A stretch of 64,000 bases of DNA from Macrostomum lignano (taxonomy: Eukaryota): contig NIVC01000004.1 in assembly GCA_002269645.1 (NCBI GenBank), positions 62,001 through 126,000 of the forward strand. Reading direction: 5' to 3'. Position 1 is the stretch's first letter; each line of letters opens with the position of its first letter. Below the pieces are notes generated by a model. The model had not been told where the DNA came from. It saw only the letters and a list, made by a program, of their open reading frames with translations, and did not search any database. Shown here piece by piece: positions 1 to 64,000 of the stretch. The position numbers were made by a program, and so were the translations under genes.

Positions 1-695
1 AGGCCACCAATAATTCCAGGAAATCATTTCTTTAGTAGTACTCTCGTTTGGCAGAGAGCTTAAAAATGCTAGTAGCAGAGGTCACCCGGACAGGTAAAAA
101 GCCAAGAACCAAGGTTTCGGAATTAATCGCACAGCTCGCGGTGCAGATCGCCAAATCTCGTTGCTGTAGGACCCGTTGAAGTTTTTCCAAGCAGTCTGTC
201 TGGATTTCACTGTGAGGCAGCGAGAAAACTGATGTTGATGACTAATTTCAATGTGAAAGACTGCTTTTCAGTGGGATGATATCCAGTTTTAACGCCTAGG
301 ATGTGTCAACTTACATATACGAGCTTAGCTTAAAGCCAAGGAGTAGGCTGATCACCCTCACAAATTAAAAAAAACCCATGACTCATTGATGAATTGCTTG
401 CCAAGATTAAATATTAGTGCGATCATTGAGACGTCAGATTCTTCTAAATATTTTAATATTTATTTTTTTTTAAACATGAAAACAGGTGATTAGATTTTAG
501 GCTTGGGAAAACTTTAAAATTTTTCAATTTAAACCTTTGAGTTCTGAAAAGTATTTGATAACCACAGAAACAAACGGAGGTTTACAGTTTGGGAACAGCT
601 CAATGAATCTTCATCCTAAATATCAATTCATATTGTGGCTTCTCAAGCCAAAGCCGCAATGCTGGGGGCTCCCGGAGCCAGTCTGCGATGCGTAC

Positions 696-1415
696 TCAGT
701 CGAAGGGCGACACACACTCGCAGAGGCCGAAGCTGGCTGACGTCAGATCCGTCAGGCCGCCACTTCCGGACACGGCGGCGAGCTTGTCCTGTCCGCCGTT
801 GTCATCTGGCTCACCGGAATGCCACAGGCTCGGGTCCACGGTGATGTTGCAGCCGACCCAGTGCCAGCCGCCTGCCGGCTCCGCGCTGCCGGGAGCCTGG
901 AAGCCTCCGAGCCACAAATTGTTACCATCACGAAGCGACTCCACGTGGCTCATCTCTGAGCTGCTCGTCACGTCCGCCATGATCACCAGACCGCTCTCCG
1001 ACTCGCATGTCGATTTTATGACGTCCCACGAGCCGCTGATCACCTTGTACTTGACTCCGCAGAAGTCGTCTCCGTATCCGGACGGACACAGCAGTCCCGC
1101 CGACAGTCCCGGCTGCTGCCTCACGAACACCCGGCCTCGTCTCGAGCAGCCGCAGTCCCTCACAGACTTGCTGCACTTGTTGAACTCGAACAGCTGGCAC
1201 GGACCGTCGGACAGGCTGAAGGCCTGGCACTGCGGCCTCAGGCCACACAGGATGGCGCACTGCTCCTCAGACATCACGCCGTTGAGTGTCCTCACAAACG
1301 GACTGCTGATGCACAGGGAGCCGTTAATGGGCGCAAACTCGGTGCCGCACAGAGCAGCCGCCACAACCGCAGCTGTCAGCCCTAACATAGCGAGATGCAC
1401 AAACACGGGGCGCAT
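696..1415 (-). CDS. Secreted PAN/Apple + C-type lectin domain protein, copy 1 (239 aa, intronless)
   Basis: Hydrophobic leader; PAN core QCAILCGLRPQCQAFSLSDGPCQLF; CTLD motifs CPSGY..YKV, W..IKSTCES, LWLGG, WHW, W..GEPD, LTD, LCEC; ATG to stop intact. Confidence 0.88.
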   Translation of the reverse strand: MRPVFVHLAMLGLTAAVVAAALCGTEFAPINGSLCISSPFVRTLNGVMSEEQCAILCGLRPQCQAFSLSDGPCQLFEFNKCSKSVRDCGCSRRGRVFVRQQPGLSAGLLCPSGYGDDFCGVKYKVISGSWDVIKSTCESESGLVIMADVTSSSEMSHVESLRDGNNLWLGGFQAPGSAEPAGGWHWVGCNITVDPSLWHSGEPDDNGGQDKLAAVSGSGGLTDLTSASFGLCECVSPFD

Positions 1416-1639
1416 GGTGGCAGCTCTCTACTAGCCTGCTCTGAACGGAGCGGAAATCCTGGCTTGGGTTTTCCTGCTTCACCTGTTTTTTTCTCTTGGT
1501 TTTGCGCGGCACAGTTTGTTGTGACAACCGCCTGCATTTTATCATTGGCTGCCGCCGCTGTAATTGCCGATGAGATTCCCGCTGCCGGACAGTCTTCTTT
1601 TCCGCTAGGCTCTACTTCTGAGTAGTGCATAGAGATGTC

Positions 1640-4600
1640 TATGGACTCCTTATGCAATACATTACTAGGCTGAAATGCGAGTACGTTTCGTTGCTAGGAA
1701 TTCATTTGTTTCTACTCAGTGTGAGCTTCTCAAACGCTCAAGTTAGGAAGTTTCCCAGCTGCCGAAACTGATGCAGCATGCCTGCCATCTCACTGGCAGC
1801 TGTGTATCCTACGTGAGCTAAGCACATTCACTCAGCCCCGATGCCAGGATTTCACTTTCAAATGGTTGGGATGGAAACTGCGTGTTAGTGCTTCTGTCAA
1901 TAATTCAGAACGAGGCACCTGGGGTACCGAGTGCAGAAACACTTCTGTTACAAAGCAATCAAAAAGTGATGCGGGCATCAGAACAGCAGGATGGCGCCGT
2001 GCAAAACCTTCAGCTTTGAGTTTTTTGCAGCGAATCAAACCAATTTACTCGTAGTTGCTCAAAAGATAGTGCAGTGACCCGGCTCGGTTCGTGTGCCCAG
2101 CCCAAGTTTCTGATACTATAAGGTGGTACAAACAGGCGTGATGACGCTCTGCCAATGCTACATGAATACTGACAGGCGTGATGACGCTCTGCCAATGCTA
2201 TATGAATACTGACAGGCGTGATGACGCTCTGCCAATGCTACATGAATACTGACAGGCGTGATGACGCTCTGCCAATGCTACATGAATACTGACAGGCGTG
2301 ATGACGCTCTGCCAATGCTACATGAATACTGACAGGCGTGATGACGCTCTGCCAATGCTATATGAATACTGACAGGCGTGATGACGCTCTGCCAATGCTA
2401 CATGAATACTGACAGGCGTGATGACGCTCTGCCAATGCTACATGAATACTGACAGGCGTGATGACGCTCTGCCAATGCTACATGAATACTGACAGGCGTG
2501 ATGACGCTCTGCCAATGCTACATGAATACTGACAGGCGTGATGACGCTCTGCCAATGCTACATGAATACTGACAGGCGTGATGACGCTCTGCCAATGCTA
2601 CATGAATACTGACAGGCGTGATGACGCTCTGCCAATGCTACATGAATACTGACAGGCGTGATGACGCTCTGCCAATGCTACATGAATACTGACAGGCGTG
2701 ATGACGCTCTGCCAATGCTATATGAATACTGACAGGCGTGATGACGCTCTGCCAATGCTACATGAATACTGACAGGCGTGATGACGCTCTGCCAATGCTA
2801 CATGAATACTGACAGGCGTGATGACGCTCTGCCAATGCTATATGAATACTGACAGGCGTGATGACGCTCTGCCAATGCTACATGAATACTGACAGGCGTG
2901 ATGACGCTCTGCCAATGCTATATGAATACTGACAGGCGTGATGACGCTCTGCCAATGCTATATGAATACTGACAGGCGTGATGACGCTCTGCCAATGCTA
3001 CATGAATACTGACAGGCGTGATGACGCTCTGCCAATGCTACATGAATACTGACAGGCGTGATGACGCTCTGCCAATGCTATATGAATACTGACAGGCGTG
3101 ATGACGCTCTGCCAATGCTACATGAATACTGACAGGCGTGATGACGCTCTGCCAATGCTACATGAATACTGACAGGCGTGATGACGCTCTGCCAATGCTA
3201 CATGAATACTGACAGGCGTGATGACGCTCTGCCAATGCTACATGAATACTGACAGGCGTGATGACGCTCTGCCAATGCTACATGAATACTGACAGGCGTG
3301 ATGACGCTCTGCCAATGCTACATGAATACTGACAGGCGTGATGACGCTCTGCCAATGCTACATGAATACTGACAGGCGTGATGACGCTCTGCCAATGCTA
3401 CATGAATACTGACAGGCGTGATGACGCTCTGCCAATGCTACATGAATACTGACAGGCGTGATGACGCTCTGCCAATGCTATATGAATACTGACAGGCGTG
3501 ATGACGCTCTGCCAATGCTACATGAATACTGACAGGCGTGATGACGCTCTGCCAATGCTACATGAATACTGACAGGCGTGATGACGCTCTGCCAATGCTA
3601 CATGAATACTGACAGGCGTGATGACGCTCTGCCAATGCTACATGAATACTGACAGGCGTGATGACGCTCTGCCAATGCTACATGAATACTGACAGGCGTG
3701 ATGACGCTCTGCCAATGCTACATGAATACTGACAGGCGTGATGACGCTCTGCCAATGCTACATGAATACTGACAGGCGTGATGACGCTCTGCCAATGCTA
3801 CATGAATACTGACAGGCGTGATGACGCTCTGCCAATGCTACATGAATACTGACAGGCGTGATGACGCTCTGCCAATGCTACATGAATACTGACAGGCGTG
3901 ATGACGCTCTGCCAATGCTACATGAATACTGACAGGCGTGATGACGCTCTGCCAATGCTACATGAATACTGACAGGCGTGATGACGCTCTGCCAATGCTA
4001 CATGAATACTGACAGGCGTGATGACGCTCTGCCAATGCTACATGAATACTGACAGGCGTGATGACGCTCTGCCAATGCTACATGAATACTGACAGGCGTG
4101 ATGACGCTCTGCCAATGCTACATGAATACTGACAGGCGTGATGACGCTCTGCCAATGCTACATGAATACTGACAGGCGTGATGACGCTCTGCCAATGCTA
4201 CATGAATACTGACAGGCGTGATGACGCTCTGCCAATGCTACATGAATACTGACAGGCGTGATGACGCTCTGCCAATGCTACATGAATACTGACAGGCGTG
4301 ATGACGCTCTGCCAATGCTACATGAATACTGACAGGCGTGATGACGCTCTGCCAATGCTACATGAATACTGACAGGCGTGATGACGCTCTGCCAATGCTA
4401 CATGAATACTGACAGGCGTGATGACGCTCTGCCAATGCTACATGAATACTGACAGGCGTGATGACGCTCTGCCAATGCTACATGAATACTGACAGGCGTG
4501 ATGACGCTCTGCCAATGCTACATGAATACTGACAGGCGTGATGACGCTCTGCCAATGCTACATGAATACTGACAGGCGTGATGACGCTCTGCCAATGCTA

Positions 4601-5000
4601 CATGAATACTGACAGGCGTGATGACGCTCTGCCAATGCTACATGAATACTGACAGGCGTGATGACGCTCTGCCAATGCTATATGAATACTGACAGGCGTG
4701 ATGACGCTCTGCCAATGCAGAGTGTGTTGCGACACTCTCTGGTGCTTATACAGTGGTTCAGTATAAGTAAAAGTATATGATGGTATCCGCTCTCACGGCG
4801 TAATCACGTTCTGGCAAGAAGTTACTGTAGCTTCTTATCTATCCCTGCCTAACAAGCTTCCCGGAAAAGAAGGAATACTCAAAGCAGGCGGCTTACCAGT
4901 GGCTGAGTTACTGAACGCCGCTTACGAGCTATATTTGAGTTCTCAACGTGGCGATAATTTGCCGATACCCGGGCCGGACTCGCTCGCAGGTCTCAGAGCG
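1640..5000 (-). mobile_element. Highly degenerate DIRS/Ngaro-like tyrosine-recombinase relic interrupted by a 40-bp minisatellite
   Basis: Minus-strand frames with stops: SYSNF..ADTIIYFYLY..APESVATHSALAERHH (integrase N-terminal-like) and HVGYTAASEMAG..QFRQLGNF..AFEK (resembles HSFRIGAAT..IRQLGRW.S.AF); recognised by eye only. Confidence 0.4.
2132..4718. repeat. 40-bp minisatellite, about 65 near-identical units (ACAGGCGTGATGACGCTCTGCCAATGCTAYATGAATACTG)
   Basis: Direct tandem periodicity of 40; the only variant seen is C/T in CTA(C/T)ATG. Confidence 0.98.
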
Positions 5001-5678
5001 GTGCATGACTGGCTGATCTTTTGGCTTTAAGTCGATGTCTACTATTTACGACAGTATCGTACTTCTCTGGCCCGTTCTGGGGCTTAGCTAAAGTTCTTTG
5101 CCTACTCTTAACCGAATCTGTTTCTGAGAATTTCTCAGACCGCTGTGAGTCGTTCGGCGTCACAAAAAAGGCCGGGCGCAAAATAGAAAACAAGGGGGAA
5201 GGGAGACGGAGACGGCGCAGTGCGAGAAAAGGGCACACGATAATACATAGCAGCTCAGGTCTTGGAGGGGGGCAGACGGCCCACCGGCTAAGCCGACAAA
5301 ATAGAGACACGCACCGGCCAGCCAATCAAAACCCCGTCTGGGGGAATGAGGGTGCTGCACCCGCGCCAAAGCCGGCAGCTGGCGGCAGCCAACCAGCCCA
5401 GAGCACGGGGCAGGGCGCACGGCTGGGGTGGGGCACGCACAAAGCCCAGCGGCCAGTCAGACCTGGCCACGCACACCAACCCCCCCCCCCCAGTCAGCCC
5501 CAAAGTGCATCGCGCCCTGTAAAAAAACAAGGGCACATACACTAAAATATTAAAACCCCTTATGAGATCTAAGAAAGTCAACCGCAAGCACATTCCCGTA
5601 AGTGCCTGTTTGCTCTTTGTCTTTTCCATTTTTAGACAGTCCGGTGGGAGTTTTACTTCACTTTTTAGATTTCCGATT

Positions 5679-6401
5679 TCAGTTGAATGGCGACTGGCAC
5701 TCGCAGAGGCCGAAGCTGGCCGATGTCAGATCCGTCAGGCCGTCCCTGCCGTTCAGAGCGGCGAGTTTGTCCTGTCCACCTTTGTCATTTGGCTCATTGG
5801 GATGCCACAGGCTGCTGTCTATGGAGATGTTGCAGCTCAGCCAGTGCCAGCCACCGCTGGGTTCGATGCTACCTGGAGCTTGGAAGCCTCCGAGCCACAT
5901 GGGACTTGAGCCTGTGTGCAGTGACCGGATCTGATTCACTTGGGTCAACTCCTCCGTGCTCGTCACGTCCGCCATGATCACCAGACCGCTCTCCGACTCG
6001 CATGTCGATTTTATGACGTCCCACGAGCCGCTGATCACCTTGTACTTGACTCCACAGAAGTCGTCTCCGTATCCGAGCGGACACAGCAGTCCCGCCGGCA
6101 GTCCCGGCTGCTGCCTCACGAACACCCGGCCTCGTCTCGAGCAGCCGCAGTCCCTCACAAACTTGCTGCACTTGTTGAACTCGAACAGCTGGCACGGACC
6201 GTCGGACAGGCTGAAGGCCTGGCACTGCGGCCTCAGGCGGCACAGAATGGCGCACTGCAGCTCCGAAGCGGCTCCAGCAAAGGTTCGGACGAAGTCGCTA
6301 TTGATGCACAGGGAGCCGTCGATCGGAGAGAACTTGGTGCTGCACTGTGAGGCAGCGGCTGCTGCAGCCGCAATCACCCAAATCGCTAGGCGGACCAGCA
6401 T
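5679..6401 (-). CDS. Secreted PAN/Apple + C-type lectin domain protein, copy 2 (240 aa)
   Basis: Paralog of copy 1; signal peptide MLVRLAIWVIAAAAAA; EPN motif; intact ORF. Confidence 0.88.
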   Translation of the reverse strand: MLVRLAIWVIAAAAAAASQCSTKFSPIDGSLCINSDFVRTFAGAASELQCAILCRLRPQCQAFSLSDGPCQLFEFNKCSKFVRDCGCSRRGRVFVRQQPGLPAGLLCPLGYGDDFCGVKYKVISGSWDVIKSTCESESGLVIMADVTSTEELTQVNQIRSLHTGSSPMWLGGFQAPGSIEPSGGWHWLSCNISIDSSLWHPNEPNDKGGQDKLAALNGRDGLTDLTSASFGLCECQSPFN

Positions 6402-6482
6402 CTTGTAGCTGCCTGTCTGCCGCGGTCTGACGAAGACGCCTTCTCATGCGAATCTTCCTTTCTATGCTCGCCAGCTAAATTA

Positions 6483-6496
6483 GTTGCCATAGCAAC
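6483..6496. promoter_or_regulatory. RFX X-box upstream of lectin copy 2
   Basis: GTTGCCATAGCAAC matches GTNRCC-N(0-3)-RGYAAC, 82 bp upstream of the ATG; the same 14-mer lies upstream of copy 5. Confidence 0.6.
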
Positions 6497-6578
6497 AGCG
6501 CCCAACTGCTGCCTTTGTCTGCCACCAATCAGGTTCTGACTGAGTCCTCATTTCAGAAAATCTGTCTCTGGCACAGGT

Positions 6579-6733
6579 GCACTACCGGTCTTCACTACCG
6601 GTCTGCACTACCGGTCTGCACTACCGGTCTGCACTACCGGTCTCCACTACCGGTCTGCACTACCGGTCTGCATTACCGGTCTCCACTACCGGTCTGCACT
6701 ACCGGTCTGCACTACCGGTCTGCACTACCGGTC
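6579..6733. repeat. 13-bp tandem repeat (GCACTACCGGTCT), about 12 units
   Basis: Direct periodicity. Confidence 0.95.
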
Positions 6734-7404
6734 CACTCATAACATTTCGGCACAGAACATGTCATCAAAGTACTTATAACTAAGAAATCCAATTTCTGCT
6801 ATTTTTCAATTTTGACGCAGTCGTCTACAGGCTCAATATGCTTGAATCCGTGTACGCCGAACTAGGAATACATTCTACTGAATCCGCAGCTCTGAAGGAC
6901 CTGCTGCAGGTGTTTGAATGGCTCCCAGGCTTCTGCGGATGCATTGGTTCTTGTCTTCTGCTTTCGGCATCTGTTGCAGCATTTCTAACTGCATAAAAAG
7001 CCAGTCTGCAACAGAACTGCTTTTGCCCGATAGATTGGCTGCTGAAATGCATCATGAAACGAGAAAAAGCGAACTGCTGCAGGCTGCTTCAGTGGTAATG
7101 CAATGAGAATCGTCATTTTCCTGTTTTTTAAGGTAAAACATACACCACGATGGAGAGTGCCTCAACATTCTCAAGGAAACCACACAGCCACCATCCAAGG
7201 TGACGGTTTTGCTTGTAGCAGCAATCGTCTCGCTAAACGATGCTGTTTGCAGATATCGAGTTTTAGCTTCAGCAAATAATTTGACTCTCTTCCCGCATGT
7301 AGGGCTACTCTCTTCTCCGTCCACGCACGCGTCGTTTGTACTTTTATCTTATCTCAAAATATTGTAGAAATAAATACAAAGATAAATACAAAAGCTGCTC
7401 TTAA

Positions 7405-8515
7405 CTTAACTTAGCTGCGGGGCTGTTCCGGAGGGGACACAGCGAGAAGGCTAATCCCCGAACGGCCGACGCGTCGCTATGGACGAAGGGTTGGCGCCGC
7501 CCAGGGAGGTCCCCCAGTGTCGCCAGCAGCTATAGTGCTCTCTGAAAAAGAGAGTTCAGCCCTGCTGGTGGCCCAGAGGTAGCGCATGAGCTGATTAAAA
7601 GTGTGGCCTGGAGGTAAGTGAGTCTGGCTCGCATGAAGGTAGGACAGATGCTGACGGAATGTTCAGCGGTTTCGTCACCTTAGTTACAAAAGCTGCACAG
7701 GCGTTGGTGGTGTTGCCCTGCAGGTACTGGTGCCTGCAGAAGCAGCCGTGACCCGAGAGGGCAGCCCGGATGTCTCTTCGCGAGAGGCGCAGGAGGAGCT
7801 TCCGGAGCTGGTGAGAGGGCTGAGGGACAGCGCCTCTGGATTGCCTGCAGGTAGTGCAGTTCTCCCAGGCTGAGCAGTGCTGACTCCTGATCCACGCCTT
7901 GATGCGCGAGTCGATGGCACAGCCAGGAATCGGGACAATGGGTTCAGGCCCGAGAGAGGAGCCGGAGGCGCCAACTTTTGCAAGGGTGTCAGCCAGCTCA
8001 TTTCCTCGGATCCCCACATGCCCCGGAACCCACTTAAGGGTGATTTTGTTGGCGGAACCCAACATGTTGAGGAGTTTGATACAGTCGAGGACTGTAGCAG
8101 AGTTGGTACTACAGCCACTGATGGCGTGCAAGGCAGCTTGGCTGTCCGAATGGAAAATGATGTTCTTGCCGGTTTCGCCAGTGGCGAGAAGCTCTGCAGT
8201 GCAAGAGCTGATGGCGAGACCTTCATTTTGGAAGACACTGGAGTTGACCCCAGTATCCTGAGCGTGGTTTGCGATGACCCTCCCGTTCAGGAAGATCCCA
8301 ACACCAAAGCCGGTGTTGACTGACTGCTTTAAACCATCGGTGGTAGCAGTGGAGCTCACCAGGGTTCCAGTGGTCATTGATGGTATCGCGCGGGTCGATA
8401 GCTACGGAGTAGCGTTGTCTCAGATTGAGCGTTGAGGCAATGCCATCGGTGAAGACGCGATTGGCCTGACACTCGTTGAGAATGTTGAGGCACAGGTCAC
8501 ATGGGATGGGAACTG
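7405..8515 (-). mobile_element. 5'-truncated non-LTR retrotransposon 3' end with RNase H (LOA/R1-like), frameshifted
   Basis: ORF 7595-8377: TDG..K..TGFGV, SVFQNE..AI, IIFHSDSQAAL, LKWVPGHVGIRGNELADTLAKVG, then GHGCFCRHQY; short (TTAAG)n-like tail near 7401-7415; frame break near 8340. Confidence 0.85.
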
Positions 8516-8930
8516 CAAAGATCCACTTGGAAACTGCAAAGATCCATTTGGAAACTACAAAAATCCGTTTAGAAACTACAAAAATGATTATGTGAGATGA
8601 GATTGCACGCAGTGGAATTTTGCTCATTCCGTCAGCAGAGCCAGTGCAAACGCAGACTAAAATCCAACACACTGGAACAGGCATTTGCTCCAGTGCAAGA
8701 TTGCAATACACACAATATTCCTAGCACAATGCTTCGCTCATGGTCGAAAAGGCATGCACAAAAGCGTCTAAACTTTCACAAATTGTGAATATTCTAAAAT
8801 ATTTTTTTAGGTTTAAATGACTCCAAAATTTTTTAGAAAACTTTTAAGTGAGAGTTGAAGCCACAATGGAGTCGCAGCTCAGTGCCAGCCAGCCCAGCCG
8901 AGTGAATTCACGGTCACTCCCTGCCGAGCT

Positions 8931-9695
8931 TCAGTCGAACGGGGATGCGCACTCGCACAGGAACCGGTCGCAGCCTGAGTAGCCTTCCGGCATGTCCGTG
9001 AGATATTTAAAGCCCGAGAATCGACCGAGCCAGTGCTCTTTGCCTCCAGAATCATTCGGTTCGCCAGAGGCCCACAGGCCGGCGTCCACGGTGATGTTGC
9101 AGCCGACCCAGTGCCAGCCGCCTGCCGGCTCCGCGCTGCCGGGTGGCTGGAAGCCTCCGAGCCACATCGAGCTGCCGCTGGCGTAGAGAGACCGCAGCGA
9201 CTCCACGTGGCTCATCTCTGAGCTGCTCGTCACGTCCGCCATGATCACCAGACCGCTCTCCGACTCGCACTTCTGCCGGCTCGTCTCCCACAGTTTGTCA
9301 GCGCTGTTGTAGACCTTGTACCTGACTCCACACAGGTTGTCGCCGTATCCGGGCGGACACAGCAGTCCCGCCGACAGTCCCGGCTGCTGCCTCACGAACA
9401 CTCGGCCTCGTCTCGAGCAGCCGCAGTCCCTCACAGACTTGCTGCACTTGTTGAACTCGAACAACTGGCACGGACCGTCGGACAGGCTGAAGGCCTGGCA
9501 CTGCGGCCTCAGGCGGCACAGAATGGCGCACTGCAGCTCCGAAGCGACTCCAGCGAAGGTGCGGACGAAGTCGCTGTTGATGCACAGGGAGCCGTCGATC
9601 GGAGAGAACTTGGTGCTGCAGACCGGATCCCGAGTTGATTCATCCGCAGCAGCAACTGCCAGAAGAACAGTCAGAGTCAGGAGCACGGACAGCAT
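8931..9695 (-). CDS. Secreted PAN/Apple + C-type lectin domain protein, copy 3 (254 aa)
   Basis: First ATG (MLSVLLTLTVLLAVAAA signal peptide) at 9695; the ORF track starts at an upstream TTG; EPN motif; unique C-terminal loop. Confidence 0.88.
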   Translation of the reverse strand: MLSVLLTLTVLLAVAAADESTRDPVCSTKFSPIDGSLCINSDFVRTFAGVASELQCAILCRLRPQCQAFSLSDGPCQLFEFNKCSKSVRDCGCSRRGRVFVRQQPGLSAGLLCPPGYGDNLCGVRYKVYNSADKLWETSRQKCESESGLVIMADVTSSSEMSHVESLRSLYASGSSMWLGGFQPPGSAEPAGGWHWVGCNITVDAGLWASGEPNDSGGKEHWLGRFSGFKYLTDMPEGYSGCDRFLCECASPFD

Positions 9696-10244
9696 GGTGT
9701 TGCTGTCAAAGCCTGTTCTGCTCAGCTTGTGCCGCTCAGCCTGGGTGCCGTGGCACCATTTATCAGAATTCACTCCCTGCAATGAGATTCAATGAGATTC
9801 AATGAGATCCTCACGGCCCCTCATTGGCTGCTATGAGCATTTTTGTTCTGGTTGGTTTCCTGAGACCGTGAAAGTCCGTTTGACTGAATGAGTCAGGCAG
9901 AGCAACAGCCCTCAGGCCGGAAACTTGCTTGCACCGAGTCAGACAACCATTATCGCTCATTGCAACTGGCCATGAATAGAAGCCCTTTGACTTAGAGATG
10001 CTTTGAAAGCTGGAGCTGCTCAGACTGGTTCTCACTCTGCCCCTTAGCGCAGCTGGAGCAGGAAGAGATCCAAGAGCTCTGCAAGTGGACTAAGTGGACT
10101 AAGTGTTCAAAGGGAATGTCATGTCAAGTCTGTCATTGTTCTACCCGGCAAGAAAGTCGGCGTGAAGGCGCTCACGACCGTGATGGTACGGGTGTACATT
10201 GCGTACGCCCTCTGTAAATCGAAATTGAAACGAAATTGAAACAT

Positions 10245-10850
10245 TTAGCCTGCAAGTGACCGGTGCTCTTGCTCTCAAACCCCCGTTTTGACTGCCTAGG
10301 AGGTTGGACGCCTAAGCCTCTGTCGCGCTCTATTTATTATCTATCTTATCTTATCTACGAGCCCAGCCTTCGTCTAGTTCATTCAAACTCCAATCGTACT
10401 CGCCATCGAAGGTGAAGGTCCAACAGCCCCTGGTCCTCGCCGCTGCACATGGTGTCGAACAATGATGTTACGGTGCAGGATCGGCAGTTCCGCCTGCCCG
10501 AGCAAAAGTACAACGCGTTTAACCGTAAGCTGCTCGCCTTGTATCTGGTTGTCCGGCACTTCCGCTACGCCCTCGATGTCCAGCACGTGGCAGACAAGGA
10601 TAACCCGGTCGCGTACGCGTCACGGTCGCTTTGGTGCAGCTCCGGCTGCCGGAAATTCTATCAAGAGGTCACCCACCAAATTCAGCGGTGGCCACCCACC
10701 ACCGGCCGCTCGACATGACGGCAGCCACCTCGCCGGTGCAGACCAACAACGTTTGATGCATGGCTCAGTGCTTGGGGGGGGGGGAGCGTGTGGCGGCTAG
10801 GCATGCCTGTGACCGGTGCTCGTGCACTCAAACCCCTGTTTGTTTTTTTT
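10245..10850 (+). mobile_element. Internally deleted Ty3/gypsy LTR retrotransposon remnant
   Basis: LTR-like segment ending CA at 10449 followed by PBS-like TGGTGTCG; RNase H remnant EQKYNAFNRKLLALYLVVRHFRY..QHVADKDNPVA; poly-G PPT 10774-10788 then TG-start LTR repeating GTGACCGGTGCTC..CTCAAACCCC of 10256. Confidence 0.75.
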
Positions 10851-10918
10851 TGATCCGGACAGTCAGTTTTAAAACAGATACAGCATGCTCCAGACACCCA
10901 GGTAACAGCAACGTAATA

Positions 10919-12278
10919 CTTCGGCTGTCCGGAAAGTCGTGAGAATGTGTCAATTAAGCAAGAAAGCAGCAAGCTGTTGACGTGGCACACAGAAATTTTC
11001 AATAATAGACTTATATATGTCTATGGTGAAAATTCTTGTTATTCTAGTAGCAAAATTGGGGGCAGGGGCGAGCTCAGTATAAAGTGCTCAATAGCAAATG
11101 CAACGCGGTGATCAAGTTTGAAAATTTTGACAGCAAGTTCTTCAAAATGGAAGACTTCCAGCTGTCCAGGGTTATGCCTATGCTAGATACCGTCTTGGAA
11201 TCTGCGCTCTCAGCTGCCATGACGAGCTGCTCAAAGTTTATGGAGATGCTGCACCAGGTCGGTCAACGGTTTACAGATGGTATTCGAAGTTCCGTGACGA
11301 AGCATTTCCCCCGGTCTCAGCTCCTCGGACTGGCCGGCCACGGTCAACAAGGATAGCGGAACTGATCGAAACCTGCCGAGCTCTCGTTGAAGAGGATCCA
11401 AAAGTTTGTGTCCGAGACCTCGCTGACTTTTTGGAAGTTTGAAAAACAACAGTGCACGAAATTTTGACTGAGGATTTGCACCTTCGAAACGTTTCTGCTG
11501 TCTGGGTTCCGCATGCTCTATCCGAGGAGAACAAGACTGCTCGCATCAATTGTGCCAAGCAAATTCGCAGGCTTTTTTACAACAAGGGGGTGGAAAACTT
11601 TTGCGACAAGTACGTGGTGGAAGATGAGACATGGGTGTACCTGAACAACACTGGCACAAAGCAAAACAATAGGTGCTGGCTTGGCCAAGGGGATCATCGG
11701 CCCCAGGTTGTCAGGCACTCGGTCGGCAATGCAAAGACAATGCTTCTGGTTGCTTTTACTCCAAACAAGCGCTTCTCCATTGAATCCACAGCCCCAAAGC
11801 AAACTGTTGATGCAAATGGCATAGTTAAGTTCATTCAGCACACCGGAGACCTATGGCGTACTCTGAGGTCAAGGCCAATTCACCTGTCGGATGTTCTTTG
11901 GCAGTGGGACAATGCGCGACCTCACGTGGCTCGTTCTGTGCAGCAGTACATGGAGTCCCGTGTAGTTCAGCTGGTGTTTCAGAGTCCTTACAGCCCAGAC
12001 TTCAATTTGTGCGACCGTTTTTTGTTCAGTTGGATGAAGAATGATTTCTCCAGGCGAGTGTTCAACGACCATAATGAAGTTCGAGAAGCTGCGTTGCAAT
12101 GGGCAAGAGGCCTTGACGAAGATTGCTTGAAAAGAGAGGTTCAGCGACTCGTTGACCATTGCCAAGCTGTAATCAACGCAAGGGGGGATTACATTACCAA
12201 CTAGTGCTGTTATCGTGTTTTTTGATAGTTCTGACTGATTTTTTAAATACATTCTCACGACTTTCCGGACAGCCGGAG
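10919..12278 (+). mobile_element. mariner DNA transposon (DD34D), full length 1360 bp, defective transposase
   Basis: 30-bp TIRs CT(T/C)CGGCTGTCCGGAAAGTCGTGAGAATGT with 1 mismatch, TA on both sides; motifs WVPHAL, EDETW, WDNARPH, SPYSPDFNLCD (34 residues D to D); in-frame TGA at 11440-11442 and a frameshift near the start. Confidence 0.95.
11452..12204 (+). pseudogene. mariner transposase catalytic region (open part of a disrupted gene that begins near 11147)
   Basis: DDD motifs as above; HTH region YGDAAPGRSTVYRWYSKFR..PRTGRP is in frame upstream of the TGA. Confidence 0.85.
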
Positions 12279-12419
12279 TAAATTGCATTTTTCGGAGTTC
12301 AACTCAAAGAACTAAATGTATTTTTAGCAAACAGAAATAAAATACAAGAATACAAAGAAGACAAAATTCAGTTTTCAGTTTCCCATCTCATTTTTTCTAA
12401 GGATCGATACGGAACAATA

Positions 12420-13560
12420 CCCCATTGTAGTCGCTGGATGCGAGCCTTCGGAGCTGTAAAAACTGCTCCCCTCAGAATTCCAGTGTGCATCGGTGAGATT
12501 AACTGAGGAACGCTTTTTACATTATCCGCGGCGGATCTCCAAACAAAAGACCTCGGCGTTCGAAGTCTTGCATTCCTCGCAGGGAAAAAGTTGAAGGATA
12601 AAGACAGCAGCAGGGGTCCAAGCAGCGCACGAAGGAAGCTCGCGCCTGAGCTACAGGCCGCCGGCTGTTACAGCTCGGTCTGCACAATGGTCGCGCCAGA
12701 AACCAGGACTGGGTGCCATAGGAACCTGTGCTAGCAGTCGGAGCGTCGTTGAGGCGATGAGGCAAAGCTCGAGCCGGTCTTCTTTCGAGCTTTGCAGAAT
12801 GATACCTCCCGCTCTTTTCGAGCACAACGCAATGTCGAGCACGGGTTCGTCACGAACCGGCACCCGATGGTGCTGCTCGGGAATAGCGATGGCGATCTCC
12901 AAGAGCGCACGTAGCAGCGGCTTGGCAGGTTTGGCCACCTTGCAGAACCGGCTCAGCTTTCCTACCCGATCCTAAAGGCAATGATTTTGCAGGCTTCTTG
13001 CCCTCACGCAGTCCATTCTACCTGTCGACAGGTAACGACAGCTGGCTGGGCTGAGCGCCTTGGACCAATTGCTCTCAAAGCCGAGCCGCTGCAGAATGGC
13101 CAAGAGAAACTCTTGCAGCACCCGGTAAACCTCATAGTCTCTCGCTGTGATGCAAAAGTCGTCCAGATAAGCTATGATGGCAAAGTTAGATAGTTGCAAA
13201 CGCAGCCGAAAGATTCTGACTGACTGACCAGTAGATTTGAAGCGGCAGGTCGACACCCGTGACCTCGTAGCAGTCCGGGTGTACTTCAACACCTCGGTAG
13301 TCATGGCGAAGGTCGATCTTGCTGAGGAAACAGCCTGGCGCCAGCAACCCAGTGAGTTCCTCGACGTTGGCGAACTTCTGCTTCTGGCAAGGCTTGCACG
13401 GATCGTCGATGCTGCGGTCTTGAGGCATTGCCGATCAGGCCAATGGCTCCATCTGCTTTGGCGATGGCACCGAGTGGGCTGATGATGGTCAGCCTGGCGA
13501 TGCCGAGGTCAGTCGCGCTGATGTAGCACCTGGCCAGCATCTCTTCTCGGATCTGCTTGT
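12420..13560 (-). mobile_element. Degenerate DIRS/Ngaro-type retrotransposon RT-RNase H region
   Basis: FLSKIDLRHDYRGVEVHPD, AYLDDF, LQRLGFESNWSK, VGKLSRFCKVAKPAKPLLRALL..HHRV, NDAPTASTGSYG..WF in successive frames; may extend to about 14900. Confidence 0.75.
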
Positions 13561-13743
13561 CAAGGGTGTGCCGATTTTCTTCGCAGCGGGGTGTTGATTC
13601 TCAAGCTGGGCGTCACCAACCAGGACAGAATCTATGATGCGAAAGCCATCACGGATACAAGTGCTTAAAAATTCAGTGCCGGAGTCACCACGCTAAACCG
13701 GTGTCCGGGCAGATGATGGCAGTGACCAGCAGTTGGCTCGGAA

Positions 13744-13945
13744 GCAGGGTGGGCGGTGATGTCAGCAGGGTGGGCCGTGATGTCAGCAGGGTGGGCGGTG
13801 ATGTCAGCAGGGTGGGCGGTGATGTCAGCAGGGTGGGCGATGATGTCAGCAGGGTGGGCGGTGATGTCAGCAGGGTGGGCGATGATGTCAGCAGGGTGGG
13901 CGGTGATGTCAGCAGGGTGGGCGGTGATGTCAGCGGGGTGAGCGG
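13744..13945. repeat. 21-bp tandem repeat (GCAGGGTGGGCGGTGATGTCA), about 9-10 units
   Basis: Direct periodicity. Confidence 0.95.
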
Positions 13946-15219
13946 CAAAACGAGCATGATAACCGCAGCAACTTAAGATATTTGGTCGCTTAGCAGACCT
14001 TATTGGCTCATTGCTAAAACAGGGTCTGCTGCGGCCCCGCCTCGGTGCTCAGGTTTTTGGTCCAGAGGCTCCCGAACGTGTTGAAGCCTTGAGTGACTCC
14101 CCTTGCAGATGCGTCAGATGTGAGCGAATTTGCAGTTGTTTCTGTGGCAACCTTTGGCGCTATTGAACAGGCCGCAAATTATCTGTCCAGATGCTCCACT
14201 GCTCTGCTCCGTTACCTTGGACTCCCTGACTGACGGCCACTTGGCCAGCAGCTCGCAGATTTTTAGGGACCGTCAGGCGCTTCAAAATCGTGTTCAAGTT
14301 GCGCTGTCGCGAGTGCTGCAGCCGCCTCATGTCTCGATCGTACTTAACCAACAGCTCGCCAGTGTGGATATTAAAGCTGGGGTAGGTTAGCTTCTTGAAG
14401 TTGAGCTCTTCATGCGCGCCCGGCGTCACCAACTGCCCAGTCTCCAGGAGCTGAGGAGCTTCTGCATGATACGCGCTGCATGGCGTTCCTGCGTCAGCCA
14501 TCCTCCCGACTACAGCTTCTCATTCAGAAAGTCGGCCGGGGATGAGCTGAGCAGTGCTGCAGATGGTTGCAGCCAAATCATACTTGAGCTGCCGACCCTG
14601 GCCCCGAACAGGCTGGAGTGAATGCCCGGCTTTTCGCTGGCTGGCAAGCAGCGCTTTGGCTTCGCTCCGGGTCGATTGGATCTCTTTTCACAGCTGGTCT
14701 CAGCCCTTTTGAGGGCTTACACAGTCATGCTGTTAAGATTTTGCTTCATTGTGCAGCGCGAGGCTGGTGAGGCAGTCAAAAATAGCAGATCCTTTAACAA
14801 GCGTCTCATTGCATTGTTGCATCAGACGCACCACTGGTAAATGGAGTTCCAAGAGGCTGTCTTCAGAGTGAATCTGTTGTGTCTATTGTCTATTATTCTA
14901 TTCAATGTGTCAGAGTTTAGAAATCATTCAAATGCACTACAAGCACAAACACTAGCGTTTTTTGTGTCAATCATGCTCGGTTCTTAGGCCAAACAAGAGA
15001 TCCTTTCAGTCAAGTTGATCGGATTTCTAAGTGCGAATAAAATGTTAGGAATATTTTTAATACATCAAACAGATTCTTTAAAATATTTTACAAACTACTA
15101 ACACCACGAAAGACATTCAGTAAAGACACATATAACTTCACGCGAAAATTACTGAAATTACTTGAAGTATGTCTGAAAAAAAGCGATTCTGTGCTGTGAA
15201 TTTCTGTTAGTTACCTGCC

Positions 15220-15331
15220 ATTGGCTCACCACAGGCCGGCGTCCACAGCAATGTTGCAGCCAAACAAGAAGCGACTCCACGTGGCTCATCTCTGAGCTGC
15301 TCGTCACGTCCGCCATGATTACCAGACCGCA
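15220..15331 (-). pseudogene. Collapsed relic of a seventh lectin copy
   Basis: Three colinear pieces of the lectin CDS (GLVIMADVTSSSEMSHVESL; GCNI.VDAGLW; EPN) joined by internal deletions. Confidence 0.85.
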
Positions 15332-16142
15332 CTGTAGAGATTTCCAAACATAGTAGACTACTAGAAATAGTAAGATAAAATTATAAATACAAATTTAAAA
15401 ATAGCAATGCGTCATACTCTATTTTTAGTAATTACCAGTAATATCACGAAAACAGCGAGAGACTATTCTAGCACAAATTGTTCTCAACATCTATTTTCAG
15501 AACTTCCAAATATGGTAAATGTTAATCTGAATGCCACCCAAGTCTCACCCTTTTCTATTCAAAAACCCCACCTGTCAATACCTGACCTTACCTGATCAGT
15601 AGATTTTGAATTCGAGGCCTCCCTATTCCTAAGGGAGTGGATAGGATCTGCGGACCGATTCCGATACTCTTAGAGGATTATTGATTTGATTGATTTTGGC
15701 ACCCTAGAGTAACCGATAGGAGCACACGACTCCGATTCCGTTATTTCTAGAAGAAGACGCCCTTTTCTGGAGGACCTCGTCATTGTTAGAGTTGACTTTG
15801 CTAATACGGCGCATCTCTGATTTCTGCACTCGAGAATACTTTGACGCCGACGGGTTAAATTGTTACGCTCTCATATTCGGCCGATTCTCAGAACACAAGA
15901 AGACAACTCCGGAGGAAGACTACGAGCTCTACAAACCCGCCCGCCCGAGGTCTGGAAGTGGGAGTTCGTGCGTTTAGACACTAGACTTAATTCTCTCTCC
16001 TATTCTCTTTCTCTCTCTCTCTCTCTAGTGTGCTAAAGCGAACTCTTCAGCATGTCGACTTTTTCGGCTGCCTGGCTTCCCTGGGTCTCGACACCAGGAC
16101 ATCCGCGTGAAAGCTATGAGAGGGTTAGGGGGTTAGGTGTTC

Positions 16143-17004
16143 CTCATCAACATCAGCATCACCATCAACAACAACAGCATCATCAACATCAGCAACATCA
16201 GCATCAGCAACATCAGCATCAGCAACATCAGCATCAGCAATATCAGCATCAGCAACATCAGCATCATCAACAATAGCATCATCATCAACAACATCATAAT
16301 CATCATCCACAGCAACATCAACATCAGCATCAGCAACATCAGCATCATCCACAGCAACATCAACATCAGCATCAGCAACATCAGCATCAGCAAAATCAGC
16401 ATCAGCAACATCAGCATCATCAACAACAGCATCATCATCAACAACACCATAATCATCATCCACAGCAACATCAACATCAGCATCAGCAACATCAGCATCA
16501 GCAACATCAGCATCAGCAAAATCAGCATCAGCAACATCAGCATCAGCAACATCAGCATCATCAACAACAGCATCACAATCAACAACAGCACCATCATCAA
16601 CAACAGCATCATCATCAACAACATCATAATCATCATCCACAGCAACATCAACATCAGCATCAGCAACATCAGCATCATCAACATCAGCATCATCAACAGC
16701 AACAGCAACATCAGAATCAGCAACATCAGCATCAGCATCATCAACATCAGCAACATCAGCATCAGCAACATCAGCATCATCAACATCAGCATCATCAACA
16801 TCAACATCAGCAACATCAGCATCAGCATCATCAACATCAGCATCATCAACAGCAACAGCAACATCAGAATCAGCAACATCAGCATCATCAACATCAGCAT
16901 CATCAACAGCAACAGCAACATCAGAATCAGCAACATCAGCATCAGCATCATCAACATCAGCAACATCAGCATCAGCAACATCAGAATCAGCAACATCAAC
17001 ATCA
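16143..17004. repeat. Compound (CAT/CAA/CAG)n trinucleotide microsatellite
   Basis: About 860 bp of ATC/AGC/AAC triplets; explains the long low-complexity ORFs. Confidence 0.97.
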
Positions 17005-17368
17005 AGTGTCAACTTCCATAACGGTTTGAGCTTAGCCTAAACCCAAGGAGTAGGCTGATCACCCTGGCAAATTTAACCAGAAGACAAATACTCATTGATT
17101 TATTGCTTGTCTTTAAATTTCTGCTTTTAATTGCGCTGCTCAAATCGTTTATTGATGCACTTTTCGGGGCCAAGCAGTCACTGGGGAACTCAATTGTCAC
17201 ATGAGAAATTTTAGGTCAGTCTACTTCAACTCGCATTTGATTATTTTCAAGTTGTGCAGGTGCAGCTGAAACGGGTTACTCTGCATTCCTTAGCGGTAGG
17301 ATGCGAACCCAACGCTCTAAAAGTGTTTGCTTACGAGTACTTGCGTTGATCTTCTTCAAAGAGGAATT

Positions 17369-18094
17369 TCAGTTGAATGGCGACTGGCACTCGCAGAGGC
17401 CGAAGCTGGCCGATGTCAGATCCGTCAGGCCGCTCTTTCCCGAGTAGGCAGCGATCTTGTCCTGCCCGCCGTTGTTATCCGGCTCATTAAAGTTCCACAA
17501 ACCGGCGTCCACGGTGATTTTGCAGCCGACCCAGTACCAGCCGCCTGCCGGCTCCGCGCTGCCGGCCGGCTGGAAGCCTCCCAGCCACAAATTGTTGCCA
17601 TCACGAAGCGACTCCACGTGGCTCATCTCTGAGCTGCTCGTCACGTCCGCCATGATCACCAGACCGCTCTCCGACTCGCACTTCTGCCGGCTCGTCTCCC
17701 ACAGTTTGTCGGCGCTGTTGTGGACCTTGTACTTGACTCCACACAGGCCGTCTCCGTATCCGGGCGGACACAGCAGTCCTGCCGGCAGTCCCGGCTGCTG
17801 CCTCACGAACACCCGGCCTCGTCTCGAGCAGCCGCAGTCCCTCACAGACTTGCTGCACTTGTTGAACTCGAACAGCTGGCACGGACCGTCGGACAGGCTG
17901 AAGGCCTGGCACTGCGGCCTCAGGCGGCACAGGAGGGCGCACTGCAGCTCCGAAGCGACTCCAGCGAAGGTTCGGACAAAGTCGCTGTTGATGCACAGGG
18001 AGCCGTCAATCGGAGAGAACTTGGTGCTGCACTGCGAAGCGGCAGCAAGTTTCAAAAGCAACGCAGTCGCTTGCAGTAAAAGCAGCGAGTGCAT
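17369..18094 (-). CDS. Secreted PAN/Apple + C-type lectin domain protein, copy 4 (241 aa)
   Basis: Signal peptide MHSLLLLQATALLLKLAAA; EPD motif; intact ORF. Confidence 0.88.
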   Translation of the reverse strand: MHSLLLLQATALLLKLAAASQCSTKFSPIDGSLCINSDFVRTFAGVASELQCALLCRLRPQCQAFSLSDGPCQLFEFNKCSKSVRDCGCSRRGRVFVRQQPGLPAGLLCPPGYGDGLCGVKYKVHNSADKLWETSRQKCESESGLVIMADVTSSSEMSHVESLRDGNNLWLGGFQPAGSAEPAGGWYWVGCKITVDAGLWNFNEPDNNGGQDKIAAYSGKSGLTDLTSASFGLCECQSPFN

Positions 18095-18612
18095 CGCGAT
18101 GCTGTCTGTCGCTCTCCTGGTGTAAATTCTGCTCTGCCTGAAGCTCTGAGTTCTGAGTCCGTTTGACCTGCTGATTTTTAAATTGCTTCGTGTTGGACTC
18201 TGACTGACTCTGATCTTTTTTGGACTGTGGGCTCTGGGGTTGGTGCTTGGGGTGGGTTATTTGTCTGGTGAGGGTTTGCGTACTCTGTGTACATCGTTGC
18301 TCATTCACTATTCCCTCGTGCATGCCTTATCTCTGTCACCCACCCCAATGCTATGCTGCGATGCTTATTAATGTGTTTTCTGATCTTAGGTTGACTTCAA
18401 TAAACTTTTGTCACAACTGAGAGCTAAAGCTATTGACTTTCACTTCGCATTCGCTCGCGGCTCCTCGGGCAGCATCTTTCCAGCCCAGCTGCCAGAAGCA
18501 GAGGTTCCTGTCCGTGTAAAATGCTGTCGCTTCTGCGCTGCTGCTGCTGCATCAATTCCCGTGCATTGACAAGCATTTCGCTACCCATTAACACGCACGC
18601 GGGATGCGTGCT

Positions 18613-19833
18613 ATTGTCCATAGAAAAAAACATTAGTTTAACGAGTTTTTAGATGACCCAAATATCAATTATTAGATGATTAATTTTTTATTTATACGGT
18701 TTATAATTGTAAATTATAAACAACAACTACTTATAGCATGAAAATGAGGGGGAAATGTCTAAAGCCATAGTTTCTCTCGAAGAATTAGTATTTTTGATAG
18801 ATACGCCCTACTCAAACACAGTGTTAATAAAATTGTTGTTGCCGTCAATGCAAACACGCATATTCTTGGTCGGACGTACAGGCCTCGATATGAACTGGCC
18901 GAGGAACCGGCTCGTCAATTGATTGTGGGGTGGCATTGCAACTGGTGATCCGTCATCACTTGCGTGCAGACAGTAGAACTGATAGAGCCGCTCGCATTAG
19001 CAGAGAAAGACGCCTCATTGGACGGCATTGTGCTTGTGCTTGGAATATGCCGGCTTAGTGCACAGTTCACTGCCTTGGAACTCCTGAACAGACTGCGGTC
19101 CCGGCACCTGGTTAAATACCTTTTGACCGTCTTCTCACATTTCTGACCGGTAATAAGCATTATGTCTTGCAGCGAATGGCCAGCGGCGTCTAGATCGCAC
19201 ACTCTAGTGACTCTGTGGGAGAATCAAAGGAAAGTAATTTTACATGAACTAGTTAAAACTATTATTTATAAATATACTATTTATATACTATTTATATACC
19301 ATATCGGAAAACGAAATTTACTTACCTAATACAGTGATTAGTGTAGACCTTGCTTAGACCGGCCCTCGCACTAAGTTTCTTCATAAATTCTTGAAGGAAT
19401 CGATATCCTCGAGCGGTCTTCTCGGAGAAACGGTACGGTTTTAAAGATTGGCCTTGGAGAGGCTTCGGAAAAAAACGATAGCGAAGCGCAGGGCCTAAAC
19501 GGGTATATTTATTCAAATATACTGGAGGGGGTGTAAGATAAGACAGGGGGTGGGGTGGAGTCCGCAACCGAGGAAAGAGGCGAGAACTGAGAGCCAATCA
19601 GAAGGCAGCGAGGGAGAGAGATAAATGACATAACAAAATTGAACTAGACAGATTCTACTGAGACTGCGTTGTCTTTCTCGATCATAAACAACTAGGCTAT
19701 TTGGAAACACTAGTCAATGCACTTTTCTGCAGTCGGGATGCATGATATTGGATAACACGCTCGCGCCTACCGGTAGACTCGCGTGTGTTACCGATATCAT
19801 GCATCCCGACTGCAGAAGAATATACCATTGTCC
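18613..19833 (-). mobile_element. Crypton-type tyrosine-recombinase element fragment with a spliceosomal intron
   Basis: Joining AG|GTAAG (19325) to CCCACAG| (19213) gives FMKKLSARAGLSKVYTNHCIR-VTRVCDLDAAGHSLQDIMLITGQKCEKTVKRYL; segment absent from the paralogous upstream region of lectin copy 6; ATTGTCC repeated at both ends. Confidence 0.75.
19725..19817. repeat. 93-nt hairpin with perfect 24-bp outer arms
   Basis: TTCTGCAGTCGGGATGCATGATAT ... ATATCATGCATCCCGACTGCAGAA; central palindrome CTACCGGTAG. Confidence 0.9.
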
Positions 19834-20360
19834 GTTGATTTTTCTATAATGCGAGATGCAGCCTTGCATTGACAGACAGGTTCTTTTTTTAGCCAGCAGC
19901 AGTCTTGGCCAATGTTTCCACACAAAAGCAAGTATTTGCTTTCACGAAAATTCTGAGCCTAACTTTTGCATTGAGGTGCAAAGCAAACAAGCAAAGCCAG
20001 GATGCAGTGATGCTAAAAAGCATTGGCTAACACCTGTCTGTCTCATCTGCTGAGCAAAGATAGATCAGGATGAGCTGACTGTGCTGTCACCATTCAGTCA
20101 TTATTCAGTAGTTCTCACCGATTTACAGGCCCGTTAGTGTGGGATGTGGGCAGATCAAGGTGGGTGATGCAGACTGGTGAAATCTGACTGGCTGCAGTGA
20201 CGGCAAAGGCAAAAGGGCGCTTCGCTGGCACATTGGGTTCATCGGAGGCTGGTTTTCGTTGCAAACTTCATTGTCCAGTGAGAGCGCGTATTCTTTTTTT
20301 CACAAGCTGATCTATACAAGTTTGAAAAGGTATTGTTGAAGACCTGGAAATCGCGAAATG

Positions 20361-20952
20361 CATGTGTTGCACCCCCCCCCCAGGATGGCCCAGAAGCTGC
20401 GAACCGGCTAGGGTAGCAGGGGCTGCCTATCTAAGAGACACCCAGGTCCCGCCTATTCCTGTCCGTACGCTGCGAGATTTCACAGTATACGTGTAGCTCG
20501 ATCCCCGCACGGCATCCCGGAAGGTAATGAGACACACCTGCAATTCGATCCAGTTCCAAAAACGCGCCGTATACCGCGAATGTTGATATTAACTGCACTG
20601 CCGTCAGCGGGACAAGGGTGAGGACGGGACGGGGCGGGGCACGCGCATTAAATAGCAAGGCAAAAGGGGGAGGAGGGTACAGCAAACAGACAATACGCAA
20701 GTACAAACACCCTGCGGGCCAGCCAATCACAAGCCGCCAGCCGGTGGGGGGAGGGGTGAAGGAAATTGAGCCGGCCTGCGCAGGAGACCGGGGCCTGGGC
20801 AGGCCGTAGGCCAGACTAGGGTGGCGCTTAAGCCCCCAAACCCAGCCCGACCGGCCGGCACAACCCAGCGCGAGGGGGAAGAGAGAAAAAAAGGATAGAA
20901 AAGAGGACCGGGAGGGTGAAGCCCTCGAAAACGCAGCACGGCACAACACATG
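20361..20952. mobile_element. About 590-bp non-coding insertion with 9-bp terminal inverted repeats (CATGTGTTG...CAACACATG)
   Basis: Interrupts sequence that is contiguous upstream of lectin copy 6 (GACCTGAAAATC...TACAGGTTGTGTTCTCTA at 26761-26795). Confidence 0.55.
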
Positions 20953-22684
20953 TCCGAGTACAGGTTGTGTTCTCTAGAGGGATTTTGCACCGATTTCAGA
21001 TTTCGTCAGATCAGCCTGTGCTGCTCGTCTCCGTTCCCTCCAGCTGGTGAGGCCGTCACCTGCGGCGGCGGCTTGCGACTGTCACTGGATGTGGCCATCC
21101 TGCACGAACCAAGATGAACCGATTCCGCCAGCAAGTCCTGTAGCGACTTCGGCACGCGCCGCAGCCGCCCACCTCCTAACCTTCAAGAGCAGCGGTGGCT
21201 TGAAGCTTCTCACTGCCGCTCTCTTCTGCCGTCTGTTTCGGCTGGTCGTCAGCCGTGCTGGCCTGGCCGACGGGTCTGCCTCTGTCGCTACAAATCGTTC
21301 GCCGCGGGGCGCCTCGCGCTGGCGTTCCGTGCCGGCGTGCCGCTGACGGTCGTCAAGGCCCTGGGCGACTGACGGAGCTCGGCGGTCGAGACGCACCTGG
21401 GGCTGGAGAAAGGTCTCAAACTGGGAACTGGAGGTAGCCAGCAGCTGCGCGCAAACTGTCGCCATGCGAAAAGTCCAGGTTCTCAGTGAAAGCGTTTTTA
21501 GTCTACTGTGCTTTCTTTCTCTTTCTTTGATGTGGCCCCTTTTTCACGCTTACATTTTCACAGCCGTCTTCTCGTCTTCTTTATGCTGTTTCAGCTCGGA
21601 CTATGCTACCAGTATGCGAAAAGTCCCATTTTCCCAGTGATGTGTTCCTTACTACCAAGACCTTCTTTGTAATCAAGGAACAGTCACTTCTAGCTTACTG
21701 TTAGGCAACCCAGTAATCAAATGAAGGTATTTATTACCTTGAGTCCTGATCAGTTGTGCTCTTCCTGTGCGTTGTTCTCGAAATAGGATATCCTCTGGTG
21801 GGTCAGTTGATCCGGCGCCTTACTTCTTAGAATCTGGTCCAAGTCCTTTGTACTCCTTGGCTTTCTTGCCGGCCGGTGCGGTATCTGTAGTTCGGACCAA
21901 TAGAAGTTTCGAATTAATGCACTCTAGGTATAGCTCCGGTAATCACTGATAGTCTTCTGATGGCTATCAGGGTAGTCCTTCTGGAGACTACAACCAATGG
22001 AGTCTCAAATAGACTCAGTCACAACAATAATATCGAGTCGACTCTAACACCTGGCGCAAATGAGTGAGGCTCACCACAAGAACTCAGCCGAGTCTCGGTT
22101 GACTTGGTCTGAAGGAAGTTCCTCGCCGACTTCCTCTTCTTCCCTCTGGAAGGTTCTCTTTTTACATGGCTATTTTGCGTTATAAATAGTAAGGCGATTC
22201 GTTGTTCGTTATACATAGTAACATGTTTCATAGTTTCCGTTGAAATAGTAACTTGACTCACGGTTTAAGTTCTGCTGCGCATGTTTGCATTAGTCTACTT
22301 ACAGTAGGACTCTATGAATAAACTTCTACATGAACAATTTTGTGATTTTTTGTGGGACGTAGAACACTCTACACCAGTTAAAGCTTTTACTCTTCTGTGC
22401 TTTCTCTCTCTTTCTCTGATGTGGTTTTTTACGCTTACCTTTTCACAGCCTTTTCGCCTTGTTTTCTTTATGCTGCTCCTCTAGCTTGGACTATGCTCCG
22501 AGTATACGAGCTCACCTTAAAGCCAAGGAGTAGGCTGCGCACTCGGACAAAATTAATCCAAAAACAATGACTCATTGGTTTATTGCTTGCCAAGATTAAA
22601 TATTGTTCGACTGATAAGCATCAGATTTTTCTCAAGCCAAAGCCGCCATGCTGGGGGCTCCCAAAGCCAGTCTGCGATGCGTAC

Positions 22685-23419
22685 TCAGTCGAAGGGCGAC
22701 ACACACTCGCAGAGGCCGAAGCTGGCCGACGTCAGATCCGTCAGGCCGCCACTTCCGGACACGGCGGCGAGCTTGTCCTGCCCGCCTTTGTCATTTGGCT
22801 CACCGGAATGCCACAAATCGGCGTCCACGGTGATGTTGCAGCCGACCCAGTACCAGCCGCCATCAGGCTCCGCGCTGCCGGGTGGCTGTAGGCCTCCCAG
22901 CCACAGAGAGTTGCCATCACGAAGCGACTCCACGTGGCTCATCTCTGAGCTGCTCGTCACGTCCGCCATGATCACAAGACCGCTCTCCGACTCGCACTTC
23001 TGTCGGCTCGTCTCCCACAGTTTGTCAGCGCTGTCGTAGACCTTGTACTTGACTCCACAGAAGTCATCTCCGTATCCGGGCGGACACAGCAGTCCCGCCG
23101 GCAGTCCCGGCTGCTGCCTCACGAACACCCGGCCTCGTCTCGAGCAGCCGCAGTCCCTCACAGACTTGCTGCACTTGTTGAACTCGAACAGCTGGCACGG
23201 ACCGTCGGACAGGCTGAAGGCCTGGCACTGCGGCCTCAGGCGGCACAGGAGGGCGCACTGCAGCTCCGAAGCGACTCCAGCGAAGGTTCGGACAAAGTCG
23301 CTGTTGATGCACAGGGAGCCGTCGATGGGAGAGAACTTGGTGCTGCACTGCGAGGCCTCATCCGCTGCTATTGAAGTTGCCAGACCTGCAGCCAGGCACA
23401 GCAACAGCAGGGAACTCAT
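22685..23419 (-). CDS. Secreted PAN/Apple + C-type lectin domain protein, copy 5 (244 aa)
   Basis: Signal peptide MSSLLLLCLAAGLATSIAA; EPN motif; intact ORF. Confidence 0.88.
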   Translation of the reverse strand: MSSLLLLCLAAGLATSIAADEASQCSTKFSPIDGSLCINSDFVRTFAGVASELQCALLCRLRPQCQAFSLSDGPCQLFEFNKCSKSVRDCGCSRRGRVFVRQQPGLPAGLLCPPGYGDDFCGVKYKVYDSADKLWETSRQKCESESGLVIMADVTSSSEMSHVESLRDGNSLWLGGLQPPGSAEPDGGWYWVGCNITVDADLWHSGEPNDKGGQDKLAAVSGSGGLTDLTSASFGLCECVSPFD

Positions 23420-23530
23420 GGCAGAGCAGAGGCTGGCTGTCTGCTTCCCTGACTGTTTTGGCCGAAGAGCGCTTTGTTTCCTTCCTTTATCCCTAACAGG
23501 GTTCTCCTTTCCAGCTGCTGTTGTTTCCTA

Positions 23531-23544
23531 GTTGCCATAGCAAC
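23531..23544. promoter_or_regulatory. RFX X-box upstream of lectin copy 5
   Basis: GTTGCCATAGCAAC, 112 bp upstream of the ATG. Confidence 0.6.
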
Positions 23545-24450
23545 GGTTAGGGAGTCTCGCGCGGCTTGTGGCTTAATTTGATTGCGAGGCGCAGTCTGGA
23601 TTGACAGCTTCGCGACCTCATAGGGGCTTAGCTGAACTCGCACTGGAGTGCCTCTGCACATCAAGCTCTGCATTCAGTCGTCAAGCTGCTGCCAAACGTC
23701 ATTTCATTGTTGCAATGAACTCACCCCATCGAACACGGCCCTGTCAACTACTGATAGTTTGGCCTCTGCTCAGCCACTCATTCTGAATATCTGGCCTCGT
23801 TCAAAGCTTTTCGTCTAGGCCAGGGTCAACATCTGAGGTTGCAAACTGACATTTTAGAAGCGTACCCGGCACCCCAGAGGAGATGTCTCACTGTGTAATC
23901 TCAAGTCTCTCAACAAATGCCCTGATCTCAAAATGTCACCAGCTGTAAGAACAATAAAAAATACAACTACCACCACAACAACAAAAGCAAAAACATAAAC
24001 TACTACATCAAAAACATCAACAACTGCATGCTGCCCATCCTCGGCAGCTTGTCTAGTAGACTCGGTCTGAGAACACACGCACTGCAACATCATCGACGAC
24101 ACGATAAGAAATTAAAAAACGACATCAATAAAAGCAATAAGAAACGCCAGCAGGAAGTACAACGAAACTCTGAGCTCTGCCTGCCCCCTGCTATTACGGT
24201 GCCTGCAGCTCCTTCTAGGGCGGAAGGCGGTGGGCAGTACGACTCGGCGTTGATGATGAGGCCTGCCAGCTGGAGTCCCCAACCGTGCGATGACAACTCA
24301 CTCGGTCACGGCGCACACGAACTTCTTCAACCACAATTAGGCCATTGCTGAGGCAATGAAATTCTTGTGGCAAACTCGTTAGCAGAGAGTTATAGTTGAT
24401 GTAGCTTGAGCCACTTGGATTCCCACTTTTATATTAGTTTTATAATGTAA

Positions 24451-24753
24451 GCCTCGTACGGCTTGTAGCCAAGTGGTTTCGAGCGTCGGACTCACGACTT
24501 GAAGGTGGGGGGTTCGATTCCCGGTCCCACTGGAACAATTTGTGTCCTTGATCAAGACACTTAACTCTGCATTGCTTCAGTTCACCCAGCTGTAAAGTGG
24601 GCACCAGCATTAGCTGAGGTAATTGAGGGTGTGTGTGGCGACCCCCCAGTCCTTGGACTGAACAGCCGTACGCAGCCTTCAGATGCGCTGCGCAATGGCT
24701 GCGGCTGAGCTGTCGTTGCACATCTACTGCCCATTGGGGGCATGTGTAATCAA
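24451..24753 (+). mobile_element. tRNA-derived SINE
   Basis: Pol III A box TAGCCAAGTGG (24466) and B box GGTTCGATTCC (24511); body GTGTCCTTGATCAAGACACTTAAC..TCAGTTCACCCAGCTGTAAA; imperfect 11-bp TSD TTATA(A/T)TGTAA at 24440 and 24754; second copy at 38.9 kb. Confidence 0.85.
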
Positions 24754-25330
24754 TTATATTGTAAACTGTGCGTACGAATTATTTATGATGCATTCACGCA
24801 TGGAGTGCTTCTCTGTAGTGTGTCTTCACCCACCAGCTGAGTCCGCTCAGTTTGATTGGGTAAACTGCTGTGTCAGCAGAGACTCCTGCCAAGGGCGGAG
24901 GTTTTAGAAAGTTTTCCTGCACTGCTGTCAGGCGTGCGGGCTGTCAAAAACTCTTGAACTCAGACATCAAATCGTAGGCTGCCTTAACATCTGAAGTCAA
25001 ATTAATCAGTAACCGCTTTGAGTAGTATGAAAAGCAAATTCTCAAGAAAGAATTTAACATAAAAAACTAGTTTGCAGATTTGCAAAAATGTCTGCTTTTG
25101 ATTTCGCTGCTCAAATAGTTTATGAATGCGTTTTTCGGGGCCAAGCAGTCACTGGGGCACCCAGTTGTCACATGGGGAATTTTATTCTGTCTACTTCAAC
25201 TCGCATCGGCTTTTTTCAAGTTGTGCAGCTGCATCTGAAAATTTTACTGCGCGTTTCTCAGCAGCAGGATGAGAGCCAAACGTTCTTAAAACTTTTGCTT
25301 ACTTGCGTTGATCTTCTTCAAAGAGGAATT

Positions 25331-26059
25331 TCAGTTGAATGGCGACGCGCACTCGCAGAGGCCGAAGCTGGCCGATGTCAGATCCGTAAGGCCGTCCCTG
25401 CCGTTCATAGCGGCGAGTTTGTCCTGTCCACCTTTGTCATTTGGCTCATTGGGATGCCACAGGCTGCTGTCCATGGAGATGTTGCAGCTCAGCCAGTGCC
25501 AGCCACCGCTGGGTTCGATGCTACCTGGAGCTTGGAAGCCTCCGAGCCACATGGGACTTGAGCCTGTGTGCAGTGACCGGATCTGATTCACTTGGGCCAA
25601 CTCCTCCGTGCTCGTCACGTCCGCCATGATCACCAGACCGCTCTCCGACTCGCATGTCGATTTTATGTCGTCCCACGAGCCGCTGACCACCTTGTACTTG
25701 ACTCCACACAAGTCGTCTCCGTATCCGGGCGGACACAGCAGTCCCGCCGGCAGTCCCGGCTGCTGCCTCACGAACACCCGGCCTCGTCTCGAGCAGCCGC
25801 AGTCCCTCACAGACTTGCTGCACTTGTTGAACTCGAACAGCTGGCACGGACCGTCGGACAGGCTGAAGGCCTGGCACTGCGGCCTCAGGCGGCACAGAAT
25901 GGCGCACTGCAGCTCCGAAGCGGCTCCAGCAAAGGTTCGGACGAAGTCGCTATTGATGCACAGGGAGCCGTCAATCGGAGAGAACTTGGTGCTGCACTGC
26001 GAAGCGGCAGCAAGTTTCAAAAACAACGCAGTCGCTTGCAGCAAAAGCAGCGAGTGCAT
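25331..26059 (-). CDS. Secreted PAN/Apple + C-type lectin domain protein, copy 6 (242 aa)
   Basis: Leader nearly identical to copy 4, CTLD nearly identical to copy 2; EPN motif; intact ORF. Confidence 0.88.
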   Translation of the reverse strand: MHSLLLLQATALFLKLAAASQCSTKFSPIDGSLCINSDFVRTFAGAASELQCAILCRLRPQCQAFSLSDGPCQLFEFNKCSKSVRDCGCSRRGRVFVRQQPGLPAGLLCPPGYGDDLCGVKYKVVSGSWDDIKSTCESESGLVIMADVTSTEELAQVNQIRSLHTGSSPMWLGGFQAPGSIEPSGGWHWLSCNISMDSSLWHPNEPNDKGGQDKLAAMNGRDGLTDLTSASFGLCECASPFN

Positions 26060-27189
26060 CGCGATGCTGTCTGTCGCTCTGGAATAAGCTCTGCCTAGCT
26101 TGGAGCTCTGAGCTCCGAGTCCGCTTTATCTGCTGCTTTCTAAATTTCTTAGTATTTGCTACTGGGTCAGCATCCAGCTGTTTTTACAGCCTCAGCTGCC
26201 AGGGGCAGAGTTTCTTCCTAATGTAAAATGCAGTCGCTTTTTCGCTCGTGCTGCTGCATCAATTTCTGTTCATCGTCCGTTGATTTTTTTTTAAATGCGA
26301 GACAACAGATGCGAATTCGATGTTTGGCCAGCAGCAGTCTTGGCAAGTGTAACCTCTCAGATGCTAGTATTTGCCTTCACGAAAATTCTGAGCCTAACTT
26401 TTGCATTGAGGTGCAAAGCAAACAAGCAAAGCCAGGAAGCAGTGATGCTAAAAAGCATTGGCTAACACCTGTCTGTCTCATCTGCTGAACAAAGATAGAT
26501 GAGATGAGCTGACTGTGCTGTCACCATTCAGTCATTTTCAGTAGTTCTCACCGATTTACAGGCCCGTTAGTGTGGACAGTGGGCAGATCAAGGTGGGTGA
26601 TGAAGACTGGTGAAATCTGCCAATATTGACTGGCTGCAGTGACGGCAAAGGCAGAAGGACGCTTTGCTGGCAAATTGGGTTCATCGGAGGCTGGTTTTTG
26701 TTTCAAAATGCACTATTGACTTTATCAAGTTTGAAAAGTCTTTTGAAGTAGTAGATTGAAGACCTGAAAATCAAAAAATACAGGTTGTGTTCTCTAAACG
26801 GTTTTTGCACGGATTTCGGATCTCGTTGTGTGCACCCTGGCGCACTTTGAGCGACATTGTCACACAACTGGCGAGAGGCATTACTGCCCATTCCGCCGAC
26901 TCCCCTGAGCAGGCACACAAGCGTGCGGATACGTACGCAGTCATTCGCACAGGCACACACTCACACAGGAGTGTACAGCAGCGGCCCAAAATTTTTTTCA
27001 TCGGTAGGCATGTACGCTTCACTGTGCCTGGGGGGGGGGGGTTGGCCCTCAAGGGTGTTAATTGCATGAGCAGAGCCAAGCCAGGATTCCAAGTTGGCCC
27101 CAAATCAATGTGACTGCACTTGGAATCTAGCCTGAGCCCGCTGACACATCCGCTCGCAATAGTGCCGCGCTAGACCACTAAGCTACGGC

Positions 27190-27371
27190 CAAGGAGTTCT
27201 ATAATTAGCAACCTGGAGTGGAAACGAGTTTTTCAGTTTTACCTCACGAGGCCAGACTAGCATAGACACAGTCAGACAGAGCCATAGACATTCAGTGCTG
27301 TCTCCTTATTCTTTACTATTGGCGTGGCCTCATGAGGTAAAACTCGTTTCCGCTAATTGTAGAACTCCTTG
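27190..27371. mobile_element. 182-bp MITE with CAAGG...CCTTG termini and 7-bp TSD (P-element-like)
   Basis: Long imperfect TIRs CAAGGAGTTCTA(T/C)AATTAGC..GGAAACGAGTTT..TACCTCA(C/T)GAGGCCA; CTACGGC duplicated at 27183-27189 and 27372-27378. Confidence 0.85.
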
Positions 27372-28407
27372 CTACGGCCGTCCACGTTTTTACCAGAGAC
27401 AAAACTCGGTCCACGGATAGCTGAAGCCGGACGCTTCAATCGTTTTTCTTAGAAACGAACCGGAGTCCGGAAAGGACCGCATATTCATCGTATCACGAAT
27501 GCATTTGGCGGACTTAAAACTGTCTTGATATCAGTCAATCAGTCAATCAACCTTGGAAAGAAGATTTCTTGCTTCAAAGCAAATTTGAATTTAAAAAGTT
27601 AAGATATAATAATATTTGCTTCACAGGCGCTATTAGTAGCATGACAAGTATTATATCGTGTAGTTACCAATAATTTTTTTGTTGCAGAAAGTGTTACGAA
27701 CTCGCAGCATCTCGATCGCGAACTCTCATTTGTGAGCGAATTAGATGCGGAGCCTCATCCGGGCCGCCATGCCTGGCCCAGCTCCCGACTGAGCCGAGTT
27801 TTCTTCGAACTCCGAGCAAGTTGCAAATCCCCTCGCTTTGATGCAGCGCAGATTGCGCCTGTGCAGCGTTGAGGCTCCGGTCGTCTTAGGGGAAAAATTG
27901 GGGATCTTTCTGGGAAACTGAGCGTGCGGCTCTGCGGCCCCGAGCGATGCGCCTCATTTGCCGCACCGCTGCACCCGCCGCAGCTCTCGCCCGGCTCAGT
28001 TCCCTCCCTAATCGGGTATTGCTGCTGCTATAACAGTGCAATATTTCACCGAGCGTGGCCTACCAGCTTATTCGGCCAGACTTTGCTCGCACTGAAGTAG
28101 AAGGACGCTTGAGAACTCGAACATAGTGCAAATTTTGCTTCAGGCAGGCTTTCTACAAAGAATGCCGAGCATAGGATATTGTAGAATGCCAACTGAAGCC
28201 AACAGTACAGCTTCCAGGCATTTATTACTTCTTTACCATAGACAGTAGTCTGCTTGCTTAGTATAGAATATACGCTCGTAGAAAATAAATATTGCACTGT
28301 TATGGAGAAATGGAAGAGCTGGGAGATCTCAGGAAGGAGAACATGGTGGTGAGGTTTCTCAGGGCGGCCCATCCGCAGTGGATCGCCTGAAGGGGACCTG
28401 TCCAAGG

Positions 28408-28408
<1 letters not shown>

Positions 28409-28453
<45 letters not shown>

Positions 28454-28862
28454 CAACAACAACAACAATGCGCTGCCCCGCATGCAAGGTCACAGCTAGA
28501 GCAGGGTGCGTCAGATGGCACGCCGCAGGGCCTGAGAGCTCCGCCCCGTTGGCAGTGTCGGGCGCCCCTGTGTCGCATAGGAGACAGTCCACGTATCGAC
28601 GGGTTTGAGCTGGACTCCGCCTGCAAGATGAGCAGCAGGACGTCCTGAACAGGTTGGGGGCAGTAGCCTTCGGCCCGGATCACGTGACCCGCCAGTTGAA
28701 GTCGCCGCCGGCGCAGGATGATGGACGGGCGCTGCAGCTTGGCCCGATCGTACAGAGCCTCGGTCCCGACGCTTTCGTCACCTCGAAAGGCCGCACGGAG
28801 CAGCCCTGAGTGCGCCGAATCCAGCTGCCGCTCCAGCGTAGCCGTCAGCGTCCGCGTCTAAG
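28409..28862 (-). mobile_element. 3' fragment of an RTE-like non-LTR retrotransposon with microsatellite tail
   Basis: Minus frame TLTATLERQLDSAHSGLLRAAF..LYDRAKLQRPSIILRRRRLQLAGHVIRAE..PVQDVLLL; (TTG)n(TG)n tail at 28409-28468. Confidence 0.7.
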
Positions 28863-29391
28863 ACGCCCTGCACAGACAAACCATGGGAAGCCATAGACAA
28901 CAGAAATCATTTGGGTTTTAACTGTCAGCAATTTCGGCCACAGCTGGAAGGCATGGCTAAAGTACAGAACGGCGCGCTAGAGAGGACCATGCACTAAAAT
29001 CAGTCTGGTGGACAGAGGGGACAGTGAATGCATGCGTGGCGTCTCTTACCACAGACAAACGCCCGCAGCTACCATGGCAGATGAAGAAATAATTAATATT
29101 ATAATAATTTGATAGCACAAAACTACGGAGGTAGAAAAAGAAGGACAACTGCTATCTGCCAGCCATGGATGAAAAATTCTGCCAGCGCAGCTGTGGAAAT
29201 TTGTCTATGGTAGAAGTCCATCAGCGCGTGATGCCTTTTCGACTCAGTGAGCAATCCAGTTACATTCTTTCATTCATGATACGTGGCTGACTTGGAGCTG
29301 GATGTTCGTGAAAGAATCCAAATTTATTCCAAAAACCTAATTGCCTGGTGTTATCAGCACTTAGTTTACGGTGAATTTGGGGTGCTTTTAT

Positions 29392-29725
29392 AAACCCGAA
29401 ATTTCATAAACCCTAAATTTCACAGTTTCGAAACGGGGAACTTCATAAATCTGAAATTTTAAAATGCCGAAACTTCTCAACCTCGAAATTTCACAAACCC
29501 GAAATTTCACAAACCCGAAATTTCACAAACTCGAAATTTTACAATTTCGAAATACACTGGAGAGAAAGGAGACTTCACAAACCCAAAATTTGACAAATTA
29601 TGAAATTTCGGGCTTGTGAAATGGCTTGCTAAGGTTTTTGATGTTGTAAAATTTCGGCGCGTGAAATTTCGGGTTAATGAAATTTCGAGGTTGTGAAATT
29701 TCGGTGTTGTGAAATTCGAGCCTAT
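29392..29725. repeat. Foldback-like inverted array of degenerate 16-bp units (CCCGAAATTTCACAAA)
   Basis: Units face forward to about 29600 and reverse (TGTGAAATTTCGG) afterwards. Confidence 0.8.
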
Positions 29726-30755
29726 GAAAGACATTGTCTTTTGACATTGTGAAAATTCCGGTTTGTGAAGCGACCGCGTGACTCTGAACTCTGCGACGCA
29801 CCAAACAGGAAGCCGAAAGGTTGGTACAGTTTCATGTAAATTACCGTTTGCAATAAAACTGTGAAGCTAAACCTGCTTCCTGCATTGCATTTTTGCCGGC
29901 AGACTGCTGTCTATGGAATACGAGCTAGTTTCAATTAGTCCTGAATAATCCAGCTTTTGCCGCTCATTTGGGCTCACACGCAATCCAAGATATGTTTGCC
30001 AAACTAAAAAACTTGCTCTGTAGTTTCACCCCCAGATTTTTAATCAGACATGACTGTCGCACTTTTCAAGATGAACTTTCTCGTTTGTCTGCTACAGTTT
30101 GCTGATCAGCTGATCCGAAGTCTTGAGCTTGAAGTTTTGTCTGAACTTCAGAAATCTGCAAGGCTGGATATTGTCAATTTAGTGCTAAAGGCTGTAGAAG
30201 CTTACAGCCTTAGCAGTCATGTATTCAAAATGTCTGACTCTCCCATCGATCGAAAAGAACAAAGACTCAACTGTATTGAGTTCTATAAAGAGTATGGTTG
30301 TATTTAGACAGGTAGTAATTAGCATTCCGTGCCTAGTCAGGAAGCGGACAGAGGGTCAGCAAAGATGGCTAGCAGTTCACTTTGAGAGGAAAATTGTCTT
30401 ACATTGAATAGTGCATAGTCGAGTCAAGCAGAACACGGCTCCGGGACAAATTCGGCAGTTGTGAAGAGAAGCGACAAGGGGTTGCAAAAACTGACAAATA
30501 AAACTGACGAAGCGGGTGCAGCGGCTCCGCCTCGGCTCAACTGATAAAAAGTCGACAGAGCTCTTTTAAAGCAGCAGAAAGCGGCGATTAGCAACAGGTT
30601 GAGGCAGCCGGGGTGGCCGCATGTTGCATGTTGAAGGCAACATTGTGCTAGAAAACTGCAATGAAGTAATCGGAACCGCCTTTAATGGGAAAGTGCTGAG
30701 TAAACAGTTGAAGGAGTCAGTCATTTAGCGCAGTGAGATGCGTGAGCAGCTCAGA

Positions 30756-33700
30756 TTACATCAGGTTGCCGCCCTTCAGGAAGCTGCGTCCGTCTGACGC
30801 CGTGGTCTGGAACTCGTTGCTGGTGTTGTTGTAGTGCACGTGCACCGGAACTGTGAAGTCCCTCTGGCTGACGGGGTCGTCCTTGCTGGGCGCGAACCCG
30901 CTGTTCCTGCCGTAGCCCGCCTGCGGCTGGAACATTTGCGGCTGCTGCTGCGGCTGCAGAGACGACGGCGGCGGCGGAGGCGGCGGAATCGGCGTCGGCG
31001 ACTGCATCAGCTGCCTGCTCTGGACGTCGCGCTCGTAGCACTGCGCCGATGGCGGCAGCTGCGGCTCGACCGGCACGGTGGACTCTCGACTGGACTGGCC
31101 GAACATTTTCTCCCGGGCGCTGGTCATGGCCACCTTGGCGAAGCTGACCCTCGACTTCGACACTTCCCGCTTGGCGATGTAGTAAAACTCCAGCAGGGCC
31201 ATCAGCAGTGCGATGCCCAGGCCCGCCACCAGGATGTAGAACACGCCCGCCACGTTGATGACGGCCAGGGCGGACAAGCTGCCACCGCCGGAGTCGCTGA
31301 TGCACTGGCCCTTCTCCACCCACCACTTCTTGTACAGCTGGTCCAGCACCTGCTTCTCCCGCAGGCGGAGCACCGCATCGTTCAGCTTCTCGCGCAGCGG
31401 CGAGCCGATGGGCGTCGCGATGCCGTAGCCTTTGTCACCGTGAGGCTGCCCGACCATCATGGTGTCACAGGGCTCCAGGTTGTTGTGGTACTCGTTGGTT
31501 TTCGACTCCAGCAAGAAGGCGTATTTACCCTTCGACTCGCGCACCTTGCGCACTCCTTCGTCGGTCGAGTTGACGTACACCTGATGCTTGAACTCCTCCA
31601 TCTTCTCCCCGATCTGCTTGTACGGCTTCATGTTGGTGGTGGTGAAGAAGGCCTTGGTGGACCCGGCATCCAGGGTGCCGGGAAGGATGCCGTTCTTGCC
31701 CATGGCCAGCTCCTCCCAATTGCTGATGGGCGTCTTGAGCAGCTCCACGGTGAGGAAGGCGGCCAGCGTGGCCGTGTAGTACGCGATCATGATCAGCGTG
31801 AAGAACCACCACACGCTGGCCACCATCCTGGCGCCGGAGCTCTTCGGCGACAGATCGACGCCTTGATTGACGAAAGCGGCGAAGGAGAACCACATGGAGT
31901 TGAGCAGGGAGAAGTTGCGACTCACCTTCTGCGTTGGCGGAGACTCTTCGTCGAGCTCCACCTGCCACTCCAGCGGGGAGATGCGGGCACACAGGTACAG
32001 GCCCAGGCTGACGCCCACGCAGCCAGCCACGATGTAGATCCAGACCTCCTGGGACAGCGGCCGCAGGAAGCTGAACGTGCCCGGCTTTTCCTTCTTCGGC
32101 TTCTTGATCATGATCGAGATGCCGAAGGTGAGGAACGGCTCCGTGAAGTGCACGAACTCGGCTCGCTCCGGGCTGATTGTGAGCGAAGCCACGGCGATGT
32201 CGGCCTGGTTGCTGAGCAGCTCACCGATCATGCCGTTCCACTTGACCGGATCTTCCGACACCTTCGCTCCGAACTTCTTGTCGTGCACAATGTGGATGCT
32301 GTACTTGATGCCCAGCTGCTCGGCAATCATGTCGAACATCTCGATGCAGAAGCCCTCAAAGCGGTCGTTGCCAGTCGGCTCGGGCTCGCCGGGCTTCGGC
32401 ACCACCAGGTTCACGAACGGCGGGGTCTCGATGGTGACGACGCGGATCATTGTGGTGTCGTTTTTCATCGAGCTGGTGTGGTTCGTCGCATTGGCGTATG
32501 TGTACAGCTTCTCGAGGCCGCTGTGCGTGTGCCAGTATCCGACTGGCCAGAATCTGGACCGCTTGAGCTCCATCACGTCGATGGTGAAGTTGGAGCGGAA
32601 GCCGTTCGAGTCGAAGGCGACGCTGCCGCTGTAGCCGTCGAACCGCGTGGCCGTCATCTCCTTCATCAGCAGCTCACCAACGTGGGACGTCTTGTAGGTC
32701 TGCGAGCTGCCCAGGTTGTGGTAGGCGTAGACATTCGGGTTGCGCAGCCGGTGGCTCGCGATGGCCGAGGGCGCGGAGTCGTCCTTCACGACACAGTCGG
32801 TTCGGTTGGCCGGGTTCCTCATGGCGGCCAGGGAGTCCAGCAGCTGCCGCCGCGTGTCCGGCTTCGACAGCAGGCTGTCGAGGGCCCTGGTGAAGACCTC
32901 GACCCCGTCCATGAGGAGCGCGATCTCGTACAGGGGATACCCGATCGGCCCCGAGCAGATGAGCCTCTTCTGAATGCACAGGTCTTCCCAGCGCATCTTC
33001 AGGTCTTTCACCTTGAGATTTTTGTAGTCCAGAAGCTGGAAACCCGTGAGGTTCACTCCGCTGTGCTTTAGGCCTTCTGTGTCGATATCCGTGACCGACA
33101 TGCCAGTTGCGAGGTAGTGGTACTCCCGCCGGTTCATGCCCATCTCGCGGATCTGCGGCAGAAAGTCTGAGATGACCTCCGGCGGGTCCAGGTCGATGAC
33201 CACGTGCTTCCTGGACTGCGACTTGAGCAGGCTGTCCAGCCGGGCCAGCTCCGGGTAGGCCACGTGGGTGTTGGCAACGTAGATCAGCTGCACGTTCAGG
33301 TCCCTGTAGAAGTGGTCGCGCTGGTAGATTCTCACAGTTTCTTGGAAGCGGTGCAGCCCCTCGTGACTGTTGACCACGTAGGCGAAGGTGGTCCACTGGT
33401 ACATCTCCAAGACTTCGATGATGGCCTTGCCGTGGCGCGGTCGAATATTCAGCACGTAGTCTTGCGACTTCGGGTTCTCCGCCTTCACAATGCCAGGCGT
33501 GATGTACGGCACGTGGAACATGGAGACCAGGTTCTGGATGCTGTCCACCGTGAAGGCGTTCGTAGAGCCGAATATGGCGAAGGCGCCCCACGGGAAGAGC
33601 TGGTGGCAGATGCTCTGCTGCACGCTGTGCGAGCTGTTCACGTTGGTCATGGTGTAGTTAACCTTGAGCTTGAACCTGCTCTTGTCCACCATCTGCAGCG

Positions 33701-33836
33701 CCAGGAAGAAGGCGTTCTTCAGTTCGATTTGGTTCGAGTCGAAAATCGCTCCGATGGGGATCTCCGGGACCGCGGAGCCCCCGGCCAGCAGGCAGCAGGC
33801 CGAGACCAGGGCGAACAGCAGGCAGCCGGCTGCCAT
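30756..33836 (-). CDS. GRIA: Ionotropic glutamate receptor, AMPA-type subunit (1026 aa, single coding exon)
   Basis: Signal peptide, ATD, S1 (LTISPER), M1 KPGTFSFLRPL, M2 WFSFAAFVNQGVDLSPKS, M3 YYTATLAAFLTVE, S2 GTLDAGSTKAFF and YAFLLES, M4 NVAGVFYILV; first ATG at 33836 (ORF track starts at an upstream GTG). Symbol is family level only. Confidence 0.95.
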   Translation of the reverse strand: MAAGCLLFALVSACCLLAGGSAVPEIPIGAIFDSNQIELKNAFFLALQMVDKSRFKLKVNYTMTNVNSSHSVQQSICHQLFPWGAFAIFGSTNAFTVDSIQNLVSMFHVPYITPGIVKAENPKSQDYVLNIRPRHGKAIIEVLEMYQWTTFAYVVNSHEGLHRFQETVRIYQRDHFYRDLNVQLIYVANTHVAYPELARLDSLLKSQSRKHVVIDLDPPEVISDFLPQIREMGMNRREYHYLATGMSVTDIDTEGLKHSGVNLTGFQLLDYKNLKVKDLKMRWEDLCIQKRLICSGPIGYPLYEIALLMDGVEVFTRALDSLLSKPDTRRQLLDSLAAMRNPANRTDCVVKDDSAPSAIASHRLRNPNVYAYHNLGSSQTYKTSHVGELLMKEMTATRFDGYSGSVAFDSNGFRSNFTIDVMELKRSRFWPVGYWHTHSGLEKLYTYANATNHTSSMKNDTTMIRVVTIETPPFVNLVVPKPGEPEPTGNDRFEGFCIEMFDMIAEQLGIKYSIHIVHDKKFGAKVSEDPVKWNGMIGELLSNQADIAVASLTISPERAEFVHFTEPFLTFGISIMIKKPKKEKPGTFSFLRPLSQEVWIYIVAGCVGVSLGLYLCARISPLEWQVELDEESPPTQKVSRNFSLLNSMWFSFAAFVNQGVDLSPKSSGARMVASVWWFFTLIMIAYYTATLAAFLTVELLKTPISNWEELAMGKNGILPGTLDAGSTKAFFTTTNMKPYKQIGEKMEEFKHQVYVNSTDEGVRKVRESKGKYAFLLESKTNEYHNNLEPCDTMMVGQPHGDKGYGIATPIGSPLREKLNDAVLRLREKQVLDQLYKKWWVEKGQCISDSGGGSLSALAVINVAGVFYILVAGLGIALLMALLEFYYIAKREVSKSRVSFAKVAMTSAREKMFGQSSRESTVPVEPQLPPSAQCYERDVQSRQLMQSPTPIPPPPPPPSSLQPQQQPQMFQPQAGYGRNSGFAPSKDDPVSQRDFTVPVHVHYNNTSNEFQTTASDGRSFLKGGNLM

Positions 33837-35800
33837 GTCTCCCTCGCGCTCTCGCACTGCTTGGCCGCCGCGCCCTGGGCCGCCGGCCTCTTGTAGCAGC
33901 GGCCGCAGCCAGTCAGAGCCACAGCCGACGCCTGGCCCTGGTTGGACGGGCCTGCCTGTGCGGTGCTCAGCTCAGATGAATCCACGTCCTCCCGATGCCT
34001 CTCCCTCCGCTTTCTCTCTCATGGCCCTCTTCGAGCCCGCAGTGTGAGCAGCGGCTCTCGCCTATACTTGAAAGATGGGAGAGAGGCGAGCGGCCGTCTC
34101 TAAGCTGCGTCAGAAGGGGAGAACGGGGCAGGCAGTTGGCCCATCTGAAATCCCATTTGCTGAAAATAACCGGCTGACCATTAGAAAAAAGTGAGCAAAA
34201 AGGCGGGTCCGCCGCCAGTTCTAAGAAGCCGCCCGCAGCTGCGGCTAGTGGGACTCCCAGCCGCGAGAAATTCAATTACATATGCACGGCGGCTCCGCAG
34301 TCATAAGCCGAGCCCGGCGACACTTCAAGACTCTGCGGCGGGGCCAGTCGAGGACTTTCTCCTTCCCCCGCTCCTCCGAGGCTTGCCAGGACCGGCTGCA
34401 AACAGCCGCGCCGGAGTTAATATCGGCGGGGCTGGGAAAATGGTGGAAAATAAGGGGCGGGGCCTGGCTGGAGCCCGAGCTGGAAAAGTGACCCCCTCCA
34501 CAGCGGAAGTCGGCGAATTCGGCTCGCTTAGCAGCAACTTTGCTTGCACTTTTGCTTCCGCAGTGTGCCGTCATAAAACTGAGAATTAAAGTCACAGACG
34601 GTGGCCCGCGGCGCTCCCCGCATCTCGGGCGGGTCAGTTTTATCCCAGTGACTCACTGCGCAGTTGCAGAATCCCCGAGTCTCCAAGGATTTCCCAGCCT
34701 CAATAATGCTGACTCGGAATCACCACCCCCGCTGCGGAGCCGTTCCGGATGCGGCTTGGCGGCCGGCAGCCATTCGCGGTTCGAGTCCGCACTCTGAAAC
34801 ATCCCTGCTGCGCAGAAATTCGGCCGCCTTTGTTCCGCCGGCATTCCCTCAGGACCGACTGCCAGCTCTGGCGGTCCGGCGGGCGCCGTGAATTATTGAA
34901 CAGTCGATCTGCCAGGATTGATGTCAGGCCGCAATAAATCAAACCGATGCCGCCGCCGCCGCAGCCGTGGCCTCCCTCACCCCGTCGGCGTCCTCTCGGG
35001 CCGGCGCTCACCTCGGCCGTAATTCAATTAACAGCCTCGAGGCGACCCGGCATCGCACCGGGTCTCCGCATTAGCGCGCGCGCAGGGGCTTCTCTCGATT
35101 TGCGTCTTCCCCTCTTGCACTCGTTTCCCTTCTCTTTCTGCCGTGCCACGCAGTGCTCTGCCGGAGTGATGGCATCTCCCGAGCCCGGCTGGGGAAAATG
35201 GCCCTGGCTGAGTTTCTTGAGAGCGAGAGAGTTCTCAACCAGGGCATTTAGCGCCTACTTTGCCGGACAAGGTCCCGCTCCCAAGTTGCGGCCGGCCAAA
35301 TGAAGGCCGCCTCCGGGTCCGCTAATGAGTCCGCTGCAGCCGCGGCCCGCCCCCGACGTCGTCTCCGACAGCCAGCGACAAAATCAATGTCGTCACGGGG
35401 AGCGACTAATTGAGGTCGGCGACCCCCCCCCGTGGCTGCTCCACCAGCCGCCACCCCCAAGCTTGGTCTACAGCGCTCTCCCACTGTGCTTTCAGGGACC
35501 GCTGGCTGGGTGATGCACTGATTAGCAGAGCACTGCCCGCTTCCCATCCGAAATCTGAGCAGCGCAATCGGAATTGAGGGTGCAAAACCAGTTGCTCAGA
35601 TCGAAGCTTTGGAAAGCCGACCAACTTCAGGCTAGACTTTGACCTTCTGTGTCTCTGGACTTAAAACATGGCTCGCTAGGACCATGCCTGACTCTGCTAC
35701 ACTTTGGGACCGTATCTGACCGTCCGAGACCACACCTGACTCTGAAACCATATCTGAGTATCTGAGGTTATATCTGACAATTTTATAACATATCCGACAC

Positions 35801-36180
35801 TCGAGGACCAAATCTGACACTCGAGGACCAAATCTGACACTCGAGGACCAAATCTGACACTCGAGGACCAAATCTGACACTCGAGGACCAAATCTGACAC
35901 TCGAGGACCAAATCTGACACTCGAGGACCAAATCTGACACTCGAGGACCAAATCTGACACTCGAGGACCAAATCTGACACTCGAGGACCAAATCTGACAC
36001 TCGAGGACCAAATCTGACACTCGAGGACCAAATCTGACACTCGAGGACCAAATCTGACACTCGAGGACCAAATCTGACACTCGAGGACCAAATCTGACAC
36101 TCGAGGACCAAATCTGACACTCGAGGACCAAATCTGACACTCGAGGACCAAATCTGACATTCGAGGACCAAATCTGACAC
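35801..36180. repeat. 20-bp minisatellite (TCGAGGACCAAATCTGACAC), 19 units
   Basis: Direct periodicity. Confidence 0.97.
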
Positions 36181-36200
36181 TCTAGAATCAAATTTGACTC

Positions 36201-36416
36201 TCTGAAACCATATCTAACCTTCTGAGACCATATCTAACATTCTGAGACCATATCTAACATTCTGAGACCATATCTAACATTCTGAGACCATATCTAACAT
36301 TCTGAGACCATATCTAACCTTCTGAGACCATATCTAACCTTCTGAGACCATATCTAACCTTCTGAGACCATATCTAACATTCTGAGACCATATCTAACCT
36401 TCTGAGACCATTTCTA
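36201..36416. repeat. 20-bp minisatellite (TCTGAGACCATATCTAAC(A/C)T), about 11 units, related to the adjacent array
   Basis: Direct periodicity. Confidence 0.95.
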
Positions 36417-37109
36417 GCTCAAGCAAGCATCGAGTCTGCAGCCTCCCGAACGACAAAGTTCAGTTAGTCTTTCCAGTCAGCCCGCGAATTATTAGAGAAG
36501 TTTCTCAAGTTCCAACTGGGACTCTCCAGGCTCCAGGCTCTCCATCCCACATTCGCCCTCCCATAGGGGCTCCCGGAACGCTCGAGTTCTCCCCCTAATC
36601 AAGTGGGATTAATTCGATTTCGCAGCTGCCAGGCCGCATCATCGGGCTGCAGGCGGCAGCAATAAGTGATGCAATTAAATAAACAATCATGACATCGCAC
36701 CGACTGCCCCGGGCCCTCGGTGCCGCTGCTTCTCTCAGCATCCGCTCTGCCCTCAGCTGCTCCCAGAGCCTGCAGCCCCCCTGCACCCTCTGCAAACAAG
36801 GCCGACTCAAGCAGCAGTGGGGTCAATGACTGCCCAGATTCAGCCGTGCTCAGCCAGCAGTCTCCAATCAGGCTGGTCGATGCGGAGCTGCCAGAGCCGA
36901 CTCAAGCATTTGGCTGCTCAGCAATTGACCGGCCTGGCTGGGTGAGATTGGGCTGTGGAGACGTCGGTTGCTCGCGTTTAATACGGCAGGTAAATTCACT
37001 TCCATCATCTCTAAAGACTGCCCATCGCAGTGAGGGAGTAGCAATTGTCAAGCCTGCAGTTCATCATGTTGTGATTGGCATGACTATTCGCATTCAGGCA
37101 TGACCAATC

Positions 37110-37737
37110 GCAGGCAGGCCATGACCATTATCAGGCAGACATGATCATTCTCAGGCAGGCATGACCATTCTCAGGCAGGCCATGACCATTCTCAGGCAGA
37201 TATGGCCATTCTCAGGCAGGCATGACCATTCTCAGGCAGGCATGACCATTCTCAGGCAGGCATGACCATTCTCAGGCAGGCATGATCATCCTCTGGCAGG
37301 CATGACCATTCTCAGGCAGGCATGACCATTCTCAGGCAGGCATGATCATCCTCTGGCAGGCATGACCATTCTCAGGCAGGCATGACCATTCTCAGGCAGG
37401 CATGACCATTCTCAGGCAGGCATGATCATCCTCTGGCAGGCATGACCATTCTCAGGCAGGCATGACCATTCTCAGGCAGGCATGATCATCCTCTGGCAGG
37501 CATGACCATTCTCAGGCAGGCATGACCATTCTCAGGCAGGCATGATCATCCTCTGGCAGGCATGACCATTCTCAGGCAGGCATGACCATTCTCAGGCAGG
37601 CATGATCATCCTCTGGCAGGCATGACCATTCTCAGGCAGGCATGATCATCCTCTGGCAGGCATGACCATTCTCTGGCAGGCATGACCATTTGCATTCAGA
37701 CATGACCATTCGATTTCAGGCATGACCATTCTCAGGC
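37110..37737. repeat. 20-bp minisatellite (CAGGCAGGCATGACCATTCT) with a recurring GATCATCCTCT variant
   Basis: Direct periodicity. Confidence 0.96.
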
Positions 37738-38623
37738 TTCAACCGGGTTTGAACCAATTGTAAATTGACTTGAGCAATCTTGGACCCGCAGAGCTCCAGG
37801 AGCGGTCACGTGAACCAGCCCGAAATGCCAGAGACTTCAGTCGGGCATGAGCCGGGGACACACGGTTGGAGAGATGGAGAGTTTTGTTAAAATGATTTGA
37901 TTGCCAAAAAAACATTCCCTCGCAGTGAACGGCTGGTGCCTCTGCTGTCTCTCTGAGGCCGTCAGACCTCAATTTGGATGATGGAGGGCGGGGTTGAGCA
38001 GCGGGCCGGGTGCTCACCACGCATTGGGGACTCAGCTCAGATTGAATGGACGGCAGCGATGCTTTCTCTCTGCATTTCCTGTCAATTTATCAATTGAAGC
38101 GCACGGCTCTCACTCAGGGCGCATCCACTCCAGCTCGGCAGCTGGTTCGGTGGGCGTGCAGACTTTTTGGAAGGTCTACTCAACTCAAAGGGCCTGTGTT
38201 CCTACCTCTGGAGCTTTGGATACGACATGGCCAAGCAAGCTTATCATCAGAGTTCGAATAAACACTTGGGCAGACGCGGGTTCATTTTCTTTGGCAAATT
38301 TGAGCCCATTAAAAAGCTTATTTTTGCCGAGAGTACACAGACAGATCCCGCCGCCTCAGCCCATCCACCGCCTGCCCCTTGCCGGCGCGCTCTCCCATGA
38401 AGTAAAACAAATTAACTTGCAAAGTCCGGCCGCAATTGCGAGGAAAAGTGCAGGGGGTGCGGCAGAGGCCGGGCGAACCCGATCTGTGCTCAGATGAAAT
38501 ATAAGCCTACTTTAAGGCTTTCCCATTGCATTTGGTTAGGGAGGGGGGTGGCGGTCAGATCCCATCGGCTCGACCTCCCCGATCCCACACGCGGGCTGGA
38601 AAACGAGACAGAGAAAGACGAGA

Positions 38624-38628
<5 letters not shown>

Positions 38629-38673
<45 letters not shown>
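38629..38673. repeat. (GA)n microsatellite
   Basis: Direct. Confidence 0.97.
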
Positions 38674-38678
<5 letters not shown>

Positions 38679-38871
38679 TGTCCGAGGAGGTCAAGATGAG
38701 ACCGGCTGAGCGGAGGGCGCAGTGCCGCAGTACAGAGTTATCAATGATGCATGCGGTGCCGGCACAATACAGTCTGTACGCTTGCCCGCTAATGGGTCTG
38801 TTTGCCCAGCTCGGCTAGCCTGAGCCCGAGTCTCACCAATATCTGAAGTGATGCAGCTGCTTGTTGATGAG

Positions 38872-39147
38872 TGACATTGCTGCTATGCGTCGGACTCTCG
38901 AATGAAAGGTTGGGGGTTCGATTCTCGAGAGCAACACACTTAACCCTTGCATTGCGTCAGTTCACCCAGCTGTAAAATGGGTGCCAGCTTTAGCTGGGAT
39001 AATTGAGGGTGTGTGTGGCCACCCCCAGTCCTTGGACTGAACAGCCGTACGCAACCTTCAGATGCGCCGCGCAAAAGCTGCGACTGAGCTGTCGGTTGCA
39101 CACCTGGCCGTTAGACTGGTGTAATCAATTATTAGTATTATTATTAT
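38872..39147 (+). mobile_element. Second, more degenerate copy of the tRNA-derived SINE
   Basis: B box GGTTCGATTC; body matches 24545-24753; (TTA)n tail; lacks about 30 bp after the tRNA head. Confidence 0.85.
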
Positions 39148-39212
39148 TCGGTTAAAGAGTGTGAAATTAGTGTGGGGGTAGAGAGTGAAATTTGCCAATT
39201 ATCAGAGGGTGC

Positions 39213-39432
39213 CATTGTCATGTGATCAGAGAGTGACATATTCATGCAGTCAGAGAGTGACATTGTCATGTGATCAGAGAGTGACATATTCATGCAGTCA
39301 GAGAGTGACATTGTCATGTGATCAGAGAGTGACATATTCATGCAGTCAGAGAGTGACATATTCATGCAGTCAGAGAGTGACATTGTCATGTGATCAGAGA
39401 GTGACATTGTCATGTGATCAGAGAGTGACATT
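39213..39432. repeat. 24-bp minisatellite with two alternating unit types
   Basis: GTCATGTGATCAGAGAGTGACATA/T alternating with TTCATGCAGTCAGAGAGTGACATT/A. Confidence 0.95.
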
Positions 39433-40103
39433 GCTGCTTATTGCGTCTTGCAGAGAAGGCCCCCGAAACCGGGGCATTGCCGTGCACAGCTTGCTGCTTG
39501 CGTGCAGTTTTCGTCCGGGTGCAGACAGGGGGAGACTGGGCGAATGAAAAGCCGAGACAGAAACTGTGGTCGGGATTCCAGCAAACCGGAGCCTCCTGTG
39601 GCGACTGGACAATGAATAATTAATAAATCATTTCAGCGAAGCACCGCGCAGAGAAGCAGAGGATGAAGAATCTGCTTTTGCTTTTGAGTGCCGGCCTGCT
39701 TGCTTTTCCGCGCTCCCGTTACAAAAACTTTGCGTGGGAGTCCGGCGGGGGCTGCAATGGGAGGCTGAGACTCTGGGATGCCGGACGGGACGAAGGGAAT
39801 GGCGATTTTTCCCATTTGAGGAATGAATTTCGGCGGGCAGCTCTGGCGCAGGCTGGGGTTACAAAAACTCGAACTGACAATGGCCTCACTAACCCTGTGT
39901 CCGGTGGGGAATCCAGGCCCGGCCCTCACCTGAGGGAATTTCGATCTGCTGCCAGAGTTCATTAGAGGTAAAAGCCGCCGTTTGATGGCGAGGTTGGAAA
40001 ATTGGCTGGCGGTGACGAATCGCGCCAGGCCGCCAGCTCGGCCAGCGCGGCGCTGACGTGCGATGGAAGGCGCGGTTGATGAGCTGAGAATCGCCTTTAA
40101 CCC

Positions 40104-40460
40104 GACTTCCGCTTGGCGCCTCTCTCCCGACTTCCGCTTGGCGCCTCTCTCCCGGCTTCCGCTTGGCGCCTCTCTCCCGACTTCCGCTTGGCGCCTCTCT
40201 CCCGACTTCCGCTTGGCGCCTCTCTCCCGACTTCCGCTTGGCGCCTCTCTCCCGACTTCCGCTTGGCGCCTCTCTCCCATTCCACACTTGGCGCCCCTCT
40301 CCCGATTATCACTTGGCGCCTCTCTCGGATTTCCGCTTGGCGCGCCTCTCCCCCGATTCCACTTGGCGCCTCTCTCCCGATTCCATTTGGCGCCTCTCTC
40401 CAATTCCACTCTCTCCGATTCTGAAATCCTTCCAGATTTCCACTTGGCGCCTCTCCAGGC
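40104..40460. repeat. 25-bp minisatellite (CTTGGCGCCTCTCTCCCGACTTCCG), decaying rightwards
   Basis: Direct periodicity. Confidence 0.95.
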
Positions 40461-40842
40461 CAGAAGATTGAAGACTAGAAAACTGAAACTGAACGCGGCA
40501 CCCCAGTTAGGTGCTGAATTCCCACCCGAGTATGAAATCGGACACCCGAAAGCCTCATTCTGAGCTGTCTTTAAGCTTCATTTTACCTCTCAGCACCTCT
40601 CGAAATTCCCACAGATTTCATCTCAGCATCGCTGGCGGCAGTTATTGATGAAGAACGGCCTCCGCAAGCCGCAGAAATGCTGTCGAATTGCTTGGCTGGC
40701 ACTTCACAGCTGCCTGACATCTCCATACGACCATTCGCGCATCTGCAGACTCGGCGAGCGAGCGGCAGGGAAGCCGGACAACAGGCGGGGGAGCCGTGAG
40801 CCTCATTTGCACCTCAGGCTGACAGGCTTCAATGGGAAGGCC

Positions 40843-41006
40843 GCACAAGCGCGCACTGGCACAAGCGCGCACTGGCACAAGCGCGCACTGGCACAAGCGC
40901 GCACTGGCACAAGCGCGCACTGGCACAAGCGCGCACTGGCACAAGCGCGCACTGGCACAAGCGCGCACTGGCACAAGCGCGCACTGGCACAAGCGCGCAC
41001 TGGCAC
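40843..41006. repeat. 16-bp tandem repeat (GCACAAGCGCGCACTG), about 10 units
   Basis: Direct periodicity. Confidence 0.96.
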
Positions 41007-41986
41007 TGCAGAGCCGGTTCGTTTGCCACTGCATGTGGCGGCGTTTCAGCACTTGAATGCCATACTCAAACCCATCTTGCTCTCATTTAGACCGTGCCAG
41101 AAGTGCGCGCTTATGATAGATGGCATCCCGTTTCAATAAAAAACAATGCGCCGCAGAAGCAGGCAATAACGGACCAGCAGCGGCAGCAGCAGCTGGGGCT
41201 GAGGCAGGCAGGAGTCGGTGGCCGCTCGGAGAGCACAAATTTGCATGCAAATTCCTGCTGGGGGGGGGCGGCGCCAATTTGTGCGGAGGCCCGGTTGCCG
41301 GGCTGGATGAGGCGGAGGCTGGGCTTTAATTACACAGAAAGGATAAGCAATCAGACTGCTGGCCTGGGGGGGGGGCGCCAGCTGCCCGTACGCGCCGCAA
41401 TTTGCTGGCGCCCGGCAGGAGGAAAACACGGGCGCAGCGCCTGTCCCCGCGCCGCTTATGGCTGTGGATAAGAAAACTAAAGAGCATTTGCAAATGAGAT
41501 CAGCGGGGGGTCCGCTCGAATCTCCCGCTCCCCAGGCTGCCCCCCTCCGCCCTCCCCGCCGATATTCGGCCGGCCATGACGGATGGCCTGGCGGCCCACA
41601 GCGCTGCTCATCTATCACACTGGGGCTCTGGCTGCATGCTCCAATTATGCCTGACAATTTCAACTTGTGGGACCAGCCCCCCGGCTCTGTATTCCCATCC
41701 TGCTCCCCGCCTCCCTCACGGAAGATCCTCCTCGCCCCGACAACCCCCGCCTCAGCTTAGGCTGCCCGAGCCCGGGAAAGCTGCTGCGATGCCGGGCCGC
41801 CGATAAACGGCCGGCTTCCTCCCCAGCCCGCTCTGGATAATAATGCATTGCATATTGGCCCGGATTATCCCGGCCAGCCCAAGCGGGTGACACAGTTTCA
41901 CCAGCAGAGCTCAGTAGCTGCTGCTCGCCTTTATTGCATCCCCCTCTCTATCAGTGCCCGATTTCTCCCATCGAATTTGCTGACTT

Positions 41987-42895
41987 CCCCTGTCTCTATC
42001 CACCCTGTCTCTATCCACCCCTGTCTCTATCCACCCCTGTCTCTATCCACCCCTGTCTCTTTCCACCCCTGTCTCTATCCACCCTGTCTCTATCCACCCC
42101 TGTCTCTATCCACCCCTGTCTCTATCCACCACTGTCTCTATCCACCCCTGTCTCTATCCACCCCTGTCTCTTTCCACCCCTGTCTCTATCCACCCCTGTC
42201 TCTATCCACCCCTGTCTCTATCCACCCCTGTCTCTACCCACCCGTCGTCTCTATCCACCCCTGTCTCTATCCACCCCTGTCTCTACCCACCCCTGTCGTC
42301 TCTATCCACCCCTGTCTCTATCCACCTTTGTCTCCATCCACCCCTGTCTCTATCCACCCCTGTCTCGATCCACCTCTGTCTCTATTCACCCCTGTCTCTA
42401 TCCACCCCTGTCTCTATCCACTCATGTATCTATCCACCCTTGTCTCTATCCACCCCTGTCTCTATCCACCCCTGTCTCTATCCTCCCCTGTCTCTATCCA
42501 CCATGTCTCTATCCACCCTGTCTCCATCCACCCTGTCTCTATCCACCCTGTCTCTATCCACCCTGTCTCTATCCACCCTGTCTCTATCCTCCCCTGTCTC
42601 CATCCACCCTGTCTCCATCCACCCTGTCTCTATCCACCCTTGTCTCTATCCACCCTGTCTCTATCCTCCCCTGTCTCCATCCACCCTGTCTCTATCCACC
42701 CTGTCTCTATCCACCCTGTCTCTATCCACCCTGTCTCTATCCCCCCTGTTTCTATCCTCCCCTGTCTCTATCCACCATGTCTCTATCCCCCCTGTATCTA
42801 TCCACCCCTGTCTCTATCCACCCCTGTCTCTATCCACCCCTGTCTCTATCCACCCCTGTCCCTAATCCTCCCTGTCTCTATCCACCCCGTCTCTA
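41987..42895. repeat. 16/17-bp pyrimidine-rich minisatellite (CCC(C)TGTCTCTATCCAC)
   Basis: Direct periodicity. Confidence 0.96.
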
Positions 42896-43611
42896 ATCCA
42901 CAGGTCCCTGTACTCTCACCCTTTTCCATCTCTTTATTTCATCTGATCTCTCATATCGGACCTGTCACCCATCCCATTCCCCACATCCCTTCCCCCTTCT
43001 GTCCGTCAGGCATCGCCACTTCTATCCCCAAGGAAACTGGACCGCTTGCATCTCGCGGAAGTCCTTCAAAATCGGCACTAGAAGCCATCCGAGCCCCCGG
43101 CCGCCGCAACAACAAATACAGATCGAACTCGGCCGGGCTTCCGGTCCGCCCGACTCGAACTCAGGGACCTGAGAATGAAAGAAGAAATTAGGCCCTGACT
43201 GACAGGGGGGCGCAGCGGTGCTGAAATGCGATTTGAGCTGGGAGAAAAAGATGGAGACTGTGGGGAGCTGTAACTGGGGCCCCGGCGACTCCCACGGGGG
43301 CCGATAACGAGCGGCATTGTGGATGAGGCGTGCCGCCTTCCTTGGCAACCGCGGCTCTGCACAGCCAGCCTTCTTCATCCTATCTGCTTCATTCCTCGAA
43401 TTCGCCTTGGGGAAAACTGCGCTAGGAAAGTCTTTAAAAATCTCCCATCCTCTTATCTCACTCTTTGAGTCCCAGCAGGAATGATCAAATTTATCCCGGC
43501 CGTGAAATTGCGTTACTGGGGGCGGGGGAGCGGACAGGCGGCCGAGGCTTCCGGCCAACCCAGCTTCACTGATCGACAGCTCGGGGCAGAGGGCGGGCGC
43601 GGGAGATTGGG

Positions 43612-46600
43612 AGACTGTCCGAGTCTATTGTGACTGTCTGTGTCTATTGTGACTGTCCGTGTCTATTGTGACTGTCCGTGTCTATTGTGACTGTCCGTGT
43701 CTATTGTGACTGTCCGTGTCTATTGTGACTGTCCGTATCTATTGTGACTGTCCATGTCTAATGTGACTGTCCGTGTCTATTGTGGCTGTCCGTATCTATT
43801 GTGACTGTCCATGTCTAATGAGACTGTCCGTGTCTATTGTGACTGTCCGTATCTATTGTGACTGTCCATGTCTAATGTGACTGTCCGTGTCTATTGTGGC
43901 TGTCCGTATCTATTGTGACTGTCCATGTCTAATGTGACTCTCCGTGTCTATTGTGACTGTCCGTGTCTATTGTGACTGTCCGTGTCTATTGTGACTGTCC
44001 GTGTCTATTGTGACTGTCCGTGTCTATTGTGACTGTCCGTGTCTATTGTGACTGTCCGTGTCTATTGTGACTGTCCGTGTCTATTGTGACTGTCCGTGTC
44101 TAATGTGACTGTCCGTGTCTATTGTGACTGTCCGTGTCTATTGTGACTGCTCGTGTCTATTGTGACTATCCGTGTCTAGTGTGACTGTCCGTGTCTAATG
44201 AGACTGTCCGTGTCTATTAAGACTGTCCGTGTCTATTGTGACTGTCCGTGTCTATTGTGACTGTCCGTGTCTATTGTGACTGTCCGTGTCTATTGTGACT
44301 GTCCGTGTCTATTGTGACTGTTCGTGTCTATTGTGACTGTTCGTGTCTATTGTGACTGTCCGTGTCCATTGTGACTGTTCGTGTCTATTGTGACTGTTCG
44401 TGTCTAATGTGACTGTCCGTGTCTATTGTGACTGTCCGTGTCTATTGTGACTGTCCGTGTCTATTGTGACTGTTCGTGTCTATTGTGACTGTCCGTGTCT
44501 ATTGTGACTGTCCATGTCTATTGTGACTGTCCGTGTCTATTGTGACTGTCCGTGTCTATTGTGACTGTCCGTGTCTATTGTGACTGTCCGTGTCTATTGT
44601 GACTGTCCGTGTCTATTGTGACTGTCCGTGTCTATTGTGACTGTCCGTATCTATTGTGACTGTCCATGTCTAATGTGACTGTCCGTGTCTATTGTGGCTG
44701 TCCGTATCTATTGTGACTGTCCATGTCTAATGAGACTGTCCGTGTCTATTGTGACTGTCCGTATCTATTGTGACTGTCCATGTCTAATGTGACTGTCCGT
44801 GTCTATTGTGGCTGTCCGTATCTATTGTGACTGTCCATGTCTAATGTGACTCTCCGTGTCTATTGTGACTGTCCGTGTCTATTGTGACTGTCCGTGTCTA
44901 TTGTGACTGTCCGTGTCTATTGTGACTGTCCGTGTCTATTGTGACTGTCCGTGTCTATTGTGACTGTCCGTGTCTATTGTGACTGTCCGTGTCTATTGTG
45001 ACTGTCCGTGTCTATTGTGACTGTCCGTGTCTATTGTGACTGTCCGTGTCTATTGTGACTGTCCGTGTCTATTGTGACTGTCCGTGTCTAATGTGACTGT
45101 CCGTGTTATTGTGACTGTCCGTGTCTATTGTGACTGCTCGTGTCTATTGTGACTATCCGTGTCTAGTGTGACTGTCCGTGTCTAATGAGACTGTCCGTGT
45201 CTATTAAGACTGTCCGTGTCTATTGTGACTGTCCGTGTCTATTGTGACTGTCCGTGTCTATTGTGACTGTCCGTGTCTATTGTGACTGTCCGTGTCTATT
45301 GTGACTGTTCGTGTCTATTGTGACTGTTCGTGTCTATTGTGACTGTCCGTGTCCATTGTGACTGTTCGTGTCTATTGTGACTGTTCGTGTCTAATGTGAC
45401 TGTCCGTGTCTATTGTGACTGTCCGTGTCTATTGTGACTGTCCGTGTCTATTGTGACTGTTCGTGTCTATTGTGACTGTCCGTGTCTATTGTGACTGTCC
45501 ATGTCTATTGTGACTGTCCGTGTCTATTGTGACTGTCCGTGTCTATTGTGACTGTCCGTGTCTATTGTGACTGTCCGTGTCTATTGTGACTGTCCGTGTC
45601 TAATGTGACTGTCCGTGTCTATTGTGACTGTCCGTGTCTATTGTGACTGTCCGTGTCTATTGTGACTGTTCGTGTCTATTGTGACTGTCCGTGTCTATTG
45701 TGACTGTCCGTGTCTATTGTGACTGTCCGTGTCTATTGTGACTGTCCGTGTCTATTGTGACTGTCCGTGTCTATTGTGACTGTTCGTGTCTATTTTGAAT
45801 GTCCGTGTCTATTGTGACTGTCCGTATCTATTGTGACTGTCCGTGTCTATTGTGACTGTCAGTGTCTATTGTGAATATCCGTGTCTATTGTGACTGTCCG
45901 TGTCTATTGTGAATGTCCGTGTCTATTGTGAATGTCCGTGTCTATTGTGACTGTCCGTGTCTATTGTGACTGTCCGTGTCTATTGTGACTGTCCGTGTCT
46001 ATTGTGACTGTCCGTGTCTATTGTGACTGTCCGTGTCTATTGTGACTGTCCGTGTCTATTGTGACTGTCCGTGTCTATTGTGACTGTCCGTGTCTATTGT
46101 GACTGTTCGTGTCTATTGTGACTGTTTGTGTCTAATGTGACTTTCCGTGTCTATTGTGACTGTCCGTGTCTATTGTGACTGTCCGTGTCTATTGTGACTG
46201 TCCGTGTCTATTGTGACTGTCCGTGTCTATTGTGACTGTCCATGTCTATTGTGACTGTCCGTGTCTATTGTGACTGTCCGTGTCTATTGTGACTGTCCGT
46301 GTCTATTGTGACTGTCCGTGTCTATTGTGACTGTCCATGTCTATTGTGACTGTCCGTATCTATTGTGACTGTCTGTGTCTATTGTGACTGTCCGTGTCTA
46401 TTGTGACTGTCCGTATCTATTGTGACTGTCCGTGTCTATTGTGACTTTCCGTGTTTAAAGGACTGTCCGTGTCTAAAGGGACTGTCCGTGTCTATTGTGA
46501 CTGTCCGTGTCTATTGTGACTGTCCGTGTCTATTGTGACTGTCTGTGTCTATTGTGACTGTCTGTGTCTATTGTGACTGTCCGTGTCTATTGTGACTGTC

Positions 46601-47103
46601 CGTGTCTATTGTGAATGTCCGTGTCTATTGTGACTGTCCGTGTCTATTGTGACTGTCCGTGTCTATTGTGACTGTCCGTGTCTATTGTGACTGTCCGTGT
46701 CTATTGTGACTGTCTGTGTCTATTGTGACTGTCTGTGTCTATTGTGACTGTCTGTGTCTATTGTGACTGTCCGTGTCTATTGTGACTGTCCGTGTCTATT
46801 GTGAATGTCCGTGTCTATTGTGACTGTCCGTGTCTATTGTGACTGTCCGTGTCTATTGTGACTGTCCGTGTCTATTGTGACTGTCCGTGTCTATTGTGAC
46901 TGTCCATGTCTATTGTGACTATCCGTGTCTATTGTGACTCTCCGTGTCTATTGTGACTGTTCGTGTCTATTGTGACTGTCCGTGTCTATTGTGACTGTCC
47001 GTGTCTATTGTGACTGTCCATGTCTATTGTGACTGTCCGTGTCTATTGTGACTGTCCGTGTCTATTGTGACTGTCCGTGTCTATTGTGACTGTCCGTGTC
47101 TAT
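43612..47103. repeat. 19-bp satellite (TATTGTGACTGTCCGTGTC), about 180 units, with a higher-order duplication
   Basis: Direct periodicity; the run of variant units at 43735-44560 recurs at 44646-45560. Confidence 0.98.
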
Positions 47104-47600
47104 CTTCGGGTTTCTATGCAGGCAGATGCCAGAAAAGATACTGAAGATGACTATAAGCAGCAGCAGGCAGAACTGCAGCCCGAACGGAGACACGTGAGGG
47201 ACAAAGAGAGACCCTGAATGCAAAATGGAGAAACTGGCGCTGCTGTGGGTGAGCGGGGGCCCAGCAGTGGAAAACTGCAAGAGGGAATGAAGAGGCTTGG
47301 ATGAGTCTGGGGAGATGCCGCTAATGTCCCACAGCCAGCCATCGTTCTGCCCTGTCTCTTCCCGTCCATTTTTTAGCTCTTCGACTCGAATCCTCAAAGC
47401 CTCGGAGACCGCAGGGCTGGTGCTGGGGGGCCCGGGGTGGCAGGAATCCCAACCTGCTTTACGGCCCCGCAGTGCCAATAAAACTGCCTGCCGGCTCTGA
47501 GCCCGCGTTCCCGCTGGCAGCCGCTCGGTTTGTCCCGCTTTTCCGGCTTAGTTTTGTTATAATGGAAGCCGGCTGAGTCGGGATCTCAATTAGAAACACA

Positions 47601-48003
47601 GTGTTCCTGTCTGCTAATGTCTGCTCAGATTGTGTTCCTGTCTGCTAATATCTGCTCAGATTGTGTTCCTGTCTGCTAATATCTGCTCAGATTGTGTTCC
47701 TGTCTGCTAATATCTGCTCAGATTGTGTTCCTGTCTGCTAATGTCTGCTCAGATTGTGTTCCTGCCTGCTAATGTCTGCTCAGATTGTGTTCCTGCCTGC
47801 TAATGTCTGCTCAGATTGTGTTCCTGCCTGCTAATGTCTGCTCAGATTGTGTTCCTGTCTGCTAATGTCTGCTCAGATTGTGTTCCTGTCTGCTAATATC
47901 TGCTCAGATTGTGTTCCTGTCTGCTAATGTCTGCTCAGATTGTGTTCCTGTCTGCTAATGTCTGCTCAGATTGTGTTCCTGCCTGCTAATGTCTGTTCAT
48001 ATT
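47601..48003. repeat. 31-bp minisatellite (GTGTTCCTGTCTGCTAATRTCTGCTCAGATT), about 13 units
   Basis: Direct periodicity. Confidence 0.96.
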
Positions 48004-48092
48004 ATGTTCCCTGTATGCTATGAAGCTACTGCTAGTAGCTAAGCAGTTATATTTAAAACAAAATTCAATTTTCTGAAGCGTACCGGTTGTGA

Positions 48093-50893
<2,801 letters not shown>

Positions 50894-51857
50894 TAGCTAC
50901 TTTAAGTAGGAAGAACGACTTTTGTTGGCGACTTGGCTGAATTGGCGGGACAAAATCCGCCCAGTTTGCCCGATGCTAAGCCGAACAAAGCCGCAGCAGG
51001 CCCAGTTCCAAAGTCTCCGAGCCTAGCGCAGAACAGAGTCTCGGCTCCATCATCTCCTACTCTCCGCCTCGAACTGGGGGGGGGGGGGGAACAGGTGCCG
51101 GCCCAGCAAAATCGACCCGGAAAAATTGAAGGGTGGGATTTTGATCCCGCAGTGCGAACAGCGCCATGCAGGGAGAGGCGGTGCTGGCGGGGCAGATGCG
51201 AGTCCGCTGTTCTCCAGTCCGGCCGGAGCTCCGGATCGATGGGCTGAGAGGCGCCGGCCGCATGTGGAAGCTGCAGCCCGCCCGAGCCTCCGATCCGGCA
51301 GAGCGGCGGGCACCCTGGCCGTTTCGATTGCTGCACCTGGGCGGCACAGCAGCCTGTTTGTAGCAGAAATTCAAGCCGGACAGGCCGCGAGTCAAACCCG
51401 CCGAGGCCTCGAGAAATTTGAGTTGGACTTTTATTGACAGCTCCCCGCCGCCGAGTGGCAACCCACCGGCCTGCTCAGTCAAGTCTCCCTGACTGCTCCG
51501 GAATGAAGCAACCCTAATGGCCCGCTTGATGGCTTTCGGCTCAACTTGCCAGCCGGCAATTCGGCACTCGAAATCCCGCACCACTTCAAGCTGGAGGGAC
51601 TCAGTGAGCTCAAATTGCTGTCACGGTCGGCGCCCTAATGGACTCTTTCACTGCCCCGAATACACCAAGCACCGCATTGGAGTTGAGGTCGAACTTTGTA
51701 AAAGAATCTTGATCGAATGAAAGAAACCATTTTTATATTTTCTAATAAAACGATAATTAATGACTGACAGCAACAATGAAAAATCACGAAACTGTTTACG
51801 AGTACAAATCTTAGCGGCTGTTCCTGAAGACTGTGCTTGCTATCTCACATGTGATAA

Positions 51858-52923
51858 CAGTCCAGCACACAGTCCAGCCCATAGTCCAGCCCACAGTCCA
51901 GCCCATAGTCCAGCCCAAAGTCCAGCCCACAGTCGCCCACAGTCCAGCCCACAGTCCAGCCCATTCCAGCACACAGTCCAGCCCACAGTCCAGCCCATAG
52001 TCCAGCCCATTCCAGCCCACAGTCCAGCCCACAGTCCAGCCCACAGTCCAGCCCACAGTCCAGCCCATAGTCCAGCCCATTCCAGCACACAGTCCAGCCC
52101 ACAGTCCAGCCCACAGTCCAGCCCACAGTCCAGCCCATAGTCCAACCCACAGTCCAGCCCACAGTCCAGCCCACAGTCCAGCCCATTCCAGCACACAGTC
52201 CAGCACACAGTCCAACCCACAGTCCAGCCCACAGTCCAGCCCATAGTCCAGCCCAAAGTCCAGCCCACAGTCGCCCACAGTCCAGCTCACAGTCCAGTCC
52301 ACAGTCCAGCCCATAGTCCAACCCACAGTCCAGCCCACAGTCCAGCCCACAGTCCAGCCCATTCCAGCACACAGTCCAGCACACAGTCCAACCCACAGTC
52401 CAGCCCACAGTCCAGCCCATAGTCCAGCCCAAAGTCCAGCCCACAGTCGCCCACAGTCCAGCCCACAGTCCAGCCCACAGTCCAGCCCACAGTCCAGCCC
52501 ATTCCAGCACACAGTCCAGCACACAGTCCAACCCACAGTCCAGCCCACAGTCCAGCCCATAGTCCAGCCCAAAGTCCAGCCCACAGTCGCCCAAAGTCCA
52601 GCCCACAGTCGCCCACAGTCCAGCCCACAGTCCAGCCCACAGTCCAGCCCATTCCAGCACACAGTCCAGCACACAGTCCAACCCATAGTCCAGCCCAAAG
52701 TCCAGCCCACAGTCGCCCAAAGTCCAGCCCACAGTCGCCCACAGTCCAGCCCACAGTCCAGCCCACAGTCCAACCCACAGTCCAGCCCATTCCAGCACAC
52801 AGTCCAGCCCATTCCAGCCCACAGTCCAGCCCACAGTCCAGCCCACAGTCCAGCCCACAGTCCAGCCCATTCCAGCACACAGTCCAGCCCACAGTCCAGC
52901 ACACAGTCCAGCCCACAGTCCAG
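51858..52923. repeat. 12-bp minisatellite (CAGTCCAGCCCA) starting about 20 bp past the LRR gene stop
   Basis: Direct periodicity. Confidence 0.96.
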
Positions 52924-52945
52924 TTCAGTTCATACAGCATCAGCC

Positions 52946-55588
52946 TCACAGAGCCACCACGCAGCGCCGCTGCAAAGAGCCGCCTGCCCGGCACTTCACC
53001 GCAAGGTCGCGTGCCTCGGACAGCGGGTTGGCATAGAAGGAGCCGCCCTCAGCGAAGTCATCGTTCAGTCCGCAGCTCCGCGGCCGAGCATAACGACGGC
53101 CGGCCGCCAGCCGCCTCCGCCTACGACGCCGCTGACTCCGAGGCCGCCCTGGGAGCGGCCGCTCCAGCTGGTGCCGATGCTGGTGGCAGCGCCGGCAGGC
53201 GGCGACGGCTACGGCTCCGGACAGCGTCAGCAGAAGGAGAGCCGCCGCCAAGGCAGCCGACGCCGCCGGGAGGTGGCGGGTCAGCGCCGCTGAGCAGACC
53301 GGCTGCGGCACCTCCGAAGCGGGGCGGCCCCGGAGCTCCGGCGGCCAGGCGCACAGCAATCTGCGCGCGGTGCCATTGATTTCAGAGGCGCCGGCGGCAG
53401 CAGGCGATGGCACAGCGGCCGCCTCCGCCTCCGCGTACATGCCGACCACTTCAACGCGGGTGCTGGAAGCCCAGCGGCGAAGGCCGCCGCCGCCGCAGTC
53501 GCAGCGCAGCGGACAGCCAAGAAGGTCCAGACGCCGCAGTAGCGGGAGGGCGGCCATCGCGCCGGCGTCCACAGTGGCGATGGTACAGCCGCGGCAGGTC
53601 AGGAGTTCGAGTCCGGGCGCACCAGAGAAGGCGCCGAGATTGAGCCGTACAATTGGGTTTCGGTCGAGCACCAGGTGACGCAAGCGGGGCGGCAGCGCTG
53701 CCTGCGGGCCCGGCGCCGAGCGGATGTTGCAGGCGGCAAGTTCGAGCTCCTCGAGGACGACGAAGGCGCTGAAGAAGCTCCAGGCGTTGTTTCGCAGGTA
53801 GGGATAGATTTCGTGCCGGTTGAGCCGCAGCACCCGGAGCGTCGGGGCCAGGCGGTCCAGAATCCCTTTAAACAGGGCGAGGGTTCGCGCCTCCATGGGG
53901 TTGTCGCTGAGGTCCAGCAGCGTGAGCCGGGCGGCCCGCTGGAAGGCGGCATTGTCCACCGTGCTGATGCCATTGGCGGCCGCGTGCAGGCGGACCAGAC
54001 GGGGCGCCGCGTAGTCGGAGAGAATCTGCAGGCGGTTGCCGGACACGTCGAGCTCCTCGAGCGCAGCGGCGGCGAGGTCGATGGGGTCGATCTGGGGGAA
54101 GCCGTTGTGGCTGAGGTTGAGGTGGCGGAGGCGCGGGCAGGGCGCGGCCAGGCGCGGCGGCAGGCGGCGGACGCGGTTGCGGCTGAGGTCCAAACGGGTG
54201 AGGCGGCCGCACAGGCCTAGCACGGCCGGCAGGTTGTCCACGCGCAGGCGGTTGCCGGCCAGGCGCAGATCCGACACGGCGGAGGCGTTGGCGTCGGCGG
54301 CAGAGAGCCGAAAGTCGGTCAGGAAGTTGTCGGACAGGTCGAGCCGTCGCAGGCCTGGCGAGAAGTGGCGGCCGGCAGCCAGCAGGTCGGGCAGGTCGAC
54401 AGCTACGGCCGCAAGAGAGTTGCCGGTCAGTCGCAGGCTGCGAAGGCCGCCGGGGAGACGAAGGAGATCGGCGCGGGTGAGACGTGTCAGCCGGTTGGCC
54501 GAGAGGTCAAGTCGGGTCAAGCGGGGCAGCTCGGCGGCCAAGTCCGGCAGGTGGTTCAACCGGTTGTCGGACAGGTCGAGCGACTCGAGAGAGCCGGCCA
54601 GAGTGGCGAGCGCGCCCGGCTCGATCACGGCCAGGCGGTTGCCGGACAGGTCAAGGCGCCGCAGGTGGAGGCGGCGATTTTGCCCGGGGCCGGAGAAGTG
54701 GAACACAAAAGCGGGCAGACGGGCGAGGCCGAGGCGGCGCAGGCGGAGGCCGTCCAGGCGACCCTGGCAGAGGCCGTCGCCGGGACCGCCGGCCAGCGCG
54801 GCCAGCAGCGGCTTGAGGCCACCAGCGCCGGTCGGGGCGGTGAAACCCAAGCCTGGCGTGCCGGAGAGGTCGAGCAGGCGGCCGGGACAGATCGGGAAGC
54901 GAAAACCGGGCGGCACGGCGGCCAGCGGGTTATCGGACAGGTCAAGAAGCAGCCGCTGAGAAGTCGCCAAGGATCCGGCTGGCGAATCCAAGCCGATGTC
55001 GTCCATTTCATTGTCTGACCATCGCTGTCGACGAAGGAGCCTCGGCGGCATCGGCGGGGACTGCAGTGCCTGGATGCGGTTGTTGGCCAGGCGGACCTCC
55101 ACCAGGCGCGGCAGGCGGTGCAGCCGGGCGGCCGCCAACTGAGTCAGCCGGTTGCCGGTCAGATCGAGGACCCGAAGATCGGGCGGCAATCGGGCCGTCG
55201 GTGGCAGCTGGCCGAGCTGGTTGAAGGCCAAGCGAAGCTCCCGCAGCCGCGGCAGTCGGGCCAGCAAGCGGCCGTCCAGCCAGTCGATGCGGTTGCCAGC
55301 GGCGGAGAGCCGGCGCAGTCCGGGCGCCGCCTCGGCCAGCTCCGGCGGCAGGTCCGCGAGCCCGTTGAAGTCGAGGTCGAGGCCAACGGTGTCAAGCGGC
55401 AGGTCGGTGCGGCGGGTTGGCGCCGCTGTGAGGCCGCGCCGGCTGCAGTCGACGCTGGCGCCATCGGGCCCCGCTGAAGCCGGCTCGCAGTGGCAGCGGT
55501 GCGGGCAGCGCATCGCCTCGGGCTTGGCGGGTTTGGCCACCAGCTGCTGCGGCAGCACCGTCAGCAGCAGGAGCAACAGCAGAGACAT
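52946..55588 (-). CDS. Single-pass LRR transmembrane receptor (880 aa): signal peptide, LRRNT, about 20+ LRRs, LRRCT, TM, short basic tail, no TIR
   Basis: MSLLLLLLLTVLPQQLVA; CPHRCHC..VDCSRRGL; repeated LxxLxLxxN; PLRCDC..W..LCAWPPELRGRP..C; TM AALAAALLLLTLSGAVAVAAC; the ORF track's upstream 211 codons start at TTG and look like UTR. Confidence 0.9.
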   Translation of the reverse strand: MSLLLLLLLTVLPQQLVAKPAKPEAMRCPHRCHCEPASAGPDGASVDCSRRGLTAAPTRRTDLPLDTVGLDLDFNGLADLPPELAEAAPGLRRLSAAGNRIDWLDGRLLARLPRLRELRLAFNQLGQLPPTARLPPDLRVLDLTGNRLTQLAAARLHRLPRLVEVRLANNRIQALQSPPMPPRLLRRQRWSDNEMDDIGLDSPAGSLATSQRLLLDLSDNPLAAVPPGFRFPICPGRLLDLSGTPGLGFTAPTGAGGLKPLLAALAGGPGDGLCQGRLDGLRLRRLGLARLPAFVFHFSGPGQNRRLHLRRLDLSGNRLAVIEPGALATLAGSLESLDLSDNRLNHLPDLAAELPRLTRLDLSANRLTRLTRADLLRLPGGLRSLRLTGNSLAAVAVDLPDLLAAGRHFSPGLRRLDLSDNFLTDFRLSAADANASAVSDLRLAGNRLRVDNLPAVLGLCGRLTRLDLSRNRVRRLPPRLAAPCPRLRHLNLSHNGFPQIDPIDLAAAALEELDVSGNRLQILSDYAAPRLVRLHAAANGISTVDNAAFQRAARLTLLDLSDNPMEARTLALFKGILDRLAPTLRVLRLNRHEIYPYLRNNAWSFFSAFVVLEELELAACNIRSAPGPQAALPPRLRHLVLDRNPIVRLNLGAFSGAPGLELLTCRGCTIATVDAGAMAALPLLRRLDLLGCPLRCDCGGGGLRRWASSTRVEVVGMYAEAEAAAVPSPAAAGASEINGTARRLLCAWPPELRGRPASEVPQPVCSAALTRHLPAASAALAAALLLLTLSGAVAVAACRRCHQHRHQLERPLPGRPRSQRRRRRRRLAAGRRYARPRSCGLNDDFAEGGSFYANPLSEARDLAVKCRAGGSLQRRCVVAL

Positions 55589-56379
55589 GCTGAGGAGCGT
55601 CGGTCCGGGAGTTCGCGCAGCCCGCCGTGGCAGGTGAGGGGCGGCAGAAGCGGCAGCATGGCGGTGGCCTGCTGCTTTATCGACAAGTTCAGCTAAAGCC
55701 GCCGCCCCGCCCGCCCCTCCGCCGTGCTCAGCCCGCGTGTTGGCTGAGTGTGAAATGCTGTTAATCCCGGCAGCAAAAGGAGATTGCGAGAGGCTGCGAG
55801 GAAATTGGCGGGAAGGGCGGTCGGAGACCAGGCAGTCCCAGTGGGCGCGGCCGAACTGATTGGGAAGAGAGGCCTGCGGGAGCCGGGCTGAGAGCGGGGA
55901 CTCAACGAGGGGAATCGAGAAAAGCAGATGCGAAGAGCTGCGCTCCCCATCCGCAACGCGCCTTCCCCTTCCCGCAATTGGTCCCACAGTTCCCAACGCC
56001 GAAGTTGGGCATGACTCAGTGTGGGATTGCATTTTCCCTGCGAGATTCCCCACTCCACGTGCCTGAGGCGGCAGCTGCTGGGGGAATTCCCAGCATTGAA
56101 GAAGCGAAGAGCAATTGTGTAGAGGAGCAGGTGCGGAACGAAGGCAGTTGAGAAACAATGCAAATAAAAAGCTGGGGGTGTGAAGTTTCTCTGCTGTAAC
56201 AGAAAACCGAACCAACTGCAAAGGAGTGAATGCTCATTCGCTGGGAGCTCAACACTAAATTGGGGTCTTGGCTGAGAAATGCAAAATTCACTGCAGCAGA
56301 CATGAAACACCTGACATCGGCTTCCACTTAGACTCTCGCTAGGAACTCCTGGAAGCTGCAGACAAGCCAGGTAAACTAG

Positions 56380-56569
56380 GAGTTCCAGGTAAAGCCCAGG
56401 TGTGCTGACAGGGAACGGAGTTCCAGGTAAAGCCCCAGGTGTGCTAGCAAGGAACAGGAGTCCCAGTGAAGCCCCAGGTGTGCTAGCAGGGAACGGAGTT
56501 CCAGGTGAAGCCCCAGGTGTGCTGGCAGAGAACAGGAGTTCCAGGTGAAGCCCCAGGTGTGCTGGCACT
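56380..56569. repeat. About 39-bp tandem repeat, about 5 units (GGAGTTCCAGGTGAAGCCCCAGGTGTGCT..)
   Basis: Direct periodicity. Confidence 0.9.
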
Positions 56570-56952
56570 ATCTACTTTGCAAATGACAACAGACGCGCAA
56601 ATCAAGATAATTAGGATTCGAAGAGCAGCACAAGTTGAAGCAAAGCACTTATTTTCTATTTTTTTGTTTAAGTAATAAATTGCATGACAACATACATGTG
56701 AAAAAAATTGGAGCTAGTCGACACTAAGTGCACTGCAGTAGGCATTTTATTATATTACAAAACCCTCCTTTGCTAAATAATAGGAACTAAAATTAAGCCT
56801 TAATTTGCTAAGTTCTGTACACGGCTGAATCGCCAGCCCTAACCTACCTACCTAATTCTTCTCAGCAATCCTGAGCTACTGGCAGCAACTGCCTGCAATA
56901 TGGGAGCATAAAGGCAGCTCAAGTTGTCCCGGAAGCACGCGGAAGAACAGCC

Positions 56953-58314
56953 CTACTCGTCCTTGTCTTTGCCGAACTCCTCGACCTCCTCCTCCTCGCC
57001 CTCCACGCTGTCCACGCCGACCTCCTCGTAGTCCTTCTGCATGGAGCTCAGCTCCTCGCGGGCCTCGGCGAACTCGCCCTCCTCCATGCCCTCGCCGACG
57101 TACCAGTGCACGAAGGCGCGCTTCGAGTACAGGAGGTCGAACTTGTAGGCCAGCCGGTCCCAGGCCTCAGCGATGGCGGTCGTGTTGCTCAGCATGCAGA
57201 CCGCTCGAGGCACCTTCGCGAGGTCGCCTCCGGGCACCGCGACGGGCGGCTGGTAGTTGAGGCCGACCTTGAAGCCGGTGGGGCACCAGTCCACGAACTG
57301 GATCTCGCGCTTGTTCTTGATCTTCTGGATGGAGTCGTTGACCTCCTGGGAGGAGACGTCGCCCCGGTACAGCAGGCAGCAGGACATGTACTTGCCGTGC
57401 CGGGTCGCACTTCACCATCTGGTTGCCAGGCTCGAAGCACGCGTACGTGATGTCCCTGACCTTCAGCTGCTCGTGGTTGGCCTTCTCTGTCGAGACGATG
57501 GGAGCGTAGGTTGCCAGGGGGAAGTGGATCTTGGGGTAGGGCACGAGGTTGGTCTGGAACTCGGTGATGTCCACGTTGAGCGAGCCATCGAACCGCAGGG
57601 ACACCGTGATGGAGGACACGATCTGCGCGATCAGGCGGTTCAGGTTGGTGTAGGTGGGCCTCTCGACGTCCAGGTTCCTCCTGCAGATGTCGTAGATGGC
57701 CTCGTTGTCCACCATGAAGGCGCAGTCGGTGTGCGGCAGGGTGCCGTGGGTGCACAAGATGGCGTTGAACGGCTCCACCACAGCCGTGGACACCTGCGGC
57801 GCCGGGTAGACGGCGAACTGCAGCTTCGCCCGCTTGCCGTACTCGGACGACAGCCGGTCGCACAGCAGCGAGGTGAAGCCGGCGCCCGTGCCGCCACCGA
57901 AGGAGTGAAAAACCAGGAAGCCCTGCAGGCCTGCGCAGTTCTCCGCCAGCCGGTTGATGACCTCCCGAACGGTGCCAATCAGCTCCTTGCCGATGGTGTA
58001 GTGGCCTCTGGCGTAGTTGTTGGCGGCGTCCTCCTTGCCCGAGATCAGCTGCTCCGGGTGGAACAGCTGGCGATAGGTGCCGCAGCGAACCTCGTCGACC
58101 ACGGTGGGCTCCAGGTCCACGAAGATGGTGCGCGGCACGTAGCGGCCGCTGGGGTCTCGGAGAAGAACGGCCCCTGCGAGTCGTCGCACTTCTCCCTGCC
58201 GGGCGTCATGAGGCCGTCGGGCTGGATGCCGTGCTCCAGGCAGTAGAGCTCCCAGCAGGCGTTGCCGATCTGGATGCCGGCCTGGCCGACGTGGATTGAG
58301 ATGCACTCGCGCAT
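56953..58314 (-). CDS. TUBA: Divergent alpha-tubulin, intronless, with two compensating frameshifts (-1 at about 58151, -2 at about 57402)
   Basis: [62 protein letters not shown] across three ORF segments; first and last segments share a frame; no stop codons after correction. Could be an assembly error or a young pseudogene. Confidence 0.9.
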
Positions 58315-59380
58315 GGCTGGATGAAGCGGCTTCCTGCGGTGGGTCAGAGGCTGCTGAGATGCTGCTAGCTGTGGGCTGCGAGCCCGGCTTAGCGCTCTGA
58401 GTGTACGGGAGGGCCTCGCTGCTGTCTATGGACTTCTGAGGAGAGCTGCACTGAGAGGTCACTGCCGCAGCCTGAGATATGCACTTGAGACTTTGTGCAT
58501 TAATTTAGCCTCAATTAGGGCCACAGATATCGCAATGAAACTCCTGGGAAAGGGAGGTGGGCAAATGAATAAGTACCCACTTCGAAAACTACTTCACTTG
58601 ACTTGAATGGATATAATTTATTGAGTCCAGTCGCATTCAAGTGACACTCGAACTCACGAAAATATTAAGAATATTTTCAAGGCTCCGGCCTTCCTGGCGC
58701 AATGCCTTCAGCTACATCATTCCACAGCCACATTCCACAGTCAATACAGTACGCAGACACGAACTCGCACACACTAAGAGGGTGTACAGCGGCAAGGACT
58801 TTCTAATCACAAGGCACGTACACCCTGTGCCTTCGTTGGTTGGCCCTCATGGCATGAATTGCATGACAACCCCTCCTGGCCAGTTTGAAGTTCTGTTTAA
58901 CTCAGAAACGCTGAGTTTCAATGGCAAAACCCCAATTTGTAGCCCAAACTTGACAGAAACCACAGAGGCAAGCAGAGAGCTGGTCGCAGTTGAGGTCTCA
59001 GATGCTGTCCATTCCAAATGCCACGAGTGCCACTGCGTGAAAAATACGAAGCCATGGAGAGGACAGCTGCAGCAAGTGAAAATTTCAATCTTACTTTCAG
59101 GAGTGACATTGGATATAGTTTTGCGCTGGAATTTATTTTCTTGCAATTAGGACAATATAAAAAATCATAATTAAAAAAAATCATAAAGCCCAAAACTGTT
59201 AATATTTTGTGATTGCAAAATCACTTCAATGAAACAGTTAAACATATTCGGTTAAGATATGATAATATGTCCGATTACCATAGACAAATAGTGCAGACCT
59301 CAAAGTGCAAGCCACAACAAGTACAATTACTCATATTAATTCTGTATATGCGTGAAGCAATTAGAATGATAACAAGTGCA

Positions 59381-59548
59381 CACGCACTACAGCAGCCGGG
59401 AGTACAAGTACACCCGCACTACAGCAGCCGGGAGTACAAGTGCACCTGCACTACTGCAGCCGGGAGTACAAGTGCACCCGCACTACAGCAGCCGGGAGTA
59501 CAAGTACACCCGCACTACTGCAGCCGGGAGTACAAGTGCACCCGCACT
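59381..59548. repeat. 32-bp tandem repeat, about 5 units (GCACTACAGCAGCCGGGAGTACAAGTACACCC), just 3' of WASHC3
   Basis: Direct periodicity. Confidence 0.93.
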
Positions 59549-59572
59549 AAAGACACGAACAAAAGCGCCCAG

Positions 59573-60208
59573 TCAGTCAGAGTCGGTGAAGTCCGAGTTC
59601 GAGTCCGATTCGGCAGGCGCAGGCGCAGGCGCCGGTGGCTTTGCTGCGCCATCGCCGGCGCCCGTGTCCGGCGCGGGAGCGCTGGGGTCCAGGTCGAGCG
59701 CGGCGGGGTCCACGCCGCTGGCCTGCATCTTGGCCTTGATGGCGGGGATCGGCACGCCGACTTTCAGCATTTTGAAGAAGCCGGCGTACAGCGGGTGGTC
59801 GGCGACGCGCGTCTTCGGTGGCTGGGGAGCCTCCGGAGCGGCCTCCGCTGCCGCCTCCGCTGCCGTAGACCCCGAAGCCGCCACAGCTGGCTCAGCAGCT
59901 GCGTCTGCTGCTGTTGCAGACGCTGTCGGGGTGGCAGAAGCAGCCGGTTGCTGAGCAGCTTCCTGCGGCTGCTGCTGCTGCAGATCCGGCGGCAGGGAGG
60001 CCAGCTTGCTCTCCAGGATGCTCAGCGTGGCGTCAAGACGCCGCAGTTCAACGCTGGACTCTTCGAGCTGCTGCTCGCAGGCGGTGCTGAGCCGGTTGAG
60101 GTAGGAGACGGTCTCGCTGACGTACTGGGTGATGAAGGCGTGGACCCGCTTCTGCTGCAGCGGGGCCACCTTCGTGTAGTCGATGCCCACGGCTGTGAGC
60201 TCCGTCAT
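59573..60208 (-). CDS. WASHC3: WASH complex subunit 3 (CCDC53), 211 aa, intronless CDS
   Basis: GIDYTKV..LQQKR..AFI.Q.V..TV..LNR....CE..L coiled coil; DHPLYAGFFKMLKVGVPIPAIKAKM..GVDP..L; acidic SDSNSDFTDSD tail. Confidence 0.92.
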   Translation of the reverse strand: MTELTAVGIDYTKVAPLQQKRVHAFITQYVSETVSYLNRLSTACEQQLEESSVELRRLDATLSILESKLASLPPDLQQQQPQEAAQQPAASATPTASATAADAAAEPAVAASGSTAAEAAAEAAPEAPQPPKTRVADHPLYAGFFKMLKVGVPIPAIKAKMQASGVDPAALDLDPSAPAPDTGAGDGAAKPPAPAPAPAESDSNSDFTDSD

Positions 60209-60234
60209 TGCGCTGAAGCCGGGCTGCAGTCAGG

Positions 60235-60262
60235 CTGCAAACAGGAAGGCGGAGCAGTGAAA
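60235..60262 (-). promoter_or_regulatory. Candidate 3' splice acceptor (cis 5'UTR intron or SL trans-splice site) 26 nt upstream of the WASHC3 ATG
   Basis: Minus strand TTTCACTGCTCCGCCTTCCTGTTTGCAG|CCTG. Confidence 0.5.
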
Positions 60263-60760
60263 TACAGTAAAACAAATTTGAGAAGCAATGAGAGAACTGT
60301 GACTGCTTGCATTTGAGTTCAGTAGCTTCTGGAACTATTTTCTACCAATATATTTGTTAACAGCACAACTGCTCAGGGTAAACAGATGGAGTAACTATGG
60401 CTGTATTAAATAACCAAAATGCCTCGTCATCTAATTAGTAGCTCGTAGTGAGTTCAAGCGAGCGCTTCGCTCATTCTGTGCTTTTCTGTCGTTTCATGGC
60501 GCCATCAGATGCTGAGTGACGCGCTTTTCCAAGAGTTCAACTACTACTCTTAGTAATAAGCTAGGCTCCAAGTCATCAGCGAATAAAGAAAACAACCGAG
60601 GCCGCACAAGCGAATTTCGAGTGCACAAAAATACAGAACTTTATCAACGAAATTCTCCAGTCTAATTGGAACTTTGGTATCTTAAAAGATGTGACAATCA
60701 ACAATAAAGTTTCTGCGAAAAAAACACTTTATAAATCTGTGTTTGGGTGGGGATTTTAGA

Positions 60761-60774
60761 GTGACCGTAGCAAC
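60761..60774. promoter_or_regulatory. X-box-like motif upstream of WASHC3
   Basis: GTGACCGTAGCAAC fits GTNRCC-N2-RGYAAC. Confidence 0.35.
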
Positions 60775-62070
60775 AGGAGACTTGATTTACTGAGGATTTT
60801 CATAATTGCTGACTTCCAGACAGGGGATTGTCAGACAACAGTTAAAGTCGGAGAAACATCAGCAGAGATAAAATAAATGAATACATTTTATTGCAAGTTG
60901 CTGCAATTACTGCAGACCCCAGCCGGCATGAGTAGTGGGGGGCTGACAACACAAGTAGGCTAGAAGCCAATAGCGGGAGAGCAGCGAATGCTGACTGGTT
61001 GAAACAATCAAGCAGGGGCACATGTGCTATTGAACTACTCACAATTCAGTAGTATCTCTCTTACCGCTCGAGCCGCGCCAGCCAATGTGCATTATCGCCC
61101 GCTAGCAACTACTTTCTCTACGCACTACTTACTGGCCAGCAAGTAGCAAATAAAGAAAATCAGCACATAAACGGAAGTGCCCATCAAATTAGTTGCAAAA
61201 ATCAATAGCAAAGTTGCGCCCTAAAATAGGAACAATAAAAAGCATAATTAAAATATTGAGTACGCGCTAGAGGACTAGAAGACCAACAACAGCAAATTGA
61301 TTGCAAAATAAGACCATTTCAGGGAATCCTGAAGCGGAGCTGTCAATGACCCCAGATTAATTCACCAAACTGACGCTTTTTGAATAGCAGATTGAAAACC
61401 AGCCGCTACTAGACTACTCAATAAGTAGCGTGCAACGCTTTTTTAAATCTAAAAATAACGGGAGTGGGTCGAATTGAAAATCCAAAATAGCAAATTCACC
61501 GCCGGGACAGTCGGGGTCGTCAAAAATTGTAGCGAATAAAAATACTGCCTAGCAACTAGTAGCACTCGACTCGCAGCTGACACGAAAGCGCACAGAGAGG
61601 CGACTATTGACACAGTGACTGGCAAAGCGAAGGGCAGGCGCAAAAGTACAGCTGGACAAAGACTTCAAGAGCTCTATAAGAAACAACACGCGCGCACACT
61701 TCTGCACACCTGCCGCGAACATGCAGTCTGAGAGCGGTTCCAACAGCCAGCAGCTGGGCAGAAATGCACTGAAAAAAGCGGCAAAAACGGCGACAAAGAA
61801 GAACAACAAAGAGCGGCGAGTGTCACGCCAGGCCGAGCGCTGGGCAGAGGCGGCCGCAGCCGCTCAGTAGTGCCGGGTCACGCGGGTCAGGGAGAGCCTC
61901 TGGAAAGGGGGGCGGTCGGTTGAGTCAGCGGGTGAGCACAGGCCACTGAGAGCTGCTCAGCTCACAGCAAACAAATCAATTCGGAATTGCGAGTCCAGCG
62001 CTGCGAAGCAGAAATAAATGACATGCACTGTTGGCGCTGTGCTCTCCTCATCAGTCTTGGGTTAGTGGAT

Positions 62071-63337
62071 TCTGAACTGCAAGCACGTTCTGAACTGCAA
62101 GCACATTCGGAACTGCAGGCACATTCTGAACTGCAGGCACATTCTGTACTGCAAGCACATTCGGAACTGCAGGCACATTCTGTACTGCAAGCACATTCTG
62201 TACTGCAAGCACATTCTGTACTGCAAGAACATTCGGAACTGCAAGCACATTCGGAACTGCAAGCACATTCGGAACTGCAAGCACATTCGGAACTGCAGGC
62301 ACATTCGGAACTGCAGGCACATTCAGAACTGCAGGCACATTCGGAACTGCGAGCACATTCGGAACTGCAGGCACATTCAGAACTGCAGGCACATTCAGAA
62401 CTGCAGGCACATTCAGAACTGCAGGCACATTCAGAACTGCGAGCACATTCGGAACTGCAGGCACATTCGGAACTGCAGGCACATTCTGTACTGCAAGCAC
62501 ATTCGGAACTGCAAGCACATTCGGAACTGCAAGCACATTCGGAACTGCAAGCACATTCGGAACTGCAAGCCCATTCGGAACTGCAAGCCCATTCGGAACT
62601 ACAAGTACATTCGGAACTGCAAGCACATTCTGTACTACAAGTACATTCGGAACTGCAAGCACATTCGGAACTGCAAGCACATTCGGAACTGCAAGCACAT
62701 TCGGAACTGCAAGCACATTCGGAACAGCAAGCACATTCGGAACTGCAAGTACATTCGGAACTGCAAGCACATTCTGTACTGCAAGCACATTCTGTACTGC
62801 AAGCACATTCGGAACTGCAGGCACATTCTGTACTGCAAGCACATTCGGAACTGCAGGCACATTCGGAACTGCAAGCACATTCTGAACTGCAGGCACATTC
62901 GGAACTGCAGGCACATTCGGAACTGCAAGCACATTCGGAACTGCAAGCACATTCGGAACTGCAGGCACATTCTGTACTGCAAGCACATTCGGAACTGCAA
63001 GCACATTCGGAACTGCAAGCACATTCGGAACTGCAAGCACATTCGGAACAGCAAGCACATTCGGAACTGCAAGTACATTCGGAACTGCAAGCACATTCTG
63101 TACTGCAAGCACATTCTGTACTGCAAGCACATTCGGAACTGCAGGCACATTCTGTACTGCAAGCACATTCGGAACTGCAGGCACATTCGGAACTGCAAGC
63201 ACATTCTGAACTGCAGGCACATTCGGAACTGCAGGCACATTCGGAACTGCAAGCACATTCGGAACTGCAAGCACATTCGGAACTGCAGGCACATTCTGTA
63301 CTGCAAGCACATTCGGAACTGCAGGCACATTCGGAAC
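62071..63337. repeat. 18-bp minisatellite (GCACATTCGGAACTGCAA), about 70 units
   Basis: Direct periodicity; source of the ELQAHS and VPNVLA repeat ORFs. Confidence 0.97.
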
Positions 63338-64000
63338 TTAAGTTGTATTCTGTGCCGAAATTTGCAATGCATTCAATAAATCAGATTATGTTTCTGTCAA
63401 CAGAATAATTTAAAATATCCGGAAGAAACATAAACATAAACGGCCCATTAGACAAATTAATGCATGCAAAACCACAGCGTGCTACTGTCAGTAGTTCGAG
63501 CAATCAGTCCGAAATAGCACAGCACTGTTAGGCCTCCCAGTGAATGGGAGCAGCTGACTAACCTCAACCATTCCGGCTGAAAACGAGGGAGGGCGAAGAG
63601 TCGGAGTGGAAAATGCAATGAAATTCGCATTCGGGAGTCATATCGATTGCTGCGGCTTCCAAGGTGCAAGTTACTAAGCAGCGGTGCGTGGCTAACTATG
63701 GACTGGCGCGCATAAACACGATAAGCATTGGAACTGGCTGAGGTGGGGAGAGGCGTGCCCGAGACAAAAGAGAGAATCACAATAACTCTACACCGAAGCA
63801 ATGGCCACTTTTATTAGAAACTTTGCTGCAACAAAGCAATATCCAACTGCTGTAGGGTTGCCTTGCTTAAACAGAAAATTTTACTGTTGATCTGCGACAA
63901 CAGCGCGACTTTGTGCTACCAACTCTATCTGCAATATGCCACCCGCAGTGGCTCTCCGCTGCCCCCACTGACTGCCCCTTCAGGCTCTCCGCTGTCCCCA

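Follow-up and report, generated by a model that had tools for sequence, protein, structure and literature searches.

Within the window, the 64 kb stretch of Macrostomum lignano DNA analysed here, a row of related genes combines stretches that are almost invariant from copy to copy with stretches that exist in a few discrete versions. How did this mosaic arise, and does it serve the recognition of ligands, as the original prediction proposed?

Layout of the array and predicted fold of its proteins

As predicted, six intact single-ORF paralogs (239-254 aa), all on the minus strand, were found within 696-26059 (Table 1). The first ATG was taken as the start of g3, the mechanical ORF of which begins at a TTG further upstream. 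Searches of the whole 64 kb with blastn and tblastn revealed no seventh full copy, only a single relic fragment. In this relic, about 64-69 nt of ANCH2 and the start of V2a (…GLVIMADVTSSSEMSHVESL) are joined to 33 nt of the mid block (GCNIAVDAGLW), with identities to the live copies of 95-97% and 82-91%; it has no start codon and its frame is broken. The unit around g6 is common to the g4 region at 17115-18194, 18477-18566 and 19826-20265, with 83-92% identity in its flank parts; overall, the flanks of the copies reach 83-92% at best or are unalignable. Transposon fragments, an ionotropic glutamate receptor, an LRR protein and a tubulin-like ORF are the neighbours in the window, and 695 nt separate g1 from the edge of the window. 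No exact product of the array genes was found in the assembly index.

Table 1 Positions of the paralogs, their blocks and related features in the window
Feature	Position	Strand	Size	Blocks or partner	Basis
g1, PAN-CTLD paralog	696-1415	-	239 aa	SP 1350-1415; PANa 1254-1349; ANCH1 1044-1253; V1 1008-1043; ANCH2 963-1007; V2 915-962; mid 825-914; loop 750-824; C-term 699-749	ORF
g2, PAN-CTLD paralog	5679-6401	-	240 aa	ANCH1 6039-6248; V1 6003-6038; ANCH2 5958-6002; V2 5898-5957; loop 5733-5807	ORF
g3, PAN-CTLD paralog	8931-9695	-	254 aa (from first ATG)	ANCH1 9315-9524; V1 9270-9314; ANCH2 9225-9269; V2 9165-9224; loop 8997-9074	ORF
g4, PAN-CTLD paralog	17369-18094	-	241 aa	ANCH1 17726-17935; V1 17681-17725; ANCH2 17636-17680; V2 17588-17635; loop 17423-17497	ORF
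g5, PAN-CTLD paralog	22685-23419	-	244 aa	ANCH1 23042-23251; V1 22997-23041; ANCH2 22952-22996; V2 22904-22951; loop 22739-22813	ORF
g6, PAN-CTLD paralog	25331-26059	-	242 aa	ANCH1 25691-25900; V1 25655-25690; ANCH2 25610-25654; V2 25550-25609; loop 25385-25459	ORF
Pseudogene relic	15229-15333	-	105 nt		blastn + tblastn
Old segmental duplication unit around g6	25086-26707	-		partner: g4 region	
3' flank of g1	316-695	-		partly common to g5 (22503-22684) and g4 (17006-17109), 79-95% identity	

Each paralog is predicted to consist of a signal peptide, a PAN/Apple-like module, a Cys-rich linker and a C-type lectin-like domain (CTLD). The family profile matched codakine, a C-type lectin (2vuv, E = 8e-5), and the PAN domain of Eimeria MIC5 (1hky, E = 0.0015). 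In Pfam, neither Lectin_C nor PAN_4 reached its curated threshold. An AlphaFold model of the g5 copy has a pLDDT of 70-88 across the CTLD part, and Foldseek aligned it with the carbohydrate-recognition domains (CRDs) of langerin, CEL-I and CD23 (E ~2.5e-6, target-normalised TM 0.65-0.73). The CTLD of the array has the same fold as the canonical Ca-dependent CRDs (codakine, langerin, CEL-I, CD23) and shares with them the WLGG (WIGL-type) motif, the WxW core, the N-terminal long-form hairpin CPxGY...C and, in g2, g3, g5 and g6, EPN as the specificity tripeptide of the loop block. Besides the sub-threshold Lectin_C score, it differs from them in its incomplete set of Ca/sugar motifs (LTD in place of WND, Gln or Lys in place of Glu after EPN), in carrying EPD in g1 and g4, in its cysteine pattern (the C in VGCN, CEC at the end), and in its fusion to the N-terminal PAN/Apple-like module and Cys-rich linker. 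In the codakine alignment and the AlphaFold model, V1 falls on helix alpha1 and the loop preceding it, and V2 on helix alpha2 and the loop following it; the region of the long-loop sugar/Ca site holds only the 631-708 block, which carries EPN or EPD.

Many PAN-CTLD paralogs are present in M. lignano, forming a large lineage-specific expansion. At the protein level a second array, fused in the gene model A0A1I8H3Z5, is likewise a mosaic of blocks, with most of its variation at alpha2 and the long loop. The present array thus appears to be part of a larger lineage-specific family with the same behaviour, and judging from their sequences its products would be secreted glycan- or protein-binding lectins.

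Invariant anchors and discrete block versions

The copies had been predicted to share anchors that are nearly invariant even at synonymous sites, and the codon alignment agrees with this. The RPQCQ...QQPGL stretch deviates from the consensus by 0-2 nt per copy, CESESGLVIMADVTS shows a single nucleotide difference across the copies (in g5), and GLTDLTSASFGLCEC occurs, as anticipated, in five of the six copies, with g3 as the exception. ANCH1 extends over 210 nt with near-zero synonymous change. Mean pS was 0.03-0.07 in the anchors versus 0.39-0.60 in the other blocks, and third codon positions were polymorphic at 9 of 85 anchor sites versus 80 of 132 elsewhere (Fisher p=3.6e-14). In a monomorphic-run test, which is independent of the block boundaries originally proposed, the longest monomorphic third-position run spanned 37 codons, whereas in 20,000 permutations the longest run was 9 codons on average and 25 at most (p<5e-5), and 65 runs were observed against 106 ± 7 expected. 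Between g4 and g6, the anchors are 97.6-100% identical, while the common flanks, used as a neutral yardstick, reach 83-92%. GC3 rose only a little, from 0.67-0.72 in V2 and the loop to 0.83-0.92 in the anchors, so that the signature of GC-biased conversion is weak.

The remaining blocks exist in 2-4 versions each, which are assembled into five distinct block combinations in the six genes. The predicted groupings were recovered in the alignment, with V1 separating g1, g2 and g6 from g3, g4 and g5, and V2 separating g1, g4 and g5 from g2 and g6; the type frequencies are 3:3 for V1, 3:2:1 for V2 and 2:2:1:1 for the loop. The V2 of g3, originally taken for a hybrid, is indeed intermediate in form, but a recombinant origin is not required: because the more distant paralogs all have the long V2 form, g3 may simply have retained the ancestral-length version. 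The ancestral-length C-terminus (GCDRFLCEC) is retained in g3 as well, and the loop and C-terminal blocks of this copy are unique to it. Version types differ from one another by a pS of 0.45-0.7, whereas copies sharing one version differ by 0-5 nt. By the crude measure of pN/pS, which was 0.35-0.7 in the variable blocks and below 1 in every block, there is no evidence of positive selection.

Exchange between the copies and its explanation

The expectation that the versions assort differently from block to block, so that no single tree fits, was upheld by the PHI test (p<0.0002 for all three window sizes; incompatibility in 34% of the pairs of informative sites) and by a Hudson-Kaplan Rm of 22, with 18 in the mature region; part of these intervals, chiefly those of the loop block, may reflect recurrent mutation at saturated sites instead of exchange. 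The nearest neighbour of each gene changes from block to block, at a distance of 0-5 nt. In g1, V1 is closest to g2, V2 to g4, the mid block to g3, and the loop and C-terminal blocks to g5, with which the match continues through the first 56 nt of the 3' flank; no other copy shares the signal peptide or the first PAN half of g1. Similarly, g4 shares its leader and signal peptide with g6, V1 with g3, V2 with g1, and the C-terminal block with g2 (0 differences). In g6, a g4-like leader and signal peptide with g4-like flanks enclose a body that is 97.7% identical to g2 from about codon 15 to 3 nt beyond the stop codon, the flanks of g2 and g6 being unrelated or unalignable.

Conversion tracts, on which the original prediction had been staked in advance, were significant in seven gene pairs of this one genome sequence, each with 0/5000 site-order permutations: g1-g2 376-481, g1-g4 436-530, g1-g5 664-719, g2-g4 699-771, g3-g4 406-509, g4-g6 41-128 and g4-g5 109-335. 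Over alignment nt 376-481 g1 equals g2, over 436-530 g1 equals g4 bar one difference, and over 699-771 g2 equals g4. Together with the block-wise neighbour switches, these tracts bear out that the mosaic comes from exchange between paralogs. The further suggestion that the anchors act as crossover sites stands only in part. Whole variable blocks were moved, with junctions in or beside anchors, but 9 of the 18 minimal recombination intervals of the mature region lie inside the variable loop block (636-720), and the mapping of junctions to anchors is partly tautological because junctions can be located only between informative sites.

The duplications are old, since synonymous sites of the signal peptides have reached saturation and the flanks are diverged to the extent given above. 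Recurrent short-tract interlocus gene conversion in this old tandem array is very probably the best explanation, and we infer conversion, rather than double crossover, as the likely mechanism. Following the duplications, patches of about 70-700 nt would have been swapped repeatedly by interlocus (ectopic) gene conversion or unequal exchange. Blocks conserved at the protein level would be similar enough to start and resolve heteroduplex and would become homogenised in all copies as anchors, whereas the strongly diverged blocks that differ by indels (V1, V2, mid, loop and C-terminus) would not blend, so that a few discrete old versions would stay. A tract spanning a diverged block would then move a version whole from copy to copy, giving the observed block combinations. 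Donor copies may also lie outside the window, in a genome with large duplicated blocks.

Could the anchors instead be invariant for the sake of their nucleotide sequence, because it folds into an RNA structure, serves as a target site for regulation or small RNAs, or holds an antisense gene that overlaps the array gene? The length of ANCH1 almost without synonymous change would suit such a function, as would the long plus-strand antisense ORFs over every copy (e.g. 688-1434, 248 aa). These ORFs, however, are due to codon bias and are predicted by the GC3 of 0.78, with equally long antisense open stretches appearing in 10-55% of synonymous-codon resampling trials for the frame concerned. The RNA fold of ANCH1 has z=-0.14, no Rfam family reached its gathering score in 1-30 kb, and the pS of the anchors to an outgroup contig (L001) is 0.61-0.63, not below that of the other blocks (~0.6). 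Nor can a fixed constraint on anchors explain variable blocks that are near-identical in particular copy pairs. This reading is therefore largely refuted and extremely unlikely, and since the anchors show no deep nucleotide constraint, gene conversion is the explanation we favour. An assembly artefact is very unlikely too, whether through uncollapsed haplotypes, chimeric joins of paralogs or polishing by mis-mapped reads that overwrite minority variants in conserved stretches. Assemblies of M. lignano do contain much repetitive and redundant sequence, with 15% of the genome in tandem and simple repeats and 180 Mb in blocks duplicated at 95% identity or more (PMC5730564), and a few true anchor differences could be erased by polishing. 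But the copies are not haplotypes, because they differ from one another in their flanks, in their spacing (2-8 kb) and in the transposon or satellite sequence that separates them; the window has zero Ns, all six frames are intact, and polishing cannot yield 30-60% divergence in variable blocks or block-wise neighbour switching. The UniProt gene model A0A1I8HTM9, which matches g6 exactly and possibly comes from the same assembly, has the same g4-like leader joined to the g2-like body over 263 residues. Least credible of all is a programmed or somatic system that copies cassettes into an expressed gene during life, in the manner of pilin, VSG or vlsE sites, chicken pseudo-V conversion or lamprey VLR assembly. 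Discrete cassettes between short invariant anchors recall such systems, as does the small promoterless relic with its anchor and cassette start. Yet each of the six copies is a complete gene that has a start codon and signal peptide of its own and a distinct upstream region, the window contains this single decayed relic instead of a bank of silent partial cassettes and no recombinase- or deaminase-like gene, and ectopic conversion in the course of evolution, whether in meiosis or mitosis, fully explains the germline pattern.

The original prediction also added a functional layer, in which selection keeps several versions of each ligand-contacting block and conversion via the anchors reshuffles the specificities of secreted immune or mucus lectins. 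This layer is only partly supported, and we regard an adaptive repertoire as doubtful. The versions are old and yet near-identical where shared, so conversion has been frequent but has eliminated no type; the type frequencies are balanced, EPN and EPD alternate at the specificity tripeptide, the sister array varies at comparable places, and the family has expanded greatly in this lineage. Flatworm C-type lectins expressed in mucus glands and epidermis, one of them induced by bacteria (review PMC7958881), offer an analogy in the same direction. Against this stand the pN/pS values, the incomplete Ca-site motifs, and the modest diversity per block. Of the exchanged segments, only the loop block lies in the region of the sugar/Ca site; V1 and V2 lie on helices away from the canonical sugar site. 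Nor is selection needed to keep old versions: their persistence is also to be expected where heterology and indels impede conversion or where donor copies sit beyond the window.

Comparison with known systems

The array, with at least six paralogs that look expressed from their sequences, is a clean case of gene conversion among tandemly arranged family members, a process already known, and not a new type of system. Primate red/green opsins, RHD/RHCE, MHC and KIR genes are textbook cases of interlocus gene conversion in tandem duplicates. As in these cases, paralog identity in conserved stretches of the array far exceeds that of the flanks, nearest relatives switch sharply, tracts are short, and diverged stretches are kept as discrete types. 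Unlike them, the array belongs to an uncharacterised flatworm PAN-CTLD family, and its division into blocks is unusually clear: there are six copies, five or more blocks that switch, and versions defined by indels.

Gene conversion, recombination and mispairing have been proposed to diversify the Sp185/333 (SpTransformer) genes, a clustered immune family of the purple sea urchin (PMC1988830, PMC5103432). Both families consist of small, tightly linked genes that are mosaics of blocks (called elements in Sp185/333), and both have repeats between genes, although the minisatellites of the array occur throughout the window and are not placed specifically at gene borders. The proteins are unrelated, and Sp185/333 genes differ by presence or absence of elements, whereas the array has alternative block versions. 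Sp185/333 comprises about 50 genes with a repertoire unshared between individuals and strong immune induction; the array, as seen in the window, has six genes.

Closer in host, C-type lectin-like genes of free-living flatworms include a Girardia tigrina family in mucus glands and at the body edge and Dugesia japonica Dj-CTL, induced by bacteria (both as described in the review PMC7958881). Like the predicted products of the array, these are secreted CTLD proteins; the passages of the review on them do not mention a PAN module or tandem mosaic, both of which the array has. As an analogy for a possible role of the array at the surface, in mucus or in immunity, these lectins are plausible.

Organization of the array and its block mosaic

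The six PAN-CTLD paralogs, g1 to g6, encode products of 239-254 aa that are 72-79% identical to g1, and neighbouring genes of the array are spaced 2-8 kb apart. When the whole 64 kb was searched with one copy by blastn and tblastn, no seventh full gene was found. A 105-nt relic, which is without a start codon and has a broken frame, represents a decayed seventh family member, indicating that copies in the array also die. Further minisatellites are also present between the six genes. Since g1 is only 695 nt from the window edge, the array may extend leftward, and its right end lies before the gene of an ionotropic glutamate receptor.

The reading frame of this receptor is uninterrupted, whereas the published genome average is about five introns per gene. 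The tubulin-like ORF farther to the right is perhaps a copy that has diverged or is decaying. Minisatellites (periods of 12-48 bp) are very dense at 35792-52923 and 62069-63338, among them a 19-bp unit repeated over 3.5 kb (43613-47103) and an 18-bp unit repeated over 2.5 kb (48273-50743). Both regions show an extreme strand composition skew, with AT skew down to -0.8, and many long "ORFs" in them are repeat artefacts. The tandem repeat downstream of g4 likewise accounts for three spurious ORFs of ~290 aa that overlap one another and lie on both strands (16125-17021).

Features of the array and its neighbourhood (window positions) and blocks of the codon alignment of the six genes (alignment nt)
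Feature	Position	Strand	Description
g1	696-1415	-	intact ORF
Satellite between g1 and g2	2132-4718		2.6 kb, 64.7 copies of the 40-bp unit ACAGGCGTGATGACGCTCTGCCAATGCTACATGAATACTG, 99% identity
g2	5679-6401	-	intact ORF
RNase H-containing ORF	7595-8377	-	transposon remnant between lectin genes, Pfam E=9e-8
g3	8931-9695	-	intact ORF, from first ATG
DDE_3 transposase-like ORF	11452-12204	+	transposon remnant between lectin genes, E=1e-6
Relic, 105 nt	15229-15333	-	ANCH2/V2a start (V2a, the short V2 version) fused to a mid-block piece; blastn/tblastn
Tandem repeat	16144-17004		imperfect 15/21-nt repeat TCATCAACATCAGCA, ~365 nt downstream of the g4 stop
g4	17369-18094	-	intact ORF
g5	22685-23419	-	intact ORF
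g6	25331-26059	-	intact ORF; true start codon, ATG at 26059
Ionotropic glutamate receptor	30756-33857	-	complete; ANF_receptor, Lig_chan-Glu_bd, Lig_chan; one 1033-codon ORF
Leucine-rich-repeat protein	52946-56221	-	LRRNT module, single ORF, 1091 aa
Tubulin-like ORF	57167-58462	-	431 aa, partial tubulin domains
Signal peptide block			g4=g6; other copies unrelated
ANCH1	alignment nt 181-390		ILCRLRPQCQ... to ...GVKYKV; near-invariant in 6/6
V1	alignment nt 391-435		{g1,g2,g6} vs {g3,g4,g5}; 9-nt indel
ANCH2	alignment nt 436-480		CESESGLVIMADVTS; near-invariant in 6/6
V2	alignment nt 481-540		{g1,g4,g5} vs {g2,g6}, g3 intermediate; 12-nt indel
Mid block	alignment nt 541-630		{g2,g6} vs rest
Loop block	alignment nt 631-708		{g1,g5}, {g2,g6}, g3, g4
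C-terminal block			{g1,g5}, {g2,g4,g6}, g3

The codon alignment shows exactly the pattern that the original prediction had described, namely six intact same-strand paralogs with discrete block versions. Its further claim that certain blocks (the anchors, ANCH1 and ANCH2) are near-invariant even at synonymous sites is borne out by mean synonymous difference proportions (pS) of 0.069 in ANCH1 and 0.034 in ANCH2, with 0.31-0.60 in the other blocks. The versions form five combinations among the six genes. Gene g1, for example, is identical to g2 in V1, 1 nt from g4 in V2, 5 nt from g3 in the mid block, and 3 nt and 1 nt from g5 in the loop and C-terminal blocks, respectively, and its first PAN half is 28-33 of 96 nt apart from every other copy.

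Third codon positions are polymorphic at 9 of 85 sites in the anchors and 80 of 132 elsewhere (Fisher p=3.6e-14). Given that the anchors had been defined by their invariance, a test free of block boundaries was added. The longest monomorphic run of third positions spans 37 codons (permutation mean 9, maximum 25 in 20,000), and the sequence of polymorphic and monomorphic third positions contains 65 runs, where 106+-7 are expected. The versions also assort differently by block so that no single tree fits, as had been predicted: block distance matrices disagree, and the PHI statistic is far under its permutation distribution at three window sizes (p<0.0002). The compatibility test was failed by 34% of informative site pairs, and the Hudson-Kaplan minimum recombination count (Rm) is 22, with 18 in the mature region. 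A GENECONV-style pairwise test with 5000 site-order permutations, a check proposed together with the prediction, revealed significant shared tracts in seven pairs, each reached in 0 of 5000 permutations (g1-g2, alignment nt 376-481; g1-g4, 436-530; g1-g5, 664-719; g2-g4, 699-771; g3-g4, 406-509; g4-g6, 41-128; g4-g5, 109-335). The mosaic is confirmed and statistically strong.

Probable gene conversion versus constraint and artefact

As a neutral yardstick, we used the non-coding DNA that was duplicated along with the genes. The shared flanks of g4 and g6 are 83-92% identical and the shared 3' flank of g1 and g5 87-95%, whereas the anchors are 97.6-100% identical. By this yardstick, the anchors are far younger than the duplications, and saturation at synonymous sites is seen in the signal peptides (pS 0.60). 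Between about codon 15 and a point 3 nt past the stop, the coding bodies of g2 and g6 share 97.7% identity, and the flanks of these two genes are unalignable; together with the flanks shared by g4 and g6, this indicates that g6 combines g4-type flanks and leader with a g2-type body. GC content at third codon positions (GC3) ranges from 0.83 to 0.92 in the anchors, against 0.67-0.72 in V2 and the loop block and 0.80-0.84 in the other variable blocks, so that any signature of GC-biased conversion would be weak.

It is unlikely that the anchors are invariant because their nucleotide sequence is itself functional. Compared with the outgroup L001 (a Logan contig with a distant relative, 47% protein identity), their synonymous divergence is 0.61-0.63, as elsewhere in the gene, a saturated value that excludes strong constraint only. 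Moreover, ANCH1 RNA folds no better than shuffled sequences (z=-0.14), and there were no Rfam matches in 1-30 kb of the window. The possibility raised along with the prediction that the copies are uncollapsed haplotypes is excluded, since each copy has its own unique flanks and spacing. Polishing of the assembly could at most have stripped a few real differences from the anchors, and it is unable to create block-wise switching. Retrogene origin, suggested by similarity limited to the coding sequence, is not favoured, because g4/g6 and g1/g5 are old segmental duplicates with non-coding flanks in common; the neighbouring non-family genes are likewise single ORFs. On the plus strand, ORFs of 150-248 aa run antisense over each gene; they are equally long after synonymous-codon resampling, and their length is explained by a GC3 of 0.78.

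The most likely mechanism is ordinary interlocus gene conversion, very cleanly displayed, and the array is no evidence for a new mechanism of diversification. In this process, short-tract ectopic conversion would recur among old duplicates, and the shared tracts observed are ~70-230 nt long, plus one of ~680 nt. Purifying selection at the protein level would keep some stretches similar (the PAN core, the Cys-rich linker, beta0-beta1, beta2 and the WLGG/WxW core), which would offer the homology for tracts to start and end and be covered by most events, so that all copies would end up identical there. Where divergence had already reached 30-60% and indels were present, sequences would not be blended; they would be skipped or copied whole, and the variable blocks would therefore exist as a few discrete, re-assorting versions. 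Comparison with more distant paralogs identified the long forms of V2 and of the C-terminus, both seen in g3, as ancestral, and the derived versions are the V2a deletion, which has spread to three copies, and the TSASFG----LCEC deletion, which has spread to five. The proposed role of the anchors as crossover sites fits these data; the mapping is partly circular, since junctions can be placed only between informative sites, and 9 of the 18 minimal recombination intervals counted for the mature region fall within the loop block. These nine intervals represent either micro-tracts or recurrent mutation.

Predicted fold of the products and their relatives

Each protein opens with a hydrophobic, signal-peptide-like segment, which is followed by a PAN/Apple-like module, a Cys-rich linker and a long-form C-type lectin-like domain (CTLD). 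Single-sequence Pfam scores are low, with best scores of 15-17 bits for Lectin_C (PF00059; gathering cut-off 22.6, only g5 and g6 listed) and 13-16 bits for PAN_4 (cut-off 27). The family profile, by comparison, matches codakine, a C-type lectin of bivalves (2vuv, E=8e-5, residues 109-229), and, over the CQAF...CQLF core, the Eimeria MIC5 PAN domain (1hky, E=0.0015). AlphaFold with an alignment of 26 sequences gave a pLDDT of 70-88 for the C-terminal CTLD (36 with only 9 sequences), and Foldseek of the CTLD model retrieved the carbohydrate-recognition domains (CRDs) of langerin, CEL-I and CD23 (E ~2.5e-6, target TM 0.65-0.73). The CTLD fold, with two helices, two sheets and a long loop region, is thus predicted for the array proteins. 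The putative PAN part, for which a Cys-framed core (C..AF....C.LF) is typical, has a pLDDT of 60-70 and remains below the PAN_4 threshold; UniProt annotates one sister paralog as "Apple domain-containing" and paralogs as "C-type lectin domain-containing". ANCH1 (23042-23251 in g5), the most nucleotide-invariant part of the gene, encodes the Cys-rich linker CSKSVRDCGCSRRGRVFVRQQPGL, and this linker, the core of the anchor, has a pLDDT <50. A furin-like RRGR site in ANCH1 was also considered; the motif is not kept in more distant paralogs.

Within the loop block, g2, g3, g5 and g6 carry the tripeptide EPN, and g1 (750-824) and g4 (17423-17497) carry EPD. At Ca site 2, the usual Glu after this tripeptide is replaced by Gln (Lys-Glu in g3), and WND is LTD in all six copies, so that the complete set (EPN or QPD, the downstream Glu and WND) does not occur in g1-g6. 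Predicted sugar binding is uncertain given this incomplete motif set, and Ca-dependent binding is possible, not assured.

An exhaustive profile search returned 1366 proteins at E<=1e-3, nine of them at E<=1e-30. Eleven of the best thirteen matches, which include those nine, were checked and proved to be nine M. lignano gene models and two Logan contigs. Short Logan contigs of distant relatives were obtained in two cases (L001 and L002). Since the best matches are chiefly M. lignano gene models, the PAN-CTLD family appears to be a lineage-specific expansion. Exact or near-exact products of g1-g5 were not found in the protein collections searched, and exact-product look-ups for g4, g5, g6, P0001 and P0002 found nothing. 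The best database relative, P0001 (UniRef100_A0A1I8HTM9, M. lignano), corresponds exactly to g6 in its last 221 residues, and its first 42 residues are an exact translation of the g6 5' leader/signal-peptide region in another frame (25331-26200). The two frames are joined over a 28-nt GT...AG stretch, which is consistent with a spurious predicted intron, and judged from the genomic sequence, this public model is wrong at the 5' end of g6. Another M. lignano model, P0008 (UniRef100_A0A1I8H3Z5, 3072 aa), comprises at least three and a half fused tandem PAN-CTLD genes with junk between them. Its copies form a sister subfamily and are also a block mosaic, in which copy c4 clusters with c3 for the PAN part and with c1 for alpha2 and the beta-strand motifs; at the protein level, the patchwork variation is found mostly in the long loop and alpha2. 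Given this second array, mosaic behaviour seems to be general for the family. The M. lignano papers retrieved contain no description of the family and deal with an unrelated gut gene and with adhesion proteins (Mlig-ap1).

Proposed recognition repertoire and comparison with known systems

The original prediction interpreted the array as an adaptive "combinatorial recognition repertoire", which is possible but unsupported, and we consider it unlikely. Its wider form, in which the array and the rest of the M. lignano PAN-CTLD family are a selection-maintained repertoire shuffling germline cassettes, with individuals differing in combinations or copy number and with surface or microbe-induced expression, seems quite improbable. 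In its favour, shared versions are nearly identical, yet the types are very old and at balanced frequencies, so that frequent conversion has made no such block uniform. Heterology barriers or donors outside the window could give the same picture of balanced versions, however, and a repertoire of five combinations in six genes is small. The ratio of nonsynonymous to synonymous difference proportions, pN/pS, by which the proposed dN/dS was computed for every block (Nei-Gojobori), is 0.35-0.7 in the variable blocks and <1 in all blocks; it neither shows nor excludes diversifying selection, because the blocks are short, comparisons between types are saturated and recombination invalidates tree tests.

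The variable blocks had also been taken as ligand-binding segments. According to the codakine alignment and the AlphaFold model, V1 runs from the end of beta1 over the next loop into helix alpha1 (helix at model residues 114-123), and V2 comprises helix alpha2 and the loop before beta3 (helix at model residues 136-145). In known CTLDs, alpha1 and alpha2 lie beside the sheet, on the side opposite the Ca/sugar site, and dimer interfaces frequently involve alpha2. V1 and V2 are not canonical ligand loops, and in the model the 631-708 block alone lies in the long-loop region of sugar specificity, where the copies differ (EPN vs EPD). According to a review, planarian C-type lectins are found in mucus glands and epidermis, and one is induced by bacteria (PMC7958881). 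For a surface, mucus or immune role of the array proteins, the flatworm literature offers analogies only.

If ordinary gene conversion is the true reading, the array would be an unusually clean natural example of two opposite outcomes of conversion within one 730-nt gene, with some blocks fully homogenised and old, indel-marked versions moved in others. It would lend itself to work on tract length, on heterology barriers and on how concerted evolution is balanced against retained diversity. The array also points to an expanded PAN-CTLD family, presumably of secreted proteins and so far uncharacterised, in a flatworm amenable to genetics; the family is a candidate for glycan recognition at surfaces or in mucus, immunity or reproduction. 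Were a selection-maintained repertoire true, the family would be to flatworms what Sp185/333 is to sea urchins or FREPs are to snails; M. lignano permits direct tests by transgenesis and RNAi.

With true Ca-dependent C-type lectin CRDs, the array shares the fold and, in four copies, the EPN motif, but it lacks the full Ca site 2 set. Programmed cassette-donor systems (pilE/pilS, VSG, vlsE, chicken pseudo-V, VLR) do not fit, because g1-g6 are all complete genes that possess an ATG, a signal peptide and an upstream region of their own; such systems need one or a few expression sites and a silent bank of partial cassettes, whereas there are six complete genes and one decayed relic here. Among invertebrate defence families, Sp185/333 is the closest named analogue, and both consist of small, clustered, block-mosaic genes. 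Sp185/333 genes are mosaics of "elements" with short flanking repeats, for which conversion, recombination and mispairing have been proposed, and their hallmarks are immune induction and the lack of a repertoire common between individuals (PMC1988830, PMC5103432). The proteins, however, are unrelated, and variation in Sp185/333 lies in whether elements are present or absent. The likeness concerns the layout of the genes in one M. lignano genome sequence. Unlike the short repeats flanking Sp185/333 genes, the minisatellites of the window are abundant throughout and not specifically at gene borders, consistent with the 15% of tandem and simple repeats in the M. lignano genome (PMC5730564). The array agrees with families shaped by interlocus gene conversion, since its paralogs are more identical in the anchors than in co-duplicated flanks and at other synonymous sites and show phylogenetic incongruence with discrete shared tracts. 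Block-wise concerted evolution by interlocus gene conversion is a well-known process, and the array is mechanistically the same.

Follow-up and report, generated by a model that had tools for sequence, protein, structure and literature searches.

The window examined here, a 64,000-nucleotide stretch of Macrostomum lignano DNA, holds six intronless genes on the minus strand that code for secreted proteins with a putative PAN/apple domain and a C-type lectin domain (CTLD). All six copies are complete ORFs with their own start codon and leader. The sole truncated copy is a short relic.

696–1415, minus strand: copy 1, a mosaic ORF
5679–6401, minus strand: copy 2, an ORF and the presumed donor of the exchange described below
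8931–9695, minus strand: copy 3, with its ATG at 9695; 254 amino acids
15229–15333, minus strand: relic left by a seventh copy, some 105 bp from the lectin domain, internally deleted
17369–18094, minus strand: copy 4, an ORF and the sister of copy 6 by its flanks
22685–23419, minus strand: copy 5, 244 amino acids
25331–26059, minus strand: copy 6, an intact intronless ORF of 242 amino acids

Copy 6 is made up of a signal peptide, a putative PAN/apple domain, a Cys-rich linker and a C-type lectin-like domain. No RNA family was found within the window using Rfam, and a literature search turned up nothing published about the cluster or about gene conversion in Macrostomum.

Domain content was examined by profile and structure searches. 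Pfam returned nothing for any of the six copies at its default threshold, and Lectin_C and PAN matches, all sub-threshold, at E values up to 10. Copy 6 scores 17.0 bits against a Lectin_C gathering score of 22.6 bits, and its matches to PAN_3 (E = 0.31) and PAN_4 (E = 1.1) are both below threshold. Distant members with the same architecture pass Lectin_C (P0094, 44.7 bits; P0101, 39.1 bits), and family member P0049 passes PAN_1 (26.7 bits, cut-off 21.4 bits). The family profile matches the PAN domain of Eimeria MIC5 (1hky) at E = 0.014, one relative is named "Apple domain-containing" in UniRef, and a profile search of the PDB returned CTLDs from E = 3e-4. An AlphaFold2 model of copy 6 based on a 23-sequence alignment reached a pLDDT of 89.8; with eight sequences the value was 33 and the model unusable. 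Foldseek matched the better model to langerin, codakine, CEL-I, snaclec, LOX-1 and CD23 (TM 0.70–0.79, rmsd 2.3–3 Å over about 138 columns). By the model and these matches, copy 6 is predicted to have the CTLD fold. Copies 2, 3, 5 and 6 have EPN as their putative sugar-site motif, aligned with that of codakine; copies 1 and 4 have EPD. At the WND position 6/6 copies have LTD, and one distant relative has WND.

A sequence-only reading of this DNA had proposed that copy 6 combines the flanks and leader of copy 4 with the lectin domain of copy 2, a conversion tract having replaced the ligand-binding region. Informative sites were taken from the stretch alignable among copies 2, 4 and 6. As that proposal requires, they are arranged in blocks rather than interspersed: in order, 10 copy-4-type sites, 100 copy-2-type sites with 4 scattered exceptions, and then copy-4-type sites again. 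At three of the four exceptions the remaining five copies agree, which marks these sites as private changes of copy 2. The probability that the first ten informative sites are all copy-4-type is 4e-11, and the two-breakpoint maximum chi-square of the triplet test is 81, a value reached by 0/1000 permutations. This test, Hudson-Kaplan Rm and a PHI-like test were used in place of a GENECONV-style global permutation over all pairs, in which the general likeness of copies 2 and 6 acted as a confounder and from which nothing could be learned about other pairs. The sites delimit the following segments.

25395–25952, minus strand: minimal candidate conversion tract in copy 6, 558 bp, copy-2-type
25328–25972, minus strand: maximal candidate conversion tract in copy 6, 645 bp
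25953–25972, minus strand: 5' breakpoint interval, codons 30–36, at the start of the PAN/apple domain
25328–25394, minus strand: 3' breakpoint interval, the last 21 codons and the stop
5743–6300 (minimal) or 5676–6320 (maximal), minus strand: corresponding donor segment in copy 2

At the 5' breakpoint the last copy-4-type site is 25973 and the first copy-2-type site is 25952. At the 3' breakpoint the last copy-2-type site is 25395 and the first copy-4-type site is 25327, with copy 2 homology stopping at 25328. The 3' end cannot be placed more finely because copies 2 and 4 are identical across 25328–25394. Both ends lie in short runs shared by donor and recipient (20 and 67 bp). The limits of homology between copies 2 and 6 are 25328–26011, and the tract covers almost all of that stretch, starting about 40–60 bp inside the 5' limit and ending 0–67 bp from the 3' limit.

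Across the minimal tract copy 6 is identical to copy 2 (5743–6300) at 550/558 positions; the alignment with copy 4 has 442 matches, 104 mismatches and 21 gap columns. Copies 2 and 6 carry about three private substitutions each within the tract. The lectin core, 25417–25622, had been described as differing from copy 2 (5765–5970) at about two positions and as very unlike copy 4. Exactly two differences were found in 206 nt, at 25472 and 25597, and against copy 4 there are 63 mismatches and 12 gap columns. The putative sugar-site motif of copy 6 is EPN, the copy 2 type, instead of the EPD of copy 4. Conversion is supported by these data, but not its restriction to the ligand-binding region. The tract reaches from about codon 30–36 to the end of the CDS, nearly the whole mature protein. 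The PAN/apple domain, the linker and the complete lectin domain all fall inside it, so the replacement would have gone beyond the ligand-binding region. Nine residues distinguish the mature copy-6 protein from copy 2; against copy 4, 56/224 aligned positions differ.

Outside the tract copy 6 resembles copy 4, to a degree that changes with distance.

25953–26080, minus strand: 5' shoulder, 126/128 identical to copy 4; 21 nt of 5'UTR, the signal-peptide coding sequence and the first mature codons
25300–25394, minus strand: 3' shoulder, the end of the CDS and about 30 nt of 3'UTR; 88/91 identical to copy 4 over 25304–25394
25086–25299, minus strand: outer 3' flank, about 82% identical to copy-4 17115–17337 (173/212 plus 12 gap columns)
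26081–26826, minus strand: outer 5'UTR and upstream sequence, with three pieces homologous to copy-4 upstream sequence at 75–90%
26183–26273: upstream piece, 79% identical to 18477–18566
26271–26707: upstream piece, 86.7% identical to 19826–20265 (386/427 without gaps)
26779–26826: upstream piece, 87.5% identical to 20959–21006

Copies 4 and 6 had been said to have leader and 5'UTR in common. The leader agrees (85/87 nt), but near-identity of the 5'UTR extends for just 21 nt, and the adjoining 26081–26156 is identical at just 57/76 positions. Several hundred bp of upstream homology to copy 4 are present as claimed, though interrupted and moderate (79–87.5%). An identical 44-nt stretch reported at 25304–25347 versus 17342–17385 has 43/44 matches; the longest identical run in the 3' shoulder is 47 nt, 25300–25346 versus 17338–17384. 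All three mismatches in that shoulder are private to copy 6. Hence the copy-4 flanks of the sequence-only reading are indeed homologous (75–90%) but near-identical in the shoulders only. In the shoulders 214/219 positions match copy 4, as against 230/288 in the flank next to them (Fisher P = 1.4e-10).

The segments of copy 4 homologous to the copy 6 flanks are 17115–17365, 18095–18566, 19826–20265 and 20959–21006. Judged by these flanks, the alignments show copy 6 to be a duplicate of copy 4. The flank genealogy is old and noisy, because the outer flanks are just 75–90% identical. Near-identity of the shoulders on both sides of the tract suggests an older homogenised segment of copies 4 and 6, about 785 bp long, whose interior was later overwritten by the copy-2 tract. 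We wondered whether a single repair event with template switching, with copy 4 as template for both margins and copy 2 for the interior, might account for both layers. Copy-4 identity falls abruptly at about 26080 and about 25300, and divergence in the shoulders (5/219, 2.3%) and in the tract (8/558, 1.4%) is statistically indistinguishable (P = 0.53), as such an event would predict. It would nevertheless require three templates or strands at once, and we consider it improbable. Two successive simple conversions fit equally well, and the sequence discriminates neither.

A mosaic gene in a repetitive array could also be a chimera of paralogs created by assembly or polishing. The M. lignano genome is neopolyploid and difficult to assemble (PMC10733133). 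However, the tract carries eight substitutions relative to copy 2, and the identical runs at the breakpoints are too short to fool a long-read assembler. Copy 6, along with about 1 kb of sequence to either side, recurs unchanged in a second contig, Mlig_3_7 NIVC01003781.1 (GCA_002269645.1), which was found through a homology search with the neighbouring glutamate receptor. A 4.3-kb LTR retrotransposon and satellite variants set this contig apart from the window. Because it was assembled independently and has the same mosaic, with no different CTLD, the copy-6 structure is not an assembly error; an artefact is the least credible of the explanations weighed here, with almost no chance of being correct. 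Both germline sequences carry the same copy 6, and there is no sign of instability. Copy 6 is absent from the called genes in the NCBI record of NIVC01003781.1. A UniRef entry with 100% identity to copy 6 is a C-type lectin domain-containing protein of M. lignano. The UniProt gene model, present twice (UniRef100 n=2), fuses the copy-6 5'UTR and leader to the copy-2-type domain; its N-terminus is wrong, but it carries the same mosaic. Looking up the exact sequences of the six proteins of the window, of the UniProt model and of the ATG-start glutamate-receptor ORF gave no match.

The direction of transfer was examined by comparing synonymous divergence with flank divergence. Over the mature CDS, copies 2 and 6 have a dS of 0.013. 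Copies 4 and 6 have a lectin-domain dS of 0.76, 3–7 times their flank divergence (pooled K = 0.17). For copies 4 and 5, lectin-domain dS (0.24) matches the flanks (about 0.25; 79% identity over 82 bp). Lectin-domain dS of copy 2 versus copies 3, 4 and 5 is 0.69–1.09, and neither the leader nor either flank of copy 2 aligns to any other copy. Copy 6 is the only gene whose coding region is discordant with its flanks. These divergence levels, all from one genome, point to copy 6 as the recipient, an argument that would be weakened if copies 4 and 5 were themselves homogenised, as they could be. In neither of two protein searches did another species yield a close homolog; after identical entries, the nearest relatives were paralogs of about 50% identity.

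Under the reverse polarity the copy-2-type CDS would be native to copy 6 and would have been copied into copy 2, in which case copies 6 and 4 would differ because they diverged long ago or because copy 4 was the one replaced. The transfer is symmetric in the alignment, private tract substitutions are about equal in the two copies, the divergence of the outer flanks speaks against a recent duplication of copies 4 and 6, and conversion is frequent enough in the family that copy 4 could be overwritten. Yet the lectin-domain dS of copies 4 and 6 is far above their flank divergence while copies 4 and 5 are concordant. The copy 4 lectin domain is at best 92–93% identical to any other copy, so that no recent overwrite is visible, and near-identical shoulders on both sides would require two extra small events. 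We regard this polarity as unlikely.

Copy 6 is, in our judgement, quite probably the recipient of interlocus (non-allelic) gene conversion from copy 2 or a copy-2-type gene. The block pattern is seen directly in the alignment, and from it we infer the mechanism. A break in copy 6 would have been repaired by copying copy 2, about 19.6 kb away in the same orientation, or an unsampled near-identical copy-2-type gene that could lie outside the window. Synthesis-dependent strand annealing or double-strand gap repair without crossover is the likely mechanism. Copy 2 is intact, with no copy-4-type segment in the tract interval, and keeps its unrelated flanks; by sequence comparison copy 6 retains a copy-4-type putative promoter region, 5'UTR, signal peptide and 3'UTR. 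A crossover did not accompany the event, since copy 2 has unrelated flanks and copy 6 has copy-4-type flanks on both sides. A single unequal crossover is ruled out by these same copy 6 flanks, convergence by the homogenised synonymous sites of copies 2 and 6, and retroposition of a copy-6 mRNA into the copy-2 site by the lack of common UTR sequence.

The copy-2 tract would thus be nested within an earlier copy-4/copy-6 homogenisation of about 785 bp. Conversion would have placed a second copy-2-type predicted binding module under a copy-4-type regulatory and secretory context, after which copies 2 and 6 would have started to diverge, nearly always by amino-acid changes. Of the nucleotide changes since the event, 10/11 are nonsynonymous, a hint that selection on the duplicated module is relaxed or diversifying. 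The family overall is under purifying selection (omega about 0.2–0.4). Coding-region probes or dsRNA cannot separate copies 2 and 6 because they are 98.6% identical over 558 bp; leader or UTR sequences alone distinguish them.

The exchange in copy 6 appears to be one of many, and by its alternating blocks the whole family is a mosaic. Blocks of near-zero synonymous divergence alternate with highly diverged segments, so that the paralogs are patchworks of each other. In Block A (168 nt) mean pS is 0.03 across all six copies, and in diverged segments pS is 0.3–0.4. In copy 1 the 5' part is private; one further segment resembles copy 2, others resemble copies 3/4, and the 3' end and 3'UTR resemble copy 5. 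With its mapped tract ends and the second contig, the copy-6 case shows that a lineage-specific secreted lectin family in a model flatworm evolves by inter-locus exchange of coding segments. A predicted binding module can come under the regulatory and secretory context of another gene, and gene trees of the family do not reflect the history of the loci. The array might even be a germline cassette-shuffling system, in which invariant blocks are kept as recombination anchors and lectin-domain cassettes are re-assorted among loci with different promoters and signal peptides. This would generate a combinatorial repertoire of secreted lectins, as proposed for other invertebrate immune lectin families, but we think it unlikely. 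Programmed cassette conversion of the type seen with chicken Ig pseudogenes and antigenic-variation expression sites, where silent, promoterless or truncated donors feed one expressed site, does not fit the six complete ORFs of the window, whose one truncated copy is the 105-bp relic.

The conversion in copy 6 is a clear but ordinary instance of a known process. Interlocus conversion between tandem paralogs is found in human gamma-globin, RHD/RHCE, CYP21A2/CYP21A1P and the red/green opsins. As in these cases, a non-reciprocal tract of a few hundred bp leaves the flanks of both loci in place and homogenises synonymous sites, and the two genes involved have the same orientation and are no more than tens of kb apart. 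Unlike them, the array belongs to a flatworm, the genes are intronless, and the tract spans nearly all of the homology and apparently lies inside an older one derived from a third paralog. Clustered CTLD families that evolve by duplication and exchange include rodent Ly49, NKG2 and the snake-venom snaclecs. They resemble the array in the CTLD fold, tandem arrangement and variable loops between conserved framework blocks; here, unlike there, the proteins are small and secreted, carry a putative PAN/apple domain at the N-terminus, lack both stalk and membrane anchor, and have LTD in place of WND.

Conversion between clustered KIR paralogs is reported to move ligand-contact residues into another gene context (2009 work cited in PMC3972465). 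Ligand-contact residues, here predicted ones, are likewise carried between clustered paralogs in the array. KIR are Ig-type membrane receptors in which functional change was reportedly measured; the array is known from its sequence, and nearly a whole mature protein was apparently transplanted in copy 6. Sand-fly salivary Yellow proteins have 19 conversion tracts with a mean of 40 nt (PMC4943706). Like the array they are a lineage-specific secreted family whose paralogs exchange segments under overall purifying selection. Unlike theirs, the copy-6 tract is more than 10 times longer, its ends are mapped to 20 and 67 bp, and its flank context is known.

Six intact intronless open reading frames (ORFs) lie on the minus strand within the first 27 kb of the window, numbered here as copies 1 to 6. 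Between copies 3 and 4 lies a dead seventh copy, an orphan fragment of about 105 bp of lectin-domain sequence that is 95–97% identical to copies 1, 3, 4 and 5.

Members of the gene array (window coordinates)
696-1415, minus strand, ORF of copy 1
5679-6401, minus strand, ORF of copy 2
8931-9695, minus strand, ORF of copy 3
15229-15333, minus strand, seventh-copy relic with an internal deletion
17369-18094, minus strand, ORF of copy 4
22685-23419, minus strand, ORF of copy 5
25331-26059, minus strand, ORF of copy 6

Every copy encodes a protein with a hydrophobic leader and two halves, of which the N-terminal one is Cys-rich. Pfam Lectin_C scores copy 6 at 17 bits, below the cut-off of 22.6. A family profile run against the PDB matched the C-terminal half to C-type lectin domains only (codakine E = 3e-4, with EPN aligned) and the N-terminal half to the PAN/apple domain of MIC5 (E = 0.014). 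Distant relatives of the same architecture score above the Pfam cut-offs of Lectin_C and PAN_1. An AlphaFold2 model made from 23 family members (pLDDT 89.8) superposes on langerin, codakine, CEL-I and snaclecs with TM 0.70–0.79. Because of the PDB profile matches, the Pfam scores of the relatives and these superpositions, the term lectin domain is justified for the fold; sugar binding is putative. The WND motif position is occupied by LTD in 6/6 copies. The putative sugar-site motif of copy 6 now reads EPN; that of copy 4 reads EPD.

The sequence-only reading gave copy 6 the flanks and leader of copy 4 and the lectin domain of copy 2. In a BLAST search of the window with the copy-6 locus, copy 2 matched without gaps over 684 bp (25328-26011 vs 5676-6359, 97.7%), and the locus showed no copy-2 homology beyond this match. 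Copy-4 homology lies on either side of copy 6 (25086-26156 vs 17115-18194), and three further upstream copy-4 pieces extend this alignment to 26826. In a three-way alignment of copies 2, 4 and 6 the informative sites fall in blocks: ten copy-4-type sites from 26032 to 25973, copy-2-type sites from 25952 to 25395, and copy-4-type sequence again from 25327. The two-breakpoint maximum chi-square is 81, a value reached in 0/1000 permutations, and the probability that the first ten informative sites are all copy-4-type is 4e-11. The leader common to copies 4 and 6 is 85/87 identical. As had been claimed, the core of copy 6 (25417-25622) is close to copy 2 (2 differences) and far from copy 4 (63 mismatches and 12 gap columns). 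The observed mosaic is confirmed as real, and its interpretation as gene conversion is supported, but the tract is larger than the ligand-binding region and its history more complex than first proposed.

The 5' end of the tract lies within 25953-25972 and the 3' end within 25328-25394, so the tract is 558–645 bp long. It extends from residues 30–36, at the start of the PAN/apple domain, to residue 222 or beyond in the 242-residue protein, and occupies almost all of the interval where copies 2 and 6 show any homology. Nearly the whole mature protein was replaced, beyond the lectin core; the PAN part is easily missed because the copies are almost identical there, with only six informative sites. 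Of the 558 positions in the minimal tract, 8 distinguish copy 2 from copy 6, and four of these look copy-4-type. A patchy tract was rejected, since at three of these four only copy 2 has changed and the other five copies agree; the copy-4-type-looking sites are later mutations. The maximal tract holds 10 nonsynonymous and 1 synonymous changes between the two copies, and nine amino acids differ (F83S, L111P, F117L, I125V, V131D, T155A, I196M, L218M, Q238A). This 10:1 ratio is compatible with neutrality (P = 0.25) and exceeds expectation at the long-term omega of the family, ~0.4 (P = 0.02).

To judge polarity within this one genome, synonymous divergence was set against flank divergence. Copies 4 and 6 have a lectin-domain dS of 0.76 and a pooled K of 0.17 in their outer flanks, and copies 4 and 5 have a dS of 0.24 and a flank divergence of ~0.25. 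Copy 2 has a dS of 0.69–1.09 to copies 3, 4 and 5, and its flanks align to nothing. Because the coding region is at odds with its own flanks in copy 6 only, copy 6 was probably the recipient.

The copy-4-like flanks are homologous on both sides of copy 6 but not uniform. They are near-identical only in two shoulders bordering the tract, 25953-26080 (126/128) and 25304-25394 (88/91); beyond these, identity drops to 57/76 for the neighbouring 5'UTR and 173/212 for the 3' flank, and is 386/427 further upstream. The shoulders differ from the adjoining flank in identity to copy 4 (Fisher P = 1.4e-10). The 44-nt identity reported across the stop codon at 25304-25347 is 43/44, the true identical run being 25300-25346. 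General constraint on the leader is unlikely to have caused the shoulders, because the leaders of the remaining copies are mutually unrelated. On the simplest reading, copies 4 and 6 would first have been homogenised over a segment of ~785 bp (~26080-25300), and the interior of this segment would then have been overwritten from copy 2. The shoulders have diverged by 2.3% and the tract by 1.4%, which fits this order. Because the two values do not differ significantly (P = 0.53), one repair event that switched templates could possibly have made both shoulders and tract. Upstream of copy 4, homology with the copy-6 upstream region is broken by blocks at 18567-19825 (1259 bp, containing an inverted repeat at 19725-19817) and 20266-20958 (693 bp), which are copy-4 insertions or copy-6 deletions.

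At a distance of 4.7 kb from copy 6, a single uninterrupted ORF of ~1030 aa (30756-33857, minus strand) codes for an ionotropic glutamate receptor that is 100% identical to M. lignano NCBI protein BOX15_Mlig005617g1. Through this protein a second Mlig_3_7 contig, NIVC01003781.1 (locus L002), was reached as a check for artefact. Relative to the window it has an insertion of 4325 bp at ~28553 (L002 15329-19654). The inserted element is an LTR retrotransposon; its pol ORF is 1091 aa long, its ends are TG..CA, and the 5-bp target duplication reads ACTGC. Since the insertion is absent from the window, it is polymorphic between haplotypes or subgenomes. Together with its diverged satellite arrays, the insertion identifies the contig as a haplotype or subgenome copy that was assembled separately; heterozygosity is retained in M. 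lignano, a neopolyploid (PMC10733133). Copy 6 lies at L002 22169-22897, missing among the genes called in the contig's NCBI record, and is identical to the window copy in 242/242 codons. No differences from the window were found between 27040 and 25123.

The copy-6 protein has a UniRef match from M. lignano, named 'C-type lectin domain-containing protein', with 100% identity across 91% of its length; copies 1–5 have no protein in databases. The UniProt model, UniRef100_A0A1I8HTM9 (UniRef100 n=2), fuses nucleotides of the copy-6 5'UTR and leader, translated in the wrong frame, to the copy-2-type domain, and its N-terminus is false.

The event between copies 2 and 6 is the most recent and largest among many in the family. 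Painting each copy by its nearest paralog gave patchworks. The 5' end of copy 1 is private (pS 0.75); in alignment columns 378-450 copy 1 matches copy 2 exactly, and it is then copy-3/4-like, then copy-5-like at the 3' end into the 3'UTR. The last 70 coding nt of copy 4 are 100% identical to copy 2. Across the six copies (696-26059) the Hudson-Kaplan Rm is 18 and a PHI-like test gave P < 0.0005. A 168-nt block spanning the PAN-domain end and the Cys-rich linker (25727-25894 in copy 6; 1080-1247, 6075-6242, 9351-9518, 17762-17929 and 23078-23245 in the others) has a mean pS of 0.032 over all pairs, vs 0.42 in the distal lectin domain. It is nearly free of synonymous divergence even in copy 1, where the adjacent 5' part is saturated at 0.75. 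Recurrent homogenisation or nucleotide-level constraint could account for this.

The copy-6 case is an instance of a well-known process, interlocus gene conversion between tandem paralogs, and its novelty is low. It is analogous to KIR2DS4/KIR3DL2, where conversion altered ligand specificity according to a citation within PMC3972465, and to the short conversion tracts of sand-fly salivary gene families (PMC4943706). The literature search turned up no paper about the gene cluster. By the criterion tested, a programmed cassette system was rejected, because all six copies are complete genes.

Repeats and transposon remnants also occur in the array. A 40-bp satellite (64.7 copies, 99% identity, 2132-4718) separates copies 1 and 2, and a 13-bp repeat (6578-6733) lies directly upstream of copy 2. 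Two transposon remnants lie inside the array: copies 2 and 3 have an RNase H-containing ORF between them (7595-8377, minus strand), and copies 3 and 4 have one for a DDE_3 (Tc1/mariner-type) transposase (11452-12204, plus strand). Directly downstream of copy 4, a 15/21-bp minisatellite (16144-17004) is open in several frames, producing long artefactual ORFs of ~290 aa. The right half of the window (35792-63338) is mostly a dozen minisatellite arrays with periods of 12–58 bp, the largest a 19-bp unit x184 (43613-47103), accompanied by strong strand skews. A 1091-aa ORF for a leucine-rich-repeat protein that has a hydrophobic segment at its C-terminus (52946-56221, minus strand) sits in a stretch of 67–70% G+C. 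The C-terminal third of an alpha-tubulin-like ORF (57167-58462, minus strand) departs from the tubulin frame, and a second frame carries on in 57189-57863; the break could reflect an intron or a frameshifted pseudogene.
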